From: Clostridium sp. CAG:1000 | Lineage (GTDB): Bacteria > Bacillota_I > Bacilli_A > RF39 > UBA660 | Direction: 5' to 3' | DNA: 64,000 nucleotides | Assembly: GCA_000436975.1 (NCBI GenBank) | Contig: HG000336.1 | Coordinates: 26,519-90,518 of the forward strand | Made by a program: the position numbers and the translations under genes | Part shown: piece by piece, positions 1 through 64,000 of the stretch | Layout of the letters: the number at the start of each line of letters is the position of its first letter | Numbering within the stretch: the stretch's first letter is position 1 | The notes under the pieces: model-generated | What the model was told of the DNA's origin: nothing | Databases searched by the model: none | What the model saw: the letters and a program-made list of their open reading frames with translations, nothing else

Positions 1-101
1 ATTTCCTGTAAGGTAAAAAAGCTGTTTTATACTAAACAACAAGACTTTAATTTATTATAATTTTTTAGTCTTGATTAATTTATTTAAAGATACAATTCAT
101 C

Positions 102-497
102 CTAAAAAAGATATAGAATTAGTATAACCAACAAGACAATATTATCACCAGTAGCTGGATTATTTATCTCTTCATTTAAAAGTACATATGTACTAAAATT
201 ATGAGTAATAAATTTAATATACTTTTTATTATTTTCTTCTACAACCACGCCATCATATTTTTCTTCAATATTAGAATTTTCAGAATAATAATATAGTTTA
301 TGATGAACCCCTACATCATAATTATTATCTATAGGAAAATAAACTTCAATTCCATCATCCATCTTTATAGTGGATGATTTAAAATTATAATAATTTTCAT
401 TTTCCCATAAAACTTTATTAATTTCATCATAGAATTCTTCACCATAATCCACATCATTTTTGAAATCGCCTTCTTTAATAAAATTACTTATATGCAT
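102..497 (-). CDS. hypothetical protein; the C-terminus ends in NPATG followed by a hydrophobic tail (a sortase-B-like sorting-signal look-alike), but the ORF has no N-terminal signal peptide
   Basis: ORF track. C-terminal ...NNPATGDNIVLLVILILYLF. The start overlaps cdd by 14 nt. Confidence 0.35.
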   Translation of the reverse strand: MHISNFIKEGDFKNDVDYGEEFYDEINKVLWENENYYNFKSSTIKMDDGIEVYFPIDNNYDVGVHHKLYYYSENSNIEEKYDGVVVEENNKKYIKFITHNFSTYVLLNEEINNPATGDNIVLLVILILYLF

Positions 498-879
498 TAA
501 TCCAATGATAAGGTTGTAATTCTTTTAATGCAACAAATTTTAAATCATTTTCTTTATTAGTCACTCCTACTAACACATTACCTGTCCAATAGTTAAGCCT
601 TTCTTGACAAATACCACACGGAGTTAGTACTTTAAAGTCACTATTTTCATCGTCTCTTACTACACATAAACAATGAGTAACCTTTTTGTTATATTTATGT
701 GCTTCACATATGGCGCCTGTCTCTATGCATAAAGTTGCAGACTCATTTTCCACCTCTATTGCAACGCTAGTATAATAATCATCTTCTTCTGTTCTTATAA
801 CTGCTGCTCCACCCCATCCTTTTGGATATCTTTTTTTAATTAAATCTACTGCAAGTAAATACATTTTATTTTCTATCAT
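484..879 (-). CDS. cytidine/deoxycytidylate deaminase family protein (Cdd/blasticidin-S deaminase-like)
   Basis: Zinc-binding deaminase motifs C-E-A-H ... TPCGICQERL. The size of ~130 aa is typical of homotetrameric Cdd. Confidence 0.6.
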   Translation of the reverse strand: MIENKMYLLAVDLIKKRYPKGWGGAAVIRTEEDDYYTSVAIEVENESATLCIETGAICEAHKYNKKVTHCLCVVRDDENSDFKVLTPCGICQERLNYWTGNVLVGVTNKENDLKFVALKELQPYHWINAYK

Positions 880-893
880 AACACTCTCCTAAC

Positions 894-1643
894 CTAAAAT
901 AATATTGCTACATTTCCATACATTAATATTCTAAGTATGCCAATTATTAATAAATGTAATGGATAATATACATAGAAAAACCATTTTATCGTTTTATTTT
1001 TACCTCTTGTGCCATCATAAAGTTTTAACACTCCATATGACAGTGCTGAGAATAATATCACTATACCATATAATTTATTTACAAATATAATTGAAATAAT
1101 TGAATAAATTAATAACCAAAACATCATTACCATTATTTGCTTTTTTAACTCACCCCTATATTTATACATATATAGTATTGCCATGACACCAATCGAACTA
1201 AAATCAGCTGGGAAAGTAATTAAGCAAATCAATAATACAAGCATAGTCTTTTCCCAATCTTTAAACTTATTATTACCATACACTACATAAAGAGCGACTA
1301 CTGCCCAAGCAAGTGTCCACATAATACTTGTTTGATTAAAAATGCCTTCTTTAAATGGAATAAAATTAATACCAAAAGCAAAACAATATGCAAAATGAGA
1401 AACTATAGAAAATATAAATAATCTCTTAATATACTTTTTTATATCATGGGTATAATAAAATCCTTCGCATATAAAGAAAAACATTATGGGCGCAGTTAAT
1501 CTACCTATGATATGCATAATAATACATACAATATTATTTTGCATACCGGGGTATAATAAATCAGCTATATGATCTATACTCATTGCGATTATAGCAATTA
1601 ATTTTAAATTATTTGAATTAAGTTTTTTCATATTATTCACCAA
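894..1643 (-). CDS. TraX-family polytopic membrane protein
   Basis: N-terminal LIAIIAMSIDHIADLL motif typical of the TraX family. Hydrophobic throughout. Confidence 0.45.
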   Translation of the reverse strand: MVNNMKKLNSNNLKLIAIIAMSIDHIADLLYPGMQNNIVCIIMHIIGRLTAPIMFFFICEGFYYTHDIKKYIKRLFIFSIVSHFAYCFAFGINFIPFKEGIFNQTSIMWTLAWAVVALYVVYGNNKFKDWEKTMLVLLICLITFPADFSSIGVMAILYMYKYRGELKKQIMVMMFWLLIYSIISIIFVNKLYGIVILFSALSYGVLKLYDGTRGKNKTIKWFFYVYYPLHLLIIGILRILMYGNVAILF

Positions 1644-1726
1644 TAATATTTTATCATAGAAAAAATAGGTTTCATAGAACCTATTTAATTATTGTTCAAT
1701 AACAAGATTAAAATATTCAAAAATAA

Positions 1727-2866
1727 TCACTTACAATATTCATTTATTTGCTCTGTTATGTATCTATGGTTATAATTTACATTTTGATATATATTATGTT
1801 CTTCTGGTAATTCATTTTCTTTTAACTCATCAAAGTCATAAAATCCCCAACTATTTTTAACATTATAGAACACAAATGTTATCGGCTCAGTAGTTATGTC
1901 CATACTCTTACATTGTTTTTTACCGACTTTTTCAAATGTACCAAACTTTACTAAAACATAAGCATATATTTTTTCATCTTTTATTTCACTAGCTACTATT
2001 TTATGCCCTTGAGCATATACAAGCTTTTTATCTTTATATTTATATTTTTCTTTTGTTAGATCCATTATTTCTTTTTTAACAGATATTTTTAATACATTTG
2101 AGTCAATTGGCGCATTTTCATTTGATATTATTTTAGTATAGTTATAACCACCTATTGCGGCTATAACTAAAATGAAGTTAACTACATAAGCCAAAACAGT
2201 AGGTACATCTCTTTTGGTTTCGGTTCTATATGCTTGCATAACTAACCAATCTACCATTGCAAAAATAATAGTTAAACTTACATTCTCAAGCATATCTAAT
2301 CTACCATATATAATCATATCAAAGAAACAAAAAGTTCCAAACATAATCAATATGAATGAAAGTAATCCGCCTAATACAAGCATTTGTAATTTTCTTAATC
2401 TTTTTTCATATTTTTTATATTTTGCCATACTATCGAAAACTTTTGATTGCTCATATATATAATCTTCTTCAATGTCAAAATATTTTTTTCCTTTCTTTTC
2501 ATCCTTTTCTATCATATCTAAAATTTTATCAGCATCTAAACTTTCCATTGTAAGATTCTCTGATATTATTTTTTTACATAATTTTTTAGAACCATTTAGT
2601 TCATTCATATTTTCTTCTATTGTTTTTAGTTGCCTTTGAACTATTTCATTTAATGTTCTAGCTCCTTTGTATAATCGTTTTATATCTATTATTGAAACAT
2701 CAAGTTTTCTAAGTATTATTGTTTTTTTAAGCATATCTAAATCTTCCTGTGTAAACTCTCTAGTTTCATCCGCAACATCCTCCGAATTAGGAAGTATTAT
2801 CTTGCCATAAAATTTAAGATTCATAGGATATAGATTTAATTTTTTCTCTACTTCTCTTGAATTCAC
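1727..2866 (-). CDS. MerR-like HTH regulator fused to a transmembrane segment and a C-terminal domain
   Basis: The N-terminus ...FTQEDLDMLKKTIILRKLDVSIIDIKRLYKG resembles the MerR HTH end. The central region has 3-4 TM helices. Confidence 0.35.
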   Translation of the reverse strand: MNSREVEKKLNLYPMNLKFYGKIILPNSEDVADETREFTQEDLDMLKKTIILRKLDVSIIDIKRLYKGARTLNEIVQRQLKTIEENMNELNGSKKLCKKIISENLTMESLDADKILDMIEKDEKKGKKYFDIEEDYIYEQSKVFDSMAKYKKYEKRLRKLQMLVLGGLLSFILIMFGTFCFFDMIIYGRLDMLENVSLTIIFAMVDWLVMQAYRTETKRDVPTVLAYVVNFILVIAAIGGYNYTKIISNENAPIDSNVLKISVKKEIMDLTKEKYKYKDKKLVYAQGHKIVASEIKDEKIYAYVLVKFGTFEKVGKKQCKSMDITTEPITFVFYNVKNSWGFYDFDELKENELPEEHNIYQNVNYNHRYITEQINEYCK

Positions 2867-3008
2867 TTTTATTCCTCCATATATTCAACTATAACTTATC
2901 AATCAGGCTTATAGTTAATACCCTTACCACTTTTTAGTACTACCATCAATTAATTATTTTACCAAAAAAATAGGCTATTTAAACCCATTTGAATAAATTT
3001 TAATGATA

Positions 3009-3914
3009 TTAATATTTATTTATAAAATTTAAAATATCATTATATACTTCTTTTTTAGTTTTTTCATTTAATATTTCATGTCTTAAATTTTTATATAATT
3101 TACTTTCTATATTCTTATATCCCATATCTTTTAAAAACTCTTTTAATTCAATGAATTTTTTTTCATTTTGAATAACTGGATCATCTGAACCTGCGATTAA
3201 AAGAATATCTAAATTTTTATTTTTAACTTGATAATCATTTTTTTTGAATGCTTGCCTCATTAGTTTATATAAATTAATAAATCCATTAGTTGTAAATATA
3301 AAACCACATAATTCATCATCATTATAAACACTTATATTATTTGTATTTTTAGAAAGCCAAGAGTTTTCATCTTTATATCCTTTATTATAATTACCAAATG
3401 TTAATGTATTTAAAAATTTGTTTCTCTTTTTCCCTAAGCCAAAGAATTTAAATGTATAAGAAAGTGCTATAGCGAAGGGTGTAAATGGATTATATGTAGG
3501 TGCTCCACAAAGTATTAATTTTTCAAGTTCAAAATCATACTTTTCAATATAGCATCTAGATACAAGTGTACCCATACTATGACTAAATAAATATATTTTT
3601 TTATTCTTAAGTTTATTTTTAATATACAAAGTAACTTCATGTAAATCATCAACAATATAATCAATATTGTCAGTATAAAAATAACCTAAATCATTATTGC
3701 TCTTAATACTCTTACCATGTCCTCTGTGATCATTAATAACACACGCATACCCATTACTAGCTAAAAACTTCATAAAATCAAAATATCTTTCTTTATGTTC
3801 AGCCATACCATGTGACAATTGTATAACACCAAGTATCTCACCCTCAGGTACGATGTAAGCAATATCAAGTTTTAATCCATCACACTTAGAAATAACTTCA
3901 TCAGATTTTATCAT
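3009..3914 (-). CDS. alpha/beta-hydrolase (lysophospholipase/monoacylglycerol-lipase-like)
   Basis: HGMAEHKERY oxyanion region and the GHSMG nucleophile elbow. Confidence 0.7.
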   Translation of the reverse strand: MIKSDEVISKCDGLKLDIAYIVPEGEILGVIQLSHGMAEHKERYFDFMKFLASNGYACVINDHRGHGKSIKSNNDLGYFYTDNIDYIVDDLHEVTLYIKNKLKNKKIYLFSHSMGTLVSRCYIEKYDFELEKLILCGAPTYNPFTPFAIALSYTFKFFGLGKKRNKFLNTLTFGNYNKGYKDENSWLSKNTNNISVYNDDELCGFIFTTNGFINLYKLMRQAFKKNDYQVKNKNLDILLIAGSDDPVIQNEKKFIELKEFLKDMGYKNIESKLYKNLRHEILNEKTKKEVYNDILNFINKY

Positions 3915-3935
3915 TCAAACCATCCCTATAATTAT

Positions 3936-4997
3936 TTATTTTATTAGCTTAACTAACCTACTAGTAACAATATTAAATAGAAAAGCCATCGCATAATTTA
4001 GTATAATAGCCCAAATAAGTACAAGTATAGCATTACCAGGAGCATATAATATAGGCATAAATATTTCTTTGGAGCAATTAAAGAATAAGCAATGAGTAAA
4101 CCACATTAGCATAGATAACTCACCTATTTTAATTAAAGGAATATATAGTTTCACATTAAATAATCTAGCTAATTTTATAAATGAATAGATAAATAATGGA
4201 GCATAAACTATATCTAAATTCATAGTCAAATCAAGTAAATGTCTTCTAGTAGAAATAGTTCCATAACCTACATATGGTACTAAATATTTAAGTAAGAAAC
4301 TTGATACCAACACAAAGAAGCATAATATAAGTCTATATCTTTCTTTAATATTAATAGATTCTAATTTATTAAATACATCATATTTTGAAACTAAGTATCC
4401 AGCAATAACAGTTGGATAAAATCTAATAAGATTATTAAGTATATCTACAATAATATCATTATTAAAAAATATACCTTTTAATGCATAAAATATTGTAACT
4501 GGAATAAATAAAAGTACTAGTACATTTTGAGTAGCATTCATTTTTTCTGATACTTTAGATATAAATGGCATTGTGATCATAACAATAACATAAAAATATA
4601 TATACCAACAAAAACACATTATAGTTCTTTTAAGGCTAAGACTTTCAAGTATAAAATTCCCAATACTAAAGTTATATGTATTAGTAAGTATACCTATTAT
4701 CATAAAAGTAATCATTACTACCCAAAAAGGAATTAATATTTTAAATATTTTTTTCAAAGATTGTTTTAATGTTTTATTTTTAGAAAAGACATATGTATAA
4801 CCAGTAATAAAACAAAAGATTGATACTGGATTAAACGGATGTCTAAATATTTGCGCAAATGTTTCTAAACTAGGATAACTTATACCATCTATATACATTC
4901 CAGGATAAGTAAACATATGATGAATATACATAAATATCAAAGCAACGCCCTTTAGTATATTTGTTTCTGTTAAAGAAATAAAATTATTTTTTTTCAT
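3936..4997 (-). CDS. polytopic membrane protein, probable acyltransferase family 3
   Basis: About 10 predicted TM helices at ~350 aa, the typical acyltransferase_3 architecture. Assigned from architecture only. Confidence 0.4.
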   Translation of the reverse strand: MKKNNFISLTETNILKGVALIFMYIHHMFTYPGMYIDGISYPSLETFAQIFRHPFNPVSIFCFITGYTYVFSKNKTLKQSLKKIFKILIPFWVVMITFMIIGILTNTYNFSIGNFILESLSLKRTIMCFCWYIYFYVIVMITMPFISKVSEKMNATQNVLVLLFIPVTIFYALKGIFFNNDIIVDILNNLIRFYPTVIAGYLVSKYDVFNKLESINIKERYRLILCFFVLVSSFLLKYLVPYVGYGTISTRRHLLDLTMNLDIVYAPLFIYSFIKLARLFNVKLYIPLIKIGELSMLMWFTHCLFFNCSKEIFMPILYAPGNAILVLIWAIILNYAMAFLFNIVTSRLVKLIK

Positions 4998-5089
4998 ATT
5001 ACCTCCACCCCACTATCAATATAGTAGCATCTACTTATAATATTAACAAAAAGTAATCACAATATCAATCATTTTAAAAAATAAATATA

Positions 5090-5707
5090 TCACATACTTA
5101 TTTTATTTTTAATATCATTAAGAGTAATAGGTCCTTCTCTTAATATTTTAATATTATTATTTTCTACTTTTACAATTGTTGATGCAACGCCAAATTTACT
5201 CTCACCATCATCAATATAAATATCAACATTATCATGAAAATCATTATATATACTTTCAATATTAGTTCCACTAGGTCTATTTGATATATTAGCACTAGGC
5301 GCAGCTATTGGTACATTACTATACTTAGATAAGTTTAATGCAATATCATTTTCTGGCATTCTAATACCTACTGTATTCCCACCATTAGTAAGTACATTAG
5401 GTACTATATCTTTCTTTTTAAGTATTATTGTAAGTGGACCAGGTAAAAATTCTTTTATAATTTTATATTCTAAAGGAGTAATATCTTTAGCTACCATATT
5501 AATCATTTCAAGAGATGAAACAATCAAATTAATAGGTTTAGTTATATCTCTTTGTTTTACTTCGTATAGTCTTCTAATAGCCCCTTCATCAAGTCCATTT
5601 ACGCCAATAGCGTATACAGTTTCAGTTGGAAAAACAACTATCTTTCCATTTCTAATTTCATGTGATACATCCATTAGTTCACTATCAGTAATATTTTTAT
5701 ATATCAT
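5090..5707 (-). CDS. tsaC: L-threonylcarbamoyladenylate synthase (YrdC/TsaC type)
   Basis: The N-terminal VVFPTETVYAIGVNGLDEGAIRRLYEVKQR YrdC signature. Single-domain size of 205 aa. Confidence 0.8.
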   Translation of the reverse strand: MIYKNITDSELMDVSHEIRNGKIVVFPTETVYAIGVNGLDEGAIRRLYEVKQRDITKPINLIVSSLEMINMVAKDITPLEYKIIKEFLPGPLTIILKKKDIVPNVLTNGGNTVGIRMPENDIALNLSKYSNVPIAAPSANISNRPSGTNIESIYNDFHDNVDIYIDDGESKFGVASTIVKVENNNIKILREGPITLNDIKNKISM

Positions 5708-5732
5708 AAAATCACCTACTTAATTAATTTTT

Positions 5733-7316
5733 TTAAAATAAAGGAGCAAACAATCTTAATATAGATTGCCATATTTCCTTAAAAAATCCTACTTTTGCAT
5801 CATTAATTTTGATATTTTTACATTTTGATATTGTATATGTAACATCTTGTTTTATATCAAATATTTCTTTAAGATCTTCCATATAAATACCATTTTCAAA
5901 ATGTAAATATAAACTTCTATAATCCATATTTATTGTACCAACTACCGCTCTTACATCATCAGATACAAAAACTTTAGAGTGTACAAAACCATCTGTAAAT
6001 TTATATATTTTTACCCCTGAATTTAACAATATTTTAAAGAATGAACACGTTAAAGTATATACTATTTTTTTATCAGGGATACCTGGTACTATTATTCTTA
6101 CATCTACTCCTCTTTTTGAGGCTCTTATTAATGCATTAATCATATCAGTATCTATAATTAAATAAGGAGTCATAATATAAACATATTTTTTTGCACTATT
6201 AATTATATTAATATAAATATTCTCAGCAACTAATTGCTTACCTAAAGGAGATATACCATAAGGCGATACATATCCCTTAGACTTATTATTAGATAAAAAT
6301 TCATATTTAAACTTTAATATATCACTATCTTCTTTAGTATTAGAATTCCATAATGTCAAAAACATAACAGTAAAATTCCAAACGGCTGGACCTTCTACTT
6401 TGATACCATTGTCTTTCCATATACCATATCTACTCTTAATATTAATATATTCATCACTAATATTAACTCCTCCTGTAAATGCAACTTTACCATCTATAAT
6501 TGTCATTTTTCTATGATCTCTATTATTCATAAATATTCCTTTAAAAGGACTCATTTTATTAAAAGACATACATTTAATCCCATATTTTTTTAATTCATTG
6601 GGATATTTTGTTGACAACATTGCGATACTACCCATATCATCATACATAACCCTAACATCTAAACCATCAGATGCTTTTTCTTTTAATATATTTAATATAC
6701 CATCCCACATTTTACCTTTATTAATAATAAAATATTCAATAAAAATATACTTTTTAGCTTCCTTTAAACTCTTTAATAACTCTGGATAAAATATTTCACC
6801 AAGACAATAATATTCAATTTTATTATCCTTTGTAACTGGAAATTTTGAATAATCAATAATATATTTTAAGTTATCAAGCTCTTTTTTATTTATTTCATTT
6901 CTTATATCAGAATCTTGTATTAAATATTTTTGATATTTTTTTTCTGTTTTATAAATATTTTTAAGTAATTTATTTTTTGCATAATTAGAACCCAATGTTA
7001 AAAATAATATTGTCCCAAATATAGGGAAAACAAGTATAAGCATTATCCACGGTATATCATTTGATAAACTAGTACTATCTTTTAATAATTTCAAAACAAT
7101 TAAAATACTTAATAAGTCATAAACAATACCAACGATAGTTATATTATCATGAAAATATACTTGTATTAGAATAAAAAAACCAAATTGTAATATTACTCCA
7201 AGTGCAACTATAATTGCTCTTTTAATTGCATTTAACATACTACTCACATCCACTTCTAATAATGTTTTCTTATTTATAACTGCTTTAATTATATCATACG
7301 AAATATTAATTGTCAT
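5733..7316 (-). CDS. cls: cardiolipin synthase
   Basis: Two PLD HKD motifs (HRKMTIIDG and HSKVFVSDD) and N-terminal TM helices. Confidence 0.85.
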   Translation of the reverse strand: MTINISYDIIKAVINKKTLLEVDVSSMLNAIKRAIIVALGVILQFGFFILIQVYFHDNITIVGIVYDLLSILIVLKLLKDSTSLSNDIPWIMLILVFPIFGTILFLTLGSNYAKNKLLKNIYKTEKKYQKYLIQDSDIRNEINKKELDNLKYIIDYSKFPVTKDNKIEYYCLGEIFYPELLKSLKEAKKYIFIEYFIINKGKMWDGILNILKEKASDGLDVRVMYDDMGSIAMLSTKYPNELKKYGIKCMSFNKMSPFKGIFMNNRDHRKMTIIDGKVAFTGGVNISDEYINIKSRYGIWKDNGIKVEGPAVWNFTVMFLTLWNSNTKEDSDILKFKYEFLSNNKSKGYVSPYGISPLGKQLVAENIYINIINSAKKYVYIMTPYLIIDTDMINALIRASKRGVDVRIIVPGIPDKKIVYTLTCSFFKILLNSGVKIYKFTDGFVHSKVFVSDDVRAVVGTINMDYRSLYLHFENGIYMEDLKEIFDIKQDVTYTISKCKNIKINDAKVGFFKEIWQSILRLFAPLF

Positions 7317-7330
7317 TTAATCACATTTAA

Positions 7331-7353
7331 AAGCAGGCATTTAAAGCCTGCTT
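7331..7353 (-). terminator. hairpin between lepB and cls (weak intrinsic terminator/attenuator)
   Basis: AAGCAGGC-ATTTAA-GCCTGCTT 8 bp stem, followed on the minus strand by TTTT. Confidence 0.35.
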
Positions 7354-7364
7354 ATTATAAATAT

Positions 7365-7859
7365 TTACTTTATAGAACCAATTCTATCAAGTGGATATAT
7401 TCTAATACTAACTTTACCAACTATATCCTCTTTTTTAAAATTACCCAATATTCTACTATCTTTAGATACAACTCTATTATCTCCAAGAACAAAGTATTCA
7501 CCATTCTTAGTTTCATATTCAAAATCTTGTGTTTTTTTAAATGAAAGATTAGTTTCAATTAATTTATCATTAATATAAAGTTTATTATCTGTATATCTTA
7601 TCTTTTCATTTGGAAGTCCAATAATTCTTTTGATAATTTTATCATTATCTTCTCTATTTTCTATAACAACTATATCAAATCTATTAACATCATTAAATCT
7701 ATAAGTTATTTTGTTTAGTATGACTATTTGTCCATCTAATAATGTATTATTCATACTATCTCCATCAACTATAGCTGGAGTTACTATATATGTTCTTATT
7801 ATAAGTACTGCCAAAACTATATATACATAGTCTTTAATTGAATTCCAAACTTTTTTCAT
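7365..7859 (-). CDS. lepB: signal peptidase I
   Basis: GDSMNNTL (box B Ser) and GDNRVVSKDSR (box E) motifs with an N-terminal TM. Confidence 0.85.
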   Translation of the reverse strand: MKKVWNSIKDYVYIVLAVLIIRTYIVTPAIVDGDSMNNTLLDGQIVILNKITYRFNDVNRFDIVVIENREDNDKIIKRIIGLPNEKIRYTDNKLYINDKLIETNLSFKKTQDFEYETKNGEYFVLGDNRVVSKDSRILGNFKKEDIVGKVSIRIYPLDRIGSIK

Positions 7860-7895
7860 ATTATCTCCTTTTAAGAAAAAATTAGGTAATAAAAC

Positions 7896-8234
7896 CTAAT
7901 TTCTTTCTTTAATTTTAAATGTTCCTTTGAATCCTTTTAAGAAGTTAAGTTTAGCTCTTCTTACTTTTCCTTTTTTAACAACAGTTATTTTTTCAATAAT
8001 AGGACTGTTTACTGGAAAAACTCTATTGATTCCAACATTCCCACTTTTCTTTCTAACTGTGAAAGTTTCAGAAACACTACCACCTTTACGAGCAGTAACT
8101 ATGCCTTCAAATGCTTGAATTCTTTCTCTTTTACCTTCTTTAATCTTAACATCTACTCTTACAGTATCTCCAACTTGAAAATCTGGAACGTTAGGATTAA
8201 TTTGTTTCTTATTGATTTTATCAATCAAATTCAT
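7896..8234 (-). CDS. rplS: 50S ribosomal protein L19
   Basis: Full-length L19 signature PDFQVGDTVRVDVKIKEGKRERIQAFEGIV. Confidence 0.95.
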   Translation of the reverse strand: MNLIDKINKKQINPNVPDFQVGDTVRVDVKIKEGKRERIQAFEGIVTARKGGSVSETFTVRKKSGNVGINRVFPVNSPIIEKITVVKKGKVRRAKLNFLKGFKGTFKIKERN

Positions 8235-8328
8235 TCTAATATCCTCCTTTGTGCTTTCTTTAATCTTACAATTAATGCATCGGATTAAGCGATATAATCA
8301 TATCACAAAAGATAAGATATGTCTAGCA

Positions 8329-9528
8329 TTAATTATTATTTTTTCTTTCACGCATTCTTTTTTCTATTTGATTTTCAATATTAATTCTTTGAACAATTGC
8401 GAATGATACAATAGTACATAAGCAATATGAACCACCATAACTTAGGAATGGAAGAGGAACACCCGTTAATGGAATTATTCCTAAAACGCCACCTAAATTA
8501 ACAAATATATGTAACAAGAAATATATACCTATACCATAACATATAATAGAATTTTGAAGTTCATAACAATTAGTCGCTATTTTAAATGTAAAATATGCAA
8601 TGGCCATATATCCAACAAGTATTGCTATTCCAAAAAGAACGCCAAACTCTTCTACTATAATTGGAAAGATAAAGTCAGTATGACTCTCTGGTAAATATAG
8701 ATACTTTTGTACTGAATTACTGATTCCACTTCCAAAAAGGCCCCCATTATCAATAGCTATATATCCGTTACACACCTGATATCCTGATACAGACTCATAC
8801 CTATCACATGGATTTTTATATATAAATCTAGTTAATCTATAATCACTTTCTAATACCTTTTGTGGTATTACTAAATATCCAAACTTAAGCACTAATATAG
8901 CACTTAGCATACCAACAATTGCTATAGTTTTAATTGCTTTAAAATATTTTTCATTGCATGGAACACTTATAAATATCAAAGCAAATAAAGCAAGCATAAT
9001 AGATGCAGAACCAAAGTCACCACCAAATAACACTATTAAAAATGCAAGCGCCGCTATTATCAAAGGCCTAATTCCATTAATAATAGAAATTGATTTATAG
9101 TCACTATGTTTCTTATTGACCCATGATCCATAATAAGAACCCATGTACACTATCATCGCTACTTTCATAAATTCAGATATTTGAACATTACCAAGAGTTA
9201 CATCACTAACTCCTGATGTAAATGCATTATTATATACAAAATATGCAACTAAGCCTATCATGATAACAGGTACTAAAAAGCCAGAAATCTTTCTATATAT
9301 CTTAGTTGGAAAAAATAAAATAATAATTGCTACAATAAAACTTACACCTATCCAAAAAAGTTGCCTTGTAAAAAAGAAATAAGGACTATTAGCTTTATAT
9401 GTTAGTGTTGCAGATATAAAAGACGCATCAAGTATTAAAAATGCCCCAAGCACAGCATAAATAATAGTCATTATAAGTAATGGCTTATTTGTAAATCTTA
9501 ATTGTCTTGTATTACTCTCTTTTTTCAT
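8329..9528 (-). CDS. FtsW/RodA/SpoVE family peptidoglycan glycosyltransferase
   Basis: SEDS-family features: ~10 TM helices, a conserved periplasmic loop, and ...PLPFLSYGGS at the C-terminus. Confidence 0.8.
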   Translation of the reverse strand: MKKESNTRQLRFTNKPLLIMTIIYAVLGAFLILDASFISATLTYKANSPYFFFTRQLFWIGVSFIVAIIILFFPTKIYRKISGFLVPVIMIGLVAYFVYNNAFTSGVSDVTLGNVQISEFMKVAMIVYMGSYYGSWVNKKHSDYKSISIINGIRPLIIAALAFLIVLFGGDFGSASIMLALFALIFISVPCNEKYFKAIKTIAIVGMLSAILVLKFGYLVIPQKVLESDYRLTRFIYKNPCDRYESVSGYQVCNGYIAIDNGGLFGSGISNSVQKYLYLPESHTDFIFPIIVEEFGVLFGIAILVGYMAIAYFTFKIATNCYELQNSIICYGIGIYFLLHIFVNLGGVLGIIPLTGVPLPFLSYGGSYCLCTIVSFAIVQRINIENQIEKRMRERKNNN

Positions 9529-9645
9529 ATTATCTATTTAAATTATACAAAAAATAATATAAAATGTAAATTATATACTAATAAAGTAGTGTCAATAGAT
9601 CATTAAATCCATAAAATAATATAGGTGACATAAGGAGGTATTTAT

Positions 9646-9855
9646 ATGTATTACTATGGATACAATGGCGGATATGCAAATGGAAATGGAATGTATTATA
9701 ATAACTATCCAGGATATTATAACAATGGATATGGTTATGGTGCTGCTATAATATTGGTATTATTTATATTATTAGTAATAATCTTTGGAGCAGGTTTCTG
9801 GAATAATGGTGGATGCAGTAATAACAACACTTGCAATAGTTGTTGTAATAATTAA
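9646..9855 (+). CDS. YjcZ-like small sporulation membrane protein (Gly/Tyr/Asn-rich N-terminus, TM, Cys-rich tail)
   Basis: Strong RBS TAAGGAGGT 7 nt upstream. The TM AAIILVLFILLVIIFGAGF matches the YjcZ-family core. C-terminal tail CSNNNTCNSCCNN. Confidence 0.5.
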   Translation: MYYYGYNGGYANGNGMYYNNYPGYYNNGYGYGAAIILVLFILLVIIFGAGFWNNGGCSNNNTCNSCCNN

Positions 9856-9880
9856 GAAAAGAGTTTCCTTTGAAACTCTT

Positions 9881-10360
9881 TTATAATGTTTTCTTTTCAT
9901 ATAATACATGCTTATATTTCAAACCATTCTCTTCATTCTCAGAAAGTACTGTTTTAGTCCACACACTCTCATCAAACATAGGGAAATATACATCAGCATC
10001 AAACTCACCATCAACAAGTGTTAAATACATTTTAGTAGCATAATCTATAAACTCACTATATATTTTTGCACCACCAATTATAAATAATTCTTCAGAAGTA
10101 TCTTTATAATGTGAAAGTAGACTTTCTATATTATTATATACATCTACTTCTTTTGGAAAGTTATTACTACTAGATATAACAACATGTTTCCTATTAGGGA
10201 GAAGTCTACCCAATGATTCAAATGTTTTTCTACCCATTATTATAGTATGATTAGTTGTTTTTTCTTTAAAGAACTTTAAATCCCCTTTCAATGACCAAAG
10301 TAGTTTATTATCACGGCCTAATTCTCTATTTTTTCCTATAGCTGCTATTATTGTATACAT
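9881..10360 (-). CDS. folA: dihydrofolate reductase
   Basis: IAAIGKNRELG...LPW... and GRKTFESLGRLLPNRKHVVIS motifs. Confidence 0.9.
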   Translation of the reverse strand: MYTIIAAIGKNRELGRDNKLLWSLKGDLKFFKEKTTNHTIIMGRKTFESLGRLLPNRKHVVISSSNNFPKEVDVYNNIESLLSHYKDTSEELFIIGGAKIYSEFIDYATKMYLTLVDGEFDADVYFPMFDESVWTKTVLSENEENGLKYKHVLYEKKTL

Positions 10361-10367
10361 AATCCAC

Positions 10368-11270
10368 CTACTGTGCTATATCAAATTTGATCTTACCATG
10401 ATGTTCATAATTAACTACCTTAATGTCTTTAAGTTCACTACTATTATCAAAATCATAAAAATCTTTTACTTCTGGATTTAACCAAAGTTTTGGCGCAGGC
10501 AAGTCTTCAAGTTCTTCTCCTCTTCTTATTTGTTCTTTAATACCATCAACTTGATTTACATATATATGAGCATCTTTAATACTCCAATATAACTTACCAG
10601 GTTTAAGACCACATACATGAGCAAGCATATATAAAAGAACTGAATATTGAGTAACATTAAATGGAAGTCCTAAAGGTACATCACAACTTCTTTGATGAAC
10701 CCAAGCATTTAAATGCCCATCTGTAACATCCCATTCACTTGACCACACACATGATGGTAAAACTGCTGTATCTAAGTGTTCATTTTGCCATAAACTAATA
10801 AGCATACGTCTATCTGTTTTATTATGTTTAAGAGAATTAATAAGTTTATTCATTTGATCATATTCTCTTACTATCCATCCATAAGCAGTACCAATAGTGT
10901 GAGCCCACTGTTTACCAAAGTCTTTAACTATATCTTTTTTAACTAATTTATCATTTTCATCAGGTACCATTTGAGTTGCTCTCCACTTACCATCCTCATC
11001 TATTTCCCATTCATTCCAAATATTTACATTTCTCTCTTGAAGCCATCTTACGTCATTACTTTGTACTTGATATATCCAAAGCATCTCAAGAATAGCTTGT
11101 CTATAAAATAATTGCTTAGTTGTTAGAAATGGAAATTCACTTTCTAAATCAAACTCAAAACTATATGCTGGTATCTTAATAGTATTAATACCAGTTCTAT
11201 TCTCAACCTCTACTCCCTCATCTAATATTTTCTTACAAAGTTTTAAGTATTCTTTGTCCCATTTTGCCAT
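10368..11270 (-). CDS. thyA: thymidylate synthase
   Basis: Catalytic region HQRSCDVPLGLPFNVTQYSVLLYMLAHV. Confidence 0.95.
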   Translation of the reverse strand: MAKWDKEYLKLCKKILDEGVEVENRTGINTIKIPAYSFEFDLESEFPFLTTKQLFYRQAILEMLWIYQVQSNDVRWLQERNVNIWNEWEIDEDGKWRATQMVPDENDKLVKKDIVKDFGKQWAHTIGTAYGWIVREYDQMNKLINSLKHNKTDRRMLISLWQNEHLDTAVLPSCVWSSEWDVTDGHLNAWVHQRSCDVPLGLPFNVTQYSVLLYMLAHVCGLKPGKLYWSIKDAHIYVNQVDGIKEQIRRGEELEDLPAPKLWLNPEVKDFYDFDNSSELKDIKVVNYEHHGKIKFDIAQ

Positions 11271-11271
11271 C

Positions 11272-11841
11272 TTATACCTCCATACTATCTATTAATATTC
11301 TTTTTATATCAAGCCAATCTTTGGCTCTTATAATTCCTAATTTTTTAAGTTCTTCATCACTAATACTTTTATTATGATAGGCAGTATATAATATCTTAAT
11401 ATCTCCACCAGTTAAATTTTCAATTTTATCATCTATAAATATATCACACTTTAATATACTTTTATTACCCACAAATACAAAATTCATAGGATTTAAAAAC
11501 GGAAAATTTTTCATTAAAAAATCGTATTTATTCTTAACAAATATACCACTATCACTAACTATCTCTTTAAAGATAAAAGATGTCCCAATAAACACTTCAT
11601 ATTTTTCATTAAGTTCTTTTATTACTGAAACTGCATTATCATTAATATGTCCATAATCATATTCATTTTTAGTTAGAAAAAATTTAAAAAAATCATCCTT
11701 ATCTTTAATAATATCTTGTTTATAAAACCCTTCAAAATCTTCATCCTTATAATTAGTTCCTAAATATTCATTTATTATCTCTGTTAATGTCCCACTTGTA
11801 ATAGTGTCATCCATATCAATAACAATAGTCTTTTTTCTCAT
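11272..11841 (-). CDS. HAD-superfamily 5'(3')-deoxyribonucleotidase-like protein (NT5C family)
   Basis: HAD motif I IVIDMDDTIT at the N-terminus. Size of ~190 aa. Translationally coupled between tmk and thyA. Confidence 0.55.
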   Translation of the reverse strand: MRKKTIVIDMDDTITSGTLTEIINEYLGTNYKDEDFEGFYKQDIIKDKDDFFKFFLTKNEYDYGHINDNAVSVIKELNEKYEVFIGTSFIFKEIVSDSGIFVKNKYDFLMKNFPFLNPMNFVFVGNKSILKCDIFIDDKIENLTGGDIKILYTAYHNKSISDEELKKLGIIRAKDWLDIKRILIDSMEV

Positions 11842-12575
11842 TAAAACCTCGTCATTTTAATTTTATTAGTTTTAATATTTTTTAACTCACTATCAAGAAC
11901 ATTCTCTATTTCAGAGCTAATACTTTCTATACTACGAATATCATCAACACTATTATATTTTTTAGTTTTCAAACAATTAATATATTTCCAATTATATTTT
12001 TTAGCAATATAAAGATATGTTTTTTCTGCATTCTTTAAATGCTCAACATTATTTTCATTCCCATCGCCAAACTCTCTATTTTTTCTAAGTTCTCTAGATG
12101 CTTCATAAGGCATATGTAAGAAAAACACTAAATCTGGCCTAGGTAATTCACATAAATCAAATTCTAGTTTTTCAATAAAATCAAGAATCTTATCAATCTC
12201 TTTTTTATTTTTACCCTTTCCTGCTTGATGTCCCATATTAGATGTAGTATATCTATCTAATATTACAATATCATTTTTATTAATTTCACTTTCAATCTCA
12301 TTTAAAAAGTTATATCTCCTGTCAGCTGCATAATATAAACTACTAACAAGCGGATCCACATTCGCAGCTGTCTCTTCAAACACAGACTTTCCCATCTCTG
12401 GTTTACCTAAGTATGAGGCACCTACTATCTTACCAGTAGCTGATTTATATACAGGAAAAGAATACCTTTTAACTTTAAGTCCTTTATTAACTAAATACTT
12501 TTCAATATTTTTACTTTGTGTTTCTTTACCAGAACCATCTGTTCCCTCAATAACTATTATTTTTGCTCTTTTCAT
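11841..12575 (-). CDS. tmk: thymidylate kinase family protein
   Basis: P-loop IVIEGTDGSGKETQ and a DRY motif (ILDRYTTSNMGHQAG). The stop overlaps the downstream start (ATGA). Confidence 0.65.
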   Translation of the reverse strand: MKRAKIIVIEGTDGSGKETQSKNIEKYLVNKGLKVKRYSFPVYKSATGKIVGASYLGKPEMGKSVFEETAANVDPLVSSLYYAADRRYNFLNEIESEINKNDIVILDRYTTSNMGHQAGKGKNKKEIDKILDFIEKLEFDLCELPRPDLVFFLHMPYEASRELRKNREFGDGNENNVEHLKNAEKTYLYIAKKYNWKYINCLKTKKYNSVDDIRSIESISSEIENVLDSELKNIKTNKIKMTRF

Positions 12576-12907
12576 AATCCCACCCTACTATCTTAATACT
12601 AACTTAATTTTACCATAAGATTATTATTTTTGAACATTAATTTTATTTTAATGTAAATTAAAAAAGCAAATCCAATAGGAAATGCTTGATTAATCTTTAT
12701 TTAACACTATTAGTTGTAAATTTAATTTTCTGGGTAGTTTTTTACAGATAATCTAAAATATAAATTATTATTCATTCCATTCAATTCGTTTAGTTCTAAC
12801 TTCCATTTAGAACACGCTCATTATTATCTTCTCAATCTTTTTGATTAATCGGTTAAACATTTTTTTATATTTTTTACAAATCTTTCAACTATCTATCTTT
12901 CAATTTA

Positions 12908-13444
12908 TTACCCAATTCGAAAAGCTGGAGAAACACCGGATGAATAATCAGCATTAGCGTCACTCATGGCACCATTATCCCACGAATAGTAGAAAACGAA
13001 ATCAAAATCAGAACTAGCACTACGTAGCCACCATTCTGCAGCAGTTCCTGTACTATCCTTTTTTATTGCAGCAGCATAACTACTTGTAGTAACTCCTTTA
13101 CTATTATAATAATCTAACTGTCTTGTTTTATCTCTTGCCGCATCAGCATGATCCCCATCTTTCCATACTTCTGCAGTTGCTAACAAGTATAACTTATCTA
13201 TTGATATATGATTTTCTGAATCAAGCTCTCCATGCCCTGATATTGTTTTAGTAGTGATGATTATACTTTTTAATTCATTTGGTAGTGAATTATAAATATC
13301 ATTATTTATAAATGTTTTCATTTGACTTTTTGGCCATCCACCTTCATTAGTTACTGTTGGATTTATATTATGTGTAGTTATTATATCAGTAAACTCTACT
13401 ACAAATCCACATTTATTTTTATTTAAATTTATGTTATAATTCAT
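12908..13444 (-). pseudogene. 5'-truncated copy of a DUF6273-like secreted-domain family (WWLRSA...SPAFRIG C-terminus); N-terminal domain missing, abuts tRNA-Lys
   Basis: About 80% nt identity to 25626..26165 over the shared part. Homology to the full-length paralog stops ~30 nt before the tRNA. Confidence 0.55.
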
Positions 13445-13453
13445 ATGTTATGT

Positions 13454-13529
13454 GGACCACTAGCTCAGTTGGTAGAGCAACTGACTCTTAATCAGTGGGT
13501 CTAGGGTTCGAGTCCCTAGTGGTCCACCA
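13454..13529 (+). tRNA. tRNA-Lys (anticodon CUU), with encoded CCA
   Basis: Cloverleaf folded by hand. Acceptor GGACCAC/GTGGTCC, D-arm GCTC/GAGC, anticodon stem ACTGA/TCAGT with loop CTCTTAA, T-arm TAGGG-TTCGAGT-CCCTA, discriminator A, then CCA. Confidence 0.85.
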
Positions 13530-13540
13530 ATATGATAATG

Positions 13541-13564
13541 ACTCGCAATTGCGAGTTTTATTTT
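13541..13564 (+). terminator. intrinsic terminator after tRNA-Lys
   Basis: ACTCGC-AATT-GCGAGT followed by TTTTATTTT. Confidence 0.7.
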
Positions 13565-13583
13565 ATAAAAAGGAAGTGTATTT

Positions 13584-14192
13584 ATGGAAAAAAGAAATAT
13601 TATAATCACCTATATTTTATTACTATTTATAATAGCAATATTACTTATAATGGTATTTTATTACAAAGGAAAAGCAAGTAAAACATGTCCTAAATGTGAA
13701 GTTAATAATGCAACTACTATAAATAATAATCAAAATAACAATATAAAAAAAGAAGATAATAAAGAAGATATTATAAGTACAGGTAAAACTCTATGGAATA
13801 ATACTTATAATTTATATTGGAATTTTATGAAAAATATGAAAATTACTGAAATAAGCCTTGGTAAAAATAAAATAAATAATATGAAAGACTTTAATTTTTC
13901 AAGTCTTACAAGTAATGCTTTAAATGAAATGTATAGCTCCTTAGGAGTTAAAAATGATAATGGAACTTATTATATAGAATCAATAAGAACTAATGGAGAT
14001 ATTACTTATATGATAAGTGAAATAACATTAAAAGAAAATAAAAATAATAAAATAATATACAACGTTGAATCAAAATATTGCGCTAGTGGTGATAAAAGTA
14101 ACTGTAAAGATATTGCTAGTGTAAACAATGACTTTATATTAATAAAAGAAAACAATAACTATAAAGTTGATTCATTTATATTACCAGACTAA
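13584..14192 (+). CDS. hypothetical signal-anchored secreted protein (Asn-rich, Cys-containing)
   Basis: N-terminal TM ITYILLLFIIAILLIMVFYY. RBS AAAGGAAG upstream. Confidence 0.5.
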   Translation: MEKRNIIITYILLLFIIAILLIMVFYYKGKASKTCPKCEVNNATTINNNQNNNIKKEDNKEDIISTGKTLWNNTYNLYWNFMKNMKITEISLGKNKINNMKDFNFSSLTSNALNEMYSSLGVKNDNGTYYIESIRTNGDITYMISEITLKENKNNKIIYNVESKYCASGDKSNCKDIASVNNDFILIKENNNYKVDSFILPD

Positions 14193-14194
14193 AA

Positions 14195-14218
14195 AAGAAG
14201 CTTAAAAGCTTCTTTTTA
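14195..14218. terminator. bidirectional intrinsic terminator
   Basis: AAAAAA-GAAGCTT-AA-AAGCTTC-TTTTT perfect palindrome with A/T runs on both sides. Confidence 0.7.
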
Positions 14219-14326
14219 ACTGAATATCACAGAAAATGCTATTGTAAAGATATAACCAAACATTACAACAAGCATTACCCATGCAAATATTTTTTTCCAT
14301 ATGTTTTTAGTTTTCTTTTTTGCCAT
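14216..14326 (-). CDS. unannotated small ORF (36 aa) encoding a small membrane protein MAKKKTKNIWKKIFAWVMLVVMFGYIFTIAFSVIFS
   Basis: GAGGT RBS 6 nt upstream of the ATG. One clean TM helix. Ends inside the bidirectional terminator. Confidence 0.3.
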   Translation of the reverse strand: MAKKKTKNIWKKIFAWVMLVVMFGYIFTIAFSVIFS

Positions 14327-14391
14327 TTTTATACCTCAATAAAATTATAATATAAATAGAATAAAAAATAAAGTTTTTAATATAATTTAGT

Positions 14392-14979
14392 ATGAAAATT
14401 ATAAAAAAAAAATTGTTTAAATCATTATTAGTATCTTTTATTATAGGTATATTTATAGGAATAATTTGTTTTATATTATTATCATCAAAAGAAAAAATAT
14501 CGCTATCTAATAATCTCACTAACTATATTAATTTAATACATGATGGTAATTTTAAATACTTTCCATCACTTATTAAATCATTTATATCTAACTACAAATA
14601 TCTTGTATTAATATGGATATTTGGTATTATATTTTTTTGTTCTTTATTAATACCATTTATAATTATTTATAGGGGAATATTATTAGGTTTTACTATTTCT
14701 AGCATAATATATGTATTTCATATAAAAGGGCTTTTATATAGCTTAATAATGATGATTCCCAGCGCTATTATAAATGAATTTATTTTTATATTAATTAGTT
14801 ATTATAGTATAACATTTTCAACTAAATGCTTTAATGTAATAAAAAAAGATAAAACTATTAATTTAAGACAATTTATTAAAAATTATTTTTATATATTTTT
14901 GGTATTATCATCTTGCATATTACTTTCAAGCGTATATGAAATATATATAGGTTCAAATATTATTAAATTTGTAGTATAA
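14392..14979 (+). CDS. spoIIM: stage II sporulation protein M-like membrane protein
   Basis: ~195 aa, 5-6 TM, glycine-rich IIYRGILLGF segment typical of the SpoIIM family. Confidence 0.55.
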   Translation: MKIIKKKLFKSLLVSFIIGIFIGIICFILLSSKEKISLSNNLTNYINLIHDGNFKYFPSLIKSFISNYKYLVLIWIFGIIFFCSLLIPFIIIYRGILLGFTISSIIYVFHIKGLLYSLIMMIPSAIINEFIFILISYYSITFSTKCFNVIKKDKTINLRQFIKNYFYIFLVLSSCILLSSVYEIYIGSNIIKFVV

Positions 14980-15003
14980 TACTTACGAAAGGAAAGAAGT
15001 ATT

Positions 15004-16098
15004 ATGAGAGTAGTAGTAGGTATGAGTGGTGGAGTAGACTCAGCAGTATCAGCATATTTATTAAAAAAAGAAGGTTATGATGTTGTTGGTCTTTTTATGA
15101 AAAATTGGGACTCAAATATTAATAATGATAAAGAAGGTATAACAGATGGTGTGTGTCCTCAAGAACTTGATTTTAGAGATGCTAAAGCTGTATGTGATGA
15201 ATTATGTATACCATTATATAGAGTGGACTTTATAAAAGAATATTGGGATGATGTATTTAAATATTTTTTAAGTGAGCTTGAAAAAGGCAGAACGCCAAAC
15301 CCAGATATTATGTGTAATAAATATATAAAGTTCGATTTATTTAAAAAAGAAGCAAAGAAATTAGGTGCTGATAAAATAGCCACTGGTCATTATGCTCGTA
15401 TAGAAGGAAATAGACTTTTAAGAGGAGTAGATAATAATAAGGATCAAACATACTTCTTATCCCAAGTATCATCTGAGCAATTAAAAGATGTATTGTTTCC
15501 AGTAGGTGGACTTACTAAACCAGAAGTTAGAAAAATAGCAGAAGAAAATAATATACCAGTTGCAAAAAAGAAGGATTCTACTGGAATTTGTTTTATTGGT
15601 GAAAGACATTATCAAGAATTTATTGCCAATTATTTAAAAGGGAAAAAAGGGGATATTATTGATGTTGAAACAGGAAAGAAAGTTGGTACACACAAAGGTC
15701 TTATGAATTATACAATTGGTCAAAGAAGAAATGTAGGACTTTCAGGTGATGAAAAAAGACATTACGTTTGTGGTAAAGACTCTAAAAATAATATTCTTTA
15801 TATTGCATATGGAGATGATTCAAAATATTTATTATCTGATGAAGCTATTATAGAAGATATGAACTATATTTCTGATAAACACCCTGTATTTGCTACTGCT
15901 AAATTTAGATATAGAAGTGAAGATGTACCAGTAACAATAGAGTACTTAGAAAACAATCAAATAAGAGTTAAATATGATAATGTAAAAGCTGTTACTCCAG
16001 GACAAGCATGTGTTATTTATTTAGGTGAACAATGCTTAATGGGTGGAATTATAAAACAAGTATTTAAAGATGGAAAAGATATTTGGTATTTAAAATAG
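15004..16098 (+). CDS. mnmA: tRNA-specific 2-thiouridylase MnmA
   Basis: PP-loop VVVGMSGGVDSAVSA and full-length conservation. Confidence 0.95.
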   Translation: MRVVVGMSGGVDSAVSAYLLKKEGYDVVGLFMKNWDSNINNDKEGITDGVCPQELDFRDAKAVCDELCIPLYRVDFIKEYWDDVFKYFLSELEKGRTPNPDIMCNKYIKFDLFKKEAKKLGADKIATGHYARIEGNRLLRGVDNNKDQTYFLSQVSSEQLKDVLFPVGGLTKPEVRKIAEENNIPVAKKKDSTGICFIGERHYQEFIANYLKGKKGDIIDVETGKKVGTHKGLMNYTIGQRRNVGLSGDEKRHYVCGKDSKNNILYIAYGDDSKYLLSDEAIIEDMNYISDKHPVFATAKFRYRSEDVPVTIEYLENNQIRVKYDNVKAVTPGQACVIYLGEQCLMGGIIKQVFKDGKDIWYLK

Positions 16099-16122
16099 AA
16101 AATATTAATTTATTATAAGCAT

Positions 16123-16166
16123 AAGTTGTAACCCTATGATACTTTATCTAGACTACAACTTTTTTA
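16123..16166 (+). terminator. putative terminator after mnmA (long-loop hairpin + T-run)
   Basis: AAGTTGTA ... TACAACTT followed by TTTTTT. Confidence 0.4.
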
Positions 16167-16247
16167 ATTGTTTTTTAATGTTTATATATTGACAACCTAG
16201 TGTAAAGTGTTATACAATTAACATAGTGAGAATAGGAGAAATGATGT

Positions 16248-17015
16248 ATGAAAGAATTGAATGAACTATTAGGTCAAATTGGTATATCTAAAGTTAAACT
16301 AGCTAAATATTTAGGTGTATCTAGACAAATGATATATAATTATTTAGAACTTGATTCTTTGAGTAAATGGCCTCAAGAGAAAAGATTGTTATTATTAAAA
16401 CTACTTGATATAGAGAATGGTAGTGATAAAGAAATAAAAAAAATCAAAGTAAATAGTGAATACTTAGAAAGTGTAGAGGCAAGACTAAATCAAACAGTTA
16501 AAGATTTAAATAGCCAAAACTTTAATTATAAAAATCTAACTAAAGATGAACAAGAATTATTAAATGATATGATATTCTTAATAAGAGAAAAGTTTACTGA
16601 AGAAAAAACGAAAGATACATATTTTACATTCTTATATTTGTATCATATATTACAATCAATTGATAATGTTCCAGAGATTAAATATTTATTTGCATACTTA
16701 TCTAAAAAGACTGGATTTACTAATCCAATGGAATTTAAATTTGATGAGACTAGACAATTTATTTTAGAAAGTATTATATTTACTGCATTTAACTTATATA
16801 ATAATGGTGGTGCTTCTAAATCAAAATTAGTTGAATCTCATAATAGATTTGTACAAGAAATTGAAAATGACAAAGAAGAAAAATTGAGTCGTACTCAACA
16901 ATTAAATACAGTTAAATTTCAAGCATTAAAAGAATTAGGTTATACTGAAATAACTAGAGATAATGCTTCTGAAGTATTAAATAGAATGGCTGAAATTGAG
17001 TCTAGAAAAGTTTAA
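16248..17015 (+). CDS. XRE-family HTH transcriptional regulator with ~190 aa C-terminal domain
   Basis: N-terminal LGQIGISKVKLAKYLGVSRQMIYNYLE helix-turn-helix. Confidence 0.55.
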   Translation: MKELNELLGQIGISKVKLAKYLGVSRQMIYNYLELDSLSKWPQEKRLLLLKLLDIENGSDKEIKKIKVNSEYLESVEARLNQTVKDLNSQNFNYKNLTKDEQELLNDMIFLIREKFTEEKTKDTYFTFLYLYHILQSIDNVPEIKYLFAYLSKKTGFTNPMEFKFDETRQFILESIIFTAFNLYNNGGASKSKLVESHNRFVQEIENDKEEKLSRTQQLNTVKFQALKELGYTEITRDNASEVLNRMAEIESRKV

Positions 17016-17323
17016 TTTAAGTAAATTTTATAACTGCCAATAACATATATTATGTTAACTTGTGTATAAAATTAATATTAAAATATCAATAAATGGACAT
17101 TAATATATGACCGTTTTTGATTGCTTTTATTATATAAAATACTCTATCAATTATAAAACTAAATATAATTAAATAAATATGATTTTTTAAAAAATTGATT
17201 TTATAAAGAATACTTATTAACGTTATAACTGTATTTGTATACAACGTATAATATTTATGAATCATTCTCAGCACTTTTTTATTTATTAGATGAATAACTA
17301 TTCATCTCGATTTCTCATATTTA

Positions 17324-18061
17324 CTATATTATTTTCATAGATATTATAAATAACACTGTTGCTAAGAAAAAGCCTATAATCATATGTTTATTATCTCTAT
17401 AATTTTTAACTTCCCTTAAAATATCATTTAATGAAAGACTTATCATTAAACCAGCAACAAATATTAATACAAATGCAAGGAAAATATCATTGATAAAGTT
17501 CTTTAATAAAACATATGCAAGTAAAGCCCCTACTGGCTCAGATAATCCGGAAAGTAGGGTATATAAACATGTTTTTTTCTTCCCCACTCCACTATAATAA
17601 AGTGGGATAGAGATAGCTATTCCTTCTGGAATATTATGCAACATTATAGCAAGACATAATTTTAAACCAAGATGAATATTTGTATATGCTCCCATAAATA
17701 CAGCAATACCTTCAGGAAAGTTATGAAACATTAATGAAATCATACTAAGTACCCCTATTTTATATAAGGATGAATTATTATTAGTTTTAATCCTATTATT
17801 TATTTTTTCTATACTTAAATATCCTAATAAAAATGTAAGTATGATTAACAGTAATCCATACCCCACTCCATAATTATTAATTAATTTCATAGAAGAATCA
17901 GGTAACAAATCAAATACTGATATTAATGTCATTATAGCAAGTGAAAATGATAAGGAAATAACAATTAAACGATTTATCTTTTTATATTTAAAAAATATTA
18001 ATATACTCCCAATAACAGTAGAAACTCCAGCAATTAAAGATAATAATAATGGTATTTTCAT
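17324..18061 (-). CDS. zupT: ZIP-family zinc transporter
   Basis: HNFPEGIAV and HNIPEGIAIS metal-binding motifs with 8 TM. Confidence 0.8.
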   Translation of the reverse strand: MKIPLLLSLIAGVSTVIGSILIFFKYKKINRLIVISLSFSLAIMTLISVFDLLPDSSMKLINNYGVGYGLLLIILTFLLGYLSIEKINNRIKTNNNSSLYKIGVLSMISLMFHNFPEGIAVFMGAYTNIHLGLKLCLAIMLHNIPEGIAISIPLYYSGVGKKKTCLYTLLSGLSEPVGALLAYVLLKNFINDIFLAFVLIFVAGLMISLSLNDILREVKNYRDNKHMIIGFFLATVLFIISMKII

Positions 18062-18164
18062 ATTATATTTTATTCATGATAATTATAAGTAGACCAATAA
18101 TTACCAATTTAAAAATACATTATATTGCCATATTAATACATAATAATATTAGGTGGTGATTATA

Positions 18165-18281
18165 ATGGCAAATGCAAGAAATAATGCTAGAAGCAATGCT
18201 AGAAAAAATTCATGCAAAGCAAAAAGTAATGCTAGAAGCAATTCTAGATCAAGAAGTACTTCAAATTCAAGAAGTCGTTAA
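18165..18281 (+). CDS. unannotated small ORF: 38 aa highly basic Arg/Asn/Ser-rich peptide MANARNNARSNARKNSCKAKSNARSNSRSRSTSNSRSR
   Basis: Strong RBS AGGTGGTGA with 6 nt spacing to the ATG. Internal NAR(S/K)N repeats. Confidence 0.4.
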   Translation: MANARNNARSNARKNSCKAKSNARSNSRSRSTSNSRSR

Positions 18282-18301
18282 TATATAAAAGATATTCACA
18301 A

Positions 18302-19699
18302 ATGATTGAATATCTTTTTTTTATTTGTTATAATTTTAACGTAGGTAGTAATATGAAAAAAATAAAAATGGGTTTAATTTTTTTTATTATGATATTAGAT
18401 TTACTTTTATTAATTAGAGTAACTTATTTTAGGTTTTATGAAGTAAGTAGACCTATTGATATAAAGCCTTATATTAAAGATGATAAAATACATATAACAT
18501 TTTATACTAATGAATATCAATTAAACAACAAAACCTATTGTATTATAAAAAAAGATAATGAAGTACCTTCTATAAATGATAAAAATTGGAAGTTATCTAA
18601 TAATAGTAGTTGTGTATATAAAATTGGAAAAGGAACTTATAAAGCATATGTAAAAACTGCTGATAACAAGATAATTTTTGTTGAGGGCTCTGACATGCTT
18701 GGAAGTGTTACTGATATTAATACTAATAAAGAAAAAATATATTTGGCAATAAATGAACAATACTCACCTACTATTAATATTGATTATATAGGAAATGCTA
18801 AAACAGATATTACGTGGACAAGTGAAAATAATAATATTGCTACTGTTTCTCATGATGGTAAAATTAAAGGTATTTCTGAAGGAGAAACAAAAATTACTGC
18901 TACATCAATGGACAAGAGTATACCTATTAAGGTTATTGTAACAGACTTAATAAATACTAGACCAAATCATTTTAGCAATAAAAAACCTTACCTACCCTGT
19001 GGTATATATTCTAAAGAAGACAATGATTTATTAGATACAATATTAGAAGATAGAATTAACACAGTAGGTTATCAAACAAGAGCTGGAGCTGTAGAAGCAG
19101 CACGATTTATTACATTAGAACTCCCATATAAAATTAGATATTTTTCTGAAAATGGAAGAGGCTCTACTAATGGAGTTCAAGGCGAAGGAAGATATTATAA
19201 TAAAGGATTATACTTACATAGTAGTAGATTTAAAAATATCAAAAAGAAAGCACATGGTCCTAAAACATGGGGATGTAGTTTATATAGTAACCCATCACAT
19301 GGGAAAAGAGCAAATGGACTTGACTGTAGTGGCTTTATATCATGGGTATTATTAAATGGAGGATTCGATGTTGGAGACATAGGAGCTGGTCTTGCACCTC
19401 ATTTAGATTTAACTGATTATGAGCAAAGAATTAAATTTAATTCAAATGTTATAAAATCGGGAAAAGTTAAAGTTGGTGATTTATTAAGTTCCGGAGGAGT
19501 TAATGGTGGACATATAGCAATGATAGTTGGCGAAGATAATAATAAATATTATGTAGCCGAAAGTTTATGGACTCCACCCAATGTAAGTGTTGGAATATAT
19601 GAATATTCTAAGAAAACTATCTTTAATAGATATTACTATGTAATGCTTATGGATAGTTATTATAAAGAAGATGGAAAATTAACAAAATTATGGTATTAG
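18302..19699 (+). CDS. membrane-anchored Big_2 domain + NlpC/P60 (C40) putative peptidoglycan hydrolase
   Basis: Big_2 signature NATVSHDGKIKGISEGETKITATS. C40 catalytic residues DCSGFISWV (Cys) and GGHIAMIVG (His). Probable true start is the MKKIKMG at 18353. Confidence 0.65.
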   Translation: MIEYLFFICYNFNVGSNMKKIKMGLIFFIMILDLLLLIRVTYFRFYEVSRPIDIKPYIKDDKIHITFYTNEYQLNNKTYCIIKKDNEVPSINDKNWKLSNNSSCVYKIGKGTYKAYVKTADNKIIFVEGSDMLGSVTDINTNKEKIYLAINEQYSPTINIDYIGNAKTDITWTSENNNIATVSHDGKIKGISEGETKITATSMDKSIPIKVIVTDLINTRPNHFSNKKPYLPCGIYSKEDNDLLDTILEDRINTVGYQTRAGAVEAARFITLELPYKIRYFSENGRGSTNGVQGEGRYYNKGLYLHSSRFKNIKKKAHGPKTWGCSLYSNPSHGKRANGLDCSGFISWVLLNGGFDVGDIGAGLAPHLDLTDYEQRIKFNSNVIKSGKVKVGDLLSSGGVNGGHIAMIVGEDNNKYYVAESLWTPPNVSVGIYEYSKKTIFNRYYYVMLMDSYYKEDGKLTKLWY

Positions 19700-19711
19700 G
19701 AAGTGTGAATC

Positions 19712-20140
19712 ATGGATTATATTGAAGAATTTATTGAAGATAATATTAAAATAATAGTTATAACTTTTATAGTTTTATTTGTTGTATTAGCATTATATTT
19801 TATATTTAGAGAGAAAAAAACATATGAAATTGTAACTTGTCAAAGTGATGGGGGGTATTTTGAAAGAAGTTTTACAAATAAAAATACAAATGATTCGTGT
19901 GATTTAACAATAAATGCAGGAAGTAAACCTACATCACAATACATGCTTAAAATTAAAAGAGTTAAGATTAGTAGAAATAATAATGTAACAATACTAGTAG
20001 AAAATGAAAAAATATCTGATGAAACAAAAGAAACGTTTACTAACCCCTATTGTAAAATTAAATTTAATTTTCCTTGTAATGATGTATATGTAAAAGATAA
20101 TCACAATAGAATATATTCTAAAATAGATAATGTAAACTAA
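19712..20140 (+). CDS. hypothetical signal-anchored protein (142 aa)
   Basis: N-terminal TM IIVITFIVLFVVLALYFIF. Cys-containing exported domain. Confidence 0.45.
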   Translation: MDYIEEFIEDNIKIIVITFIVLFVVLALYFIFREKKTYEIVTCQSDGGYFERSFTNKNTNDSCDLTINAGSKPTSQYMLKIKRVKISRNNNVTILVENEKISDETKETFTNPYCKIKFNFPCNDVYVKDNHNRIYSKIDNVN

Positions 20141-20157
20141 GATACTTTAAATGCTAA

Positions 20158-21519
20158 GTGTCTTTTTTTTACTTACTTGTTGTGATAAGATTAAATAAAG
20201 ATGGTGATTATATGGCTAAGAAAAGATATAAAAAAAGAAAATTAAGATATAAAATTAAAATACTTTCTAATTTCTTATTATTAATTTTGATATGTACGTC
20301 TGGTTATTATTTATATAACTTAATAATTAATAAGTCCCCTATTCTTTCTATAACAAATAAAAATAATAATCTAATAATTGAGCTTGATAATAATTATGAT
20401 TGTTTATTTACAGATGAATATATACTTCCAGATGTAGATAGTAATAAATGGGTAGCAAGTGATAAAGAATATAAATGTTATACTAAGTTTGATAATAGTA
20501 AATATATATTTTTAAAGAAAAATAATAAAATTGTTTATTCAACTGATGATGTTATATATTTAGAGACATTATCAAATAAAGTATATATGGCTCTTAATGA
20601 TAAAAAAGATTTACCTATAAAAGTAATTGGGAACATAAATAATTTAGATTTTAAATATAGTAATTCTACTGTTATTGATATTAATAAAGGTAAAATTATT
20701 AGTAATAGTATTGGTAATACATCTATTATAACCAAATATAATGGTACTAAAAATATAATAGATGTTATAGTAAGTGATTTAATAGTTAGTATGCCTCATG
20801 AATATGATTTAAAAAAGAAAGGGTTAGAATGTAATAAATACTCAGAAGAAGAAAGTGATATTTTAGACGATATATTAAAGTCAAGGGTTAATGAAGTTGG
20901 TGCCTCTACAAGAGCTTCTGCTGTTAGCGTAGCTAGATTTCTTACATTAGAGTTTCCTTATAGAATAAACTATTTTTATGAAAACGGTAGACAAACTACC
21001 AATAAAGTAGATGGTGAAGGAAGATACTATCATAAGGGACTTTATCTTACAGAAAGCAAATATAGTTCATTAACTGGAAGCACATCTTCGCCTAAAGCAT
21101 GGGGATGTAAACTCTATAGTAAACCTGTTAGTAGGTATGATAATAATGGTCTTGATTGTAGTGGCTTTGTATCTTGGGTATTATTAAATGCAGGATTTGA
21201 TCCTAAAGATGTAGGAACTGGATTTGCTGATTATTTAGATTTAACTGATTATGGAGATGTTAAAAGGATTAATAGTGCTACTATTAATGATATAAAGGTT
21301 GGAGATTTACTTCATAGTTATGCCGCAGGTGGACATATTGGCATCATAGTTGGTATTGATAATGACTACTTTTATGTAGCACAAGCACTATGGTATGATG
21401 AAGTTGGTGTAATAATAACTAAATATAAAAAAGACTTATTATATAAATCATTCCCACATGTAGTACTTATGGATAAATATTATATTAATGATGGTAAACT
21501 TACTAATATGTGGTATTAA
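20158..21519 (+). CDS. paralogous membrane-anchored Big_2 + NlpC/P60 (C40) putative peptidoglycan hydrolase
   Basis: Same architecture as 18302..19699: DCSGFVSWV and GGHIGIIVG. Probable start MAKKRYKK at 20209. Confidence 0.65.
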   Translation: MSFFYLLVVIRLNKDGDYMAKKRYKKRKLRYKIKILSNFLLLILICTSGYYLYNLIINKSPILSITNKNNNLIIELDNNYDCLFTDEYILPDVDSNKWVASDKEYKCYTKFDNSKYIFLKKNNKIVYSTDDVIYLETLSNKVYMALNDKKDLPIKVIGNINNLDFKYSNSTVIDINKGKIISNSIGNTSIITKYNGTKNIIDVIVSDLIVSMPHEYDLKKKGLECNKYSEEESDILDDILKSRVNEVGASTRASAVSVARFLTLEFPYRINYFYENGRQTTNKVDGEGRYYHKGLYLTESKYSSLTGSTSSPKAWGCKLYSKPVSRYDNNGLDCSGFVSWVLLNAGFDPKDVGTGFADYLDLTDYGDVKRINSATINDIKVGDLLHSYAAGGHIGIIVGIDNDYFYVAQALWYDEVGVIITKYKKDLLYKSFPHVVLMDKYYINDGKLTNMWY

Positions 21520-21522
21520 ATT

Positions 21523-21552
21523 AAAAAAAGGAATAATTAAATTCCTTTTTAA
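21523..21552. terminator. bidirectional intrinsic terminator between convergent genes
   Basis: AAAAAGGAAT-AATTAA-ATTCCTTTTT. Confidence 0.7.
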
Positions 21553-21615
21553 AATGATTTAAGGTGTATTTTAGGACTATTTAATAATTTTATGATTATT
21601 TATATTAAAATACAC

Positions 21616-22926
21616 TTATTCTTCTATATTTGTATTATTTTCATCTGAATTAGCTTCATCAATATTAATAATATTACTATTAATATTTTCATCTATATTA
21701 TCATTAGTTTTTTTCTTTTTAAATATATTTTTAATGCCAGAAACCCAATTAAATTTTTCTAATATTGAATTAATATATTCATTTCTTTCATTGATTTTTT
21801 TCTTCTCTTCTTTTTCAAGTTGTTTTCTTCTTAAAACTAATTTATATAATATATTATTATTTAATAATACAAAACAACTTACTTCATTTGCAACTAATTC
21901 AGAATATAATATTGGTTGCAAAGTAGTATCATGAGCATCTAATAATTCATCAATACTATCAACTTTAATAACATTATAATCATCTTCATTAATTGTTGCT
22001 ATAGATTTCGATGAAACTATTGCCCTATCATATTCTTTAAGTATTTTACTAATAGTAGAATTATATACATCAATTTTAGATCTACCACTAAATAAAGTAT
22101 ATAGGCTTATATATAATAATGCTAAACTTAATATACCAACTATAAAACCTAATACTAATACAAAAGGTTTTTTAATTTGAGATATATAATTTTTGTCTAA
22201 AGTACCAGCGTTATTAATACTACTAGTATCAATACCTATATCAATAGTTTGCTCTGATAGCGGTATTGCTAAAGATAATTTATTAACTTTTTCAAAATCA
22301 TCTTTTAATATTTTGCTTTTAGCCTTAGTACTAATTTCCATAGTAACAACGAGTTTACTCTTTACTGATAATGCATATGTCTTCTTAAATGAATTTACAT
22401 ACGAATTATATTCATCATAATTAATATTAACTGAGTCATTAATTAAAAAGTTGTTAAATTCTCCTTTATTCTTTTTATCACTTCTAAGCACATTGGTTTT
22501 CTTATATAGTATTTTATTATTATCATTAGGATCCGTTATTAGTAAATCTGCTTTAATATTATATTTATAATCATAATTAAGATTATTATCTGATTTCATA
22601 TTAAATTTATAATTAATATTAATTTTATCAATTAAACTTGCTACATATTGCATATCTTTACCAAGATATTTATCATTATAAAATGAATTATCTTTCAAAT
22701 ATACTTTATAATCAATATCACCAGTTTCATTATAATTTACTACAGATTCCTTTTCACTATACATAGAACCCTTTAGTACAAACAATGTAAGAATAAGCAT
22801 AACCATTGTTGGTATCATCATACATATAAACCATTTTCTAATTGTAAATGGTTTCACTTCTTCAATACTATCATTTTCTGCATTATTTTCATTTTGAATA
22901 TTATTCATTTTATCACACCTTTTCAT
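21616..22926 (-). CDS. bitopic membrane protein, last gene of the SipW-type locus (possible TapA/DUF5305-like accessory protein)
   Basis: Two TM helices (~residues 35-55 and ~265-290). N/K-rich. The start overlaps the upstream gene by 14 nt. Confidence 0.45.
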   Translation of the reverse strand: MKRCDKMNNIQNENNAENDSIEEVKPFTIRKWFICMMIPTMVMLILTLFVLKGSMYSEKESVVNYNETGDIDYKVYLKDNSFYNDKYLGKDMQYVASLIDKININYKFNMKSDNNLNYDYKYNIKADLLITDPNDNNKILYKKTNVLRSDKKNKGEFNNFLINDSVNINYDEYNSYVNSFKKTYALSVKSKLVVTMEISTKAKSKILKDDFEKVNKLSLAIPLSEQTIDIGIDTSSINNAGTLDKNYISQIKKPFVLVLGFIVGILSLALLYISLYTLFSGRSKIDVYNSTISKILKEYDRAIVSSKSIATINEDDYNVIKVDSIDELLDAHDTTLQPILYSELVANEVSCFVLLNNNILYKLVLRRKQLEKEEKKKINERNEYINSILEKFNWVSGIKNIFKKKKTNDNIDENINSNIINIDEANSDENNTNIEE

Positions 22927-24106
22927 TTAACCATACTGTTGGAACTCCAAGATATGGTATTTTTAAAGTGGCTTTCCCAATAACTAAAGCCTCATTAATA
23001 GTCCAACTATCTTCTTCACTATTGTTATCACCTTTAGTATTAAAATATATAACCCCATTATATTCTTTAACCCTAACTATGCGGTGAACTATAACCATAT
23101 CATTATGTTTATATACAAGTACTTCTCCTTCTTTAAGTTTTCTAATTTCCTTTTCATTTAGTTTTTCAACAACAACTACATCACCTTTATTAATTCTTGG
23201 TTCCATAGATTCAGAACCAATTGCAAGAACATAAAATTTAAATATGCCACTAGTCAAAGATATCATTAGGAATATTATTATAACTAGTCCAATAGATAAT
23301 ATTTTTTCAGCTTTATTATTATTTCTTATATTTTCGTTAGTTTTTTTCTTTTTAAATTCTGTATAAAGCTTATACATAATAAGAGCTGGAAATAATAAAT
23401 TAATCACTGTTTGCATATATATATCAATATCAGGCACAATTGGCAATAAAAATGTAGGAATTTCCATAAATAATCTATATACTAATGGTGGCTTATATCC
23501 AAATTTAAGCGACATGTATGTTAAAAGTATATTCTTAGATAATAATGGAATCGTAGTAGCATATAACATTTTAATTATTCCGGAAGTTGTATGTAAATCA
23601 TATAAATAACTTACAAGTATACTATCTATTGATACAAATAATAAGCAAGTTAATATTATCAAAAATTTATTTTCTTTTCCTTTTTGAATTAATTCATATC
23701 TTAAAAATTCACTAGCAAATATAATTATCAATACAGGCGTAACATTTCTAATAATACCAATTAATTTCAAATTGTAACCACTTCTTAAAAAGCCAAGCCA
23801 TATACCACTAATATAAATTATTAAATAATATAGTATACAATATATTATTAAAGTCATTAACACATCTTTAGTAAATAATTGTCTACTTTTTTCATAGCCT
23901 AATAATCCAATTGATATAAGTAAGGCAGTAATAAGAAGTATAGATAGACCTAAATAGCCTATTTTATTTGTTACAAAAATATCTAAAAGAATAATCACTA
24001 AAGTAACTATTTCTATAATAGCAACTTTTTTTTCGCTAGATTTCATTACACCACCTCTTTTAAATATTTTTCTAATAAATATAATGATTAGGTATGTCTC
24101 ACTCAT
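22913..24106 (-). CDS. SipW-type (archaeal/ER-type) signal peptidase I fused to an N-terminal ~250 aa polytopic membrane domain
   Basis: C-terminal FYVLAIGSESMEPRINKGDVVVV...VHRIV matches the SipW/Sec11 fold. Upstream of it are ~7 hydrophobic helices. Confidence 0.65.
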   Translation of the reverse strand: MSETYLIIIFIRKIFKRGGVMKSSEKKVAIIEIVTLVIILLDIFVTNKIGYLGLSILLITALLISIGLLGYEKSRQLFTKDVLMTLIIYCILYYLIIYISGIWLGFLRSGYNLKLIGIIRNVTPVLIIIFASEFLRYELIQKGKENKFLIILTCLLFVSIDSILVSYLYDLHTTSGIIKMLYATTIPLLSKNILLTYMSLKFGYKPPLVYRLFMEIPTFLLPIVPDIDIYMQTVINLLFPALIMYKLYTEFKKKKTNENIRNNNKAEKILSIGLVIIIFLMISLTSGIFKFYVLAIGSESMEPRINKGDVVVVEKLNEKEIRKLKEGEVLVYKHNDMVIVHRIVRVKEYNGVIYFNTKGDNNSEEDSWTINEALVIGKATLKIPYLGVPTVWLNEKV

Positions 24107-24154
24107 TTCGCGAAATAAGGCATACCTAAATCATTTATTTTTAAATTACTTTAA

Positions 24155-24796
24155 TTAGTTAGCTTGACTAAATGTTAAAGTAGTTTCTGGAATACTAATA
24201 TTTACTTTACCAGCTGGAAGATCAGATGCATTATTGAAATCTTCATATTCAATAGTATATAAATAATCTTGAGTACCAGTTTTAGCGGTAATAGTATCAG
24301 TATTAAGTGTCACTGGGCTACCATCTGCTTTAGTAAAGCTAAATTTTAAATGTTTTTTAACATTAGCAGCATCAGTTTCAGCTTTTTCACCAGTTCCAGT
24401 AATTGTTAATGAATCTAATGTTGGAATACTACTTGCAGTTAATTTTGCTAAATAGTCTCCCGTATTAGATACAGTAATTTTATATTGTAATTTTTGTCCT
24501 GGAGCAGTAAAGTTTGCAGTAACTACACCAATTTTAGTATTAGTTGTGTTTTCACCAGTAGTTCCGTTTCCAATACTAGGAGTAGTTGCTTCTAAACCAG
24601 CACTACTAGCTTCAGTTTTTTCAACGCCTGTAAATAATACGCTCCATGTTTTACCACCAGTGTTAACACTAGCAGTACCATTAATTTGTAATGTTGTACT
24701 GAATGCGGCAAAACCTACACCAATTGCTACTACAGAAATTACTAAAGCAGCAATTACTAAAGTTTTCATTTCTCTTTCTCTATTCATGTTTACCAT
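24155..24796 (-). CDS. secreted protein with SipW-cognate-class signal peptide (TasA/camelysin-like candidate fibre subunit), paralog C
   Basis: N-terminus KTLVIAALVISVVAIGVGFAAFSTTLQINGTASV. Shares architecture with the other two paralogs. Confidence 0.5.
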   Translation of the reverse strand: MVNMNREREMKTLVIAALVISVVAIGVGFAAFSTTLQINGTASVNTGGKTWSVLFTGVEKTEASSAGLEATTPSIGNGTTGENTTNTKIGVVTANFTAPGQKLQYKITVSNTGDYLAKLTASSIPTLDSLTITGTGEKAETDAANVKKHLKFSFTKADGSPVTLNTDTITAKTGTQDYLYTIEYEDFNNASDLPAGKVNISIPETTLTFSQAN

Positions 24797-24810
24797 ATCT
24801 CCTTTTCCTA

Positions 24811-25395
24811 TTAATTTTGTCCATAGTATAATGTTATTGAAAGATTATCTACATCAACGGAATTAACCGGCCATGTATCACCTTCATACCACATACTAAT
24901 TTTTAGGGATTGAAGCGAGTTACTCTTCAAAACATCTCCAACTTTAATATCAGTTCCATCCTTATAAGCCAGTTTATACTTGAAATGACTACAGACAAGA
25001 TTTGCATCTTTTTGTGCCTCCTCGTCTTTTCCTGTACAAATTGGTTCAGTTTGAACTAGTGAAGTGACTACGGCATCAATACCGCTATTATTAACGACAT
25101 CTAATGTATATGATGCCGTATCATCCATACTATTAAATTCAACGCGAAATGAACCAATAATAGTTGATTTATCATCAATAGTTGGATCAATAAGTCCCTT
25201 AGCCGTTCCTTCATATGTAAAGTTAGATAAGTTAGCAAAATGTACATCCCATTTATGAGAAGTAATTGTTGCATAACCTTTGGTTTTCAGGGCTTTAAAT
25301 GACGTAGATAATGCCATTAAAGAAACACTAAGACCAAATACTGCAATAAGTAAGGCTACCACTGCAGCAACTAAATCCAAATTTTTCTTCTTCAT
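24811..25395 (-). CDS. secreted protein with SipW-cognate-class signal peptide, paralog B
   Basis: N-terminus LVAAVVALLIAVFGLSVSLMALSTSFKALKTKG. Conserved W.V.F.N, Cys pair and L.I.L.Y.Q blocks. Confidence 0.5.
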   Translation of the reverse strand: MKKKNLDLVAAVVALLIAVFGLSVSLMALSTSFKALKTKGYATITSHKWDVHFANLSNFTYEGTAKGLIDPTIDDKSTIIGSFRVEFNSMDDTASYTLDVVNNSGIDAVVTSLVQTEPICTGKDEEAQKDANLVCSHFKYKLAYKDGTDIKVGDVLKSNSLQSLKISMWYEGDTWPVNSVDVDNLSITLYYGQN

Positions 25396-25625
25396 TAGTT
25401 ACACAATTACCTCCTTTACATATGTATTGTGGAGTTATTTAAGTTGTAATGCATGTAAAACTAGGGTTTCACAATTCTTCAACTACCCTACATATTAATG
25501 ATAGCATAAACTATATAAATTGTAAATTATTTTATTAAATTTTTCACATAAAAATCCACACAAACTATAATTGTGTAGATTATTTTTAAATGTGTTTTTT
25601 CAATGCAAGAAGGCACTATACAACG

Positions 25626-26395
25626 CTAACCAATTCGGAAAGCTGGAGAAACGCTGTATGTACCACGAGCATAAATATTGCCCCAACCACCATTAGTGCT
25701 GACAGCGTAGAAAATACTATAATAGTAAGAATTGGCCGAGCGGAGCCACCAAAAATTAGCAGTTCCTGCACTATTCTTTTTTATTGCAGCTTCATAACTA
25801 CTTGTAGTCACACCTTTACTATTATAATAGTCTAATTGTCTTGTAAGATCTTTTGCTAAATCATACTGATAAGACCAGTCTGAATATATTTCTTTTGGTG
25901 CTAATAAATATAGTTTATCTGATGATGTAAAGTTATTTGTATCTTCTTTGCCATGGCCTGACACTGTTTCAGTAGTGATGATTACGCTCTTTAATTCCTG
26001 TGGTAATGAATTATAAATATCATTATCTATAAATGTTTTCATTTGACTTTTTGGCCATCCATCTTTATTCCAACCCGAATTATATGTTGTTCCTTTATAT
26101 TCTCCGCTTGGATTCATATTATGTGTAGTTATTATATCAGTAAACTCTACTACAAATCCACATGCGCTTTGTGAAAATCCTTCTTGATTACATTCGTCTG
26201 GTGTACTCATATTTGATATTCTTACTTTATGTTTTCCATATGTACCTAAGTCTACTTCTTTTTCATCTCCAACATTGTATTTACTTGTTTGACCTGTTCT
26301 TACGGCATTTGCTATTGTATTCCATTTCTGTTTTTCCTGCTTTGACAGCTTTAGCTATTGTATCCCATGAATCTTCTGCAAAGGAAACAGTATTT
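25626..26395 (-). pseudogene. DUF6273-like family gene (WWLRSA...SPAFRIG), frameshifted in its N-terminal region
   Basis: The N-terminal domain (DSWDTIAKAVKAGKTE / WNTIANAVRTGQTSKYNVGDEKEV) is in two frames across a tandem ~48 bp duplication. There is no start codon in the upstream frame. The track ORF is 25626..26210. Confidence 0.5.
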
Positions 26396-26400
26396 ATTGG

Positions 26401-27135
26401 TTAATCTGATACAACAGGTGTATTTGAACCAATAGTAGGTGTTTTAACCTGTGAATAAGTAAGACTAATCCCTAAACCAGATATTGATACATCATCTTGT
26501 GGTTCTTCTATAGTTGCTCCATCCACTGGACTTTTATATTTTAATGTAAGGATCATATCCTTAACATCTCCCGCATTTAATACATCATTCACTTCTGGAT
26601 AGCTAGAAAAATTTTGTGGAGAACCATTATCATCATAATGTTCTTCTTCGTTTGCATATTTTAAAGTATATTCTAAATTAGCACATACATTGTTAGCATC
26701 TATAGTAGCCTGTTCACCATTTCCATACCCTTCACAACTAATAGTATCTTTTACAATTTCAGATAATTTAGCATTTATAGTACCATTATTAGCTATTTGA
26801 AATGTATATGATATAGAATCTCCTGGTTCTAAAAAATTAACATTATATGACTTTAATTCAGTCTTATCTTCACTTATTACAGGATCCGTTATTTTAACCG
26901 CACTTCCAGTTAAAGAAGCTTCACTTAAATTTTGAAATTCTATTTTAAAAGACATTCCATCAACATTAGCAACTCCATTTATTTTAAGCGTAGTTGATAA
27001 GGCAGAATATCCTATACTAAGAGCTACACAAGATACTATCAATAATGTAATTAAAGAAATTTTACTATTGTCTTTATTCTTAATTCTAACTTTCATAATG
27101 GCTCCTATTCTTATATAAATATAACATAAAAACAA
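26401..27135 (-). CDS. secreted protein with SipW-cognate-class signal peptide, paralog A (first gene of the locus)
   Basis: Likely start MKVRIKNKD at 27093. N-terminus LITLLIVSCVALSIGYSALSTTLKINGVANV. Confidence 0.5.
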   Translation of the reverse strand: MFLCYIYIRIGAIMKVRIKNKDNSKISLITLLIVSCVALSIGYSALSTTLKINGVANVDGMSFKIEFQNLSEASLTGSAVKITDPVISEDKTELKSYNVNFLEPGDSISYTFQIANNGTINAKLSEIVKDTISCEGYGNGEQATIDANNVCANLEYTLKYANEEEHYDDNGSPQNFSSYPEVNDVLNAGDVKDMILTLKYKSPVDGATIEEPQDDVSISGLGISLTYSQVKTPTIGSNTPVVSD

Positions 27136-27158
27136 TTATTTTTCAATTATAATATTTA

Positions 27159-28106
27159 CTATATTAATGTTACATAACTATAATAAATAATAAATATTAA
27201 AAGAAATATAATTCCCTCTATTTTAGTAATATTTTTATCATTAAATGAAAATATAAACAATAATAAAGTAGATATAATCATTGTAATAATATCTATATAA
27301 CTAAAATTGATACTACTAATACCCCCAAATAATAATATAGGAAGTCCTATAACTATTCCAATATTAAATATATTACTCCCTACTACATTACCTATTGCTA
27401 TATCATATTGTCCTTTTTTAGTTGCTGAAATACTCGTTACAAGTTCAGGGAGCGATGTGCCAAATGCAACTATTGTTAAAGATATCATTCTTTCGCTAAC
27501 CCCAAACATCTTAGCAAGAGTACTAGCACTATCAACAACAAAATTACTACCTATTATTATGGCAGCCAAACCACATACTGTTAATAATATTGACTTTTTC
27601 ATACTAGGATATGTTTCATCACTATCATCAACTTTATTTTTAGACATAGCTATTACATAATACATAAATACACTAAAAAATAATAATAGTATAAGTCCAT
27701 CTCCTCTAGTAAATGAATTAACAATGTTTTTATCAAAAATACTATCGGTCATAAGAACTGCAAAAGCAATAGTAATCATTAAAGTAATTGGTAATTCCTT
27801 TTTAACTGTATTATCTTTAACTTTTAGTGAATGAATTAAAGCACACACTCCTAATATTAGTAATATATTTAAAATATTACTTCCAATCACATTTCCAAGT
27901 ACTATATCAATATTTCCAGATAACAAAGATTTTACACTAACTGCAAATTCAGGGGCACTTGTTCCAAAAGCTACAATTGTAAGCCCTATTAGCATTTTAG
28001 AAACCTTAAAATTACCAGCTATTCCACTTGACCCATCAACAAAATAATCAGCTCCTTTTATTAATATAATAAAGCCGATTATTAATATAAATATTTGTAA
28101 TATCAT
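27159..28106 (-). CDS. Ca2+/Na+ antiporter (CaCA family, YrbG-like)
   Basis: Duplicated alpha-repeat motifs GNVIGSNILNIL and GNVVGSNIFNIG. Confidence 0.8.
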   Translation of the reverse strand: MILQIFILIIGFIILIKGADYFVDGSSGIAGNFKVSKMLIGLTIVAFGTSAPEFAVSVKSLLSGNIDIVLGNVIGSNILNILLILGVCALIHSLKVKDNTVKKELPITLMITIAFAVLMTDSIFDKNIVNSFTRGDGLILLLFFSVFMYYVIAMSKNKVDDSDETYPSMKKSILLTVCGLAAIIIGSNFVVDSASTLAKMFGVSERMISLTIVAFGTSLPELVTSISATKKGQYDIAIGNVVGSNIFNIGIVIGLPILLFGGISSINFSYIDIITMIISTLLLFIFSFNDKNITKIEGIIFLLIFIIYYSYVTLI

Positions 28107-28113
28107 AACACAC

Positions 28114-28965
28114 CTATTTTATCTCAAAAATAGCACTAGAATATATAATATTGCTATTTTTTGAATCACTTTCTTCATTAAACTCTTTAATTATCCTATA
28201 TTTACCAGGATCTAATAAATTAATATATTCATCACTTAAAACGCATGAAACTGTTTGATTACTTTTAATAATATTTAAAATTAAATTGAATGATGGTTCT
28301 TCCTTAAATTTAATTTTATACCATTTTTCATTAACATATTTTTCAATAAAATATTCCTCTCCATACTCATAATTATTATTTGTATTATTTTTAATAGTTA
28401 AATTCATATGATTATTAGTTTCATTAATATTCATGATAATTGTTTCATTAGATATATTATAATTAGATATATCGCCTAGTGTATATTTTCCTGACATATA
28501 TTTTAGTATGTCTTTATATTCTGCTTCATTTAATTTAAAAATTTTATTATATGGTTGTTCAATATAAAACTTATCTTTTTTAGAATAAATATATATTTTA
28601 TATTCTTCTTTATCATTTAATATAAAATTCATTAATGTATAATCATCAACCCCTACTGGTGTATCATAATTACTTTCTTTAGTAGATTTTTTATTTTTAA
28701 TTATATTATATATATTATTAATATCATTTTTTGATTCAATAGTAAGACTATTGTTTTTATCCTTTAAAATAATTTTTTCTATTTTATTCTCGTTAGGTAA
28801 ATTTATTGTTTTATTGCAAGTAAACCAATATCCAAATATACTAAGAATAATAGCTATCGTTACAAATACAATTATAATTAATACTTCTTTTACATTAATT
28901 TTCATAATAATGCCTCCTAAATAATAACACACATCCATATCATTATTTTTCTTATATAGTATCAC
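28114..28965 (-). CDS. hypothetical signal-anchored protein
   Basis: TM EVLIIIVFVTIAIILSIFGYWF. N/K-rich. Confidence 0.4.
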   Translation of the reverse strand: MILYKKNNDMDVCYYLGGIIMKINVKEVLIIIVFVTIAIILSIFGYWFTCNKTINLPNENKIEKIILKDKNNSLTIESKNDINNIYNIIKNKKSTKESNYDTPVGVDDYTLMNFILNDKEEYKIYIYSKKDKFYIEQPYNKIFKLNEAEYKDILKYMSGKYTLGDISNYNISNETIIMNINETNNHMNLTIKNNTNNNYEYGEEYFIEKYVNEKWYKIKFKEEPSFNLILNIIKSNQTVSCVLSDEYINLLDPGKYRIIKEFNEESDSKNSNIIYSSAIFEIK

Positions 28966-29031
28966 ATTTTATTTTATTTGAATAGTTTTTTTACCTTCTT
29001 TTCAAAACTCATTTTAGCTTATTATTATAAT

Positions 29032-30201
29032 TTATAGCTTTTCTAACATACAAACGCATTCCACATGTTTTGTTCTTAGAAACATATCACAAATTGAAAT
29101 ATCTTTAAGAGCATAATTACTAAGTAAATCTATATCTCTTTTAAGTGTTTTATAATTACATGATATATATACTAATCTTTTTGAATTAGAGTTATTTATA
29201 TAATTAATTACTTCTTTAGATAGTCCATTTCTAGGCGGATCTACTATTATAGAATCAAACTTTCCTTTTATTCTTTTAGCATCACTACATATAAATTCAA
29301 TATTATTTATGTTATTTAATTTCTTATTTATATTAGCATTTTTTATACTTGATTCATTTATTTCAACTCCAACAACTTTTCTAAAAATATCACTCATCCA
29401 TATTCCAATAGTTCCTGTACCACAATATAAGTCAAGTAATGTATCACCACCCAAAATATACTCTTTTGCTTTATTATAAATAGAAGTCATACCTTCATTA
29501 TTTATCTGATAGAAACTCAATGGATAAATAGAAAACTTATATTTATTTATTTCATCAATCAAATATTCTTTTCCTTTAATATGTTTATCATTTAAATATA
29601 ATGAGTCAACATCAATATTTAATAATGGAGTATTTTCTATATCACTAATAATATTAACCATTACTTCATTATTAACGCTTCTAATCATTATTTCATAAAC
29701 ACCAGTTAAATCATATTCTTTTATATTATAAATTGTTTTATTTATTAATGAGTCTAACAAATAACATGTATTAAAAGAACATATATTATGAGTTTTAGAG
29801 TCATAAAAACCAATTTTATTATTCTTTATATGTAATACTACTTTATTTCTATAATTTAATGAATTATTAGTGTTTAAATAATTAACTTTTCTTTTAAATA
29901 ATCTTTCTATTTCATCTTTTTTTATTTTTCTTTCATTTTCATAACTTGTATGAAGAAAATTACATCCTCCACATTTATCATATATTGGGCATATTATTCT
30001 ATTTCTTTTAGGACTTTTGGTTATTATATTAACTATTTTTCCCTTAGCAAATCTTTTATTTAATTGTGTTATTTTAATCAAAACTTTTTCATTCTTAAGC
30101 GCACCAAAAATGAAGATAACAAAATTATCTATTCTAGCAATTCCATTACCTTCCATGTCTTCATTAATAATTGTTACTTCATATATATCATTAATTTTCA
30201 T
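29032..30201 (-). CDS. rlmD: 23S rRNA (uracil-C5)-methyltransferase RlmD/RumA family
   Basis: N-terminal TRAM domain, Fe-S cysteines CPIYDKCGGCNFLH, and SAM motif LLDLYCGTGTIG. Confidence 0.8.
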   Translation of the reverse strand: MKINDIYEVTIINEDMEGNGIARIDNFVIFIFGALKNEKVLIKITQLNKRFAKGKIVNIITKSPKRNRIICPIYDKCGGCNFLHTSYENERKIKKDEIERLFKRKVNYLNTNNSLNYRNKVVLHIKNNKIGFYDSKTHNICSFNTCYLLDSLINKTIYNIKEYDLTGVYEIMIRSVNNEVMVNIISDIENTPLLNIDVDSLYLNDKHIKGKEYLIDEINKYKFSIYPLSFYQINNEGMTSIYNKAKEYILGGDTLLDLYCGTGTIGIWMSDIFRKVVGVEINESSIKNANINKKLNNINNIEFICSDAKRIKGKFDSIIVDPPRNGLSKEVINYINNSNSKRLVYISCNYKTLKRDIDLLSNYALKDISICDMFLRTKHVECVCMLEKL

Positions 30202-31357
30202 TATTATTCATACTTTCAAATATAGAAGTCCCAAGTCCTAAAATATTTCTTATATCAAAATTATCTAATATAGTTGCGCCTATATCAGCAAATGTTTCTC
30301 TATCTTTTAGTCTCTTACCTTCTTTAAATTTCTTATTATATATTAAGATTGGTACATTTTCTCTTGTATGGTCTGTCCCTCTATATGTAGGATCATTACC
30401 ATGATCTGCTGTTATGATAAGCAAATCTTTTTCAGTTAGATTCTTTAAAAGAATTGGTAAATAATAATTAAACTCTTCCAATGCTTTTAAATATCCCTCT
30501 CTATTTCTTCTATGTCCATATAACATATCAAAGTCATTTAAATTAGCAAATATGAATCCTTTTTTATCACTTTTAGCAAAATCAATTAATTTCATCATGC
30601 CATCTATATTATCTTTAGTTCTTACTTTTATAGCAATACTTTTATTATTAAATATATCGGCTATTTTTCCAATCGCAATAGTTGGTACTCTATGTTTATC
30701 TAATAAATCAAGCACATTAAGTGGCGGATCTAAAGCATAATCATGCCTTCTTGAAGTTCTAGTAAAACTTCCTGGCTTACCAATATATGGTCTTGCAATT
30801 ATTCTTGCTATTTTATATTTTTCATCTTTAGTAAGTTCACGTACTTTAGTACATATATCATATAATTCTTCTACTGGTATTATATCTTCATGTGCTGCGA
30901 TTTGAAGCACTGAGTCTGCAGAAGTGTATATTATTAATGCACCTGTTTCCATCTGCATTTGTCCTAAATCTTCTATTATTTGAGTACCACTAGCAACTAT
31001 ATTACCAATAACATCCCTTCCTGTCACTTCTTTAATTTTACTTATTAATTCAAGAGGAAAACCATTTGGATATGTTTTATATGGTGTTTTTTGTACAACG
31101 CACATCATTTCATAATGACCATTTAATGTGTCCTTAGCAAGATTAATAGGTTTACCTTTCATATAATATCCTACTGTTTTAGAAACTTCTTTTCCAACTA
31201 AAGTAGTAAGCCCCATTCTTTCAAGAACATCTAAATTATAATGATCCCCAATTGTATGCAATAAAGTATTTGAACCAACGTCATTAAATTTATCAGCATC
31301 TTTTGCTTCTCCCACTCCTACACTATCCATTACTACTAAAAAAATTCTATCATACAT
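30191..31357 (-). CDS. deoB: phosphopentomutase
   Basis: MYDRIFLVVMDSVGVGEA metal-binding N-terminus. The start was chosen at internal Met36 of the track ORF so that it abuts the xer stop instead of overlapping it by 100 nt. Confidence 0.85.
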   Translation of the reverse strand: MYDRIFLVVMDSVGVGEAKDADKFNDVGSNTLLHTIGDHYNLDVLERMGLTTLVGKEVSKTVGYYMKGKPINLAKDTLNGHYEMMCVVQKTPYKTYPNGFPLELISKIKEVTGRDVIGNIVASGTQIIEDLGQMQMETGALIIYTSADSVLQIAAHEDIIPVEELYDICTKVRELTKDEKYKIARIIARPYIGKPGSFTRTSRRHDYALDPPLNVLDLLDKHRVPTIAIGKIADIFNNKSIAIKVRTKDNIDGMMKLIDFAKSDKKGFIFANLNDFDMLYGHRRNREGYLKALEEFNYYLPILLKNLTEKDLLIITADHGNDPTYRGTDHTRENVPILIYNKKFKEGKRLKDRETFADIGATILDNFDIRNILGLGTSIFESMNNNEN

Positions 31358-31358
31358 A

Positions 31359-32261
31359 TTAGTTACCTTCTTTCTTACTCCTATTAAAGTATTCATTATA
31401 ATTATCTTTGATAAAGTTATTTGCAAGATGAGTATATATTTCTGTTGTAACAACATTTTCATGTCCTAAAAGTTCTTGAACACTTCTAATATCCGCACCA
31501 CACTCAATCATATGAGTTGCAAAACTATGTCTAAGTACATGTGGAGTTATTTCCTTATTAATATTTTTTTCATGAGCAATCTTACCAATTATTTTATAAA
31601 GCCCTTGCCTAGTCATTTTAGTTCCATGATTATTTAAAAACAATGCATCTGTATTAGGCTTACCCTTTACAAATAAATCTTCTCTATAATTATTAATATA
31701 CATATCTAAATAATTAACAGCTATTTTGGACATAGGAACTATTCTTTCTTTACTACCTTTTCCATATACATGAACAACCATATTTAGTGTATCTACATTA
31801 TTTAGTTCTAAATTAATAAGTTCACTTGCTCTAAGTCCTGTTGAATACATAAGTTCTAATATAGCTTTATTTCTATGATCAAAAGGAGTATTAAGTTCAA
31901 TATCTAAAAGATTATCAACTTCTTCAATGGATAAATACTTAGGAAGCTTCTTTTTTCTTTGAAGACATTCTACATCCTCAGATATATTAATAAAACCTTT
32001 ATATACTGCTAGGTACTTATAAAAACTTTTTATACTTGCAATAATTCTATTAATAGAACTTTCATTATAACTAGGGAGTAAATGTAATATATAATTATCT
32101 ATATCTTTTTTCGTTATATTTAATATTTCTTTATCAGTATATGTTAAAAAATATTTAAGGTCCCTCATATAAGATTCAACTGTATTTTCAGAATAATTCT
32201 TATCTATTCTTAAATAATCACTAAAATCATCAACAAACTCTTTATTTTCAATATCTATCAT
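31359..32261 (-). CDS. tyrosine recombinase XerC/XerD family
   Basis: C-terminal catalytic box HVLRHSFATHMIECGADIRSVQELLGHENVVTTEIYTH. Confidence 0.8.
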   Translation of the reverse strand: MIDIENKEFVDDFSDYLRIDKNYSENTVESYMRDLKYFLTYTDKEILNITKKDIDNYILHLLPSYNESSINRIIASIKSFYKYLAVYKGFINISEDVECLQRKKKLPKYLSIEEVDNLLDIELNTPFDHRNKAILELMYSTGLRASELINLELNNVDTLNMVVHVYGKGSKERIVPMSKIAVNYLDMYINNYREDLFVKGKPNTDALFLNNHGTKMTRQGLYKIIGKIAHEKNINKEITPHVLRHSFATHMIECGADIRSVQELLGHENVVTTEIYTHLANNFIKDNYNEYFNRSKKEGN

Positions 32262-32321
32262 ACAATATTAATTATATAATAAAAAAAACTAATTGAATAG
32301 TTTTTTTACGCTATTTTTACA

Positions 32322-33326
32322 TTAATTTCTTTTACTATCTCTATAATTGAACAATATTCCACCTACAATACAAGGCAAATAATATGTAATTACTCTATAT
32401 AAAAGTACTCCAGGTATAACTATCGCTTCACATACAATTAAGCTAAAATAATGAATAAAAGAATACTCTGTGCTTATACTAGAACCTGGTATTGGTATAA
32501 AAGATGCAGAAATATAAACAAAACATGATAATATTATCGTATAAAACATATTAATATTAAAAGAAATATTTAATGCTTTTAAAGTAAAGAAAGGTATCAT
32601 AAAGAACACTGTCATATATATAAAATTAACACACACACATTTAATAATAAATTTCCTATCTTTAATAAGATTCTTAAATCCATTTTGATATTCAATGCAT
32701 TTTAAATTCCATTTATTTAAAGTTGCTTCTTTATCTTTAATTATATTAAGTTTATTAAGTAAATTAATCATATTTTTACCAATCTTAGATGCAAACTCAA
32801 TCTTAACGCATATAAGTATTGTTATAACAAAAGAAACAATTGTAATTAATGCCCCTATCAAAGTTAAAATATATAAAAAATTATTAGGTTTTAATTCAAA
32901 TATATATCCGAATATTAAAGATAAAATAATCATTATACTCATAGTTATTTGTAATATAATAAAATTCTCAACTATAACTAAAATACTCTTAGTCACAGGA
33001 ACTTTATTTTTACTTAATTCGTATACCTGAAGTGGTTGCCCTCCTAATGAAAAAGGTGTTATTCCATTAAAAAACTTAGTCATTATATTAAGTTCAATTA
33101 CTTTTTTAAATGGATACTTTTTACAAGATTTATCAATTAATATTTTTAAAAGATATGCTTCTATTATAAAATAAACAATATATGTTAAAATTGATAATAA
33201 AATTAACCATTTATTACTTGATGCTATTAAATCAATAGATTTAACAAAATTATCTTTTAATATATACCAAAATAAAAATATAGTTATTAATAATATAATA
33301 ATACTTCTAAATTTTATTTTTTTCAT
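32322..33326 (-). CDS. UPF0104/lysylphosphatidylglycerol-synthase-TM-region (flippase-like) membrane protein
   Basis: 8 TM, ~330 aa, characteristic N-terminal charged segment followed by a TM. Confidence 0.5.
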   Translation of the reverse strand: MKKIKFRSIIILLITIFLFWYILKDNFVKSIDLIASSNKWLILLSILTYIVYFIIEAYLLKILIDKSCKKYPFKKVIELNIMTKFFNGITPFSLGGQPLQVYELSKNKVPVTKSILVIVENFIILQITMSIMIILSLIFGYIFELKPNNFLYILTLIGALITIVSFVITILICVKIEFASKIGKNMINLLNKLNIIKDKEATLNKWNLKCIEYQNGFKNLIKDRKFIIKCVCVNFIYMTVFFMIPFFTLKALNISFNINMFYTIILSCFVYISASFIPIPGSSISTEYSFIHYFSLIVCEAIVIPGVLLYRVITYYLPCIVGGILFNYRDSKRN

Positions 33327-33436
33327 AACTTACCTCTTCACAATTATAACAAAAATATAATATGTATACAATATACTATTATAATATGACTAGTAAGTGA
33401 CTAATACTTTTATTTTATTGCTAAAACTGATAAAAT

Positions 33437-34651
33437 ATGTATGAGGTGACTACTATGGAACTATTACAAAATAAATTAAGGCCAAATACTCTAAAAGAGG
33501 TCCTTGGTCAAACTCATTTAATCGGTAAAGACAAAGTACTTTCAAATTTAATTAAAAACAAAGTTCTTTTCAATATAATTTTATATGGAAACAGTGGTTG
33601 CGGTAAAACAACTATAGCTCTTAGTTTAATAAATGATTTAAATATGAGATATAGAATGTTAAATGCAACTATCAATAGTAAAAAAGATTTTGAAGTTGTT
33701 ATAGAAGAAGCAAAAATGTATGGTTCTATGATCTTAATAGTTGATGAGATACATAGAATGAATAAAGATAAACAAGATATATTACTTTCATTTATAGAAA
33801 GTGGTCTTATTACATTAATAGGTCTTACTAACTCAAATCCATATCATTCTATTAATCAAGCAATAAGAAGCAGATGTCAATTACTAGAATTAAAGCCGCT
33901 AGAAGAAGATGATATTGTAAAAGGATTAAAAAGAGTAAAAAATGTACTTAATGATATTGAAATGGATCAAAAGACAATAAAATACATAGCAAAACTTTCT
34001 AATGGAGACATTAGATTTGCATATAACCTAGTAGAATTTTCATATTATGGTTTTAATCATAAAGTAACAATAGATAACATAAAAGAAGTTAATAATACTC
34101 CATCATTCTTTACTGATAAAAATGAAGATGGTCACTATGACATGCTCTCTGCATTTCAAAAAAGCATAAGAGGAAGTGATGTAGATGCATCATTACATTA
34201 TTTATCAAGACTAATAGTTAGTGGAGACTATGATTCAATTTATAGAAGAATGCTAGTAATTGCATATGAAGATATTGCTCTTGCAAACCCTTCTCTTCCT
34301 CCTAGAGTTTTAGCATCTATTGAAGCAAGTGAAAGAATTGGTTATCCGGAACTCATAAAGCCACTATCTGTTGCTGTAATAGAAATGGCCTTAAGTCCGA
34401 AAAGCAACTCAGCAGATATGGCAATTAATACCGCAATTAATGATGTACAAGCAGGAAATATTGGAAGAATCCCAGAAAACATAAGAACAACATCCCATAA
34501 TTATAAATATCCTCATAATTATAAAAATTATTATGTTGAGCAACAATATATGCCAGATAAACTAATCGGAAGAAAATATTATTTTCCAAAAAATAACAAG
34601 TATGAAACAGAAATGACTAATTTTAATAAAAAGATTAAGGAGGAAAAATGA
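33437..34651 (+). CDS. rarA: replication-associated recombination protein A (AAA+ ATPase)
   Basis: LRPNTLKEVLGQTHLIG...ILYGNSGCGKTTIA Walker A and a MgsA C-terminal domain. Confidence 0.85.
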   Translation: MYEVTTMELLQNKLRPNTLKEVLGQTHLIGKDKVLSNLIKNKVLFNIILYGNSGCGKTTIALSLINDLNMRYRMLNATINSKKDFEVVIEEAKMYGSMILIVDEIHRMNKDKQDILLSFIESGLITLIGLTNSNPYHSINQAIRSRCQLLELKPLEEDDIVKGLKRVKNVLNDIEMDQKTIKYIAKLSNGDIRFAYNLVEFSYYGFNHKVTIDNIKEVNNTPSFFTDKNEDGHYDMLSAFQKSIRGSDVDASLHYLSRLIVSGDYDSIYRRMLVIAYEDIALANPSLPPRVLASIEASERIGYPELIKPLSVAVIEMALSPKSNSADMAINTAINDVQAGNIGRIPENIRTTSHNYKYPHNYKNYYVEQQYMPDKLIGRKYYFPKNNKYETEMTNFNKKIKEEK

Positions 34652-35352
34652 ACTTCGTTATTGAATCCACACCAAATAAAATAGAAATTGATTATGATTT
34701 AATATCTCAAATTGAAAATAAATTAGAAGAAAATATTTCATTATCACAAGATGAAGCAAAATATTTTTTAGATTATATAGTATTCATAACAAGAACAAGA
34801 TTTACAAATGATTTAGATAACTATTCATTTGAATGGAAATGTGATACAGCAATCTCTATAATAGGTAATTATCTAAATAGTTTAAATGTAAATTATAACG
34901 TATGTGATACTCAAAAAGTAATAACAAATAACATTAAAGGCCATACATTTATGATAGTAAACTTAAATACTGAAAACGGTATTTTATCATATTTAATCGA
35001 TCCAACATATAGACAATTTTTTACCAAAGATACTTGTAATGAAAGTAATTATACATTAATAAATGGTATATATGTAACTACGCCTAACCCCGGTTATTTT
35101 ATAAAAGAAAAAGATAAAGAAAAAGTAAAAGAATTATTAATAAATGGATACTCTATTCTAACTAATGACATTGCAAGAATATATGGGGACTCTTTCTACA
35201 ACACAAAAGTTGGTGAAGATAATACTACTTATAAAAGCATACCAGGTAGTATATATATAAATTCATTCTTAAAAGGCAATTCACACTTATCAAAAACAAA
35301 TGATGAACTTCAAGATTTAAAAATAGAAAAACAAAATCAAAAAACATTATAA
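34648..35352 (+). CDS. hypothetical protein (234 aa), translationally coupled to rarA
   Basis: ATGA overlap with the rarA stop. No recognisable motif. Confidence 0.45.
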   Translation: MNFVIESTPNKIEIDYDLISQIENKLEENISLSQDEAKYFLDYIVFITRTRFTNDLDNYSFEWKCDTAISIIGNYLNSLNVNYNVCDTQKVITNNIKGHTFMIVNLNTENGILSYLIDPTYRQFFTKDTCNESNYTLINGIYVTTPNPGYFIKEKDKEKVKELLINGYSILTNDIARIYGDSFYNTKVGEDNTTYKSIPGSIYINSFLKGNSHLSKTNDELQDLKIEKQNQKTL

Positions 35353-35353
35353 A

Positions 35354-35382
35354 ACCTACTCAAACAAGTAGGTCTTTTTTTA
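35354..35382 (+). terminator. intrinsic terminator
   Basis: ACCTACT-CAAACA-AGTAGGT followed by CTTTTTTTATT. Confidence 0.7.
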
Positions 35383-36185
35383 TTAACCGATTCTAAATGC
35401 AGGAGAAACTCCTAATTTAAAATCAGGAGTACTACTTAACACTGCTCCAAAGTTACTAGCCACATAAAAGCTATAAGTTGCTGTTGCTGAACGAAGCCAA
35501 TAATGACGTTCGATTTCCGCACTATCGCTTTTTTTAGTTTTGATTCTGTTTGAGTAATACGAAAGAGGTTTGCTGAAGTTCTTCACTACACATATTATCG
35601 AGTATATCTTCTCTATGTCTAAGCCCTTTTCTTTTAGCAATATCATTTGCAGTTTCGCGCGTTTATAGTCCTTTATATCCACTATTATGAAATCTATCAA
35701 AGCTCTTAACTCCTGCATTTCTAGCAGCAATGTTTAATGAATAGTTTCCTTTTCTTGTTAAACCTCTTTGATATAATCTTTTTTCATCTTCAGAAAGACT
35801 ACTATACTCTTTTTCACTTAGTTCTTGTCTTCTTGTTTGTATCGTAAAATAAGTTTAAGCAAGTGCGATTACTTTCTTTACTTGAATTAGCATTTTGAAC
35901 AATCAAATAACATATATACCTAGATAATTTATAATCTTGTAAGTTAACATAAGCGTTATTATTTCTTTTTGACAAGTTGTTAGCCTCAACAAGTTGTGAA
36001 TTTATATTAATTTTAGAATTTTTGCATGTTTACTTTGCTCTACTTATAATTTTATTAAAGTTTCTCCATTCTTTGTACTCCAAAACTTTTTGCAATTCAC
36101 GAGCATACCAAAACTCGCACCCATTTTCATCGATATGTTTTATATCCTCAAATAATCTTTCAGTATATTCTTTTAATTCATTCAT
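35383..36185 (-). pseudogene. composite remnant: DinD-like (DNA-damage-inducible protein D family) pseudogene with a stop and >=2 frameshifts, fused at its 3' end to the last ~40 codons of a DUF6273-like gene (…HYWLRSA…GVSPAFRIG)
   Basis: DinD family from MNELKEYTERLFEDIKHIDENGCEFWYARELQKVLEYKEWRNFNKIISRAK*. Then, in other frames, IQTRRQELSEKEY...EDEKRLYQRGL...FDRFHNSGYKGL*...DIAKRKGL...SEELQQ. Then ANLFRITQTESKLKK. Confidence 0.5.
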
Positions 36186-36237
36186 ATTTTTATCATCTTC
36201 TTTTTAATTAATTTAAATCATTTTATTAAATCAATAA

Positions 36238-36471
36238 TTATACTAACACATATTCTCTAACAACAATTCTTTCATCAGAGCAATACTCTATTACAAATTT
36301 ATTTTCTTTCTTACATATTAAAATACCTATTGTATTGTTATTACTTATTTCTTTAATGCTTTTATCTATATAATTCATATACTTTTGCACTTGTGAAATA
36401 TATTCTACTTTAAATTCACTTACCTTAAGTTCTACTACTACATATGCATTATATTTAATATTAAAAAGCAA
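36238..36471 (-). pseudogene. 3' fragment (last ~77 codons) of a YhcG/DUF1016-type PD-(D/E)XK nuclease gene; copy 1 of the 240 bp direct repeat
   Basis: AYVVVELKVSEFKVEYISQVQKYMNYID...IGILICKKENKFVIEYC matches the DUF1016 C-terminus. Preceded by stops, with no N-terminal domain. Confidence 0.55.
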
Positions 36472-36483
36472 TAAGTCTAATTT
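36238..36483. repeat. direct repeat copy 1 (~240 bp, ~88% identical to 37580..37825) flanking rnhC
   Basis: Aligned by eye with substitutions only and no indels. Confidence 0.7.
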
Positions 36484-36589
36484 GCTATTTCATCAGTCAA
36501 TTTACAAATGATTGACAAGTTTAAATAATTAAATTAAAATATGTATCAAGATAAATAAATTTATTGTATAATTTAAATATAATTAAAGG

Positions 36590-37537
36590 GTGATAAAAGT
36601 GGAAAAGCAGAAGACAATAGTATTTAAACCTAGTGATAATATTAAAGAAAAGATGATTGATTATTATGACTTATTAAGAAGAGATAAGAAACCTCCATAT
36701 TCAGTATTTCAAGCAGAAGAAGGTGGTACTATTATAACTTTATATGAGAGTGGTAAAGTTATGTTTCAAGGTATATCTGCTGATATTGATGCTAATATGT
36801 GGAAAGACTTAGAAAGCCATTATAATAACAGAGATATAGATAGCGAGTTAAAGAAAAAAGAAGAAAAAGAAGATGATAAAACATACTACTATTATGATGC
36901 TATTGGTAGTGATGAAGTTGGTACTGGTGACTATTTTGGGCCTATTATAGTTACTGCTACTTTAGTAGATAAAAGTACTAGAAAACTATTAGAAGATTTA
37001 AAAATAATGGATTCTAAAAAGATGACTGATGATAAGATTAGAAGATGTGCTCCTATATTAATGAATAAACTTCCATATGTAACATTTACTCTTTCAAATA
37101 CTAAATACAATGAAATGAGTTCTAAAGGTTTCAATATGAATAAAATAAAAGCTATTCTTCACAATAGAGTCTTATTTGAACTTTCTAATAAAGGTATTCC
37201 ATATCATAAAATAATAGTAGATCAATTCACTACCCCTAGAAGTTATTTTAGTTATTTAAAACAAGAAAATATAGAAGATAAAGTTACTAAGATAACATTT
37301 CTAACTAAAGGTGAAAGTAAACATTTAAGTGTTGCTGCTGCTAGTGTTATAAGTAGATATAGATTCTTACAAGAAATGGATAAACTATCAGAAAAATATA
37401 AAGTAGATATTCCTAAAGGCGCTAGTCCTAAAGTAGATAGTGTTGCTAAAAAAATACTTGATACTTATGGTAAAAATGAGCTTTCTAAAATAGTTAAACT
37501 TAATTTTAAAAACACAGAAAAGATCCTAAATAGTTAG
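36590..37537 (+). CDS. rnhC: ribonuclease HIII
   Basis: N-terminal DUF3378-type domain (TIITLYESGKVMFQG) plus an RNase HII/HIII catalytic domain (DEVGTGDYFGP). Confidence 0.85.
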   Translation: MIKVEKQKTIVFKPSDNIKEKMIDYYDLLRRDKKPPYSVFQAEEGGTIITLYESGKVMFQGISADIDANMWKDLESHYNNRDIDSELKKKEEKEDDKTYYYYDAIGSDEVGTGDYFGPIIVTATLVDKSTRKLLEDLKIMDSKKMTDDKIRRCAPILMNKLPYVTFTLSNTKYNEMSSKGFNMNKIKAILHNRVLFELSNKGIPYHKIIVDQFTTPRSYFSYLKQENIEDKVTKITFLTKGESKHLSVAAASVISRYRFLQEMDKLSEKYKVDIPKGASPKVDSVAKKILDTYGKNELSKIVKLNFKNTEKILNS

Positions 37538-37548
37538 GATTTTTTATT
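37523..37548 (+). terminator. intrinsic terminator overlapping rnhC stop
   Basis: ATCCTAA-ATAG-TTAGGAT followed by TTTTTTATT. Confidence 0.6.
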
Positions 37549-37579
37549 ATTTAGATACATTAGTAATAAAAATTAATAA

Positions 37580-37825
37580 TTACATTAATACATATTTTCT
37601 AACAACAATTCTTTCATCAGAACAATATTCTATTACATATTTGTTTTCCCTCTTACATATTAAGATACCTATAGTACTATTATTACTTATTTCTTTAACG
37701 TTCCTGTCTATATAATTCATATACTTTTGTACTTGTGAAATATATTCTACTTTAAACTCGGTTACTTTAAGTTCTAGTACTACATATGCATTATATTTAA
37801 TATTAAAAAGTAATAAATCTATCTT
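37580..37825. repeat. direct repeat copy 2 (3' end of the DUF1016 gene)
   Basis: See copy 1. Confidence 0.7.
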
Positions 37826-38470
37826 ATGCTATGTATCTCCTATTTTAATTTTATATTCATCATCAATAAAACTATAACCATTACCTAATTCTTTCATAAA
37901 TGATGGTATATCTTCTAATATTAAATTATGTAATACTTTCTCTGTTATTATTTCTATATTATTTGTATTCTTTATTAATATTGGATCTGGTACTAAATCT
38001 TTTACTTCGAGTTTTTCTTCTTTAATTATTTTATTCTTTGTTTCATCTGGTAATCTTTCATATTCTTTCGATTTAACTATGTATTCAAGTTCTCTTTTAG
38101 ACATATTTTTATTTATTATTTGTTTTACATAATAATTAATTTCATTATTATCTTTCAATGTAAAAAGCACTCTTAAATGACTTATTGATAATTTGGTCCC
38201 CAGTGGGGACCATTTTTGTTTTTTAAAGAACAAATATAACTGTTTCATTCTTCTTAACGTTCTTTCATTATATTTTGTACCCACTTCTATCACTAATTTT
38301 TTAGAATATTGCTTAATAATATTCGCTCCATATTTACCGCCTGCTTCATTTAGCAATTTACCTATTTCATAATATGTTATTACTCTATGCCTTTCTTTTG
38401 AATAATCTTTTACTCTCTCATATGTTTCATTATCAATTATCTTATTTTTTATTTCTTCATAATAATCCAT
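37580..38470 (-). pseudogene. YhcG/DUF1016-family PD-(D/E)XK nuclease gene interrupted by a single in-frame TAG (…YKIKIGDT*HKIDLLLFNIKYNAYVVLELKV…)
   Basis: N-terminal 213 aa ORF 37829..38470 (YYEIGKLLNEAGGKYG...LSISHLRVLFTLKD...LGNGYSFI). It continues in the same frame after the TAG into the DUF1016 C-terminal PD-ELK core. Confidence 0.55.
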
Positions 38471-38559
38471 GTTTTTATCCTCCTATTATAATAATTAGTC
38501 ATAAAAAACAAAAACACTTCATTTTTTGAAATCTTTTTAAACAAATAAAAAAGATATAG

Positions 38560-39090
38560 TTATTTATTTTCTATATCTTTTAAACCTAAACTTAAAGTTT
38601 TCTCTTCTATTTTATTATTTATAGCATTAACATCTACTTCGTCCTTATATTCAGCATCTATTTCATGGCCACCTAATACTTTTAATGATAATTTAAGATT
38701 AGTAAGTGCTGTATCACAAATTGAATCATTTTTCTTTCCTATAAGAACAATTAAATCTCCTATTTCATTATTAAAATCAGTTATTTTAAATACTTCTAAT
38801 CTCATTATATTCCTTTTAATTATATTAAGTAATTCTTGTTCACTATTTATTTCTTCTATTGTATTAGTTATTTCTTCACATAATTCTTGTAATCTAACCA
38901 TTATTTTAGGATTTTGATCTATTAGAAATACATCTAATGATAATTTAAGTCTAGCTTTTTTTAAATGATTTAGTGCTATTTTTCTTAATCTAATCATTAA
39001 ATTGAAATCATTCCATAGAGAATCAAAACTTTCTTGTATTACTTTTTCTTTTTCTATTTCTTGTTCAATTAATTTTTCTATTGTTCTCAT
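38560..39090 (-). CDS. hypothetical protein (176 aa) downstream of mutS (not MutL)
   Basis: ORF only. Confidence 0.4.
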   Translation of the reverse strand: MRTIEKLIEQEIEKEKVIQESFDSLWNDFNLMIRLRKIALNHLKKARLKLSLDVFLIDQNPKIMVRLQELCEEITNTIEEINSEQELLNIIKRNIMRLEVFKITDFNNEIGDLIVLIGKKNDSICDTALTNLKLSLKVLGGHEIDAEYKDEVDVNAINNKIEEKTLSLGLKDIENK

Positions 39091-39092
39091 GA

Positions 39093-41621
39093 TTATTCCT
39101 CACTTTTCTTTTTAATTTCATCTAGTATATTTATTGCTTGCATAGGTGTTACTTCTAGTGGATTAATTGTTTTTATATATTCTCTTAATATATCAGTTTT
39201 AGTATCTAAATCTAATGTAAATTGTTTTATTACTTTTTCTTTTTTATTACTTTTATTTTCATAAAAAACAAGTAGTTCATTTGCTCTATCAATAATATTA
39301 TTAGGTAAATCTGCTAGTTTAGCTACATTTATACCATAACTTTTATCAACTGAACCAGGTAATACTTTATGTAAGAATGTAATATTTCCTTCTTCTTCTA
39401 ATGCTTTTACATGAACATTTTTAATACCACTATATTTATTTTCCATTTCAGTAAGTTCATGATAATGTGTTGAGAATAGTGTTTTACATTTAATATTTTC
39501 ATTAATATATTCTATTATTGCACCAGCAAGAGACATACCATCATATGTACTTGTCCCACGACCTAATTCATCAAATAATATTAAACTTTTTGATGTAGCA
39601 TTCTTTATAGCATTAGCACTTTCCTTCATTTCTACCATGAATGTACTTTCTCCACCTACTAAGTCATCACTAGCACCTATTCTTGTAAATATCTTATCAA
39701 AAATAGGTATATTACACTTTTTAGCAGGTACATATGAACCTATTTGATTAAGTATTGCTATTATACCAAACTCTCTCATATAAGTTGATTTACCACTCAT
39801 ATTAGGTCCAGTTATTATTAATATATTAGTATCTTTATCCATTAATATATCATTATCAATATATTCACTTTCAATAACACTTTCTACAACAGGATGTCTA
39901 CCTCCAATTATTTCAACTATATTATCATTATTAATAGTTGGTTTTATAAAGTTATAGTCTTCTGCTATCTTAGCAAAAGATTGAATACAATCATAATATG
40001 CTATTTTAGATGAAACTGTTTGTAATTTAGAAATAGATTTTTTTATTTCTTCTTTTATAGATATGAATATTTGATATTCTAAATTATTTAATTTTTCTTC
40101 AGCAGTTAATATTAAATTTTCTTTCTCTTTTAATAACGGAGTTATATATCTTTCACAATTAGATATAGTTTGCTTTCTATCATAATTAAATTCTTCTTTA
40201 ACTAAATTAATTTGTCCTTTAGGTACTTCAATATAATAACCAAATACTTTATTAAATCCTATTTTTAATCCTTTAATACCAGTTCTTTCTTTTTCTTCAT
40301 GTTCAAAGTTTGATATAAAGTCTTTACCATTAGTTTTAATACTTCTTAGTTCATCTACTTCACTATTATATCCATCTTTAATAATGCCTCCTTCTTTTAT
40401 TGTAAAAGGAGCATCTTCTTTAATAGAAGAGTCTAATAGTTCATATATATCATCAAATGTCTCTAATAGTGGAAGATCATAACGTTTTAATATTTCATTT
40501 ATATTAGGTAATACTTTTATACTACCCTTTAACTGTAACATATCTTTTGCAGTAAGTGTAGAACATGCTACTTTACCTGTTAATCTTTCTAAATCATATA
40601 TTTCATATAATAAATTTCTAAGTTCACTAGTAGATATAAAATCATTTATAAATTTCTCTGTTAAATTTTGCCTTTTAGTTATTTCATCTACATCAATAGA
40701 TGGGCTAATAATAAAACTTTTTAATAATCTACTTCCCATTGCTGTTTTAGTTTTATCCATAAAACCAAGTAAACTATTTTGTCTTTCTTTACTTCTTATT
40801 GTTTCAACTAATTCTAAGTTTTTAATACACTCTTTATCTAAATCTAAAAATATACTTGTGTCGATATATTCAACCATTTGTATATGAGTTATATCTTGTT
40901 TTAAACTATTAGTTAAATAATTTAAAAGTAATGATGTATTTTTTATTAATTTATCATCAGTTATATTTTGAAATATATTATGTGATGTATAAGTTTCATC
41001 ATTATCATAATATGAAATATAAATATTATAGTTATTTTTAAGTATATTAACTACTCTTGTATCAAAGTCTTTATTTAATACTAATTCTTTTATATTTAAA
41101 TTAACTATTTGGCTTATTAGTTTATCAATATCATGTTTTATAAGTGACGCACAAACTTTTCCACTTAAAAGATCTGCATATGAAAGAGCATAGACATAAC
41201 CATAATCTTTTATACTTGCAATATAGTTAAAATCTTTTTCATTAACTATTTCAGGACTAGTAAGTGTTCCTTTACTAACTATTTGTATTACTTCTCTTTT
41301 AACAATACCTTTAGTTGTCTTAGGATCTTCCATTTGTTCACATATGGCAACTTTATATCCTTTGTCTATTAATTTTTCTAAATAAACATTTAAAGCATGA
41401 TGAGGTATTCCACACATAGGTACTCTTTCACTAAGTCCACATTGTTTACCGGTTAGAGTAAGTTCAAGTTCATGACTAGCAGTAATCGCATCATCAAAAA
41501 ACATTTCATAGAAATCCCCTAATCTATAAAATAATATTATTCCTTCATATTCACTTTTAGTTTGAAGGTATTCCCTCATCATTGGACTAACTAAATTTAA
41601 ATCAACATCTTTTCTTTCCAT
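39093..41621 (-). CDS. mutS: DNA mismatch repair protein MutS
   Basis: Full-length. Walker A GPNMSGKST. N-terminal mismatch-binding domain GDFYEMF. Confidence 0.95.
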   Translation of the reverse strand: MERKDVDLNLVSPMMREYLQTKSEYEGIILFYRLGDFYEMFFDDAITASHELELTLTGKQCGLSERVPMCGIPHHALNVYLEKLIDKGYKVAICEQMEDPKTTKGIVKREVIQIVSKGTLTSPEIVNEKDFNYIASIKDYGYVYALSYADLLSGKVCASLIKHDIDKLISQIVNLNIKELVLNKDFDTRVVNILKNNYNIYISYYDNDETYTSHNIFQNITDDKLIKNTSLLLNYLTNSLKQDITHIQMVEYIDTSIFLDLDKECIKNLELVETIRSKERQNSLLGFMDKTKTAMGSRLLKSFIISPSIDVDEITKRQNLTEKFINDFISTSELRNLLYEIYDLERLTGKVACSTLTAKDMLQLKGSIKVLPNINEILKRYDLPLLETFDDIYELLDSSIKEDAPFTIKEGGIIKDGYNSEVDELRSIKTNGKDFISNFEHEEKERTGIKGLKIGFNKVFGYYIEVPKGQINLVKEEFNYDRKQTISNCERYITPLLKEKENLILTAEEKLNNLEYQIFISIKEEIKKSISKLQTVSSKIAYYDCIQSFAKIAEDYNFIKPTINNDNIVEIIGGRHPVVESVIESEYIDNDILMDKDTNILIITGPNMSGKSTYMREFGIIAILNQIGSYVPAKKCNIPIFDKIFTRIGASDDLVGGESTFMVEMKESANAIKNATSKSLILFDELGRGTSTYDGMSLAGAIIEYINENIKCKTLFSTHYHELTEMENKYSGIKNVHVKALEEEGNITFLHKVLPGSVDKSYGINVAKLADLPNNIIDRANELLVFYENKSNKKEKVIKQFTLDLDTKTDILREYIKTINPLEVTPMQAINILDEIKKKSEE

Positions 41622-41663
41622 AATGCTTATTATATATCACAAAGTACATTTATTCAAATAAAA

Positions 41664-41694
41664 TATTAAAAAAGCAAAGAATTTCTTTGCTTTA
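41664..41694 (-). terminator. intrinsic terminator after dtd
   Basis: On the minus strand, AAGCAAAGAA-ATT-CTTTGCTT followed by TTTTTTAATATTTT. Confidence 0.7.
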
Positions 41695-42147
41695 TTATTT
41701 TTTAAATAGTTCATCACTATCAAGTATTATTGTAACAGGTCCATCATTATATATTTCTACTTTCATATCAGACCCAAATATACCAGTACTTACTTCTATA
41801 TATTTACTTAATTCTTGATTAAAATAATCATAAAGTTTACTTGCTTCATCCGGTTTCATAGCATTTATAAATGATGGTCTATTTCCTTTTTTAGAGTCAG
41901 CATATAAAGTAAATTGACTAATACTTAATATGCTTCCATCAATATCTTTAATACTAAGATTCATCTTATCATTTTCATCTTCAAATATTCTTAAATTAAG
42001 TATTTTATTAATCATTTTATCAACAATATCAGTTGTATCACTATGAGTAAAACCAACTAATAAAACATAACCTTTATCAATACTTCCATTTACTTTATTA
42101 TTTATTGTAACTTTACTTTTTTTACTTCTTTGTACTACTACTTTCAT
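41695..42147 (-). CDS. dtd: D-aminoacyl-tRNA deacylase
   Basis: MKVVVQR...SQFTLYADSKKGNRPSF signature. Confidence 0.9.
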   Translation of the reverse strand: MKVVVQRSKKSKVTINNKVNGSIDKGYVLLVGFTHSDTTDIVDKMINKILNLRIFEDENDKMNLSIKDIDGSILSISQFTLYADSKKGNRPSFINAMKPDEASKLYDYFNQELSKYIEVSTGIFGSDMKVEIYNDGPVTIILDSDELFKK

Positions 42148-44243
42148 TAGATAAATATCCTTTCTACTGATGATACACTACTTATAGTTTTAATTTCATC
42201 TATGAATTTATGCAAATCATTTATATTTTTAACTTTACATGTTATATCATAAAATAATTTATTATTTCTATTTATTAGATTTATTGAGTCAACTATTATT
42301 TCTGATTTAGTAGATAAAGTTATTATCTTTAATAGAATATCACTTACTTCATCTATATATACTTTTATTTTAGCAGTATATCTATTATTGGCCTCCCCCT
42401 CCCAAGATGCATCAATAAGTCTTTCACTATTTAAATCAATATTAGGACAGTTCTTAGAATGAATTTTAACTCCATAACCACGAGTTATATATCCAACTAT
42501 ATCTTCACCATAAACAGGATTACAACATGTCGCTAAAGTACATAATATATCATTACTACCTGCAATGACAATTCCACTTTCATTTTTATTTTTTCTTCTC
42601 TCTAGAGTTATTTGCTTCTTTTTAGGCTCTCTTATTTCAAGTCTTCCAAGTATTGATGATGGTAAATATCTTAAAGTTGCTACTGAAAAATATATATCGT
42701 CAAGTGAATCCATTGATAACATATCACATAATTTTTCAACATTCTCTTCACTAAATACATCATTTATATCAACATTCTTTTTCTTACATTCATTTATCAT
42801 CATTTCATGGCCAAGACTAATATATTTTTCTCTTTCTTTTTTATAGAAAAAAGATTTAATTCTACTTTTAGCAGCCTCAGTCTTGACTACTTTTAACCAA
42901 CCTCTTGATGGTGTATGTCCTTTTTTAGTTATTAATTCTACTAAATCTCCATCTTGAAGTTCATAATCGAGTTTAACCATTTTATTGTTAACAAGTGCTC
43001 CTGTAGTTGTATTACCTACTTCACTATGTATTTTATATGCAAAGTCTATCGGAGTCGCACCACTTGGAAGCTCAATAATGTCTCCTTTAGGAGTATAAAC
43101 ATAAATTTCATTTCTTTTTAATTCTTCTTTAATATTTGTAAAGAAGTTCATATTTTTTTCTATATCATTTACTTCTACTAGTGCCCTAAATTGTTCTAAA
43201 ATACGGTCTAGATCATTTTTATTAGCTCCATTAGTATGTTCTTTATAACTCCAGTGAGATGCAACTCCTTTTTCTGCTATTTCATCCATCTCATATGTTC
43301 TTACTTGAACCTCAAAGATTCTTTTATCTTCACCAAAAACTGTAGTATGTAAGCTTTGATACATATTAGGCTTAGGGTTTGCAATAAAATCTTTAAATCT
43401 ATTAGGAATTGGAGAATATTTTGCTTGTACAAGACCAATTACTCTATAGCAGTCTTCAACTGTATCTACAAGTACTCTTATTCCAAGCAAATCATATATT
43501 TCTTCCCATTTTCTACCTTTTTTAAGTTTATTATATATACCTCTTACGGACTTAACTCTTGATAACATTTCATATTTAATATTATGATGATCAAGTATAG
43601 TTTTTATTTCTTCTTTCATATGTTCTAATGAAAGTTCAAGTTCTTCTTTGGAAGCATTTATTTTTTCTTCAACACTTCTATACCCTTCTGGATCAGAATA
43701 CTGTAAACATAAATCCTCCATCTCACTTTTCATCTTTTTCATGCCAAGTCTATGCGCAATTGGTATATAAATATTTTGAGTTTCAGTTACTATATATTTT
43801 ATATGTTCTGCATCATGTACTTTTAATGTTCTAAGATTATGAAGTCTATCAGCAAACTTAATAAATAGTGTTGCTGGATTTTCAGAAAGACCTACTATTA
43901 TTCTTCTATACTTCTCAGGATTGTTTATTTTAAATGTTTGTTTTAAATTACTTATTTTGCTAATACTATTAACTATATCAGCACTAGCAGTACCAAACAT
44001 TTCTTCAACCTCTTCATAAGTCATCTTACCAAGAGTAATTGCTTCATGTATCAAAGCACACCCTATAGTCACAGGATCCATTTTAAGTTCGGCTAAGATA
44101 TATGCAACATTAATAGGATGCATAATATAATCTTCTCCAGTTTCTCTCTTCATTCCTTCGTAAATTATCTTTGCTTGATTATAATATTTATCTACAAAAT
44201 CAATATATTCACTATCCATATAAGTTTTTAATAAATCAAGCAA
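42147..44243 (-). CDS. relA: bifunctional (p)ppGpp synthetase/hydrolase RelA/SpoT
   Basis: HD domain (HPINVAYIL...), synthetase domain, and TGS and ACT C-terminal domains. 698 aa. Confidence 0.9.
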   Translation of the reverse strand: MLDLLKTYMDSEYIDFVDKYYNQAKIIYEGMKRETGEDYIMHPINVAYILAELKMDPVTIGCALIHEAITLGKMTYEEVEEMFGTASADIVNSISKISNLKQTFKINNPEKYRRIIVGLSENPATLFIKFADRLHNLRTLKVHDAEHIKYIVTETQNIYIPIAHRLGMKKMKSEMEDLCLQYSDPEGYRSVEEKINASKEELELSLEHMKEEIKTILDHHNIKYEMLSRVKSVRGIYNKLKKGRKWEEIYDLLGIRVLVDTVEDCYRVIGLVQAKYSPIPNRFKDFIANPKPNMYQSLHTTVFGEDKRIFEVQVRTYEMDEIAEKGVASHWSYKEHTNGANKNDLDRILEQFRALVEVNDIEKNMNFFTNIKEELKRNEIYVYTPKGDIIELPSGATPIDFAYKIHSEVGNTTTGALVNNKMVKLDYELQDGDLVELITKKGHTPSRGWLKVVKTEAAKSRIKSFFYKKEREKYISLGHEMMINECKKKNVDINDVFSEENVEKLCDMLSMDSLDDIYFSVATLRYLPSSILGRLEIREPKKKQITLERRKNKNESGIVIAGSNDILCTLATCCNPVYGEDIVGYITRGYGVKIHSKNCPNIDLNSERLIDASWEGEANNRYTAKIKVYIDEVSDILLKIITLSTKSEIIVDSINLINRNNKLFYDITCKVKNINDLHKFIDEIKTISSVSSVERIFI

Positions 44244-44280
44244 TTCATCGTAATCATAGTTTTTAATAAGATCAACTCCC

Positions 44281-46506
44281 TTAGAAATTAACGCCTTTAA
44301 CTTTCATTTCAGTTGGTTCATCATCCTCTTCTTCTGGACGATCCATACTTCTTCTTTCAAGTAACATCCATACTTTAGGTGCAATTAACAATGATGATAT
44401 AGTACCAGCTATTAAACCAACAAGAATAGCTATATTAAATGTTAAAATATCATTAAGCCCTACACATAATAATGTAATTATTGCAGCTACTGTTGTAATA
44501 CTAGTCCATACATTTCTCGTAATAGTTTCATTAGATGATACATTCACTAAATTTTCAAGTTCTTCTTCTGTTAATTTCTTTTTATTTTTATATAATTTAT
44601 TTCTATTATCTCTAATTCTATCAAATACAACTATTGTATCATTAATAGAATAACCTACGATTGTAAGAAGTGATGCCACTATTATAAAGTCTACACTTAT
44701 ATTAAATATAGCAAATATTGAAAGAGTTATTAATAAATCATGTAACAACATCAATATACCAGAGGCAGCATAATTAAAATTAAATCTAATTGTTACATAA
44801 AGTATTATTGCTATTATTGAATATATAAGTGCCTTAATAGCATTCTTAGTTAAATTATTAGTAACTAAATTACTTATTTCATTAACAGATGTATCTATTC
44901 CTAATGCTTTTAATTCAGATTTAACTTTAATTTCATCTTCTTCATTTAAAGTATCATTAAGTTTTAAATATCCTTCAGTTTTACTATTTAAATAAGTATC
45001 ATAATCTCTCAAATCATAGTCTTTTACAATTTCTTTTATTTTATTAAAATTTAAAGGTTCACTACTAGATAGATTAATTTGTGTACCTCCTGTAAAATCA
45101 ACGCCAAAATTAAATCCACGAACTAGTACAAATATTAATCCAATTGCAATTATTGATAATGAAACAATTATAGGCTTCTTTGCAAATTTAGCATAGTTAA
45201 ACTTTCTAACTTCATGAACACTACCAATAAATAATTTTTCATTATCGTTAAATACTTTTGTTTTAACAGTCATAATTTGTAATACACGGTATAAAATAAC
45301 ACAAGCAAATATGGTTACAAATATTGTAATAATAAGCATAGTTGCAAATCCTTTAACAGATGATTCACCAAATATATAAAGAATTACACCAGCTAGTAAA
45401 GTTGTTACATTTGCATCTATAATAGCTTTTAAACTACTCTTGCTTCCTTCATTAACAGCAGATATTAACTTTTTACCTTTTCTAAGTTCATCTTTAATTC
45501 TATCATTTGATATTATTATTGAGTCTACTGCCATACCTATACCTAATACTAATGCAGCAATTCCTGTTAATGTAAGCACTCCACCTACAGCGTTATAAAT
45601 AATAAATACAAGTAATGCATATACAAATAAACAAACACTACCAATAAGTCCACTTATTCTATACTTAAATACTAAAATTAATGATATTAATATAAATGTA
45701 ATTATACCAGCAATACCAGTCTTAGTAATAGTTTCAGCTCCAAAAGATGGAGACACGCTCTTAGGTGTTGCCTCTTCACTTAATTTAGTAGGAAGAGAAC
45801 CACTATTTATTAAATCTACTAAAGTTTGCGCTTCTTCCTTAGTGAAGTTTCCTTGTATTACGACACTTCCACCATCAAGGCCTTCTTTAACACTAGCGGC
45901 AGATATACACTTCATATTAGAGTCTTTACCACATGTTAATTTTTCATTCTCATAAGAATCTAACTCTTCATTATAATCAAGCCATATAACTATCATATTA
46001 TTTCCATTAGTTCTTTGTGATATTTTTTTGGTTACTTCATAGAATTTAGCAGTATCTTTTATGTCAAGCTTAACTTCATATTGAAAACTTTTACTATCTT
46101 GCGTAAGTGAGGCTCCATTATTTCCAAGGATATCACTAGTCATTAATAATTTATCATTAGTGTCTCTAAATGATAACACAGCTGTTGTACTAATTCTTTG
46201 TCTTGCTTCTTCTTCATTAGATACTCCAGGTAATTGAATTCTAATTAAATTATTTCCCTCAAATGCAATAACAGGTTCACTAACACCTAATGTATCAATT
46301 CTGTTAACAATAGCTGTATATGTTTTATCTAAATCATCTTCTGTTAATTCTTTACCTTTTTCTAAAGGCTCAATTTTATATAGTATTTCAAATCCTCCTT
46401 GAAGATCAATACCATAACTAATATTTTTAAGTGTAGGCTTAATCAAAAAAGCCCCAAGTGTTATAATTGCTATAACAATTAACAATGGTTTTAATATTTT
46501 TTTCAT
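44281..46506 (-). CDS. secDF: protein translocase subunit SecDF (fused)
   Basis: 741 aa with two 6-TM bundles plus periplasmic domains. Confidence 0.9.
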   Translation of the reverse strand: MKKILKPLLIVIAIITLGAFLIKPTLKNISYGIDLQGGFEILYKIEPLEKGKELTEDDLDKTYTAIVNRIDTLGVSEPVIAFEGNNLIRIQLPGVSNEEEARQRISTTAVLSFRDTNDKLLMTSDILGNNGASLTQDSKSFQYEVKLDIKDTAKFYEVTKKISQRTNGNNMIVIWLDYNEELDSYENEKLTCGKDSNMKCISAASVKEGLDGGSVVIQGNFTKEEAQTLVDLINSGSLPTKLSEEATPKSVSPSFGAETITKTGIAGIITFILISLILVFKYRISGLIGSVCLFVYALLVFIIYNAVGGVLTLTGIAALVLGIGMAVDSIIISNDRIKDELRKGKKLISAVNEGSKSSLKAIIDANVTTLLAGVILYIFGESSVKGFATMLIITIFVTIFACVILYRVLQIMTVKTKVFNDNEKLFIGSVHEVRKFNYAKFAKKPIIVSLSIIAIGLIFVLVRGFNFGVDFTGGTQINLSSSEPLNFNKIKEIVKDYDLRDYDTYLNSKTEGYLKLNDTLNEEDEIKVKSELKALGIDTSVNEISNLVTNNLTKNAIKALIYSIIAIILYVTIRFNFNYAASGILMLLHDLLITLSIFAIFNISVDFIIVASLLTIVGYSINDTIVVFDRIRDNRNKLYKNKKKLTEEELENLVNVSSNETITRNVWTSITTVAAIITLLCVGLNDILTFNIAILVGLIAGTISSLLIAPKVWMLLERRSMDRPEEEDDEPTEMKVKGVNF

Positions 46507-46517
46507 GTTTTTTCCTC

Positions 46518-46859
46518 CTAAAGATTATTATCGTTTTTTGTAGTTACCCTTTGCATTTTATTAGTGACATAATTATTAATTTCAAGATTATTCGTAAATA
46601 ATATATCACTTATAAGATCACATAGTTGTAAATCATGTTTCTTTTTCCAATTTGTTTCAACAAGATAGTTCCATATATCCTCTTCATAAATATTTTTATA
46701 ACCTAAGCCTCTAAGTTCTTTAACTTTAGAATACAAAGCAGGTTTAACTCTATCATATAGTTCTTTAATACTTTTAAATTCTATAGATTTATTCATATAC
46801 TTCACCAAAATAATTATACAATAGATTAATAAAAAAAGATAGTTATTTAAGTTATACAA
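46518..46859 (-). CDS. ComN/YrzD-like post-transcriptional regulator
   Basis: EEDIWNYLVETNWKKKHDLQLCDLISDIL block. Sits immediately upstream of secDF, as yrzD does in Bacillus. Likely start MNKSIEF (internal Met). Confidence 0.45.
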   Translation of the reverse strand: MYNLNNYLFLLIYCIIILVKYMNKSIEFKSIKELYDRVKPALYSKVKELRGLGYKNIYEEDIWNYLVETNWKKKHDLQLCDLISDILFTNNLEINNYVTNKMQRVTTKNDNNL

Positions 46860-46864
46860 TTATG

Positions 46865-47174
46865 TATTTTCTTTCAATTATTCTAGTATCACTACAATAT
46901 TCATCAAAATCTTTTAATTTTAATAGTTCACGATAATGAGACCAGCTTAATTGTGAACGAATACGTACACTTTTTCATTCCTAAATAATATATAGAATTT
47001 TCTCATATTCATAAGATTTTTATAACCATATTTCTTATCATTTAAATCAATAGTTAATTTAGTGGAATATTCTTTTATTAAATTTTCACCATATTTTGCT
47101 CTAGTTAAACCACCTTGTGCCTCTGTGATTAATCTTCCTACATTATAATAATTAGCCATAAAAAGAAAAAACAC
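46865..47174 (-). pseudogene. third remnant of a YhcG/DUF1016-family gene (N-terminal ~100 codons, frameshifted)
   Basis: YYNVGRLITEAQGGLTRAKYGENLIKEYSTKL... then, shifted by one frame, ...QLSWSHYRELLKLKDFDEY. These are homologous to the N-terminus of 37829..38470. Confidence 0.5.
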
Positions 47175-47216
47175 TTCTTTTTAAAAGATTTAAGTAAAAA
47201 AAATAAAGATTGCTCT

Positions 47217-48482
47217 TTATTTTATAGTTTTAACTATTGATATATTATCAAATTCAAGTGACTTTAATACTTCATTTGCTTTTTCAAAAGTCATATCATT
47301 AATTTTAGAATATTCATTATAATCAAGACCTTCATCCATTATAATAGATTCACATATAATATATTCTATATCTTCTATATTATCAAAATCACATATATAA
47401 CCTTTTAAATATAGCTTTTTCTTTCTTTCAAAATCACTTTTTGTAAGTTTTAATTTATTTACATCTTTTTTAATTCTTTCAATAAATAAATTACCATCAT
47501 TAGTAAACGCTGAACAACACAAGACAACATAGTCATCTATTATATTAATTCCACCACTCATACTAATAACAATATTTTCATTTTTATACTTTTCAAATAA
47601 TTCACTAGTAGCAGAAAAATTATTAGATAATATTATATTTAAATATAATCTCAATAATGTGTTATCCTCTATATTAAAGTTGCTTCTTGGTATTTTTGTA
47701 GCAATCTTCACCCTTACATTTTCTGCATTCTTTGTTATTTCTTCGTAAGGAATAGATACCTTTTCATCATCTTTTTTCTTTATAATTTTAGGTATCTCTT
47801 TATTCGGTAATTCTAAATGTGATATATATTCTTTAATTTCTTCTAGTATTTCATTAGTATCAAAATCTCCGGTCACTATTATAAAAGTATTTTTTGGAAT
47901 ATAAAAATTATTATATATAGTCATTAAACTATCTTTAGTTATTTTTTCAATATCACTTCTTTCACCTACTACAGTATGTTTCATAAATGAATCATTAAAT
48001 AAATTATTGTATAAATGATCATACATCAATCTATCAATATTATCTTTATACATATCTATTTCTTCACCAATAATGCCCTTTTCCTTTTTAACTGATTCAT
48101 CAGTAATGTCAGGATGATAGAATAAATCTAAAAGTATCTTTAAGTTTTCTTTAATATTAATGCTTCCAAATATATTGTAATTTGTTCCCCTATAACTGGT
48201 CCATGCATTTGCAAGGCTACCAAGTTCATTTATTTTTTTTGAAACTTCAATATTTTCTGATAGAGCCATAACTTTATGCTCTAAAAAGTGAGCAGAGCCA
48301 GGTATTACATCATATACTTTATTTGAAACTTTGTATTTTTCTACACATGCACCATATTTAACAGATATTGAAAGATAAAAGTTTTTTGTTTTTTTAGTTG
48401 GATACATATATATAGTAATACCATTGTCTAATTTTTCTATAAATAATTCTTCATCTACTCTTTCAAATGTTTTTTTAATCAT
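47217..48482 (-). CDS. M16-family zinc peptidase (active subunit, HxxEH)
   Basis: HFLEHKVM inverted zinc-binding motif. Confidence 0.75.
   Translation of the reverse strand: MIKKTFERVDEELFIEKLDNGITIYMYPTKKTKNFYLSISVKYGACVEKYKVSNKVYDVIPGSAHFLEHKVMALSENIEVSKKINELGSLANAWTSYRGTNYNIFGSINIKENLKILLDLFYHPDITDESVKKEKGIIGEEIDMYKDNIDRLMYDHLYNNLFNDSFMKHTVVGERSDIEKITKDSLMTIYNNFYIPKNTFIIVTGDFDTNEILEEIKEYISHLELPNKEIPKIIKKKDDEKVSIPYEEITKNAENVRVKIATKIPRSNFNIEDNTLLRLYLNIILSNNFSATSELFEKYKNENIVISMSGGINIIDDYVVLCCSAFTNDGNLFIERIKKDVNKLKLTKSDFERKKKLYLKGYICDFDNIEDIEYIICESIIMDEGLDYNEYSKINDMTFEKANEVLKSLEFDNISIVKTIK

Positions 48483-64000: not shown

Follow-up and report, generated by a model that had tools for sequence, protein, structure and literature searches.

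The DNA analysed here (the window) is a 64,000-nt stretch of contig HG000336.1 from Clostridium sp. CAG:1000. The host lineage consists of uncultured, low-GC Bacilli of the human gut, and the source genome is a MetaHIT-era MAG. Three pieces of DUF6273 sequence lie in the window:

12908..13412, minus strand: c1, the 167 3'-most codons and stop of the type IV pilin-DUF6273 gene at locus A (PF19789 match and identity to assembly L044)
25626..26400, minus strand: c2, the linker and DUF6273 module of a TasA-like gene, untranslatable as a fusion (PF19789 match)
35383..35530, minus strand: c3, relic of a DUF6273 gene comprising about its last 45 codons plus stop (ERHYWLRSA...GVSPAFRIG)

All three had been pointed out in a sequence-only reading, and their positions on the minus strand are confirmed far beyond chance. 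The proposed domain was also correct: the PF19789 profile matches c1 (E 2.9e-18, model positions 19-170 of 172), c2 (E 5.9e-17) and, under the Pfam cut-off of 23.5 bits, c3 (E 0.0026, 18.1 bits). A tblastn search found no fourth copy in the window, so the description of a three-copy family holds there, but seven or more full-length copies exist in sister genomes. The uniform nucleotide identity of about 80 per cent that had been reported does not hold: c1 and c2 share 72 per cent over 537 nt (62 per cent in amino acids) and 77.7 per cent between 13250-13440 and 25970-26165, with 60-nt blocks ranging from 45 to 90 per cent. Amino acid identity of c3 to c1 and c2 is 34 per cent. As had been read, no copy is intact; all are non-functional, and none can give a full protein. 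The pieces are C-terminal modules from three different modular genes, each with a separate history.

The history of c1 involves the following features at the two ends of a 23-kb block:

12911..13033, minus strand: c1 equivalent of the variable region, last 41 codons (WWLRSASS...GVSPAFRIG), scaffold diverged
13412..13413: join J1, where locus-A homology ends and tRNA-Lys-locus homology begins, with 1 nt of microhomology
13454..13529, plus strand: tRNA-Lys(ctt), found with ARAGORN
36238..36479, minus strand: 3' fragment of YhcG_B, an intact 296-aa gene in sister strains
36479..36480: join J2, between the YhcG_B interior and the mid-promoter of the locus-A pilin gene, with 0-1 nt of microhomology
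36480..36519, minus strand: pilin promoter remnant, palindrome GTCAAT-N9-ATTGAC and -35 element TTGACT, from the alignment of loci A, C and D

The mechanical ORF of c1 extends to an accidental ATG at 13444, 9 nt from the tRNA (10 nt had been given), but true homology ends at 13412. Up to that point c1 is identical (167/167 amino acids) to an intact 374-aa gene in L044. Window 13412..5841 matches L044 5164..12735 at 100.000 per cent over 7572 nt, and the L044 flanks contribute a further 4493 nt at 99.93 per cent. At the RNaseHII-Tmk locus, 11 of 11 sister assemblies have an intact pilin-DUF6273 gene syntenic with c1. The upstream neighbour of tRNA-Lys in sisters is a polysaccharide deacetylase gene, not c1 (eight of eight gene tables, L004-L011). 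A three-way alignment of the window, L003 and L004 places J1 (L004 9829 = window 13412) within a block conserved among all paralogues. At the other end, homology to L012 stops at 36479 and homology to L044 begins at 36480; the -10 element and gene start are gone from the promoter remnant. In the window, the block between these two non-homologous joins comes from another locus and stands in place of about 50 nt of the c1 promoter and the first ~620 nt of the gene.

The truncation of c1 is either a private rearrangement or a MAG misjoin. Because the source is a MetaHIT-era MAG, both this truncation and the frameshift in c2 (a 43-nt insertion described below) could be artefacts, and the source genome would then have an intact locus-A pilin gene and a c2 free of the insertion, with chimeric joins introduced within a multi-copy family. 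J1, J2 and the insertion were not seen in any other assembly, and all three private lesions are non-homologous joins inside this single family. On the locus-A side, both joins fall within paralogue-identical blocks (the promoter and the SQSACGFVVEF block). In addition, L044 is a single-sample MetaHIT assembly whose near-identical flanks enclose an intact gene, and the c2 ORF is CCX35806.1 of Clostridium sp. CAG:1000, a MetaHIT MAG. However, the joins overlap by 0-1 nt and contain no Ns, whereas a de Bruijn path error needs k-1 or more bases in common. At its YhcG_B end the block breaks off 9-12 nt short of a long exact YhcG_A/B repeat, and the window holds no repeat at the tRNA-Lys end. We treat artefact as a serious possibility but the less probable account. 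Neither the c1 nor the c2 ORF was present in the gene-position index.

The third piece abuts another decayed gene:

35540..36185, minus strand: dinD-like pseudogene in three reading frames (three-frame translation)

Fragments of NCBIfam NF008573 match this pseudogene at E 6.7e-17 and 5.7e-8. It had been recognized before, with c3 described as the last ~40 codons of a copy fused to it; c3 is slightly longer, and it lies in a 115-aa ORF whose 5' half overlaps the pseudogene end in another frame. The region is 99.5-99.97 per cent identical in L012-L019. All strains share c3, an old relic that has become fixed in the species.

The second piece belongs to a TasA-like/SipW fibre locus:

21616..22926: DUF5305 gene
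22913..24106, minus strand: SipW-type signal peptidase (Pfam S24/S26; NCBIfam signal peptidase I / SipW)
24155..25395: further TasA-like genes
25553..25581, minus strand: terminator-like hairpin 3' of c2
25629..25751, minus strand: variable region of c2, whose scaffold is the GC-rich consensus TGGTGGCTCCGCTCGGCC...GGCGTTTCTCC, the sole exact scaffold match in the window
26188..26325, minus strand: private conversion patch of ~138 nt, with a 43-nt insertion and about 15 clustered substitutions
26401..26403, minus strand: in-frame TAA splitting the TasA-like module from the DUF6273 module (GAA in L001/L002)
26404..27135, minus strand: TasA/camelysin-like N-terminal module, 231 aa from ATG 27096, with a weak PF12389 match (E 0.0066)

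This locus is an accessory island that strain L010 lacks. The earlier placement of c2 beside SipW was right but missed that 26404..27135 is its own N-terminal module, since c2 follows in frame after a single TAA. In L001/L002 the TasA-like module and DUF6273 share one open frame that encodes 482 aa, and relatives also combine PF12389 with PF19789. At least eight assemblies carry the TAA, among them L012 and L014-L019. In L014-L019 it is followed by 243 open codons, and L012 has one additional nonsense codon in c2. It is this nonsense codon, widespread in the species, that separates c2 from its N-terminal module.

In the window, c2 is frameshifted as well. The frameshift had been noted before, with homopolymer indels named as what would refute the reading; intact copies with normal starts do exist in sisters, but the cause here is not a homopolymer sequencing error. 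It is the 43-nt insertion (26283..26325), which shifts the frame by +1 and leaves a mechanical ORF at 25626..26210 (194 aa, identical to NCBI CCX35806.1). Alignment of the c2 region with L014 shows identity everywhere except inside the patch, which encodes WNTIANAVRTGQTSKYNVGDE..., a pilin-type variant; the best donor-like sequences sampled are those of L003 and L061 (91.5 per cent identity). The patch is an out-of-register gene conversion from a paralogue, and it breaks c2 further in this assembly.

One alternative is that c2 is a functional stand-alone gene, a 200-aa ORF read in sisters from an internal ATG (MVRISNMSTP...) and encoding an intracellular or leaderless DUF6273 protein. Gene callers report this product in at least 31 contigs. 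The hairpin at 25553..25581 together with promoter-like sites at ~27118..27173 also puts c2, which lies upstream of the terminator, on the TasA-like transcript. Nevertheless, the product would have no signal peptide or pilin leader and would begin inside the N-terminal region of the domain, there is no promoter-like site directly upstream of the start, and in the window the ATG reads AAA. Truncated variants are common (6 of 14 in the c2 cluster are shortened), and dN/dS is about 1 (~0.6-1.3, from very few substitutions). We give this alternative very little credence.

The sequence-only reading had proposed a recent expansion followed by decay, which is not supported: c1, c2 and c3 are not decayed duplicates of one another. 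The first is the orthologue of a gene that 11 of 11 sister assemblies keep intact, and all its 167 residues are those of the L044 allele. The second has a different architecture, TasA-like plus DUF6273, which is intact in L001/L002 and many relatives. The third is an old relic that all strains share.

The wider family shows what such genes look like when complete. Among 3408 homologues, the full-length ones (371-404 aa) combine PF07963 with PF19789, and in NCBIfam and PDB profile searches the N-terminus matches type IV pilins only. TasA-DUF6273 fusions of 405-412 aa are plentiful in relatives, and NCBI names one a 'TasA family protein'. One 1.128-Mb sister contig carries at least seven full-length pilin-DUF6273 genes at six loci. 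An AF2 model (pLDDT 74.9, pTM 0.81) matches the DUF6273-bearing IgA peptidase 9qa6 (E 8e-5), followed by weak C-type lectin matches, and also matches 27 phage DUF6273, tail-fibre or receptor-binding proteins. The earlier statement that the function of the domain is unknown is out of date: binding by a C-type-lectin-like domain is the role described for DUF6273, which is also known as a target of DGRs (tentaclins, PMC10743442; phages, PMC11792537; bioRxiv 10.1101/2024.10.15.618418). The full proteins join an N-terminal polymerisation module to this putative ligand-binding domain; the module is a type IV pilin bearing a class III signal peptide in some and a SipW-processed TasA/camelysin-like subunit in others. 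By homology, their role may be adhesion, with pili or fibres presenting a variable, lectin-like head that binds ligands.

The pilin module is 97-100 per cent conserved and the C-terminal module hypervariable; alleles are mosaics. The suggestion that the copies serve as recombination substrates is borne out insofar as the family recombines, shown by these alleles and the conversion patch in c2, but a donor role for the truncated copies is not supported. Such a role would make them a silent-cassette system like Neisseria pilE/pilS, with promoterless, 5'-truncated copies kept as gene-conversion donors to the expressed pilin-DUF6273 genes. The contrast between modules and the conversion tracts fit this idea, as do the loss of promoter and conserved 5' module in all three copies and the 243 open codons of c2 in several strains. 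On the other hand, the sole tract observed goes into c2, not out of it, and c2 shows no purifying selection and many truncated variants. The truncation of c1 is private to one assembly, and c3 has 45 codons and is strongly diverged. Furthermore, the complete promoter-bearing paralogues of sister genomes, seven or more, could themselves be donors, and no G4, recombination-initiating or cassette-array features were seen. A silent-cassette system is accordingly very unlikely.

The last 41 codons of the family appear to have undergone past diversification by DGR-type adenine mutagenesis. Strongly variable sites number 15, 17 and 2 at codon positions 1, 2 and 3, and 98.3 per cent of 1280 residues at 20 variable positions can be derived from AAY codons. 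The residues K, E, Q, M and W together make up 1.7 per cent at variable positions and 19.9 per cent upstream. Between variable regions of the family, identity is 94-99 per cent in the scaffold, 28-46 per cent at predicted-adenine sites and 60-92 per cent upstream. For c2 the values are 0.94-0.98 in the scaffold against 0.28-0.46 at predicted template-adenine sites. The c1 scaffold matches those of other variable regions at 0.75-0.80, close to the upstream value, and its synonymous changes include CTA CGT AGT GCT. The variable stretch occupies exactly the position of the template-matched variable region of phage Roos.

A DGR might still be active, with a reverse transcriptase and template repeat elsewhere in the genome now diversifying variable regions including that of c2, and with c3 as the template repeat or its remnant. 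DGRs that act remotely on several targets are known. Also in favour are a strong adenine-specific fingerprint, a scaffold homogenised over paralogues that otherwise differ by 8-40 per cent, and the proof from gut phages that DGRs target DUF6273 variable regions. Yet no reverse transcriptase or template repeat was found in the window, within 10 kb on either side of loci A-F, in 64 fetched loci or in pattern scans of two collections. Nor is c3 rich in Asn/AAY, and its scaffold has diverged; the canonical downstream, GC-rich hairpin is absent 3' of the variable region at loci A and C. Variable regions are static within lineages over many samples: within 90 per cent clusters they vary no more than the remainder of the gene does, and a single full-length protein is found unchanged in up to 146 contigs. 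An active DGR is thus unlikely, and present diversity is probably spread mainly through recombination between alleles and paralogues.

Taken together, the three window pieces are probably non-functional remains of genes from a large family that encodes modular subunits of surface fibres. They appear to be under neutral decay, and it is doubtful that any is expressed as a functional protein. The family carries a DGR mutational fingerprint even though its leftovers in the window are products of ordinary gene decay, one of which may be an assembly error.

Several known systems resemble parts of this picture. The fibre locus is like Bacillus subtilis TasA/SipW (PF12389, camelysin/TasA) in having a SipW-type signal peptidase gene beside several small secreted TasA-like genes, but here the TasA-like subunit has, or had, an extra C-terminal DUF6273 module, the window protein matches PF12389 weakly, and the locus is an accessory island. 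Neisseria pilE/pilS likewise has promoterless, 5'-truncated pilin copies beside expressed genes, gene conversion between copies, and a pilin with a conserved N-terminus and variable C-terminus; here, in contrast, there are many full-length paralogues, the truncations are of mixed, partly private origin, and the truncated copies are unlikely to be maintained or to act as donors. In Bacteroides, type V pilus adhesins diversified by DGRs (bioRxiv 10.1101/2024.11.15.621889) also place a C-type-lectin-type variable module on the pilus of a gut commensal. Their DGR cassettes are identified and active, whereas none was found here, and pilus type (V rather than IV or TasA-like), phylum and assembly route differ.

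The phage DGR targets with DUF6273, namely tentaclins (PMC10743442), those of Faecalibacterium phages Roos, Pioen and Lelie (PMC11792537) and that of Toutatisvirus (bioRxiv 10.1101/2024.10.15.618418), share the Pfam domain, the predicted fold, variability over the C-terminal ~41-45 codons from WWLRS on and the adenine/AAY codon pattern. Those phage genes adjoin a template repeat, Avd and a reverse transcriptase, whereas the genes here lie on the chromosome, in fusion with pilin or TasA modules, with no reverse transcriptase or template repeat in reach; sequence identity is about 27-29 per cent. The sole solved DUF6273 structure, the Thomasclavelia ramosa IgA peptidase's N-terminal domain (PDB 9qa6; PMC12402451), is the best Foldseek PDB match and comes from a gut Firmicutes surface protein. 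In that sortase-anchored protein, however, DUF6273 is N-terminal to an M64 peptidase, identity is 15 per cent, and no variable-region variation is reported.

Streptococcus sanguinis has modular type IV pilins in which PilB bears a vWA module and PilC a lectin module (PMC9934059). The differences lie in the module, which here is DUF6273 (C-type-lectin-like) rather than vWA or ConA-like, and in genomic arrangement: instead of a pil operon there are single genes dispersed among housekeeping genes, in at least seven copies with their own conserved promoters. The three window copies lack any pilin module, and the pilus role of the family is predicted. The likeness lies in the design, since both monoderm Firmicutes follow a class III signal peptide and pilin module with a bulky C-terminal binding module, presumably for adhesion at the pilus tip.

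Exactly three stretches of the window, which has a G+C content of 25.5%, are related to DUF6273. All three are on the minus strand, and we number them c1 to c3 by position. They and the features that bear on them are:

12908..13444, minus strand: c1, an ORF of 178 aa (PF19789 E = 2.9e-18, 66.7 bits)
13454..13529, plus strand: tRNA-Lys(ctt), 9 nt past the ATG of c1
22913..24106: SipW-type signal peptidase, S24/S26 (NCBIfam signal peptidase I, 91.3 bits against a cut-off of 51.85 bits)
25626..26210, minus strand: c2, an ORF of 194 aa (PF19789 E = 5.9e-17, 62.5 bits)
26401..26403: in-frame TAA ahead of c2, the same TAA as in the homologous loci L014-L019
35383..35730, minus strand: c3, an ORF of 115 aa (PF19789 E = 0.0026, 18.1 bits)

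Membership in PF19789 is set by a gathering threshold of 23.5 bits, and the scores of c1 and c2 (66.7 and 62.5 bits) bear out the DUF6273 call of the sequence-only reading. With c3 under the threshold, the only grounds for placing it in DUF6273 are its C-terminal motif and a 77% nucleotide match over 48 nt. No more than about its last forty-five codons belong to DUF6273; in its 5' half the ORF runs over the end of a dinD-like pseudogene, which is itself spread across three frames (NCBIfam NF008573 fragments). The homology of c2 carries on upstream of its ORF, in a second frame, as far as 26400. The earlier description of the three copies was essentially correct except for the nature of the frameshift and the figure of ~80% identity. 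Identity is 77.7% in the interval proposed for that comparison, but c1 and c2 share 72% of nucleotides (62% of residues) over 537 nt, with 60-nt blocks ranging from 45% to 90%.

The three remnants each have their own history in a recombining, hypervariable adhesin-like family, a result that is real but largely ordinary. The TAA before c2 is species-wide and c3 is ancient; the c1 truncation and a patch in c2 are private to the MAG and could be artefacts. Because the histories differ, the proposal that the family had expanded and then decayed does not hold. The suggestion that the copies serve as recombination substrates was partly right, in that c2 holds a conversion tract and the family is mosaic.

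Using a repaired c2 sequence as the query, we retrieved 3408 homologues. Those of full length (371-404 aa) combine PF07963, the prepilin N-terminal methylation site, with PF19789, and their N-terminus (MKNKGFTLVELLAVIAILAILVIIALPN) matches TIGR02532 and the ComG/PilA models. The intact orthologues of c1 (L044 and L003/P0005) likewise have a pilin leader, a G|FTLxE motif and a hydrophobic alpha-1 helix (MKNKGFTLVELLAVIAILAILVIIALPN), and c1's intact orthologue scores 29.4 bits with TIGR02532 against a cut-off of 16.3 bits. In a PDB sequence search, solved type IV pilins match over the N-terminal helix only, with E down to 4e-6. The class III signal peptide or pilin N-terminus (PF07963/TIGR02532) is absent from all three window copies, and neither the window nor the fetched flanks hold genes for a prepilin peptidase, assembly ATPase or platform protein.

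In a second architecture, DUF6273 is fused to a TasA/camelysin-like N-terminal module. Strains L001 and L002 have this fusion as a protein of 482 aa; in another species (L027) it is 405 aa long and adjoins a pilin-DUF6273 gene. PF12389 and PF19789 occur together in over 100 proteins of 405-412 aa, one of which NCBI names 'TasA family protein'. The N-terminal partner of c2 (26401..27135) matches PF12389 weakly, at E = 0.0066 and 16.7 bits against a cut-off of 22.5 bits, and the match of 22913..24106 to the SipW model is also under that model's cut-off. The whole SipW/TasA-like/DUF5305/Big_2 fibre locus (18119..28803) is an accessory island, and in strain L010 position 18118 is joined straight to 28804.

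The function of the domain had been taken as unknown, yet the literature describes DUF6273 as a C-type-lectin-like domain and a target of diversity-generating retroelements (DGRs) in gut phages, with the variable region C-terminal. An AF2 model from a shallow alignment was unusable (pLDDT 56); the deeper alignment that was needed gave a usable one (pLDDT 74.9, pTM 0.81). In the PDB it comes closest to 9qa6 (E = 8e-5), an IgA peptidase of Thomasclavelia ramosa with DUF6273 as its N-terminal domain; a tail of many weak C-type lectin and Lcl matches follows. BFVD adds twenty-seven matches to phage proteins (DUF6273, tail-fibre or receptor-binding) with E <= 1e-3 and TMq up to 0.68. Structural support for the C-type lectin identity itself is weak (E 0.2-2), and that identity comes mainly from the literature.

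A single contig of 1.128 Mb, contig_3178 of ENA ERZ28752049, carries full-length pilin-DUF6273 genes at six loci. The lettered sites are:

Locus A, RNaseHII-Tmk: full-length pilin-DUF6273 gene
Locus C, YbbR-L10: full-length pilin-DUF6273 gene
Locus D, HU-CCA: full-length pilin-DUF6273 gene
Locus E, sortase-MucBP: full-length pilin-DUF6273 gene
Locus F, RecO-HrcA: two copies with an rve fragment in between

At locus F (L064 10001..13191) the full-length genes are in tandem, parted by a 157-aa rve (integrase core) fragment, an arrangement that hints at transposase-associated duplication. A weak N_methyl gene lies near locus D. A few kb from locus E, beside sortase and MucBP genes, is a second modular pilin type that joins N_methyl to DUF285 (392-443 aa; L061 3440..4618 and L063 3757..5088). 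An upstream block of about 90 nt is common to every full-length paralogue (window 36480..36519; L044 4457..4543; L048 and L051 upstream of 10001). Within this block a palindrome, GTCAAT-N9-ATTGAC, overlaps a perfect TTGACT-17-TATAAT promoter and could act as an operator for all the paralogues. About 100 nt after the stop codon are also common to loci A and C, so that a unit of ~1.35 kb behaves as a dispersed repeat. Between strains, the pilin module at locus A is 97-100% identical and the flanks at least 97%; between allele classes, the DUF6273 module is only 52-68% identical. The pilin-DUF6273 family is hypervariable and mosaic.

The intact counterpart of c1 is the locus-A gene. In metagenome contigs that are 97-100% identical to the window, and hence of its species, the order there is MutS-176aa-YhcG_A-RNaseHII(-), the pilin-DUF6273 gene, then Tmk-NT5C-ThyA-DHFR, and eleven of eleven assemblies have an intact pilin gene of 374-389 aa. 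Compared with the allele in L044, a MetaHIT single-sample assembly, c1 is identical at 167/167 residues from CGFVVEF on; of the flanks, 7572 nt agree at 100.000% towards Tmk and 4493 nt at 99.93% towards RNaseHII. What the window lacks is L044 4494..5163, and with it the pilin gene's -10 element, start codon and first ~620 nt. In its place is a block of 23,067 nt (13413..36479) that sits at a different locus in all eight of the other strains shown, bounded there on one side by deacetylase-tRNA-Lys-202aa-SpoIIM-MnmA... and on the other by ...MgsA-234aa-c3-dinD fragment-YhcG_B (intact)-ThiF-MetK.

The c1 truncation is either a private rearrangement or a misjoin in the MAG, and the evidence does not tell the two apart. 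Both joins have 0-1 nt of microhomology, and this lack of overlap counts against a de Bruijn path error. On their locus-A side both joins fall within sequence that every paralogue conserves: one separates the -35 from the -10 of the common promoter, and the other lies in the SQSACGFVVEF block. Three non-homologous joins clustered in one repeat family of one MAG call for caution. The private c2 ORF of the window is NCBI CCX35806.1, from the MetaHIT MAG 'Clostridium sp. CAG:1000', and exact-product look-ups of c1 and c2 found no contig. A scan of genome contigs missed the species of the window, and its top match, at 75% identity, was a Hadza MAG labelled 'uncultured Bacilli'.

We considered integration at tRNA-Lys and rejected it: c1 is 5' of the tRNA, the join is the rearrangement junction, and other strains have the deacetylase gene there. 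Upstream of that gene, L006 carries a mobile element (1765..8171; serine recombinase, Mob_Pre, Abi_2 and HTH); the deacetylase side of the tRNA-Lys locus is strain-variable. L011 has a type II-A CRISPR-Cas locus (12730..18577; Cas9, Cas1, Cas2 and Csn2) between MnmA and a 255-aa gene; at the matching site in the window (16115..16165) there is nothing. YhcG_A, a DUF1016/PDDEXK nuclease at 37829..38470, is 213 aa in the window and in L044 and 296 aa in L003, L041 and others. Only the last seventy-seven codons of YhcG_B, its 88-89% nt identical paralogue, are left in the window (36238..36479).

A nonsense codon separates c2 from its N-terminal module. In L014-L019, a 231-aa TasA-like gene ends ...NTPVVSD-TAA and is followed in frame by PINTVSFAEDSWDTIAKAVKAGKTEKYKVGD... 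with 243 open codons; L001 and L002 have GAA for TAA, which gives the intact 482-aa fusion. L012 has one more nonsense codon. Promoter-like sites ahead of the TasA-like gene and a terminator-like hairpin after c2 predict that c2 is a transcribed but untranslated tail. In L001 (4742..6922) and L002, two tandem DUF6273 cassettes follow the TasA-like module, the first fused and ending ...SPAFRLEGPVE, the second in frame behind another TAA; cassette and linker (P-x-E-P-x-NTVSF) were duplicated together.

Apart from a patch of ~138 nt (26188..26325), c2 of the window equals that of L014. The patch comprises a 43-nt insertion, which repeats the W-x-T-I-A segment as a second, pilin-type variant, and about fifteen clustered substitutions. 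The tract came by gene conversion from a paralogue that was not sampled, and its 5' end was resolved out of register; the closest sampled matches are 91.5% identical. Between c2 cassette haplotypes dN/dS is 0.6-1.3, on one to eight substitutions, and six of fourteen distinct products in c2's 90% cluster are shortened. These values are consistent with a fairly recent nonsense mutation followed by neutral decay, and they do not fit a maintained cassette. The copies in the window are promoterless and 5'-truncated, as pilS-like silent cassettes would be, but no donation was observed, the single tract seen running into c2, and their maintenance is not supported.

The c3-dinD-YhcG_B region is 99.5-99.97% identical in L012-L019, and c3 is therefore an old relic that has become fixed in this species. 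The part of c3 that resembles a variable region is strongly diverged.

The variable region of the family is its last forty-one codons (WWLRSA...GVSPAFRIG). In the Faecalibacterium phage Roos, which has a known DGR, the template repeat places the variable region in the last ~45 codons, WWLRSPYYGY...GVVPGF, exactly the same position (PMC11792537). Alleles and paralogues have a common GC-rich scaffold (TGG TGG CTC CGC TCG GCC ... GGC GTT TCT CC) and a conserved 3' end (GGCGTTTCTCCAGCTTTCCGAATTGG), and their differences are almost confined to the first two positions of interspersed NNT/NNC codons. Strongly variable sites are distributed 15/17/2 over codon positions 1/2/3; upstream, the three are about equal. 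Among c2, L038, L042, L048 and L003, identity is 60-92% in the upstream 300 nt, 94-99% in the scaffold and 28-46% at thirty-nine predicted template-adenine sites. Across sixty-four distinct variable regions, 98.3% of the residues at twenty variable positions are derivable from AAY codons, and K, E, Q, M and W together make up 1.7% there against 19.9% in the preceding 120 residues. In c2 and in the majority of paralogues, the C-terminal variable region shows the adenine/AAY-confined variation expected of a DGR target; the scaffolds of c3, locus D and c1 (the L044 allele) have diverged in the ordinary way. The GC-rich 5' scaffold at 25733..25748 (TGGCTCCGCTCGGCCA) can form a small hairpin and stands out against the 25% G+C genome. 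The codon and identity patterns lead us to conclude that DGR-type mutagenesis has very probably shaped these variable regions in the past.

We searched for the parts of such a system. A template repeat should be ~90% identical to the variable region and differ at adenines, and we predict one of ~120 nt reading TGGTGGCTCCGCTCGGCC-AAT-TCT-AAC-AAT-AAT...GGCGTTTCTCC. None was found in the window, within ±10 kb of loci A-F, in fifty-two loci or in pattern scans of metagenome and viral contigs, and the all-AAY pattern had no match in the fetched loci or metagenome contigs. The scaffold pattern gave two chance matches in high-GC viral contigs and six variable regions in metagenome contigs, all six within full-length pilin genes and none a template repeat. 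In GTDB loci, the second copies that lie close to the variable region are neighbouring paralogues, with mismatches that are not adenine-specific. For the reverse transcriptase, phmmer with the Roos enzyme as query returned only the self-match when run over every ORF of 100 aa or longer in the window and sixty-two loci, a motif regex had no match, and no RVT family appeared in the Pfam-scanned window ORFs or in the gene tables for loci A-F with 10 kb on either side. A GC hairpin follows the variable region of Roos, whereas loci A and C have no stable hairpin there, and c2 and locus D have terminator-like hairpins only. In nine of ten clusters at 90% identity, the density of variable sites in the variable region is no higher than in the rest of the gene, the exception being the small c2-type cluster, and one exact full-length protein, variable region included, occurs in up to 146 contigs. 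The missing template repeat and reverse transcriptase, the lack of a hairpin at loci A and C and the static clusters argue against a currently active system. A DGR now at work in this genome is therefore unlikely, and present diversity moves mainly by recombination.

More speculative still, and in our judgement improbable, is that a single trans-acting DGR, unlocated and maybe phage-borne or present only in some strains, acts in this ~1.1-Mb gut Bacilli genome on seven or more dispersed type IV pilin genes and on one TasA-fibre gene to vary their lectin heads, with untranslated copies like c2 as a hidden reservoir that could feed expressed paralogues by gene conversion. Though untranslated, c2 still has a homing-type variable-region scaffold. 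If true, this would join retroelement mutagenesis with cassette-style recombination.

Gene decay of a routine kind is what the broken copies show, and one or more of them may be an artefact of the MAG, which calls for caution with pseudogene calls inside multi-copy families of metagenome bins. Of more interest than the remnants is a by-product, a type IV pilin and TasA-fibre family with a DGR-type lectin head. A reduced genome of an uncultured human-gut member of the Bacilli carries at least seven lectin-headed pilin copies plus a TasA-fibre version, and the binding tip bears a clear DGR-type mutational fingerprint. In the literature searched, the one link between DGRs and type IV pilins is a table entry, 'GspG-type pilin', among rare domains holding a variable region. 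If a cognate retroelement exists, these genes would offer a tractable set of remote, multi-copy targets. DGR-driven diversification of adhesins is known for phage tail fibres and Bacteroides type V pili, and such an element would extend it, in gut bacteria related to the Firmicutes, to type IV pili and TasA-like fibres.

Follow-up and report, generated by a model that had tools for sequence, protein, structure and literature searches.

The window analysed here comprises 64,000 nucleotides of Clostridium sp. CAG:1000, an uncultured gut bacterium with a low-GC genome. Six co-directional open reading frames (ORFs) that a sequence-only reading had placed on its minus strand at positions 21616–27135 are all present, and the housekeeping genes described on either side are two NlpC/P60-like genes (weak matches of 19.9–21.3 bits, below the cutoff) and a Na_Ca_ex antiporter gene (233.6 bits). 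In the direction of transcription, the locus encodes a pilin-like subunit domain (gene A, 26401–27096, 231 amino acids), which is the 5′ part left of an adhesin-bearing subunit gene; a remnant of the same parent gene, consisting of a linker and one DUF6273 repeat (25626–26400); two pilin-like paralogues, gene C (24811–25395, 194 amino acids, assigned by paralogy and alignment) and gene D (24155–24787, 210 amino acids), the latter directly upstream of the peptidase gene; a fused peptidase (gene E, 377 amino acids); and a DUF5305 protein (gene F, 21616–22908, 430 amino acids; PF17231).

Orthologue lengths and ribosome-binding sites set the starts of genes A, D, E and F at 27096, 24787, 24046 and 22908, respectively, which shortens the products of A and D from the 244 and 213 amino acids initially given. 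The 14-nt overlap reported between the peptidase and membrane-protein genes depends on an upstream ATG; taking the ATG at 22908, preceded by AAGGTG, as the start separates gene F from the peptidase stop codon by 4 nt. In the interval that divides the broken first gene from gene C, a pattern scan alone places a terminator-like hairpin (25581–25553) followed by a promoter-like site (25526–25498) on the minus strand (together 25498–25581); promoter-like sites are not enriched over shuffled sequences, so the evidence for two transcription units is weak.

The gene set is conserved among uncultured gut Bacilli, at 80 loci in about 80 species-level genomes. A subunit gene lies upstream of the peptidase in 74 of 78 testable loci, and a DUF5305 gene immediately downstream in 77 of 79. 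None of genes C, D, E and F is truncated, their sizes match those of their orthologues, and at least 24 contigs, drawn from different samples, encode an identical E protein.

An adhesin-bearing first gene and its truncation

The ORF previously read as a degraded DUF6273 gene nested within the operon is the broken-off 3′ portion of that operon's first gene. Gene A is 72% identical to residues 1–236 of a 1,696-amino-acid protein in a relative (locus L001), and gene A and the DUF6273 ORF together are collinear with residues 1–479 of that protein; the remnant matches residues 238–479 in another frame (tblastn). The remnant ORF (25626–26210) lacks a signal peptide and scores 62.5 bits for DUF6273 (cutoff 23.5). 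Two lesions interrupt the frame: a TAA at 26401–26403, where relatives encode Glu (DEPINTVSF), and an out-of-frame junction near 26325. By blastn against locus L090, the window has one repeat fewer, with the junction at 26325.

Gene A also has 98% identical orthologues of 231 amino acids, and another species has acquired an independent stop within the same linker. In conspecific strains the first gene is intact, encoding 725–735 amino acids with a subunit domain and DUF6273 repeats. More widely, a large protein with a subunit-type N-terminal domain occurs at 41 of 82 loci, where its C-terminal part carries DUF6273, DUF285, Flg_new or ALK_LTK_GRD domains. Even when truncated, gene A retains an entire subunit domain and its signal peptide. 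The suggestion that the system is possibly decaying holds for the first gene, in some strains only, and not for the locus as a whole.

Secreted subunits and their predicted processing enzymes

The three secreted proteins A, C and D are true paralogues, as had been proposed (BLASTP: A–C, E = 6e-25; A–D, 3e-19; C–D, 1e-6), and the motifs quoted for them are found in their alignment; the Cys pair ascribed to all three mature domains occurs in A and C and is missing from D. They belong to a family of 7,374 clusters at 50% identity, for which no Pfam or NCBIfam model matched. Mature subunits are acidic, with a predicted pI of 4.2–5.0 across 184 family ORFs. The AlphaFold2 model of D (pLDDT 88.4) has a transmembrane (TM) helix at residues 2–28, a free extended segment at 29–48 and a ten-strand β-sandwich; a Foldseek search of the PDB with the subunit returned nothing at E ≤ 1e-3, and a profile search of PDB sequences with the family found no filament subunit. 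Weak Pfam and NCBIfam matches of subunits to the DUF11 repeat, HYDIN/ASH Ig-like and DUF7507 models were also seen. Orthologues of D that are 74–94% identical are numerous in metagenomes, and C has a 194-amino-acid orthologue at the equivalent position in L001, L007, L008 and conspecific contigs.

Export signals of the subunits are Sec-type, with a K/R n-region and no twin arginine. Computed over 175 of the 184 family proteins, the N-terminal motif consists of G (88%), F/Y (96%), A/S (98%), A (74%) and F/L/Y (86%), after which alternating positions are occupied by L (87%), I (80%), A (72%) and V (66%). The predicted site is G-[F/Y]-[A/S]↓A-[F/L/Y]-[S/T], positioned by the −3/−1 rule alone; it is succeeded by an amphipathic strand that is likewise conserved. 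Of the 17 columns that vary least across the family, 8 fall in residues 24–40 of D. The N terminus of D is canonical (G-F-A↓A-F-S-T-T-L-Q-I-N-G-T-A-S-V). Gene C has the divergent site S-L-M-A-L-S instead of G-F-A-A-F-S, with M/F at the predicted −1 position, and its product may escape cleavage there.

The TasA site TWA↓AF, with aromatic residues at P2 and P2′, resists LepB, and the enzyme that cuts it is the endoplasmic reticulum (ER)-type SipW (PMC10269814). A housekeeping LepB-type enzyme would probably process the subunit site poorly, because its P2 and P2′ positions are likewise aromatic. The likeness to SipW-cognate signal peptides that had been noted stands for this pattern, but does not extend to the TIGR04088 model. 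Nor did the recommended searches connect the paralogues with TasA, camelysin or BsaA: the subunits passed none of Peptidase_M73, NF046066, TIGR04090 and TIGR04088, and hhalign of the family against TasA gave a probability of 4.9%, with only a PGD..N.G motif aligned.

Gene E, described at the outset as a fused SipW/Sec11-type peptidase, is indeed a single 377-amino-acid polypeptide that joins a polytopic membrane domain to a Sec11/SipW-type domain, with about 9–10 helices in total. Its C-terminal part (residues 244–377; 22913–23317) consists of a TM helix and a signal peptidase I domain and matches TIGR02228, the ER/archaeal type, at 91.3 bits (cutoff 51.85), but falls short of the Bacillus SipW equivalog NF046067 (67.8 against a cutoff of 190). 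It aligns with human SEC11A/C (E = 4e-11 to 3e-12) through SGSMEP, IVHR and TKGDNN..D. The catalytic residues S280, H321 and D346, which correspond in the alignment to S56, H96 and D122 of SEC11A, are intact and invariant in 29 homologues.

The N-terminal domain of E (residues 1–243; 23318–24046) has around eight TM helices. E113 and R116 are invariant, no His is, and sequence-level similarity to CPBP proteins was absent; structural modelling predicts a CPBP, or type II CAAX-protease (Rce1, SpdC), fold that lacks the catalytic histidines. SpbR, which is a degenerate CAAX-like protein, binds and regulates a signal peptidase (PMC12260438). Gene F does encode a membrane protein, although one with two TM segments rather than the bitopic protein first described: it is a DUF5305 protein (PF17231, 59.9 bits; cutoff 29) with an extracellular domain between the TM segments and a cytoplasmic C-terminal domain. 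The DUF5305 protein TafG is a proposed signal-peptidase accessory subunit (PMC11821415; bioRxiv 10.64898/2026.01.04.697558), and F is its counterpart.

A proposed surface-fibre module and its alternatives

On balance we favour, with modest confidence, a self-contained module that makes a cell-surface fibre or matrix; the paralogy, catalytic residues, synteny, cleavage-site pattern and strain polymorphism are observed, and fibre assembly we infer. A, C and D would be acidic β-sandwich subunits exported by Sec through a family-specific signal peptide, which E would cut, the likeliest position being the junction of G-[F/Y]-A with A-[F/L/Y]-S. The predicted CPBP-fold domain of E is probably a non-proteolytic scaffold or regulator, and F may act with E as an accessory subunit. 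Cleavage would free the conserved amphipathic N-terminal strand A-F-S-x-x-L-x-I-x-x-x-A-x-V, which may then enter the sandwich of a neighbouring subunit; such donor-strand complementation is the mode of assembly in TasA, Tafi, AbpA and AbpX filaments. The large subunit of relatives and some conspecific strains would join the fibre by the common N-terminal domain and display its adhesin-like repeats, which are variable and are DUF6273 in the species of the window; in the window strain, this gene is cut down to a bare subunit domain.

A less probable reading, although one to be taken seriously, is that the locus serves solely to export and process surface proteins that do not polymerise: A, C, D and their large relatives would be monomers, either secreted or wall-associated, acting as adhesins or matrix proteins, with a specialised signal peptide in common for which a peptidase of their own is required. 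Their conserved N-terminal stretch would then be a stalk, or a recognition or sorting element for a complex of the peptidase, CPBP-like domain and DUF5305 protein, and not a donor strand. The evidence linking peptidase to substrate fits this equally well, the fold resembles those of filament subunits weakly, and the faint family matches noted above are to generic Ig-like surface domains. However, peptidase recognition normally takes just P3–P2′, whereas conservation here reaches P15′, with hydrophobic residues spaced i, i+2 in the manner characteristic of edge strands; several small paralogues and one adhesin-bearing protein per operon make up the parts list of a fibre and not that of a single adhesin; and all characterised systems of a dedicated Sec11-type peptidase with DUF5305 form donor-strand filaments.

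It is improbable that the signal anchor stays uncleaved, with the paralogues serving as type II membrane proteins on a thin-walled, reduced-genome bacterium and a subset being released by the peptidase, perhaps under the control of its CPBP-like domain. The long N-terminal helix is continuous with protein D in the model, the −1 residue of C is non-canonical, and SpbR inhibits rather than promotes SpsB cleavage (PMC12260438), all of which fit an anchor. Nearly all family members, however, have a canonical site with G at −3 and A/S at −1, the invariance of the catalytic residues of E argues for constitutive function, and deletion of the Tafi peptidase gene tafD leaves TafA unprocessed and abolishes the fibre (PMC11821415).

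That the whole locus is a non-functional remnant is very improbable: the two lesions in the first gene and the independent stop in another species are set against four full-length, orthologue-sized genes, a peptidase identical across contigs with its active site intact, and a first gene that is whole in conspecific strains and keeps its subunit domain and signal peptide when truncated. Least probable is a sortase-dependent or type IV pilus, a reading prompted by SipA, a signal-peptidase homologue needed for sortase pilus polymerisation, to which the peptidase domain gave its best structural match. The sequence evidence already contradicts it: LPXTG-type signals occur in 0 of 184 family ORFs; a sortase, a prepilin peptidase and an assembly ATPase are all missing from the conserved gene set; the conserved motif comes after the hydrophobic segment, in the reverse of the order seen in class III (G↓F..E) prepilin signals; and E retains Ser/His/Asp and scores as Sec11/archaeal type.

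Comparison with known filament systems

The tapA-sipW-tasA operon of Bacillus subtilis and sipW-bsaA of Clostridium perfringens share with the locus a cleavage site with aromatic P2/P2′ and small P1/P1′ residues (TWA↓AF against GFA↓AF) and a subunit-like accessory or adhesin protein with a common N-terminal element. Unlike the window locus, these operons have no DUF5305 gene, and SipW has no CPBP-like fusion. Closer parallels than the tapA-sipW-tasA operon first invoked are the archaeal Tafi and the AbpX-type loci, which likewise combine the peptidase and a DUF5305 protein with minor subunits and with a protein at the tip (PMC11821415; PMC12337348; bioRxiv 10.64898/2026.01.04.697558).

Tafi, the Tat-fimbriae or bundling pili of Haloarcula hispanica and Natrinema sp. 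J7-2 (subunits TafA/C/E, signal peptidase TafD, DUF5305 protein TafG and adhesin-like TafF), resembles the locus in its small paralogous subunits, dedicated polytopic S26-type peptidase, adjoining DUF5305 gene and large variable protein. Tafi is archaeal and exported by Tat, whereas the window locus is bacterial with Sec-type signals; the extra domain of TafD is C-terminal, whereas the CPBP-fold domain of E precedes the peptidase. Window subunits showed no sequence similarity to solved filament subunits.

AbpX loci of archaea and of Bacillota/Chloroflexota (bioRxiv 10.64898/2026.01.04.697558), compared here by their description, encode a dedicated signal peptidase I with ten TM helices, close to the count for E; a DUF5305 protein serves as its accessory, and minor subunits resembling AbpX are encoded along with tip proteins. 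AbpX subunits have a pI of about 4, near the predicted mature range of the window family. Donor-strand position 2 is aromatic in AbpX and F/L/Y in the window family, whereas position 4 is a calcium-binding acidic residue in AbpX and T/S/Q/N in the window family. Anchors of the SLH or LPXTG kind and c-di-GMP regulators are frequent in bacterial AbpX loci but were not seen in window-type loci.

In the SpbR–SpsB and SpdC–SagB pairs of Staphylococcus aureus, the CAAX-like protein and its partner are separate, whereas E is one polypeptide; SpsB is of the P-type, whereas the peptidase of E is of the ER/archaeal (Ser-His) type. The system is not undescribed as a class, since Tafi and AbpX-type loci already represent it; the subunit family and the fusion of a CPBP-like domain to the peptidase are the undescribed elements that the window adds to it.

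Gene content, relatives and a truncated adhesin gene

Every long open reading frame (ORF) at 21616–27135 lies on the minus strand. With gene limits set from ortholog lengths and ribosome-binding sites, the operon comprises, all on that strand, A (26401–27096; 231 amino acids), a DUF6273 remnant (25626–26400), C (24811–25395; 194 amino acids), D (24155–24787; 210 amino acids), E (22913–24046; 377 amino acids) and F (21616–22908; 430 amino acids). A 14-nt overlap had been described between E and F, which needs an upstream ATG for F; the ATG at 22908, which has an AAGGTG ribosome-binding site and is also the start picked by gene callers on conspecific contigs, leaves a 4-nt gap. In this very AT-rich stretch, GC content is 31–34% in the three subunit genes, A, C and D (window positions 24000–26500), as against 21–25% in the flanks and the E and F genes; the rise could come from the T/S/G/A-rich amino-acid composition of the subunits or from a different history.

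As previously noted, the operon is flanked by an NlpC/P60-like gene pair on one side (19.9–21.3 bits, below cutoff) and by an Na_Ca_ex antiporter gene on the other (233.6 bits). The pair consists of two paralogs of about 450 amino acids (18302–21519) on either side of a 142-amino-acid PrcB_C-domain protein, and the first paralog also has a Big_2 domain; the trio adjoins the operon in conspecific contigs and not in L001, a syntenic locus. Upstream of the antiporter gene, a membrane-anchored DUF5301 and Big_14 protein is encoded at 28114–28965; this gene has the same place in three conspecific contigs (L088, L090 and L091), and other genes stand there in two (L086 and L087). Farther out, ORFs at 30191–31462 and 31359–32261 overlap by about 100 nt as listed, probably through a wrongly placed start codon in the mechanical ORF calls; their counterparts in L001, a Metalloenzyme gene and a XerC-like integrase gene, abut without overlap.

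A scan of one genome per species found relatives of E in 107 genomes, and ORFs were called and iterative HMMs built for the 80 loci kept. Nearly all of the 107 genomes are uncultured gut metagenome-assembled genomes (MAGs) labelled Bacilli, Tenericutes, Mycoplasmatota, Erysipelotrichaceae or Clostridium sp. A DUF5305 gene directly follows the peptidase gene in 77 of 79 testable cases, and a subunit-family gene directly precedes it in 74 of 78. Small subunits number one to six per locus; 41 of 82 loci also encode a protein of 330–1330 amino acids that begins with the subunit-type signal peptide and N-terminal domain, and the C-terminal parts of these large proteins are variable, with DUF6273, DUF285 or Listeria-Bacteroides repeats, or an ALK/LTK glycine-rich domain. 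Some genomes (L049, L057 and L064) have two complete modules of subunit, peptidase, DUF5305 and large-protein genes next to each other within about 10 kb. Across 16 loci, L057 and L064 among them, several MAGs bear the names Bacteroides helcogenes, Muribaculaceae, Paludibacteraceae, Acidaminococcus or Saccharibacteria; the operon probably does not occur in those phyla, and wrong bin labels or contigs from contamination are the likely cause.

The sequence-only reading placed a degraded DUF6273 gene nested inside the operon; it is instead the 3′ part of a broken first gene. The ORF at 25626–26210 matches PF19789 DUF6273 (62.5 bits, cutoff 23.5), the repeats of which are intact in relatives. At the same position, L001 encodes a 1696-amino-acid protein composed of an A-type domain (residues 1–236) and about six DUF6273 repeats. 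The A and DUF6273 ORFs are collinear with residues 1–479 of this protein (tblastn; 72% and 52% identity), and the collinearity is broken by an in-frame TAA and a frame change.

Contigs that encode an identical peptidase protein were taken as conspecific strains. The first gene is intact in L088 and L090 (725 or 735 amino acids) and split into 479 and 200 amino acids in L089; in L086, L087 and L091, it encodes 231 amino acids followed by uncalled sequence, the same as in the window. The window has one repeat fewer than L090, and an out-of-frame junction lies near 26325; the stop codon of the window falls at a Glu of relatives, within DEPINTVSF. An independent in-frame stop occurs in another species (L004:1355–2788, GCA_963592735.1) in the same linker before the first DUF6273 repeat (..SFSTD*WATIAVNV..). 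An assembly artefact is ruled out by the presence of the 231-amino-acid form on independent contigs, and programmed read-through by the frameshift after the stop. The adhesin-bearing gene is variably truncated, and a complete signal-bearing subunit domain is left each time. This polymorphism resembles on/off switching or repeat-number variation of an adhesin between strains, and the recurrent truncation in the linker may be selected rather than accidental. The earlier suggestion of a possibly decaying system applies to the first gene, which is broken by a stop and a frame change; the remainder of the operon is intact.

A large family of signal-bearing subunits

The paralogy proposed for A, C and D is borne out by BLASTP (E = 6e-25 for A–C, 3e-19 for A–D and 1e-6 for C–D; 27–28% identity over most of their length), and the motifs quoted for them are seen in the alignment, except that the Cys pair is present in A and C and absent from D. 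A TasA-like nature had been proposed for them; membership of the TasA, camelysin and BsaA families found no support by sequence, and any relationship would be distant. All three proteins are under the cutoff for every Pfam model. At its PGDSISYTFQIANNG motif, A matches the NCBIfam DUF11-type repeat model TIGR01451 over 29 residues only (25.1 bits, cutoff 24) and gives the best TasA-related Pfam signal, PF12389 Peptidase_M73, below threshold (16.7 bits, cutoff 22.5); C and D match neither PF12389 nor any NCBIfam model. Among 75 family members searched against Pfam and NCBIfam, no family scored above its cutoff, and the TasA-related signals, all sub-threshold, were to PF12389 (7 of 75; best E = 8e-4), TIGR04090 (1 of 75; E = 0.004) and the TasA model NF046066 (1 of 75; E = 0.017). 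The SipW-cognate signal peptide model TIGR04088, to which the N termini had been likened, gave no match at E ≤ 1 for A, C and D or at E ≤ 10 for the 75 members. Aligning the family to TasA with hhalign gave a probability of 4.9%, and the aligned part was the PGD..N.G motif only. Searched against PDB sequences, the family profile had a single match, a spurious dynein protein (E = 0.11).

The AlphaFold2 model of D (pLDDT 88.4) has a transmembrane (TM) helix at residues 2–28, an extended and less confident segment at 29–48, and a ten-strand sandwich with one helix; Foldseek found no PDB match to it at E ≤ 1e-3. An exhaustive profile search with a threshold of E ≤ 1e-3 recovered representatives of 7,374 clusters at 50% identity, a lower bound on the size of the family; 3,536 of them reached E ≤ 1e-10. 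None of the listed homologs has a Pfam domain, and the sole source-named entry is ‘hypothetical protein’. Naming the family would annotate thousands of such proteins.

An N-terminal pattern could be aligned in 175 of 184 family proteins. A K/R-rich start and a hydrophobic segment of about 17 residues are followed by G (88%), F/Y (96%), A/S (98%), A (74%), F/L/Y (86%) and S/T (78%), and then by x, x, L (87%), x, I (80%), x, x, x, A (72%), x and V (66%). The –3/–1 rule predicts cleavage after the A/S, that is, G-F-A|A-F-S, which makes both P2 and P2′ aromatic (for P2′, in about 70% of members). SipW cuts TasA at TWA|AF; Escherichia coli LepB processes TasA poorly, with the P2 Trp and P2′ Phe implicated (PMC10269814). 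The family pattern G-[F/Y]-A|A-[F/L/Y]-S mirrors that site, a specific and checkable likeness, and we suggest that a dedicated ER-type peptidase is kept because the site shares the LepB-refractory aromatic P2/P2′ pattern of TasA. Beyond the predicted site, alternating hydrophobic conservation runs for 15 residues; of the 17 columns that are most conserved across the family, 8 fall in this stretch.

The signal peptidase and its proposed partners

Gene E (22913–24046) encodes a membrane domain fused to a signal peptidase. The peptidase had been called SipW/Sec11-type, and the ER/archaeal type is confirmed for the C-terminal 110 residues of E by TIGR02228 (91.3 bits, cutoff 51.85), whose match lies at residues 271–396 of the 397-amino-acid ORF. 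The enzyme is SipW-like in type and is not a SipW ortholog (NF046067 equivalog, 67.8 bits against a cutoff of 190). It matches human SEC11A and SEC11C (E = 4e-11 to 3e-12), with SESMEP aligned to SGSMEP, IVHRI to IVHRV and TKGDNNSEED to TKGDNNAVDD. S280, H321 and D346 stand opposite S56, H96 and D122, as counted on the SEC11A sequence, which indicates a Ser–His(–Asp) arrangement and not a Ser–Lys dyad. Loss of the catalytic Ser or His, named in the sequence-only reading as grounds against it, was not found: S280, H321, D346 and D340 do not vary among 29 homologs, the most distant at 32% identity. That E cleaves the neighbouring subunits is well supported, and we regard it as highly probable.

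About 190 database proteins have the full 375-amino-acid architecture of E. In the AlphaFold2 model (pLDDT 79.4), about eight TM helices and one linking TM helix precede the peptidase domain, and the membrane domain is predicted to have the eight-TM Rce1 fold. Its structure matches are Staphylococcus aureus SpdC/LyrA (6u0o_A; match values 14.5 and 215), Rce1 (4cad_C; 12.0 and 202), APH-1 (8oqz_C; 6.8 and 147) and TMEM147 (6w6l_4; 6.5 and 145). APH-1 was reportedly traced to the CPBP family by Pei et al. in 2011, and TMEM147 is in turn a relative of APH-1. Both SpdC and Rce1 belong to the CAAX-protease (CPBP) family (PMC12260438).

The catalytic CPBP motifs EExxxR, FxxxH and HxxxN/D are absent from the E membrane domain, and residues 1–260 contain no invariant His. 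Across the 29 homologs, E113 and R116 (E-x-x-R spacing) are invariant, F137 is conserved and N172 is near-invariant; in our own reading of the alignment, F-x-x-x-D may occupy the motif 2 position. PF02517 gave no match at E ≤ 10 among 29 members, and phmmer against the PDB and hhalign against an Rce1-like protein of L001 were both negative. Because no sequence method links the domain to CPBP, the assignment is drawn solely from the predicted fold. The residue pattern appears to resemble that of the non-proteolytic CPBP proteins SpdC, LnsB and SpbR. There is a precedent for such a partner: the degenerate CAAX-like protein SpbR binds SpsB, a signal peptidase, and determines which substrates SpsB cuts (PMC12260438). 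We found neither peptidase sequences nor a remark on CPBP in the supplement of the AbpX preprint (bioRxiv 10.64898/2026.01.04.697558).

Gene F (21616–22908) matches PF17231 DUF5305 over profile positions 1–215 of 217 (59.9 bits, cutoff 29). Hydrophobic segments read from the sequence at about 31–51 and 253–277 enclose an extracellular domain (about 200 residues) and are followed by a cytoplasmic tail, giving the two flanking TM segments of a DUF5305 protein. TafG of the archaeal Tafi fibres belongs to the same family and adjoins the dedicated peptidase TafD in Tafi loci. DUF5305 also occurs in AbpX loci; fusions of it to the peptidase are known, and a role as accessory subunit of the peptidase has been suggested (PMC11821415, bioRxiv 10.64898/2026.01.04.697558).

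Proposed assembly and relation to known systems

We propose that Sec exports the subunits and that an E–F complex would then cut the signal peptide at G-F-A|A-F-S. Once released by this cut, the amphipathic N-terminal strand could complement the sandwich of the next subunit to give a non-covalent fibre, which large family members would join through the same domain, bearing adhesin modules. Polymerisation, judged from the parts list and the strand conservation, has in our estimate roughly even chances. The chief alternative is a set of surface proteins that do not polymerise and have a signal peptidase of their own, an explanation that shares the processing step with the fibre model. The conserved N-terminal stretch appears to exceed what the peptidase needs and looks as an edge or donor strand would; in the D monomer model, this strand is a free segment. 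LPx[TSA]G is found in the last 45 residues of none of 184 family ORFs, and no sortase is present among the called genes of the locus. Because both are absent, anchoring of the proposed fibre must work differently; an uncleaved subunit could serve, and C, whose predicted –1 residue is M or F, is one candidate.

A more far-reaching proposal, which we consider rather unlikely, joins these elements. The subunits would form a very large class of their own, self-assembling surface-fibre proteins of reduced-genome gut Bacilli that are not diverged TasA relatives, and the CPBP-fold/Sec11 fusion and the DUF5305 protein would form a combined processing and assembly machine, in which the dead CAAX-like domain would hold the signal peptide or nascent donor strand and pass the cleaved subunit to the fibre. 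If true, fibre assembly would follow a new, chaperone-free pathway, and the two enzyme families that SpbR and SpsB pair in trans would for the first time be known as a functional fusion. The covalent CAAX-like/peptidase fusion is a handle on the roles of DUF5305 and degenerate CPBP proteins for signal peptidases.

Three other readings were rejected. A bacteriocin/immunity pair around the CPBP-like domain is ruled out by its neighbours, which are 200-amino-acid β-sandwich proteins with the family signal peptide. A type IV pilus is ruled out by the hydrophobic segment before G-F-A-A-F-S, the absence of Glu at +5 and the S26 type of the locus peptidase, and a sortase pilus by the missing LPXTG-type signals and sortase.

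The gene content had been likened to tapA-sipW-tasA. Tafi (2025; PMC11821415, PMC12337348) and AbpX (preprint, January 2026) are the better match: their gene set of a dedicated SPase I, an adjacent DUF5305 gene, two or more small subunits that are paralogs and a large tip or adhesin protein is found in the window and its syntenic loci taken together. Among PDB sequences, we found no homology of the subunits to TafA/TafE or AbpX. The combination of a ten-TM dedicated SPase I and DUF5305 has already been noted in bacteria and archaea (bioRxiv 10.64898/2026.01.04.697558). What is new is the subunit family (large, without annotation and beyond the reach of sequence searches from TasA), its host clade, the predicted CPBP fold of the membrane domain of the peptidase and the strain-variable adhesin subunit. 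The hosts are uncultured, small-genome, very low-GC Bacilli of human and animal guts, for which—to our knowledge—nothing is known of surface structures. If they make fibres with swappable adhesin modules (DUF6273, DUF285 and Listeria-Bacteroides repeats), these would be prime candidates for attachment to hosts or partners, and strain-level truncation of the adhesin would be an outward sign of selection acting on such attachment. The operon would extend the pattern of TasA, Tafi and AbpX, a dedicated ER-type peptidase with DUF5305, to a new bacterial clade.

Follow-up and report, generated by a model that had tools for sequence, protein, structure and literature searches.

A signal peptidase I with a fused, predicted eight-helix membrane module, probably dedicated to an AbpX-type surface-fibre operon of a low-GC member of the Bacillota

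The window analysed here, a 64-kb stretch of the Clostridium sp. CAG:1000 genome, carries a gene for a polytopic signal peptidase I in which a catalytic domain of the ER/archaeal type follows a membrane module of eight predicted helices. The gene is flanked by genes for AbpX-like fibre subunits and by a gene for a DUF5305 protein. We consider it reasonably probable (roughly 0.6) that this peptidase is the dedicated processing enzyme of an AbpX-type (TasA-superfamily) surface-fibre operon, with the eight-helix module serving as a non-catalytic platform. All features described below lie on the minus strand.

The six-frame ORF list of the window contains a mechanical ORF at 22913..24106 (397 aa), in which the sequences quoted by the initial annotation are present. 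Translation almost certainly begins at the ATG at 24046 instead, which gives a gene at 22913..24046 and a product of 377 aa. This start is preferred because a ribosome-binding site, AGAGGTGGTG, stands 5′ of it, because gene callers place the start of three near-identical copies (L001-L003) at the same ATG, giving 377 aa, because database homologues are ~375-390 aa long (377 aa for the closest), and because the alternative upstream ATG at 24106 falls within a strong intergenic hairpin. This RNA hairpin, between the subunit and peptidase genes (24076..24140), has a minimum free energy of -22.6 kcal/mol (z -3.5), and 0 of 200 shuffles folded equally well. It is a possible attenuator or terminator.

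Residues ~266-377, encoded together with the stop codon at 22913..23251, can be assigned to the ER/archaeal-type (MEROPS S26B) Ser-His-Asp signal peptidases I. The model TIGR02228 ("signal peptidase I, archaeal/ER type") matched residues 271-396 of the 397-aa ORF at 91.3 bits (cut-off 51.85), and Pfam S24/S26 also matched the C-terminal domain. Human SEC11C and SEC11A aligned with it at E ~1e-12 and 27-28% identity, with the segments SESMEP, VHRI and TKGDNNSEED in register, and the alignment with the Sec11 catalytic Ser-His pair expected by the initial annotation thus holds. The best Foldseek matches of the domain were the catalytic subunits of the human signal peptidase complex (SPC; 7p2q and 7p2p). 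The S26B signature is present, with the Ser in SxSMxP, a His general base replacing Lys, and a GDN..D acidic box. The catalytic Ser280 (23207-23209) and His321 (23084-23086), as well as D340 and D346, were invariant (100% of 170 homologues). The enzyme had earlier been called SipW-type, and this description is right as to the SipW-like Ser-His class. A strict SipW orthologue was nevertheless ruled out, with 67.8 bits against a cut-off of 190 for the SipW equivalog NF046067, and with 377 aa and nine predicted membrane helices against ~190 aa and one or two transmembrane segments; the architecture is indeed not the canonical one. Just ahead of the catalytic domain, aa 239-265 (23252..23332) comprise a Lys-rich cytoplasmic linker and the peptidase's own anchor, identified by hydropathy and charge and as a helix at 244-265 in the model. 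With the Lys-rich stretch before it and the beta-rich domain after it, this helix is predicted to be N-in/C-out, an orientation that would place the catalytic domain outside the cell.

The fusion of the two domains appears real and obligate. The full-length architecture was detected in 509 cluster representatives at 50% identity (E<1e-30), and the 150 of them that were listed are mostly ~360-400 aa long, with a few shorter fragments and one protein of 812 aa. Related loci were gathered with a ten-sequence alignment of close relatives, and the same architecture of ~375-390 aa was seen at 81 non-redundant genomic loci. A profile of the N-terminal domain alone retrieved, among its best 120 matches, almost exclusively fused proteins of ~374-389 aa and a few shorter ones on short contigs; an intact stand-alone gene for this domain was found nowhere among the matches listed. 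The initial annotation had named, as a point to check, whether two ORFs were joined by an assembly or frameshift error, which here would mean a separate membrane-protein gene run together with the gene of a short SipW. One related contig (L086) would fit such an origin, as it has one apparent stand-alone copy, with the gene split in two. However, the two pieces, ORFs of 205 aa and 178 aa, overlap and show an out-of-frame tail, as expected from a frameshift in L086 itself, and the split looks like exactly that. An uninterrupted reading frame of ~375-390 aa is present in hundreds of separate assemblies and isolates, at identities as low as ~25%. With the full-length architecture conserved in this way, the probability that the long ORF is an artefact is negligible. 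Judging from these sequences, the protein is a member of a large family of polytopic peptidases spread across the Bacillota, with carriers such as Peptostreptococcus canis DSM 27025, Oribacterium sp. F0262 and Sporanaerobium hydrogeniformans. The architecture is thus not rare, and it has already been mentioned in a preprint (bioRxiv 10.64898/2026.01.04.697558).

The N-terminal membrane domain (aa 1-238; 23333..24046) forms an orphan family. As initially described, these ~240 residues bear no family signature: no Pfam or NCBIfam family was matched (18 members for Pfam, E<=10), and a profile search of PDB sequences was equally negative, all returning only chance hydrophobic matches such as MdfA and PGG. 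AlphaFold2 modelled the domain alone as eight membrane helices (3-26, 31-49, 59-84, 95-122, 127-148, 154-182, 185-200 and 209-237; pLDDT 90.1, pTM 0.88) and two short strands (86-88 and 203-205) on the extracellular side. Including the peptidase anchor, nine membrane helices are predicted for the whole protein; the initial annotation had estimated about seven extra ones. The full-length model had a pTM of 0.62, and its inter-domain orientation is uncertain. An internal 4+4 helix duplication of the transporter type was rejected (hhalign probability of 0.9% for the two halves). Likewise, the likeness to Na+/Ca2+ exchangers, which gave the best Foldseek E-values, was regarded as noise at TM 0.15-0.19 and probability <=0.14.

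Conservation in 170 homologues highlights a small set of near-invariant residues in this domain, namely E113, R116, N172, G81/G85 and P202/P205. The best conserved are E113 and R116 (99% each), whose codons (E113-F-L-R116; 23699..23710) form the core of the motif SEFLRYE in the cytoplasmic half of TM4. By segment, conservation peaks in the extracellular strand regions 85-94 and 201-208, with TM7 and TM4 next, and the two strand regions face the side of the membrane where cleavage takes place. The buried, near-invariant E113, R116 and N172 are not obviously needed by a passive scaffold and may signal catalysis or the binding of ions or lipids.

SEFLRYE had been taken in the initial annotation as a weak hint of an intramembrane protease. 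One alternative is that the eight-helix module is itself an intramembrane enzyme, such as a highly diverged glutamic protease of the Rce1/CPBP type, that removes cleaved signal anchors from the membrane or processes the subunits a second time. The CAAX protease Rce1 (4cad) was the only non-trivial PDB fold match of the domain (TM 0.46-0.50, Foldseek probability 0.82-0.96). APH-1, a non-catalytic relative of Rce1, also matched at TM 0.35. As modelled, the module resembles Rce1/CPBP (Abi) proteins and APH-1 in being an eight-helix bundle of similar size and in having a conserved Glu/Arg pair on TM4. The EExxxR motif of Rce1 presumably has a similar membrane position to E113/R116, and E113, R116 and N172, all buried polar residues in the cytoplasmic half of the membrane, are 91-99% conserved. 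The fold match, however, came with E-values of 0.09-0.7 and an rmsd of 6.5 A, and the motifs and profiles oppose it. The spacing S-E113-x-x-R116 has a single Glu and is one residue shorter than EExxxR. The FxxxH and HxxxN/D motifs are absent because the domain has no conserved His (none at >=50% across residues 1-244 of the 170 homologues). PF02517 was matched by 0 of 18 members, even at E<=10, and hhalign gave a probability of 0.1 against an Rce1 alignment that was shallow, consisting of vertebrate sequences and one yeast sequence. The sequences for this alignment were gathered with a human RCE1 query, which itself matched PF02517, and were vertebrate only among the matches listed. A phmmer search of the PDB with RCE1 did not reach 4cad, and a motif scan of the window and the related loci found no CPBP genes. 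Overall, we regard a second enzyme as unlikely.

A broader proposal is that the module is more than a passive anchor and represents a functional membrane domain family of its own. It might be a scaffold of the Rce1/APH-1 type in degenerate form, holding the signal anchor and passing the cut donor strand to the growing fibre, or a new intramembrane hydrolase that clears signal anchors by means of the buried E113, R116 and N172. We advance this only tentatively. If it were true, a single polypeptide would permanently tie the cleavage of signal peptides to another step in the membrane in hundreds of species of the Bacillota.

The neighbouring genes point to a fibre operon. Upstream of the peptidase gene lie two AbpX/TasA-superfamily genes of the same HMM family, encoding proteins of 213 aa (24155..24796), followed downstream by the hairpin, and of 194 aa (24811..25395), which are probably the major and the minor subunit, respectively. 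The family profile (A4) matched AbpX in the PDB with E-values of 2.6e-14 (9sj2_C) and 1.5e-11 (9rhp_A), and TasA matches were weak. A PDB search with the 213-aa sequence alone returned nothing meaningful, and AbpX was reached by the family profile only. The predicted cleavage site of the 213-aa subunit lies between VGFA and AFSTTLQING, immediately ahead of the donor strand. Its mature N-terminus is in register with that of AbpX, and the aromatic residue that follows the first mature Ala after G-[YF]-A aligns with W2 of mature AbpX. Further upstream, an ORF at 26401..27135, also a member of the HMM family, encodes the AbpX-like N-terminal module of a tip-adhesin gene that appears truncated in the window. 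A fragment ORF of 194 aa with a DUF6273 domain (25626..26210; PF19789, E 6e-17) is probably what is left of the C-terminal portion of this gene, as indicated by BLAST against L002. In L002 and L003, the tip-adhesin orthologue is a protein of 725-735 aa, with an AbpX-like domain and two DUF6273 domains. At the conserved loci, one to seven small secreted proteins are encoded near the peptidase, and at least one AbpX-like ORF was found within 6 kb at 76 of the 81 loci (mean of 2.2 copies).

On the other side of the peptidase gene, a DUF5305 protein of 430 aa with two transmembrane segments is encoded at 21616..22908 (PF17231, E 3e-16). Its ATG at 22908 (the mechanical ORF extends to 22926) agrees with the gene call in the near-identical L001 and begins 4 nt past the peptidase stop codon. 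The two genes are probably translationally coupled, and the DUF5305 protein is a putative accessory subunit of the peptidase. A DUF5305-like gene was located downstream on the same strand within 3 kb at 73 of the 78 loci with room for one, and was directly adjacent in 60.

This context also bears on the possibility that the peptidase is the general housekeeping signal peptidase of the organism rather than a fibre-dedicated one. The host is apparently a gut bacterium of low GC: the window has a GC content of ~25%, and an identical protein is recorded under Clostridium sp. in a metagenome-assembled genome. A second signal peptidase was not found within the 64 kb, which would suit such a role. 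The near-universal tight linkage to AbpX-like subunits and DUF5305 argues against it, as do the loci with two copies of the peptidase or with an additional short SipW-like gene (L016, L021, L014, L083). Moreover, the characterised ER-type SipW-like enzymes are accessory and substrate-dedicated (PMC7395162; PMC11821415). A housekeeping role is thus very unlikely.

According to our preferred reading of a fibre-dedicated peptidase with a platform module, the small subunits encoded by the upstream genes would be exported by Sec and remain tethered through a long signal anchor ending in [VI]-G-[YF]-A. The extracellular Ser280-His321-Asp domain would then cut between the Ala of this anchor and the following A-[FW]-[ST]-x-x-L-x-I. 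The fresh N-terminus would itself be the donor strand, and cleavage would therefore both free the subunit and arm it for polymerisation by donor-strand exchange. We infer that the catalytic domain, the eight-helix module and the DUF5305 protein may come together as a single membrane holoenzyme of many helices, a functional counterpart of the eukaryotic signal peptidase complex. In it, the module would dock the signal anchor and position the cleavage site for the catalytic residues. The suggestion in the initial annotation that the extra domain could link signal-peptide cleavage to recognition of the substrate, to polymerisation or to a further processing step is plausible. TasA and BsaA are processed by canonical short SipW enzymes that have no polytopic module (PMC7395162); therefore, the module is not required for cleavage as such.

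The module might instead be the place in the membrane at which the fibre is rooted or assembled, where it would hold the growing filament at the cell surface or catalyse the insertion of donor strands, in the manner of assembly factors specific to pili. SipA is essential for the polymerisation of the S. pyogenes pilus. This signal-peptidase homologue was among the fold matches (PDB 4n31). Bacterial abpX loci often carry anchors of the LPXTG, SLH or sortase type (bioRxiv 10.64898/2026.01.04.697558), and no obvious anchor gene of these types was found in the window operon. In the model, the N-terminal domain is most conserved in its extracellular beta-strands, and a donor strand could pair with these. 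However, the extracellular part of the module consists of two short loops only. In addition, AbpX and cannula subunits are reported to polymerise in vitro with no helper protein (PMC12518558; bioRxiv 10.64898/2026.01.04.697558). An assembly base is therefore improbable in our assessment.

Fibres of the TasA/AbpX type are a cross-domain route to the biofilm matrix, and the processing and assembly of their subunits at the membrane are poorly understood. The window presents a compact version of such a system in gut-associated low-GC Bacillota, consisting of subunits, a polytopic peptidase and a DUF5305 protein. The peptidase is probably a fibre-dedicated enzyme of a recently noticed class and not a first discovery, because the preprint of 2026 had already remarked on the architecture. 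The analysis defines the boundary of the module, its near-invariant residues, its fused-only occurrence among the matches listed and the predicted substrate motif, which provide handles for mutagenesis and domain curation. Sources that name these proteins annotate them only as "signal peptidase I" or "signal peptidase". Since the names are generic and neither Pfam nor NCBIfam has a model of the module, the link to fibres is invisible in current annotation.

Among known systems, B. subtilis SipW and the SipW of the C. perfringens BsaA operon resemble the present enzyme in their ER-type Ser-His class, in being operon-encoded peptidases dedicated to matrix fibres of the TasA superfamily, and in cleaving just before an A-[FW] N-terminus. 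B. subtilis SipW has ~190 aa and one or two transmembrane segments and is not known to have a polytopic domain or a DUF5305 partner in its operon. C. perfringens SipW was ruled out as a characterised member of the polytopic family, as it is a short canonical SipW, and the sipW-bsaA transcript measures only 1.4 kb (PMC7395162).

In the Tat-fimbriae of haloarchaea, the peptidase TafD is needed for the processing of TafA, and TafG is a DUF5305 protein (PMC11821415). TafD is likewise an S26 peptidase dedicated to fibre subunits, and it has a DUF5305 partner that in some cases is fused to it (PMC11821415; PMC12337348). It differs in having four transmembrane segments and an extra C-terminal extracellular domain, in lacking an N-terminal eight-helix module, and in that its substrates use the Tat pathway.

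The signal peptidases I of AbpX loci, known from Bacillota and archaea, were noted in one sentence of the January 2026 preprint as having ten transmembrane helices, and DUF5305 was given there as a putative accessory subunit; the preprint neither analyses the membrane domain of the peptidase nor suggests what it does (bioRxiv 10.64898/2026.01.04.697558). Like the present protein, these are TIGR02228-class peptidases with a large polytopic membrane part, and their genes lie beside genes for the major and minor AbpX-like subunits, for a tip protein and for a protein with DUF5305. Their ten helices compare with nine predicted here, a gap that we take as prediction tolerance, and the N-terminal domain is presumably homologous to those of the preprint examples A0A1M6GRN4 and WP_338249487.1. 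Most of the subunits here also differ in lacking an acidic residue at mature position 4 (only 25 of 107 have one), which is tied to calcium-dependent assembly of AbpX (bioRxiv 10.64898/2026.01.04.697558).

Among solved structures, the nearest relative of the catalytic domain is the eukaryotic signal peptidase complex (SEC11A/C with SPCS1-3; 7p2p, 7p2q). Its accessory helices belong to separate small subunits, whereas those of the present enzyme are fused to the peptidase and unrelated in sequence. The eukaryotic catalytic subunit operates within a multi-helix membrane assembly, and by analogy the bacterial one may do so too.

The open reading frame at 22913..24106 (-), 397 aa long and containing the sequences quoted in the initial annotation, was confirmed in a six-frame ORF list. 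The peptidase probably does not begin at the first ATG of this frame, because AGAGGTGGTG precedes the ATG at 24046 with the right spacing, gene callers on near-identical public contigs give a 377-aa protein from ATG 24046, database homologues are about 375-390 aa long (the closest is 377 aa), and the space separating the 213-aa subunit and peptidase genes contains a strong RNA hairpin (24076..24140 (-); -22.6 kcal/mol, z -3.5; none of 200 shuffles folded equally well) that encloses the upstream ATG. Residues are numbered on the 377-aa protein.

The C-terminal part of the protein scored 91.3 bits against TIGR02228 (signal peptidase I, archaeal/ER type; cut-off 51.85) and also matched Pfam S24/S26. 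Human SEC11C and SEC11A aligned with it (E ~1e-12), with SESMEP, VHRI and TKGDNNSEED in register, as expected from the Ser-His catalytic domain proposed in the initial annotation. The full-length model was structurally closest to these same SEC11C and SEC11A chains, and all 170 homologues share S280, H321, D340 and D346. The proposed assignment to SipW did not hold in the strict sense, as the NF046067 equivalog model gave 67.8 bits, below its cut-off of 190.

The fusion of this peptidase to its N-domain (residues 1-238) is real. A search with the N-domain alone retrieved 35 proteins, nearly all of 375-389 aa with S24/S26 domains, down to 27% identity. Nearly all of the top 120 matches to an N-domain profile were of fused length, the few shorter ones being on short contigs. 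An exhaustive phmmer search with the whole protein returned 509 representatives of 50%-identity clusters (E<1e-30); among the 150 matches listed, most were full length (about 360-400 aa), with a few shorter fragments and one protein of 812 aa. One apparent stand-alone copy (P0035) was rejected: its 205-aa ORF overlaps a 178-aa peptidase ORF and has an out-of-frame tail, indicating a frameshift in that contig. The recurrence of the architecture in 509 cluster representatives effectively refutes the joining of two genes by a frameshift, and an artefactual origin of the long ORF is hardly conceivable. A survey of species-representative genomes yielded 506 relatives, of which the 80 best are uncultured Bacilli, Erysipelotrichaceae, 'Tenericutes'-labelled bins, many Clostridia and one Chloroflexia bin; these 80 include the isolates Peptostreptococcus canis, Oribacterium sp. 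F0262, Sporanaerobium hydrogeniformans, Oceanirhabdus seepicola and Bovifimicola ammoniilytica. Loci L007, L010, L018 and others carry a Bacillota-type operon on contigs labelled Bacteroides, Muribaculaceae, Saccharibacteria or Nomurabacteria, which are probably mis-binned rather than true occurrences in those phyla. Among L014 (4544-5107), L083 (4953-5501), L016 and L021, some loci have an extra short (182-187 aa) SipW-like gene beside the polytopic one, and others have two polytopic copies with a DUF5305-like gene after each.

The N-terminal ~240 residues matched no Pfam or NCBIfam family (18 members were scanned against Pfam at E<=10), and a family profile matched PDB sequences only through chance hydrophobic similarity, in agreement with the earlier remark that the membrane half lacks a family signature. 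AlphaFold2 modelled the N-domain alone (pLDDT 90.1, pTM 0.88) as eight membrane helices with two short strands outside the cell; with the peptidase anchor helix (244-265), the model has nine membrane helices in all. The topology is predicted to be N-in, with a cytoplasmic Lys-rich linker (238-243), from the charge distribution and because the catalytic domain must lie outside. In the 170 homologues, the conserved residues of the module are G81 and G85 at the outer end of TM3 (96-98%), E113 and R116 in the cytoplasmic half of TM4 within SEFLRYE (99% each), N172 in TM6 (91%), Y190 in TM7 (86%), P202 and P205 in an extracellular strand (96-98%), and Y210 and P220 in TM8 (90-94%); no conserved His, Cys or Ser was found. 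The two extracellular strand regions are the most conserved segments (mean top-residue frequency 0.51 and 0.61), followed by TM7 and TM4, and the best segments are comparable to the catalytic domain (0.54).

SEFLRYE had been noted as reminiscent of intramembrane proteases, though not convincingly so. The sole non-trivial PDB fold match was the CAAX protease Rce1 (4cad; TM 0.46-0.50, probability 0.82-0.96, E 0.09-0.7, rmsd 6.5 A), and the Rce1 relative APH-1 was also among the fold matches (TM 0.35). However, the CPBP motifs EExxxR, FxxxH and HxxxN/D were not found in the N-domains of the 170 homologues, PF02517 had no match in 18 members scanned at E<=10, and hhalign against an Rce1 alignment gave a probability of 0.1, which is a weak negative because that alignment holds only vertebrate sequences and one yeast sequence. 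No internal 4+4 repeat was detected in the N-domain. The resemblance of the model to Rce1 is a tentative lead, and it is doubtful that the module is a second intramembrane enzyme.

In the window, a DUF5305 gene (PF17231, E 3e-16) starts 4 nt past the peptidase stop codon. Two small secreted proteins (213 and 194 aa) are encoded upstream on the same strand, and a 244-aa relative further upstream. Synteny was surveyed by calling ORFs in 86 loci and searching them with locally built HMMs, which gave 81 non-redundant full-length fused genes. In 73 of the 78 loci with enough downstream sequence, a DUF5305-like gene with the same orientation lies within 3 kb (in 60 it immediately adjoins the peptidase gene), and 76/81 loci have one or more homologues of the small proteins within 6 kb (mean 2.2 copies). 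The 194-aa gene has a promoter-like site and a terminator-like hairpin upstream. The strong hairpin downstream of the 213-aa gene suggests high subunit expression, with the peptidase and DUF5305 genes reached by read-through, and this hairpin (24076..24140) may be an attenuator setting the subunit:peptidase ratio. In the close relatives L002 and L003, the two small subunit genes are preceded by a gene for a 725-735 aa protein, presumably a tip adhesin, in which two tandem DUF6273 domains accompany an AbpX-like N-terminal domain. Compared with L002:6243-8420, this gene is split in the window (25626..27135 (-)) into a 244-aa AbpX-like ORF and a 194-aa DUF6273 ORF with one repeat missing, which could be due to strain-level recombination between the repeats, to decay into a pseudogene or to misassembly.

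The small proteins form a single family. Each has a basic N-terminus, a hydrophobic segment of ~20 residues, the motif [VI]-G-[YF]-A followed by A-[FW]-[ST]-x-x-L-x-I-x-G, then W-x-V-x-F, PGD...Y...V.N.G..DA.L and a terminal Y-x-Q. The family profile matched the solved AbpX fibre subunit (9sj2_C, E 2.6e-14; 9rhp_A, 1.5e-11) and, weakly, TasA (E 0.03-0.05); 12 of 34 members weakly matched Pfam Peptidase_M73 (camelysin family). Since W2-S-E-T-L at the N-terminus of mature AbpX lines up exactly with the residues that follow G-[YF]-A|A, the 213-aa protein is predicted to be cut between VGFA and AFSTTLQ, the new N-terminus being the donor strand. An acidic residue at mature position 4 has been tied to calcium-mediated donor-strand complementation, and AbpX assembly is reported to be calcium-dependent (bioRxiv 10.64898/2026.01.04.697558). 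Asp or Glu occupies this position in only 25 of 107 AbpX-like subunits in related bacterial loci, and the three window proteins have Thr or Ser; these gut-bacterial fibres may not need that calcium site for their assembly.

A Na+/Ca2+ exchanger family gene (PF01699; 27159..28106 (-)) is the immediate same-strand upstream neighbour of the fibre operon. This adjacency is kept in the close relatives L001-L003 and absent from three more distant loci whose gene tables were compared (L004-L006), and may or may not be meaningful given the reported calcium dependence of AbpX assembly. On the divergent side (18302..21519 (+)), two large secreted NlpC/P60-like proteins, one with Big_2, flank a small PrcB_C-domain protein, a cluster also found beside the operon in L001-L003. 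A type II-A CRISPR-Cas system (Cas9, Cas1, Cas2, Csn2) lies ~7 kb from the operon in the near-identical public contig L001 (18714-21134); L002 and L003 have other genes instead, so this flank is variable.

The window thus encodes an ER-type signal peptidase in apparently obligate fusion to an orphan domain of eight helices. The peptidase is genetically tied to AbpX-family subunits and to DUF5305, and its predicted cut falls directly before the donor strand. We consider a dedicated peptidase with a platform module the best overall reading (probability about 0.6). Its two parts differ in strength: dedication to fibre subunits is very probable, a housekeeping role being most improbable beside this synteny, and the platform role of the module stands at even odds. 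Cleavage would release AbpX-like subunits and also prepare them for donor-strand exchange. Together with the anchor helix and the two DUF5305 helices, the module may build an assembly analogous to the eukaryotic SPC. There the module would dock the long signal anchor and present the site to Ser280/His321; the conserved extracellular strands would lie close to where cleavage occurs, and the buried E113/R116/N172 cluster close to the basic n-region. That the module instead serves as the fibre base or assembly site seems improbable. The fusion first observed therefore stands and its initial interpretation is supported in part; the suggestion that it couples substrate recognition, polymerisation or a second processing step to signal-peptide cleavage is plausible.

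In the Tafi system, the locus-encoded S26 peptidase TafD is genetically required for processing of fibre subunits, and the DUF5305 protein TafG is its proposed helper (PMC11821415, PMC12337348). DUF5305 has also been described as a putative accessory subunit of SPase I that is in some cases fused to the peptidase, recalling the eukaryotic complex (bioRxiv 10.64898/2026.01.04.697558). One sentence of that preprint, which credits AbpX-associated SPase I with ten TM helices and gives no analysis of the membrane domain, was the only description of the polytopic architecture found in the literature. The present work supplies boundaries, conserved residues, distribution and a substrate motif for the always-fused eight-helix module. 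The characterised clostridial enzyme, SipW of C. perfringens, has the short canonical form. The window peptidase is a new AbpX-locus polytopic SPase I of a recently noticed class, and not a categorically new enzyme.
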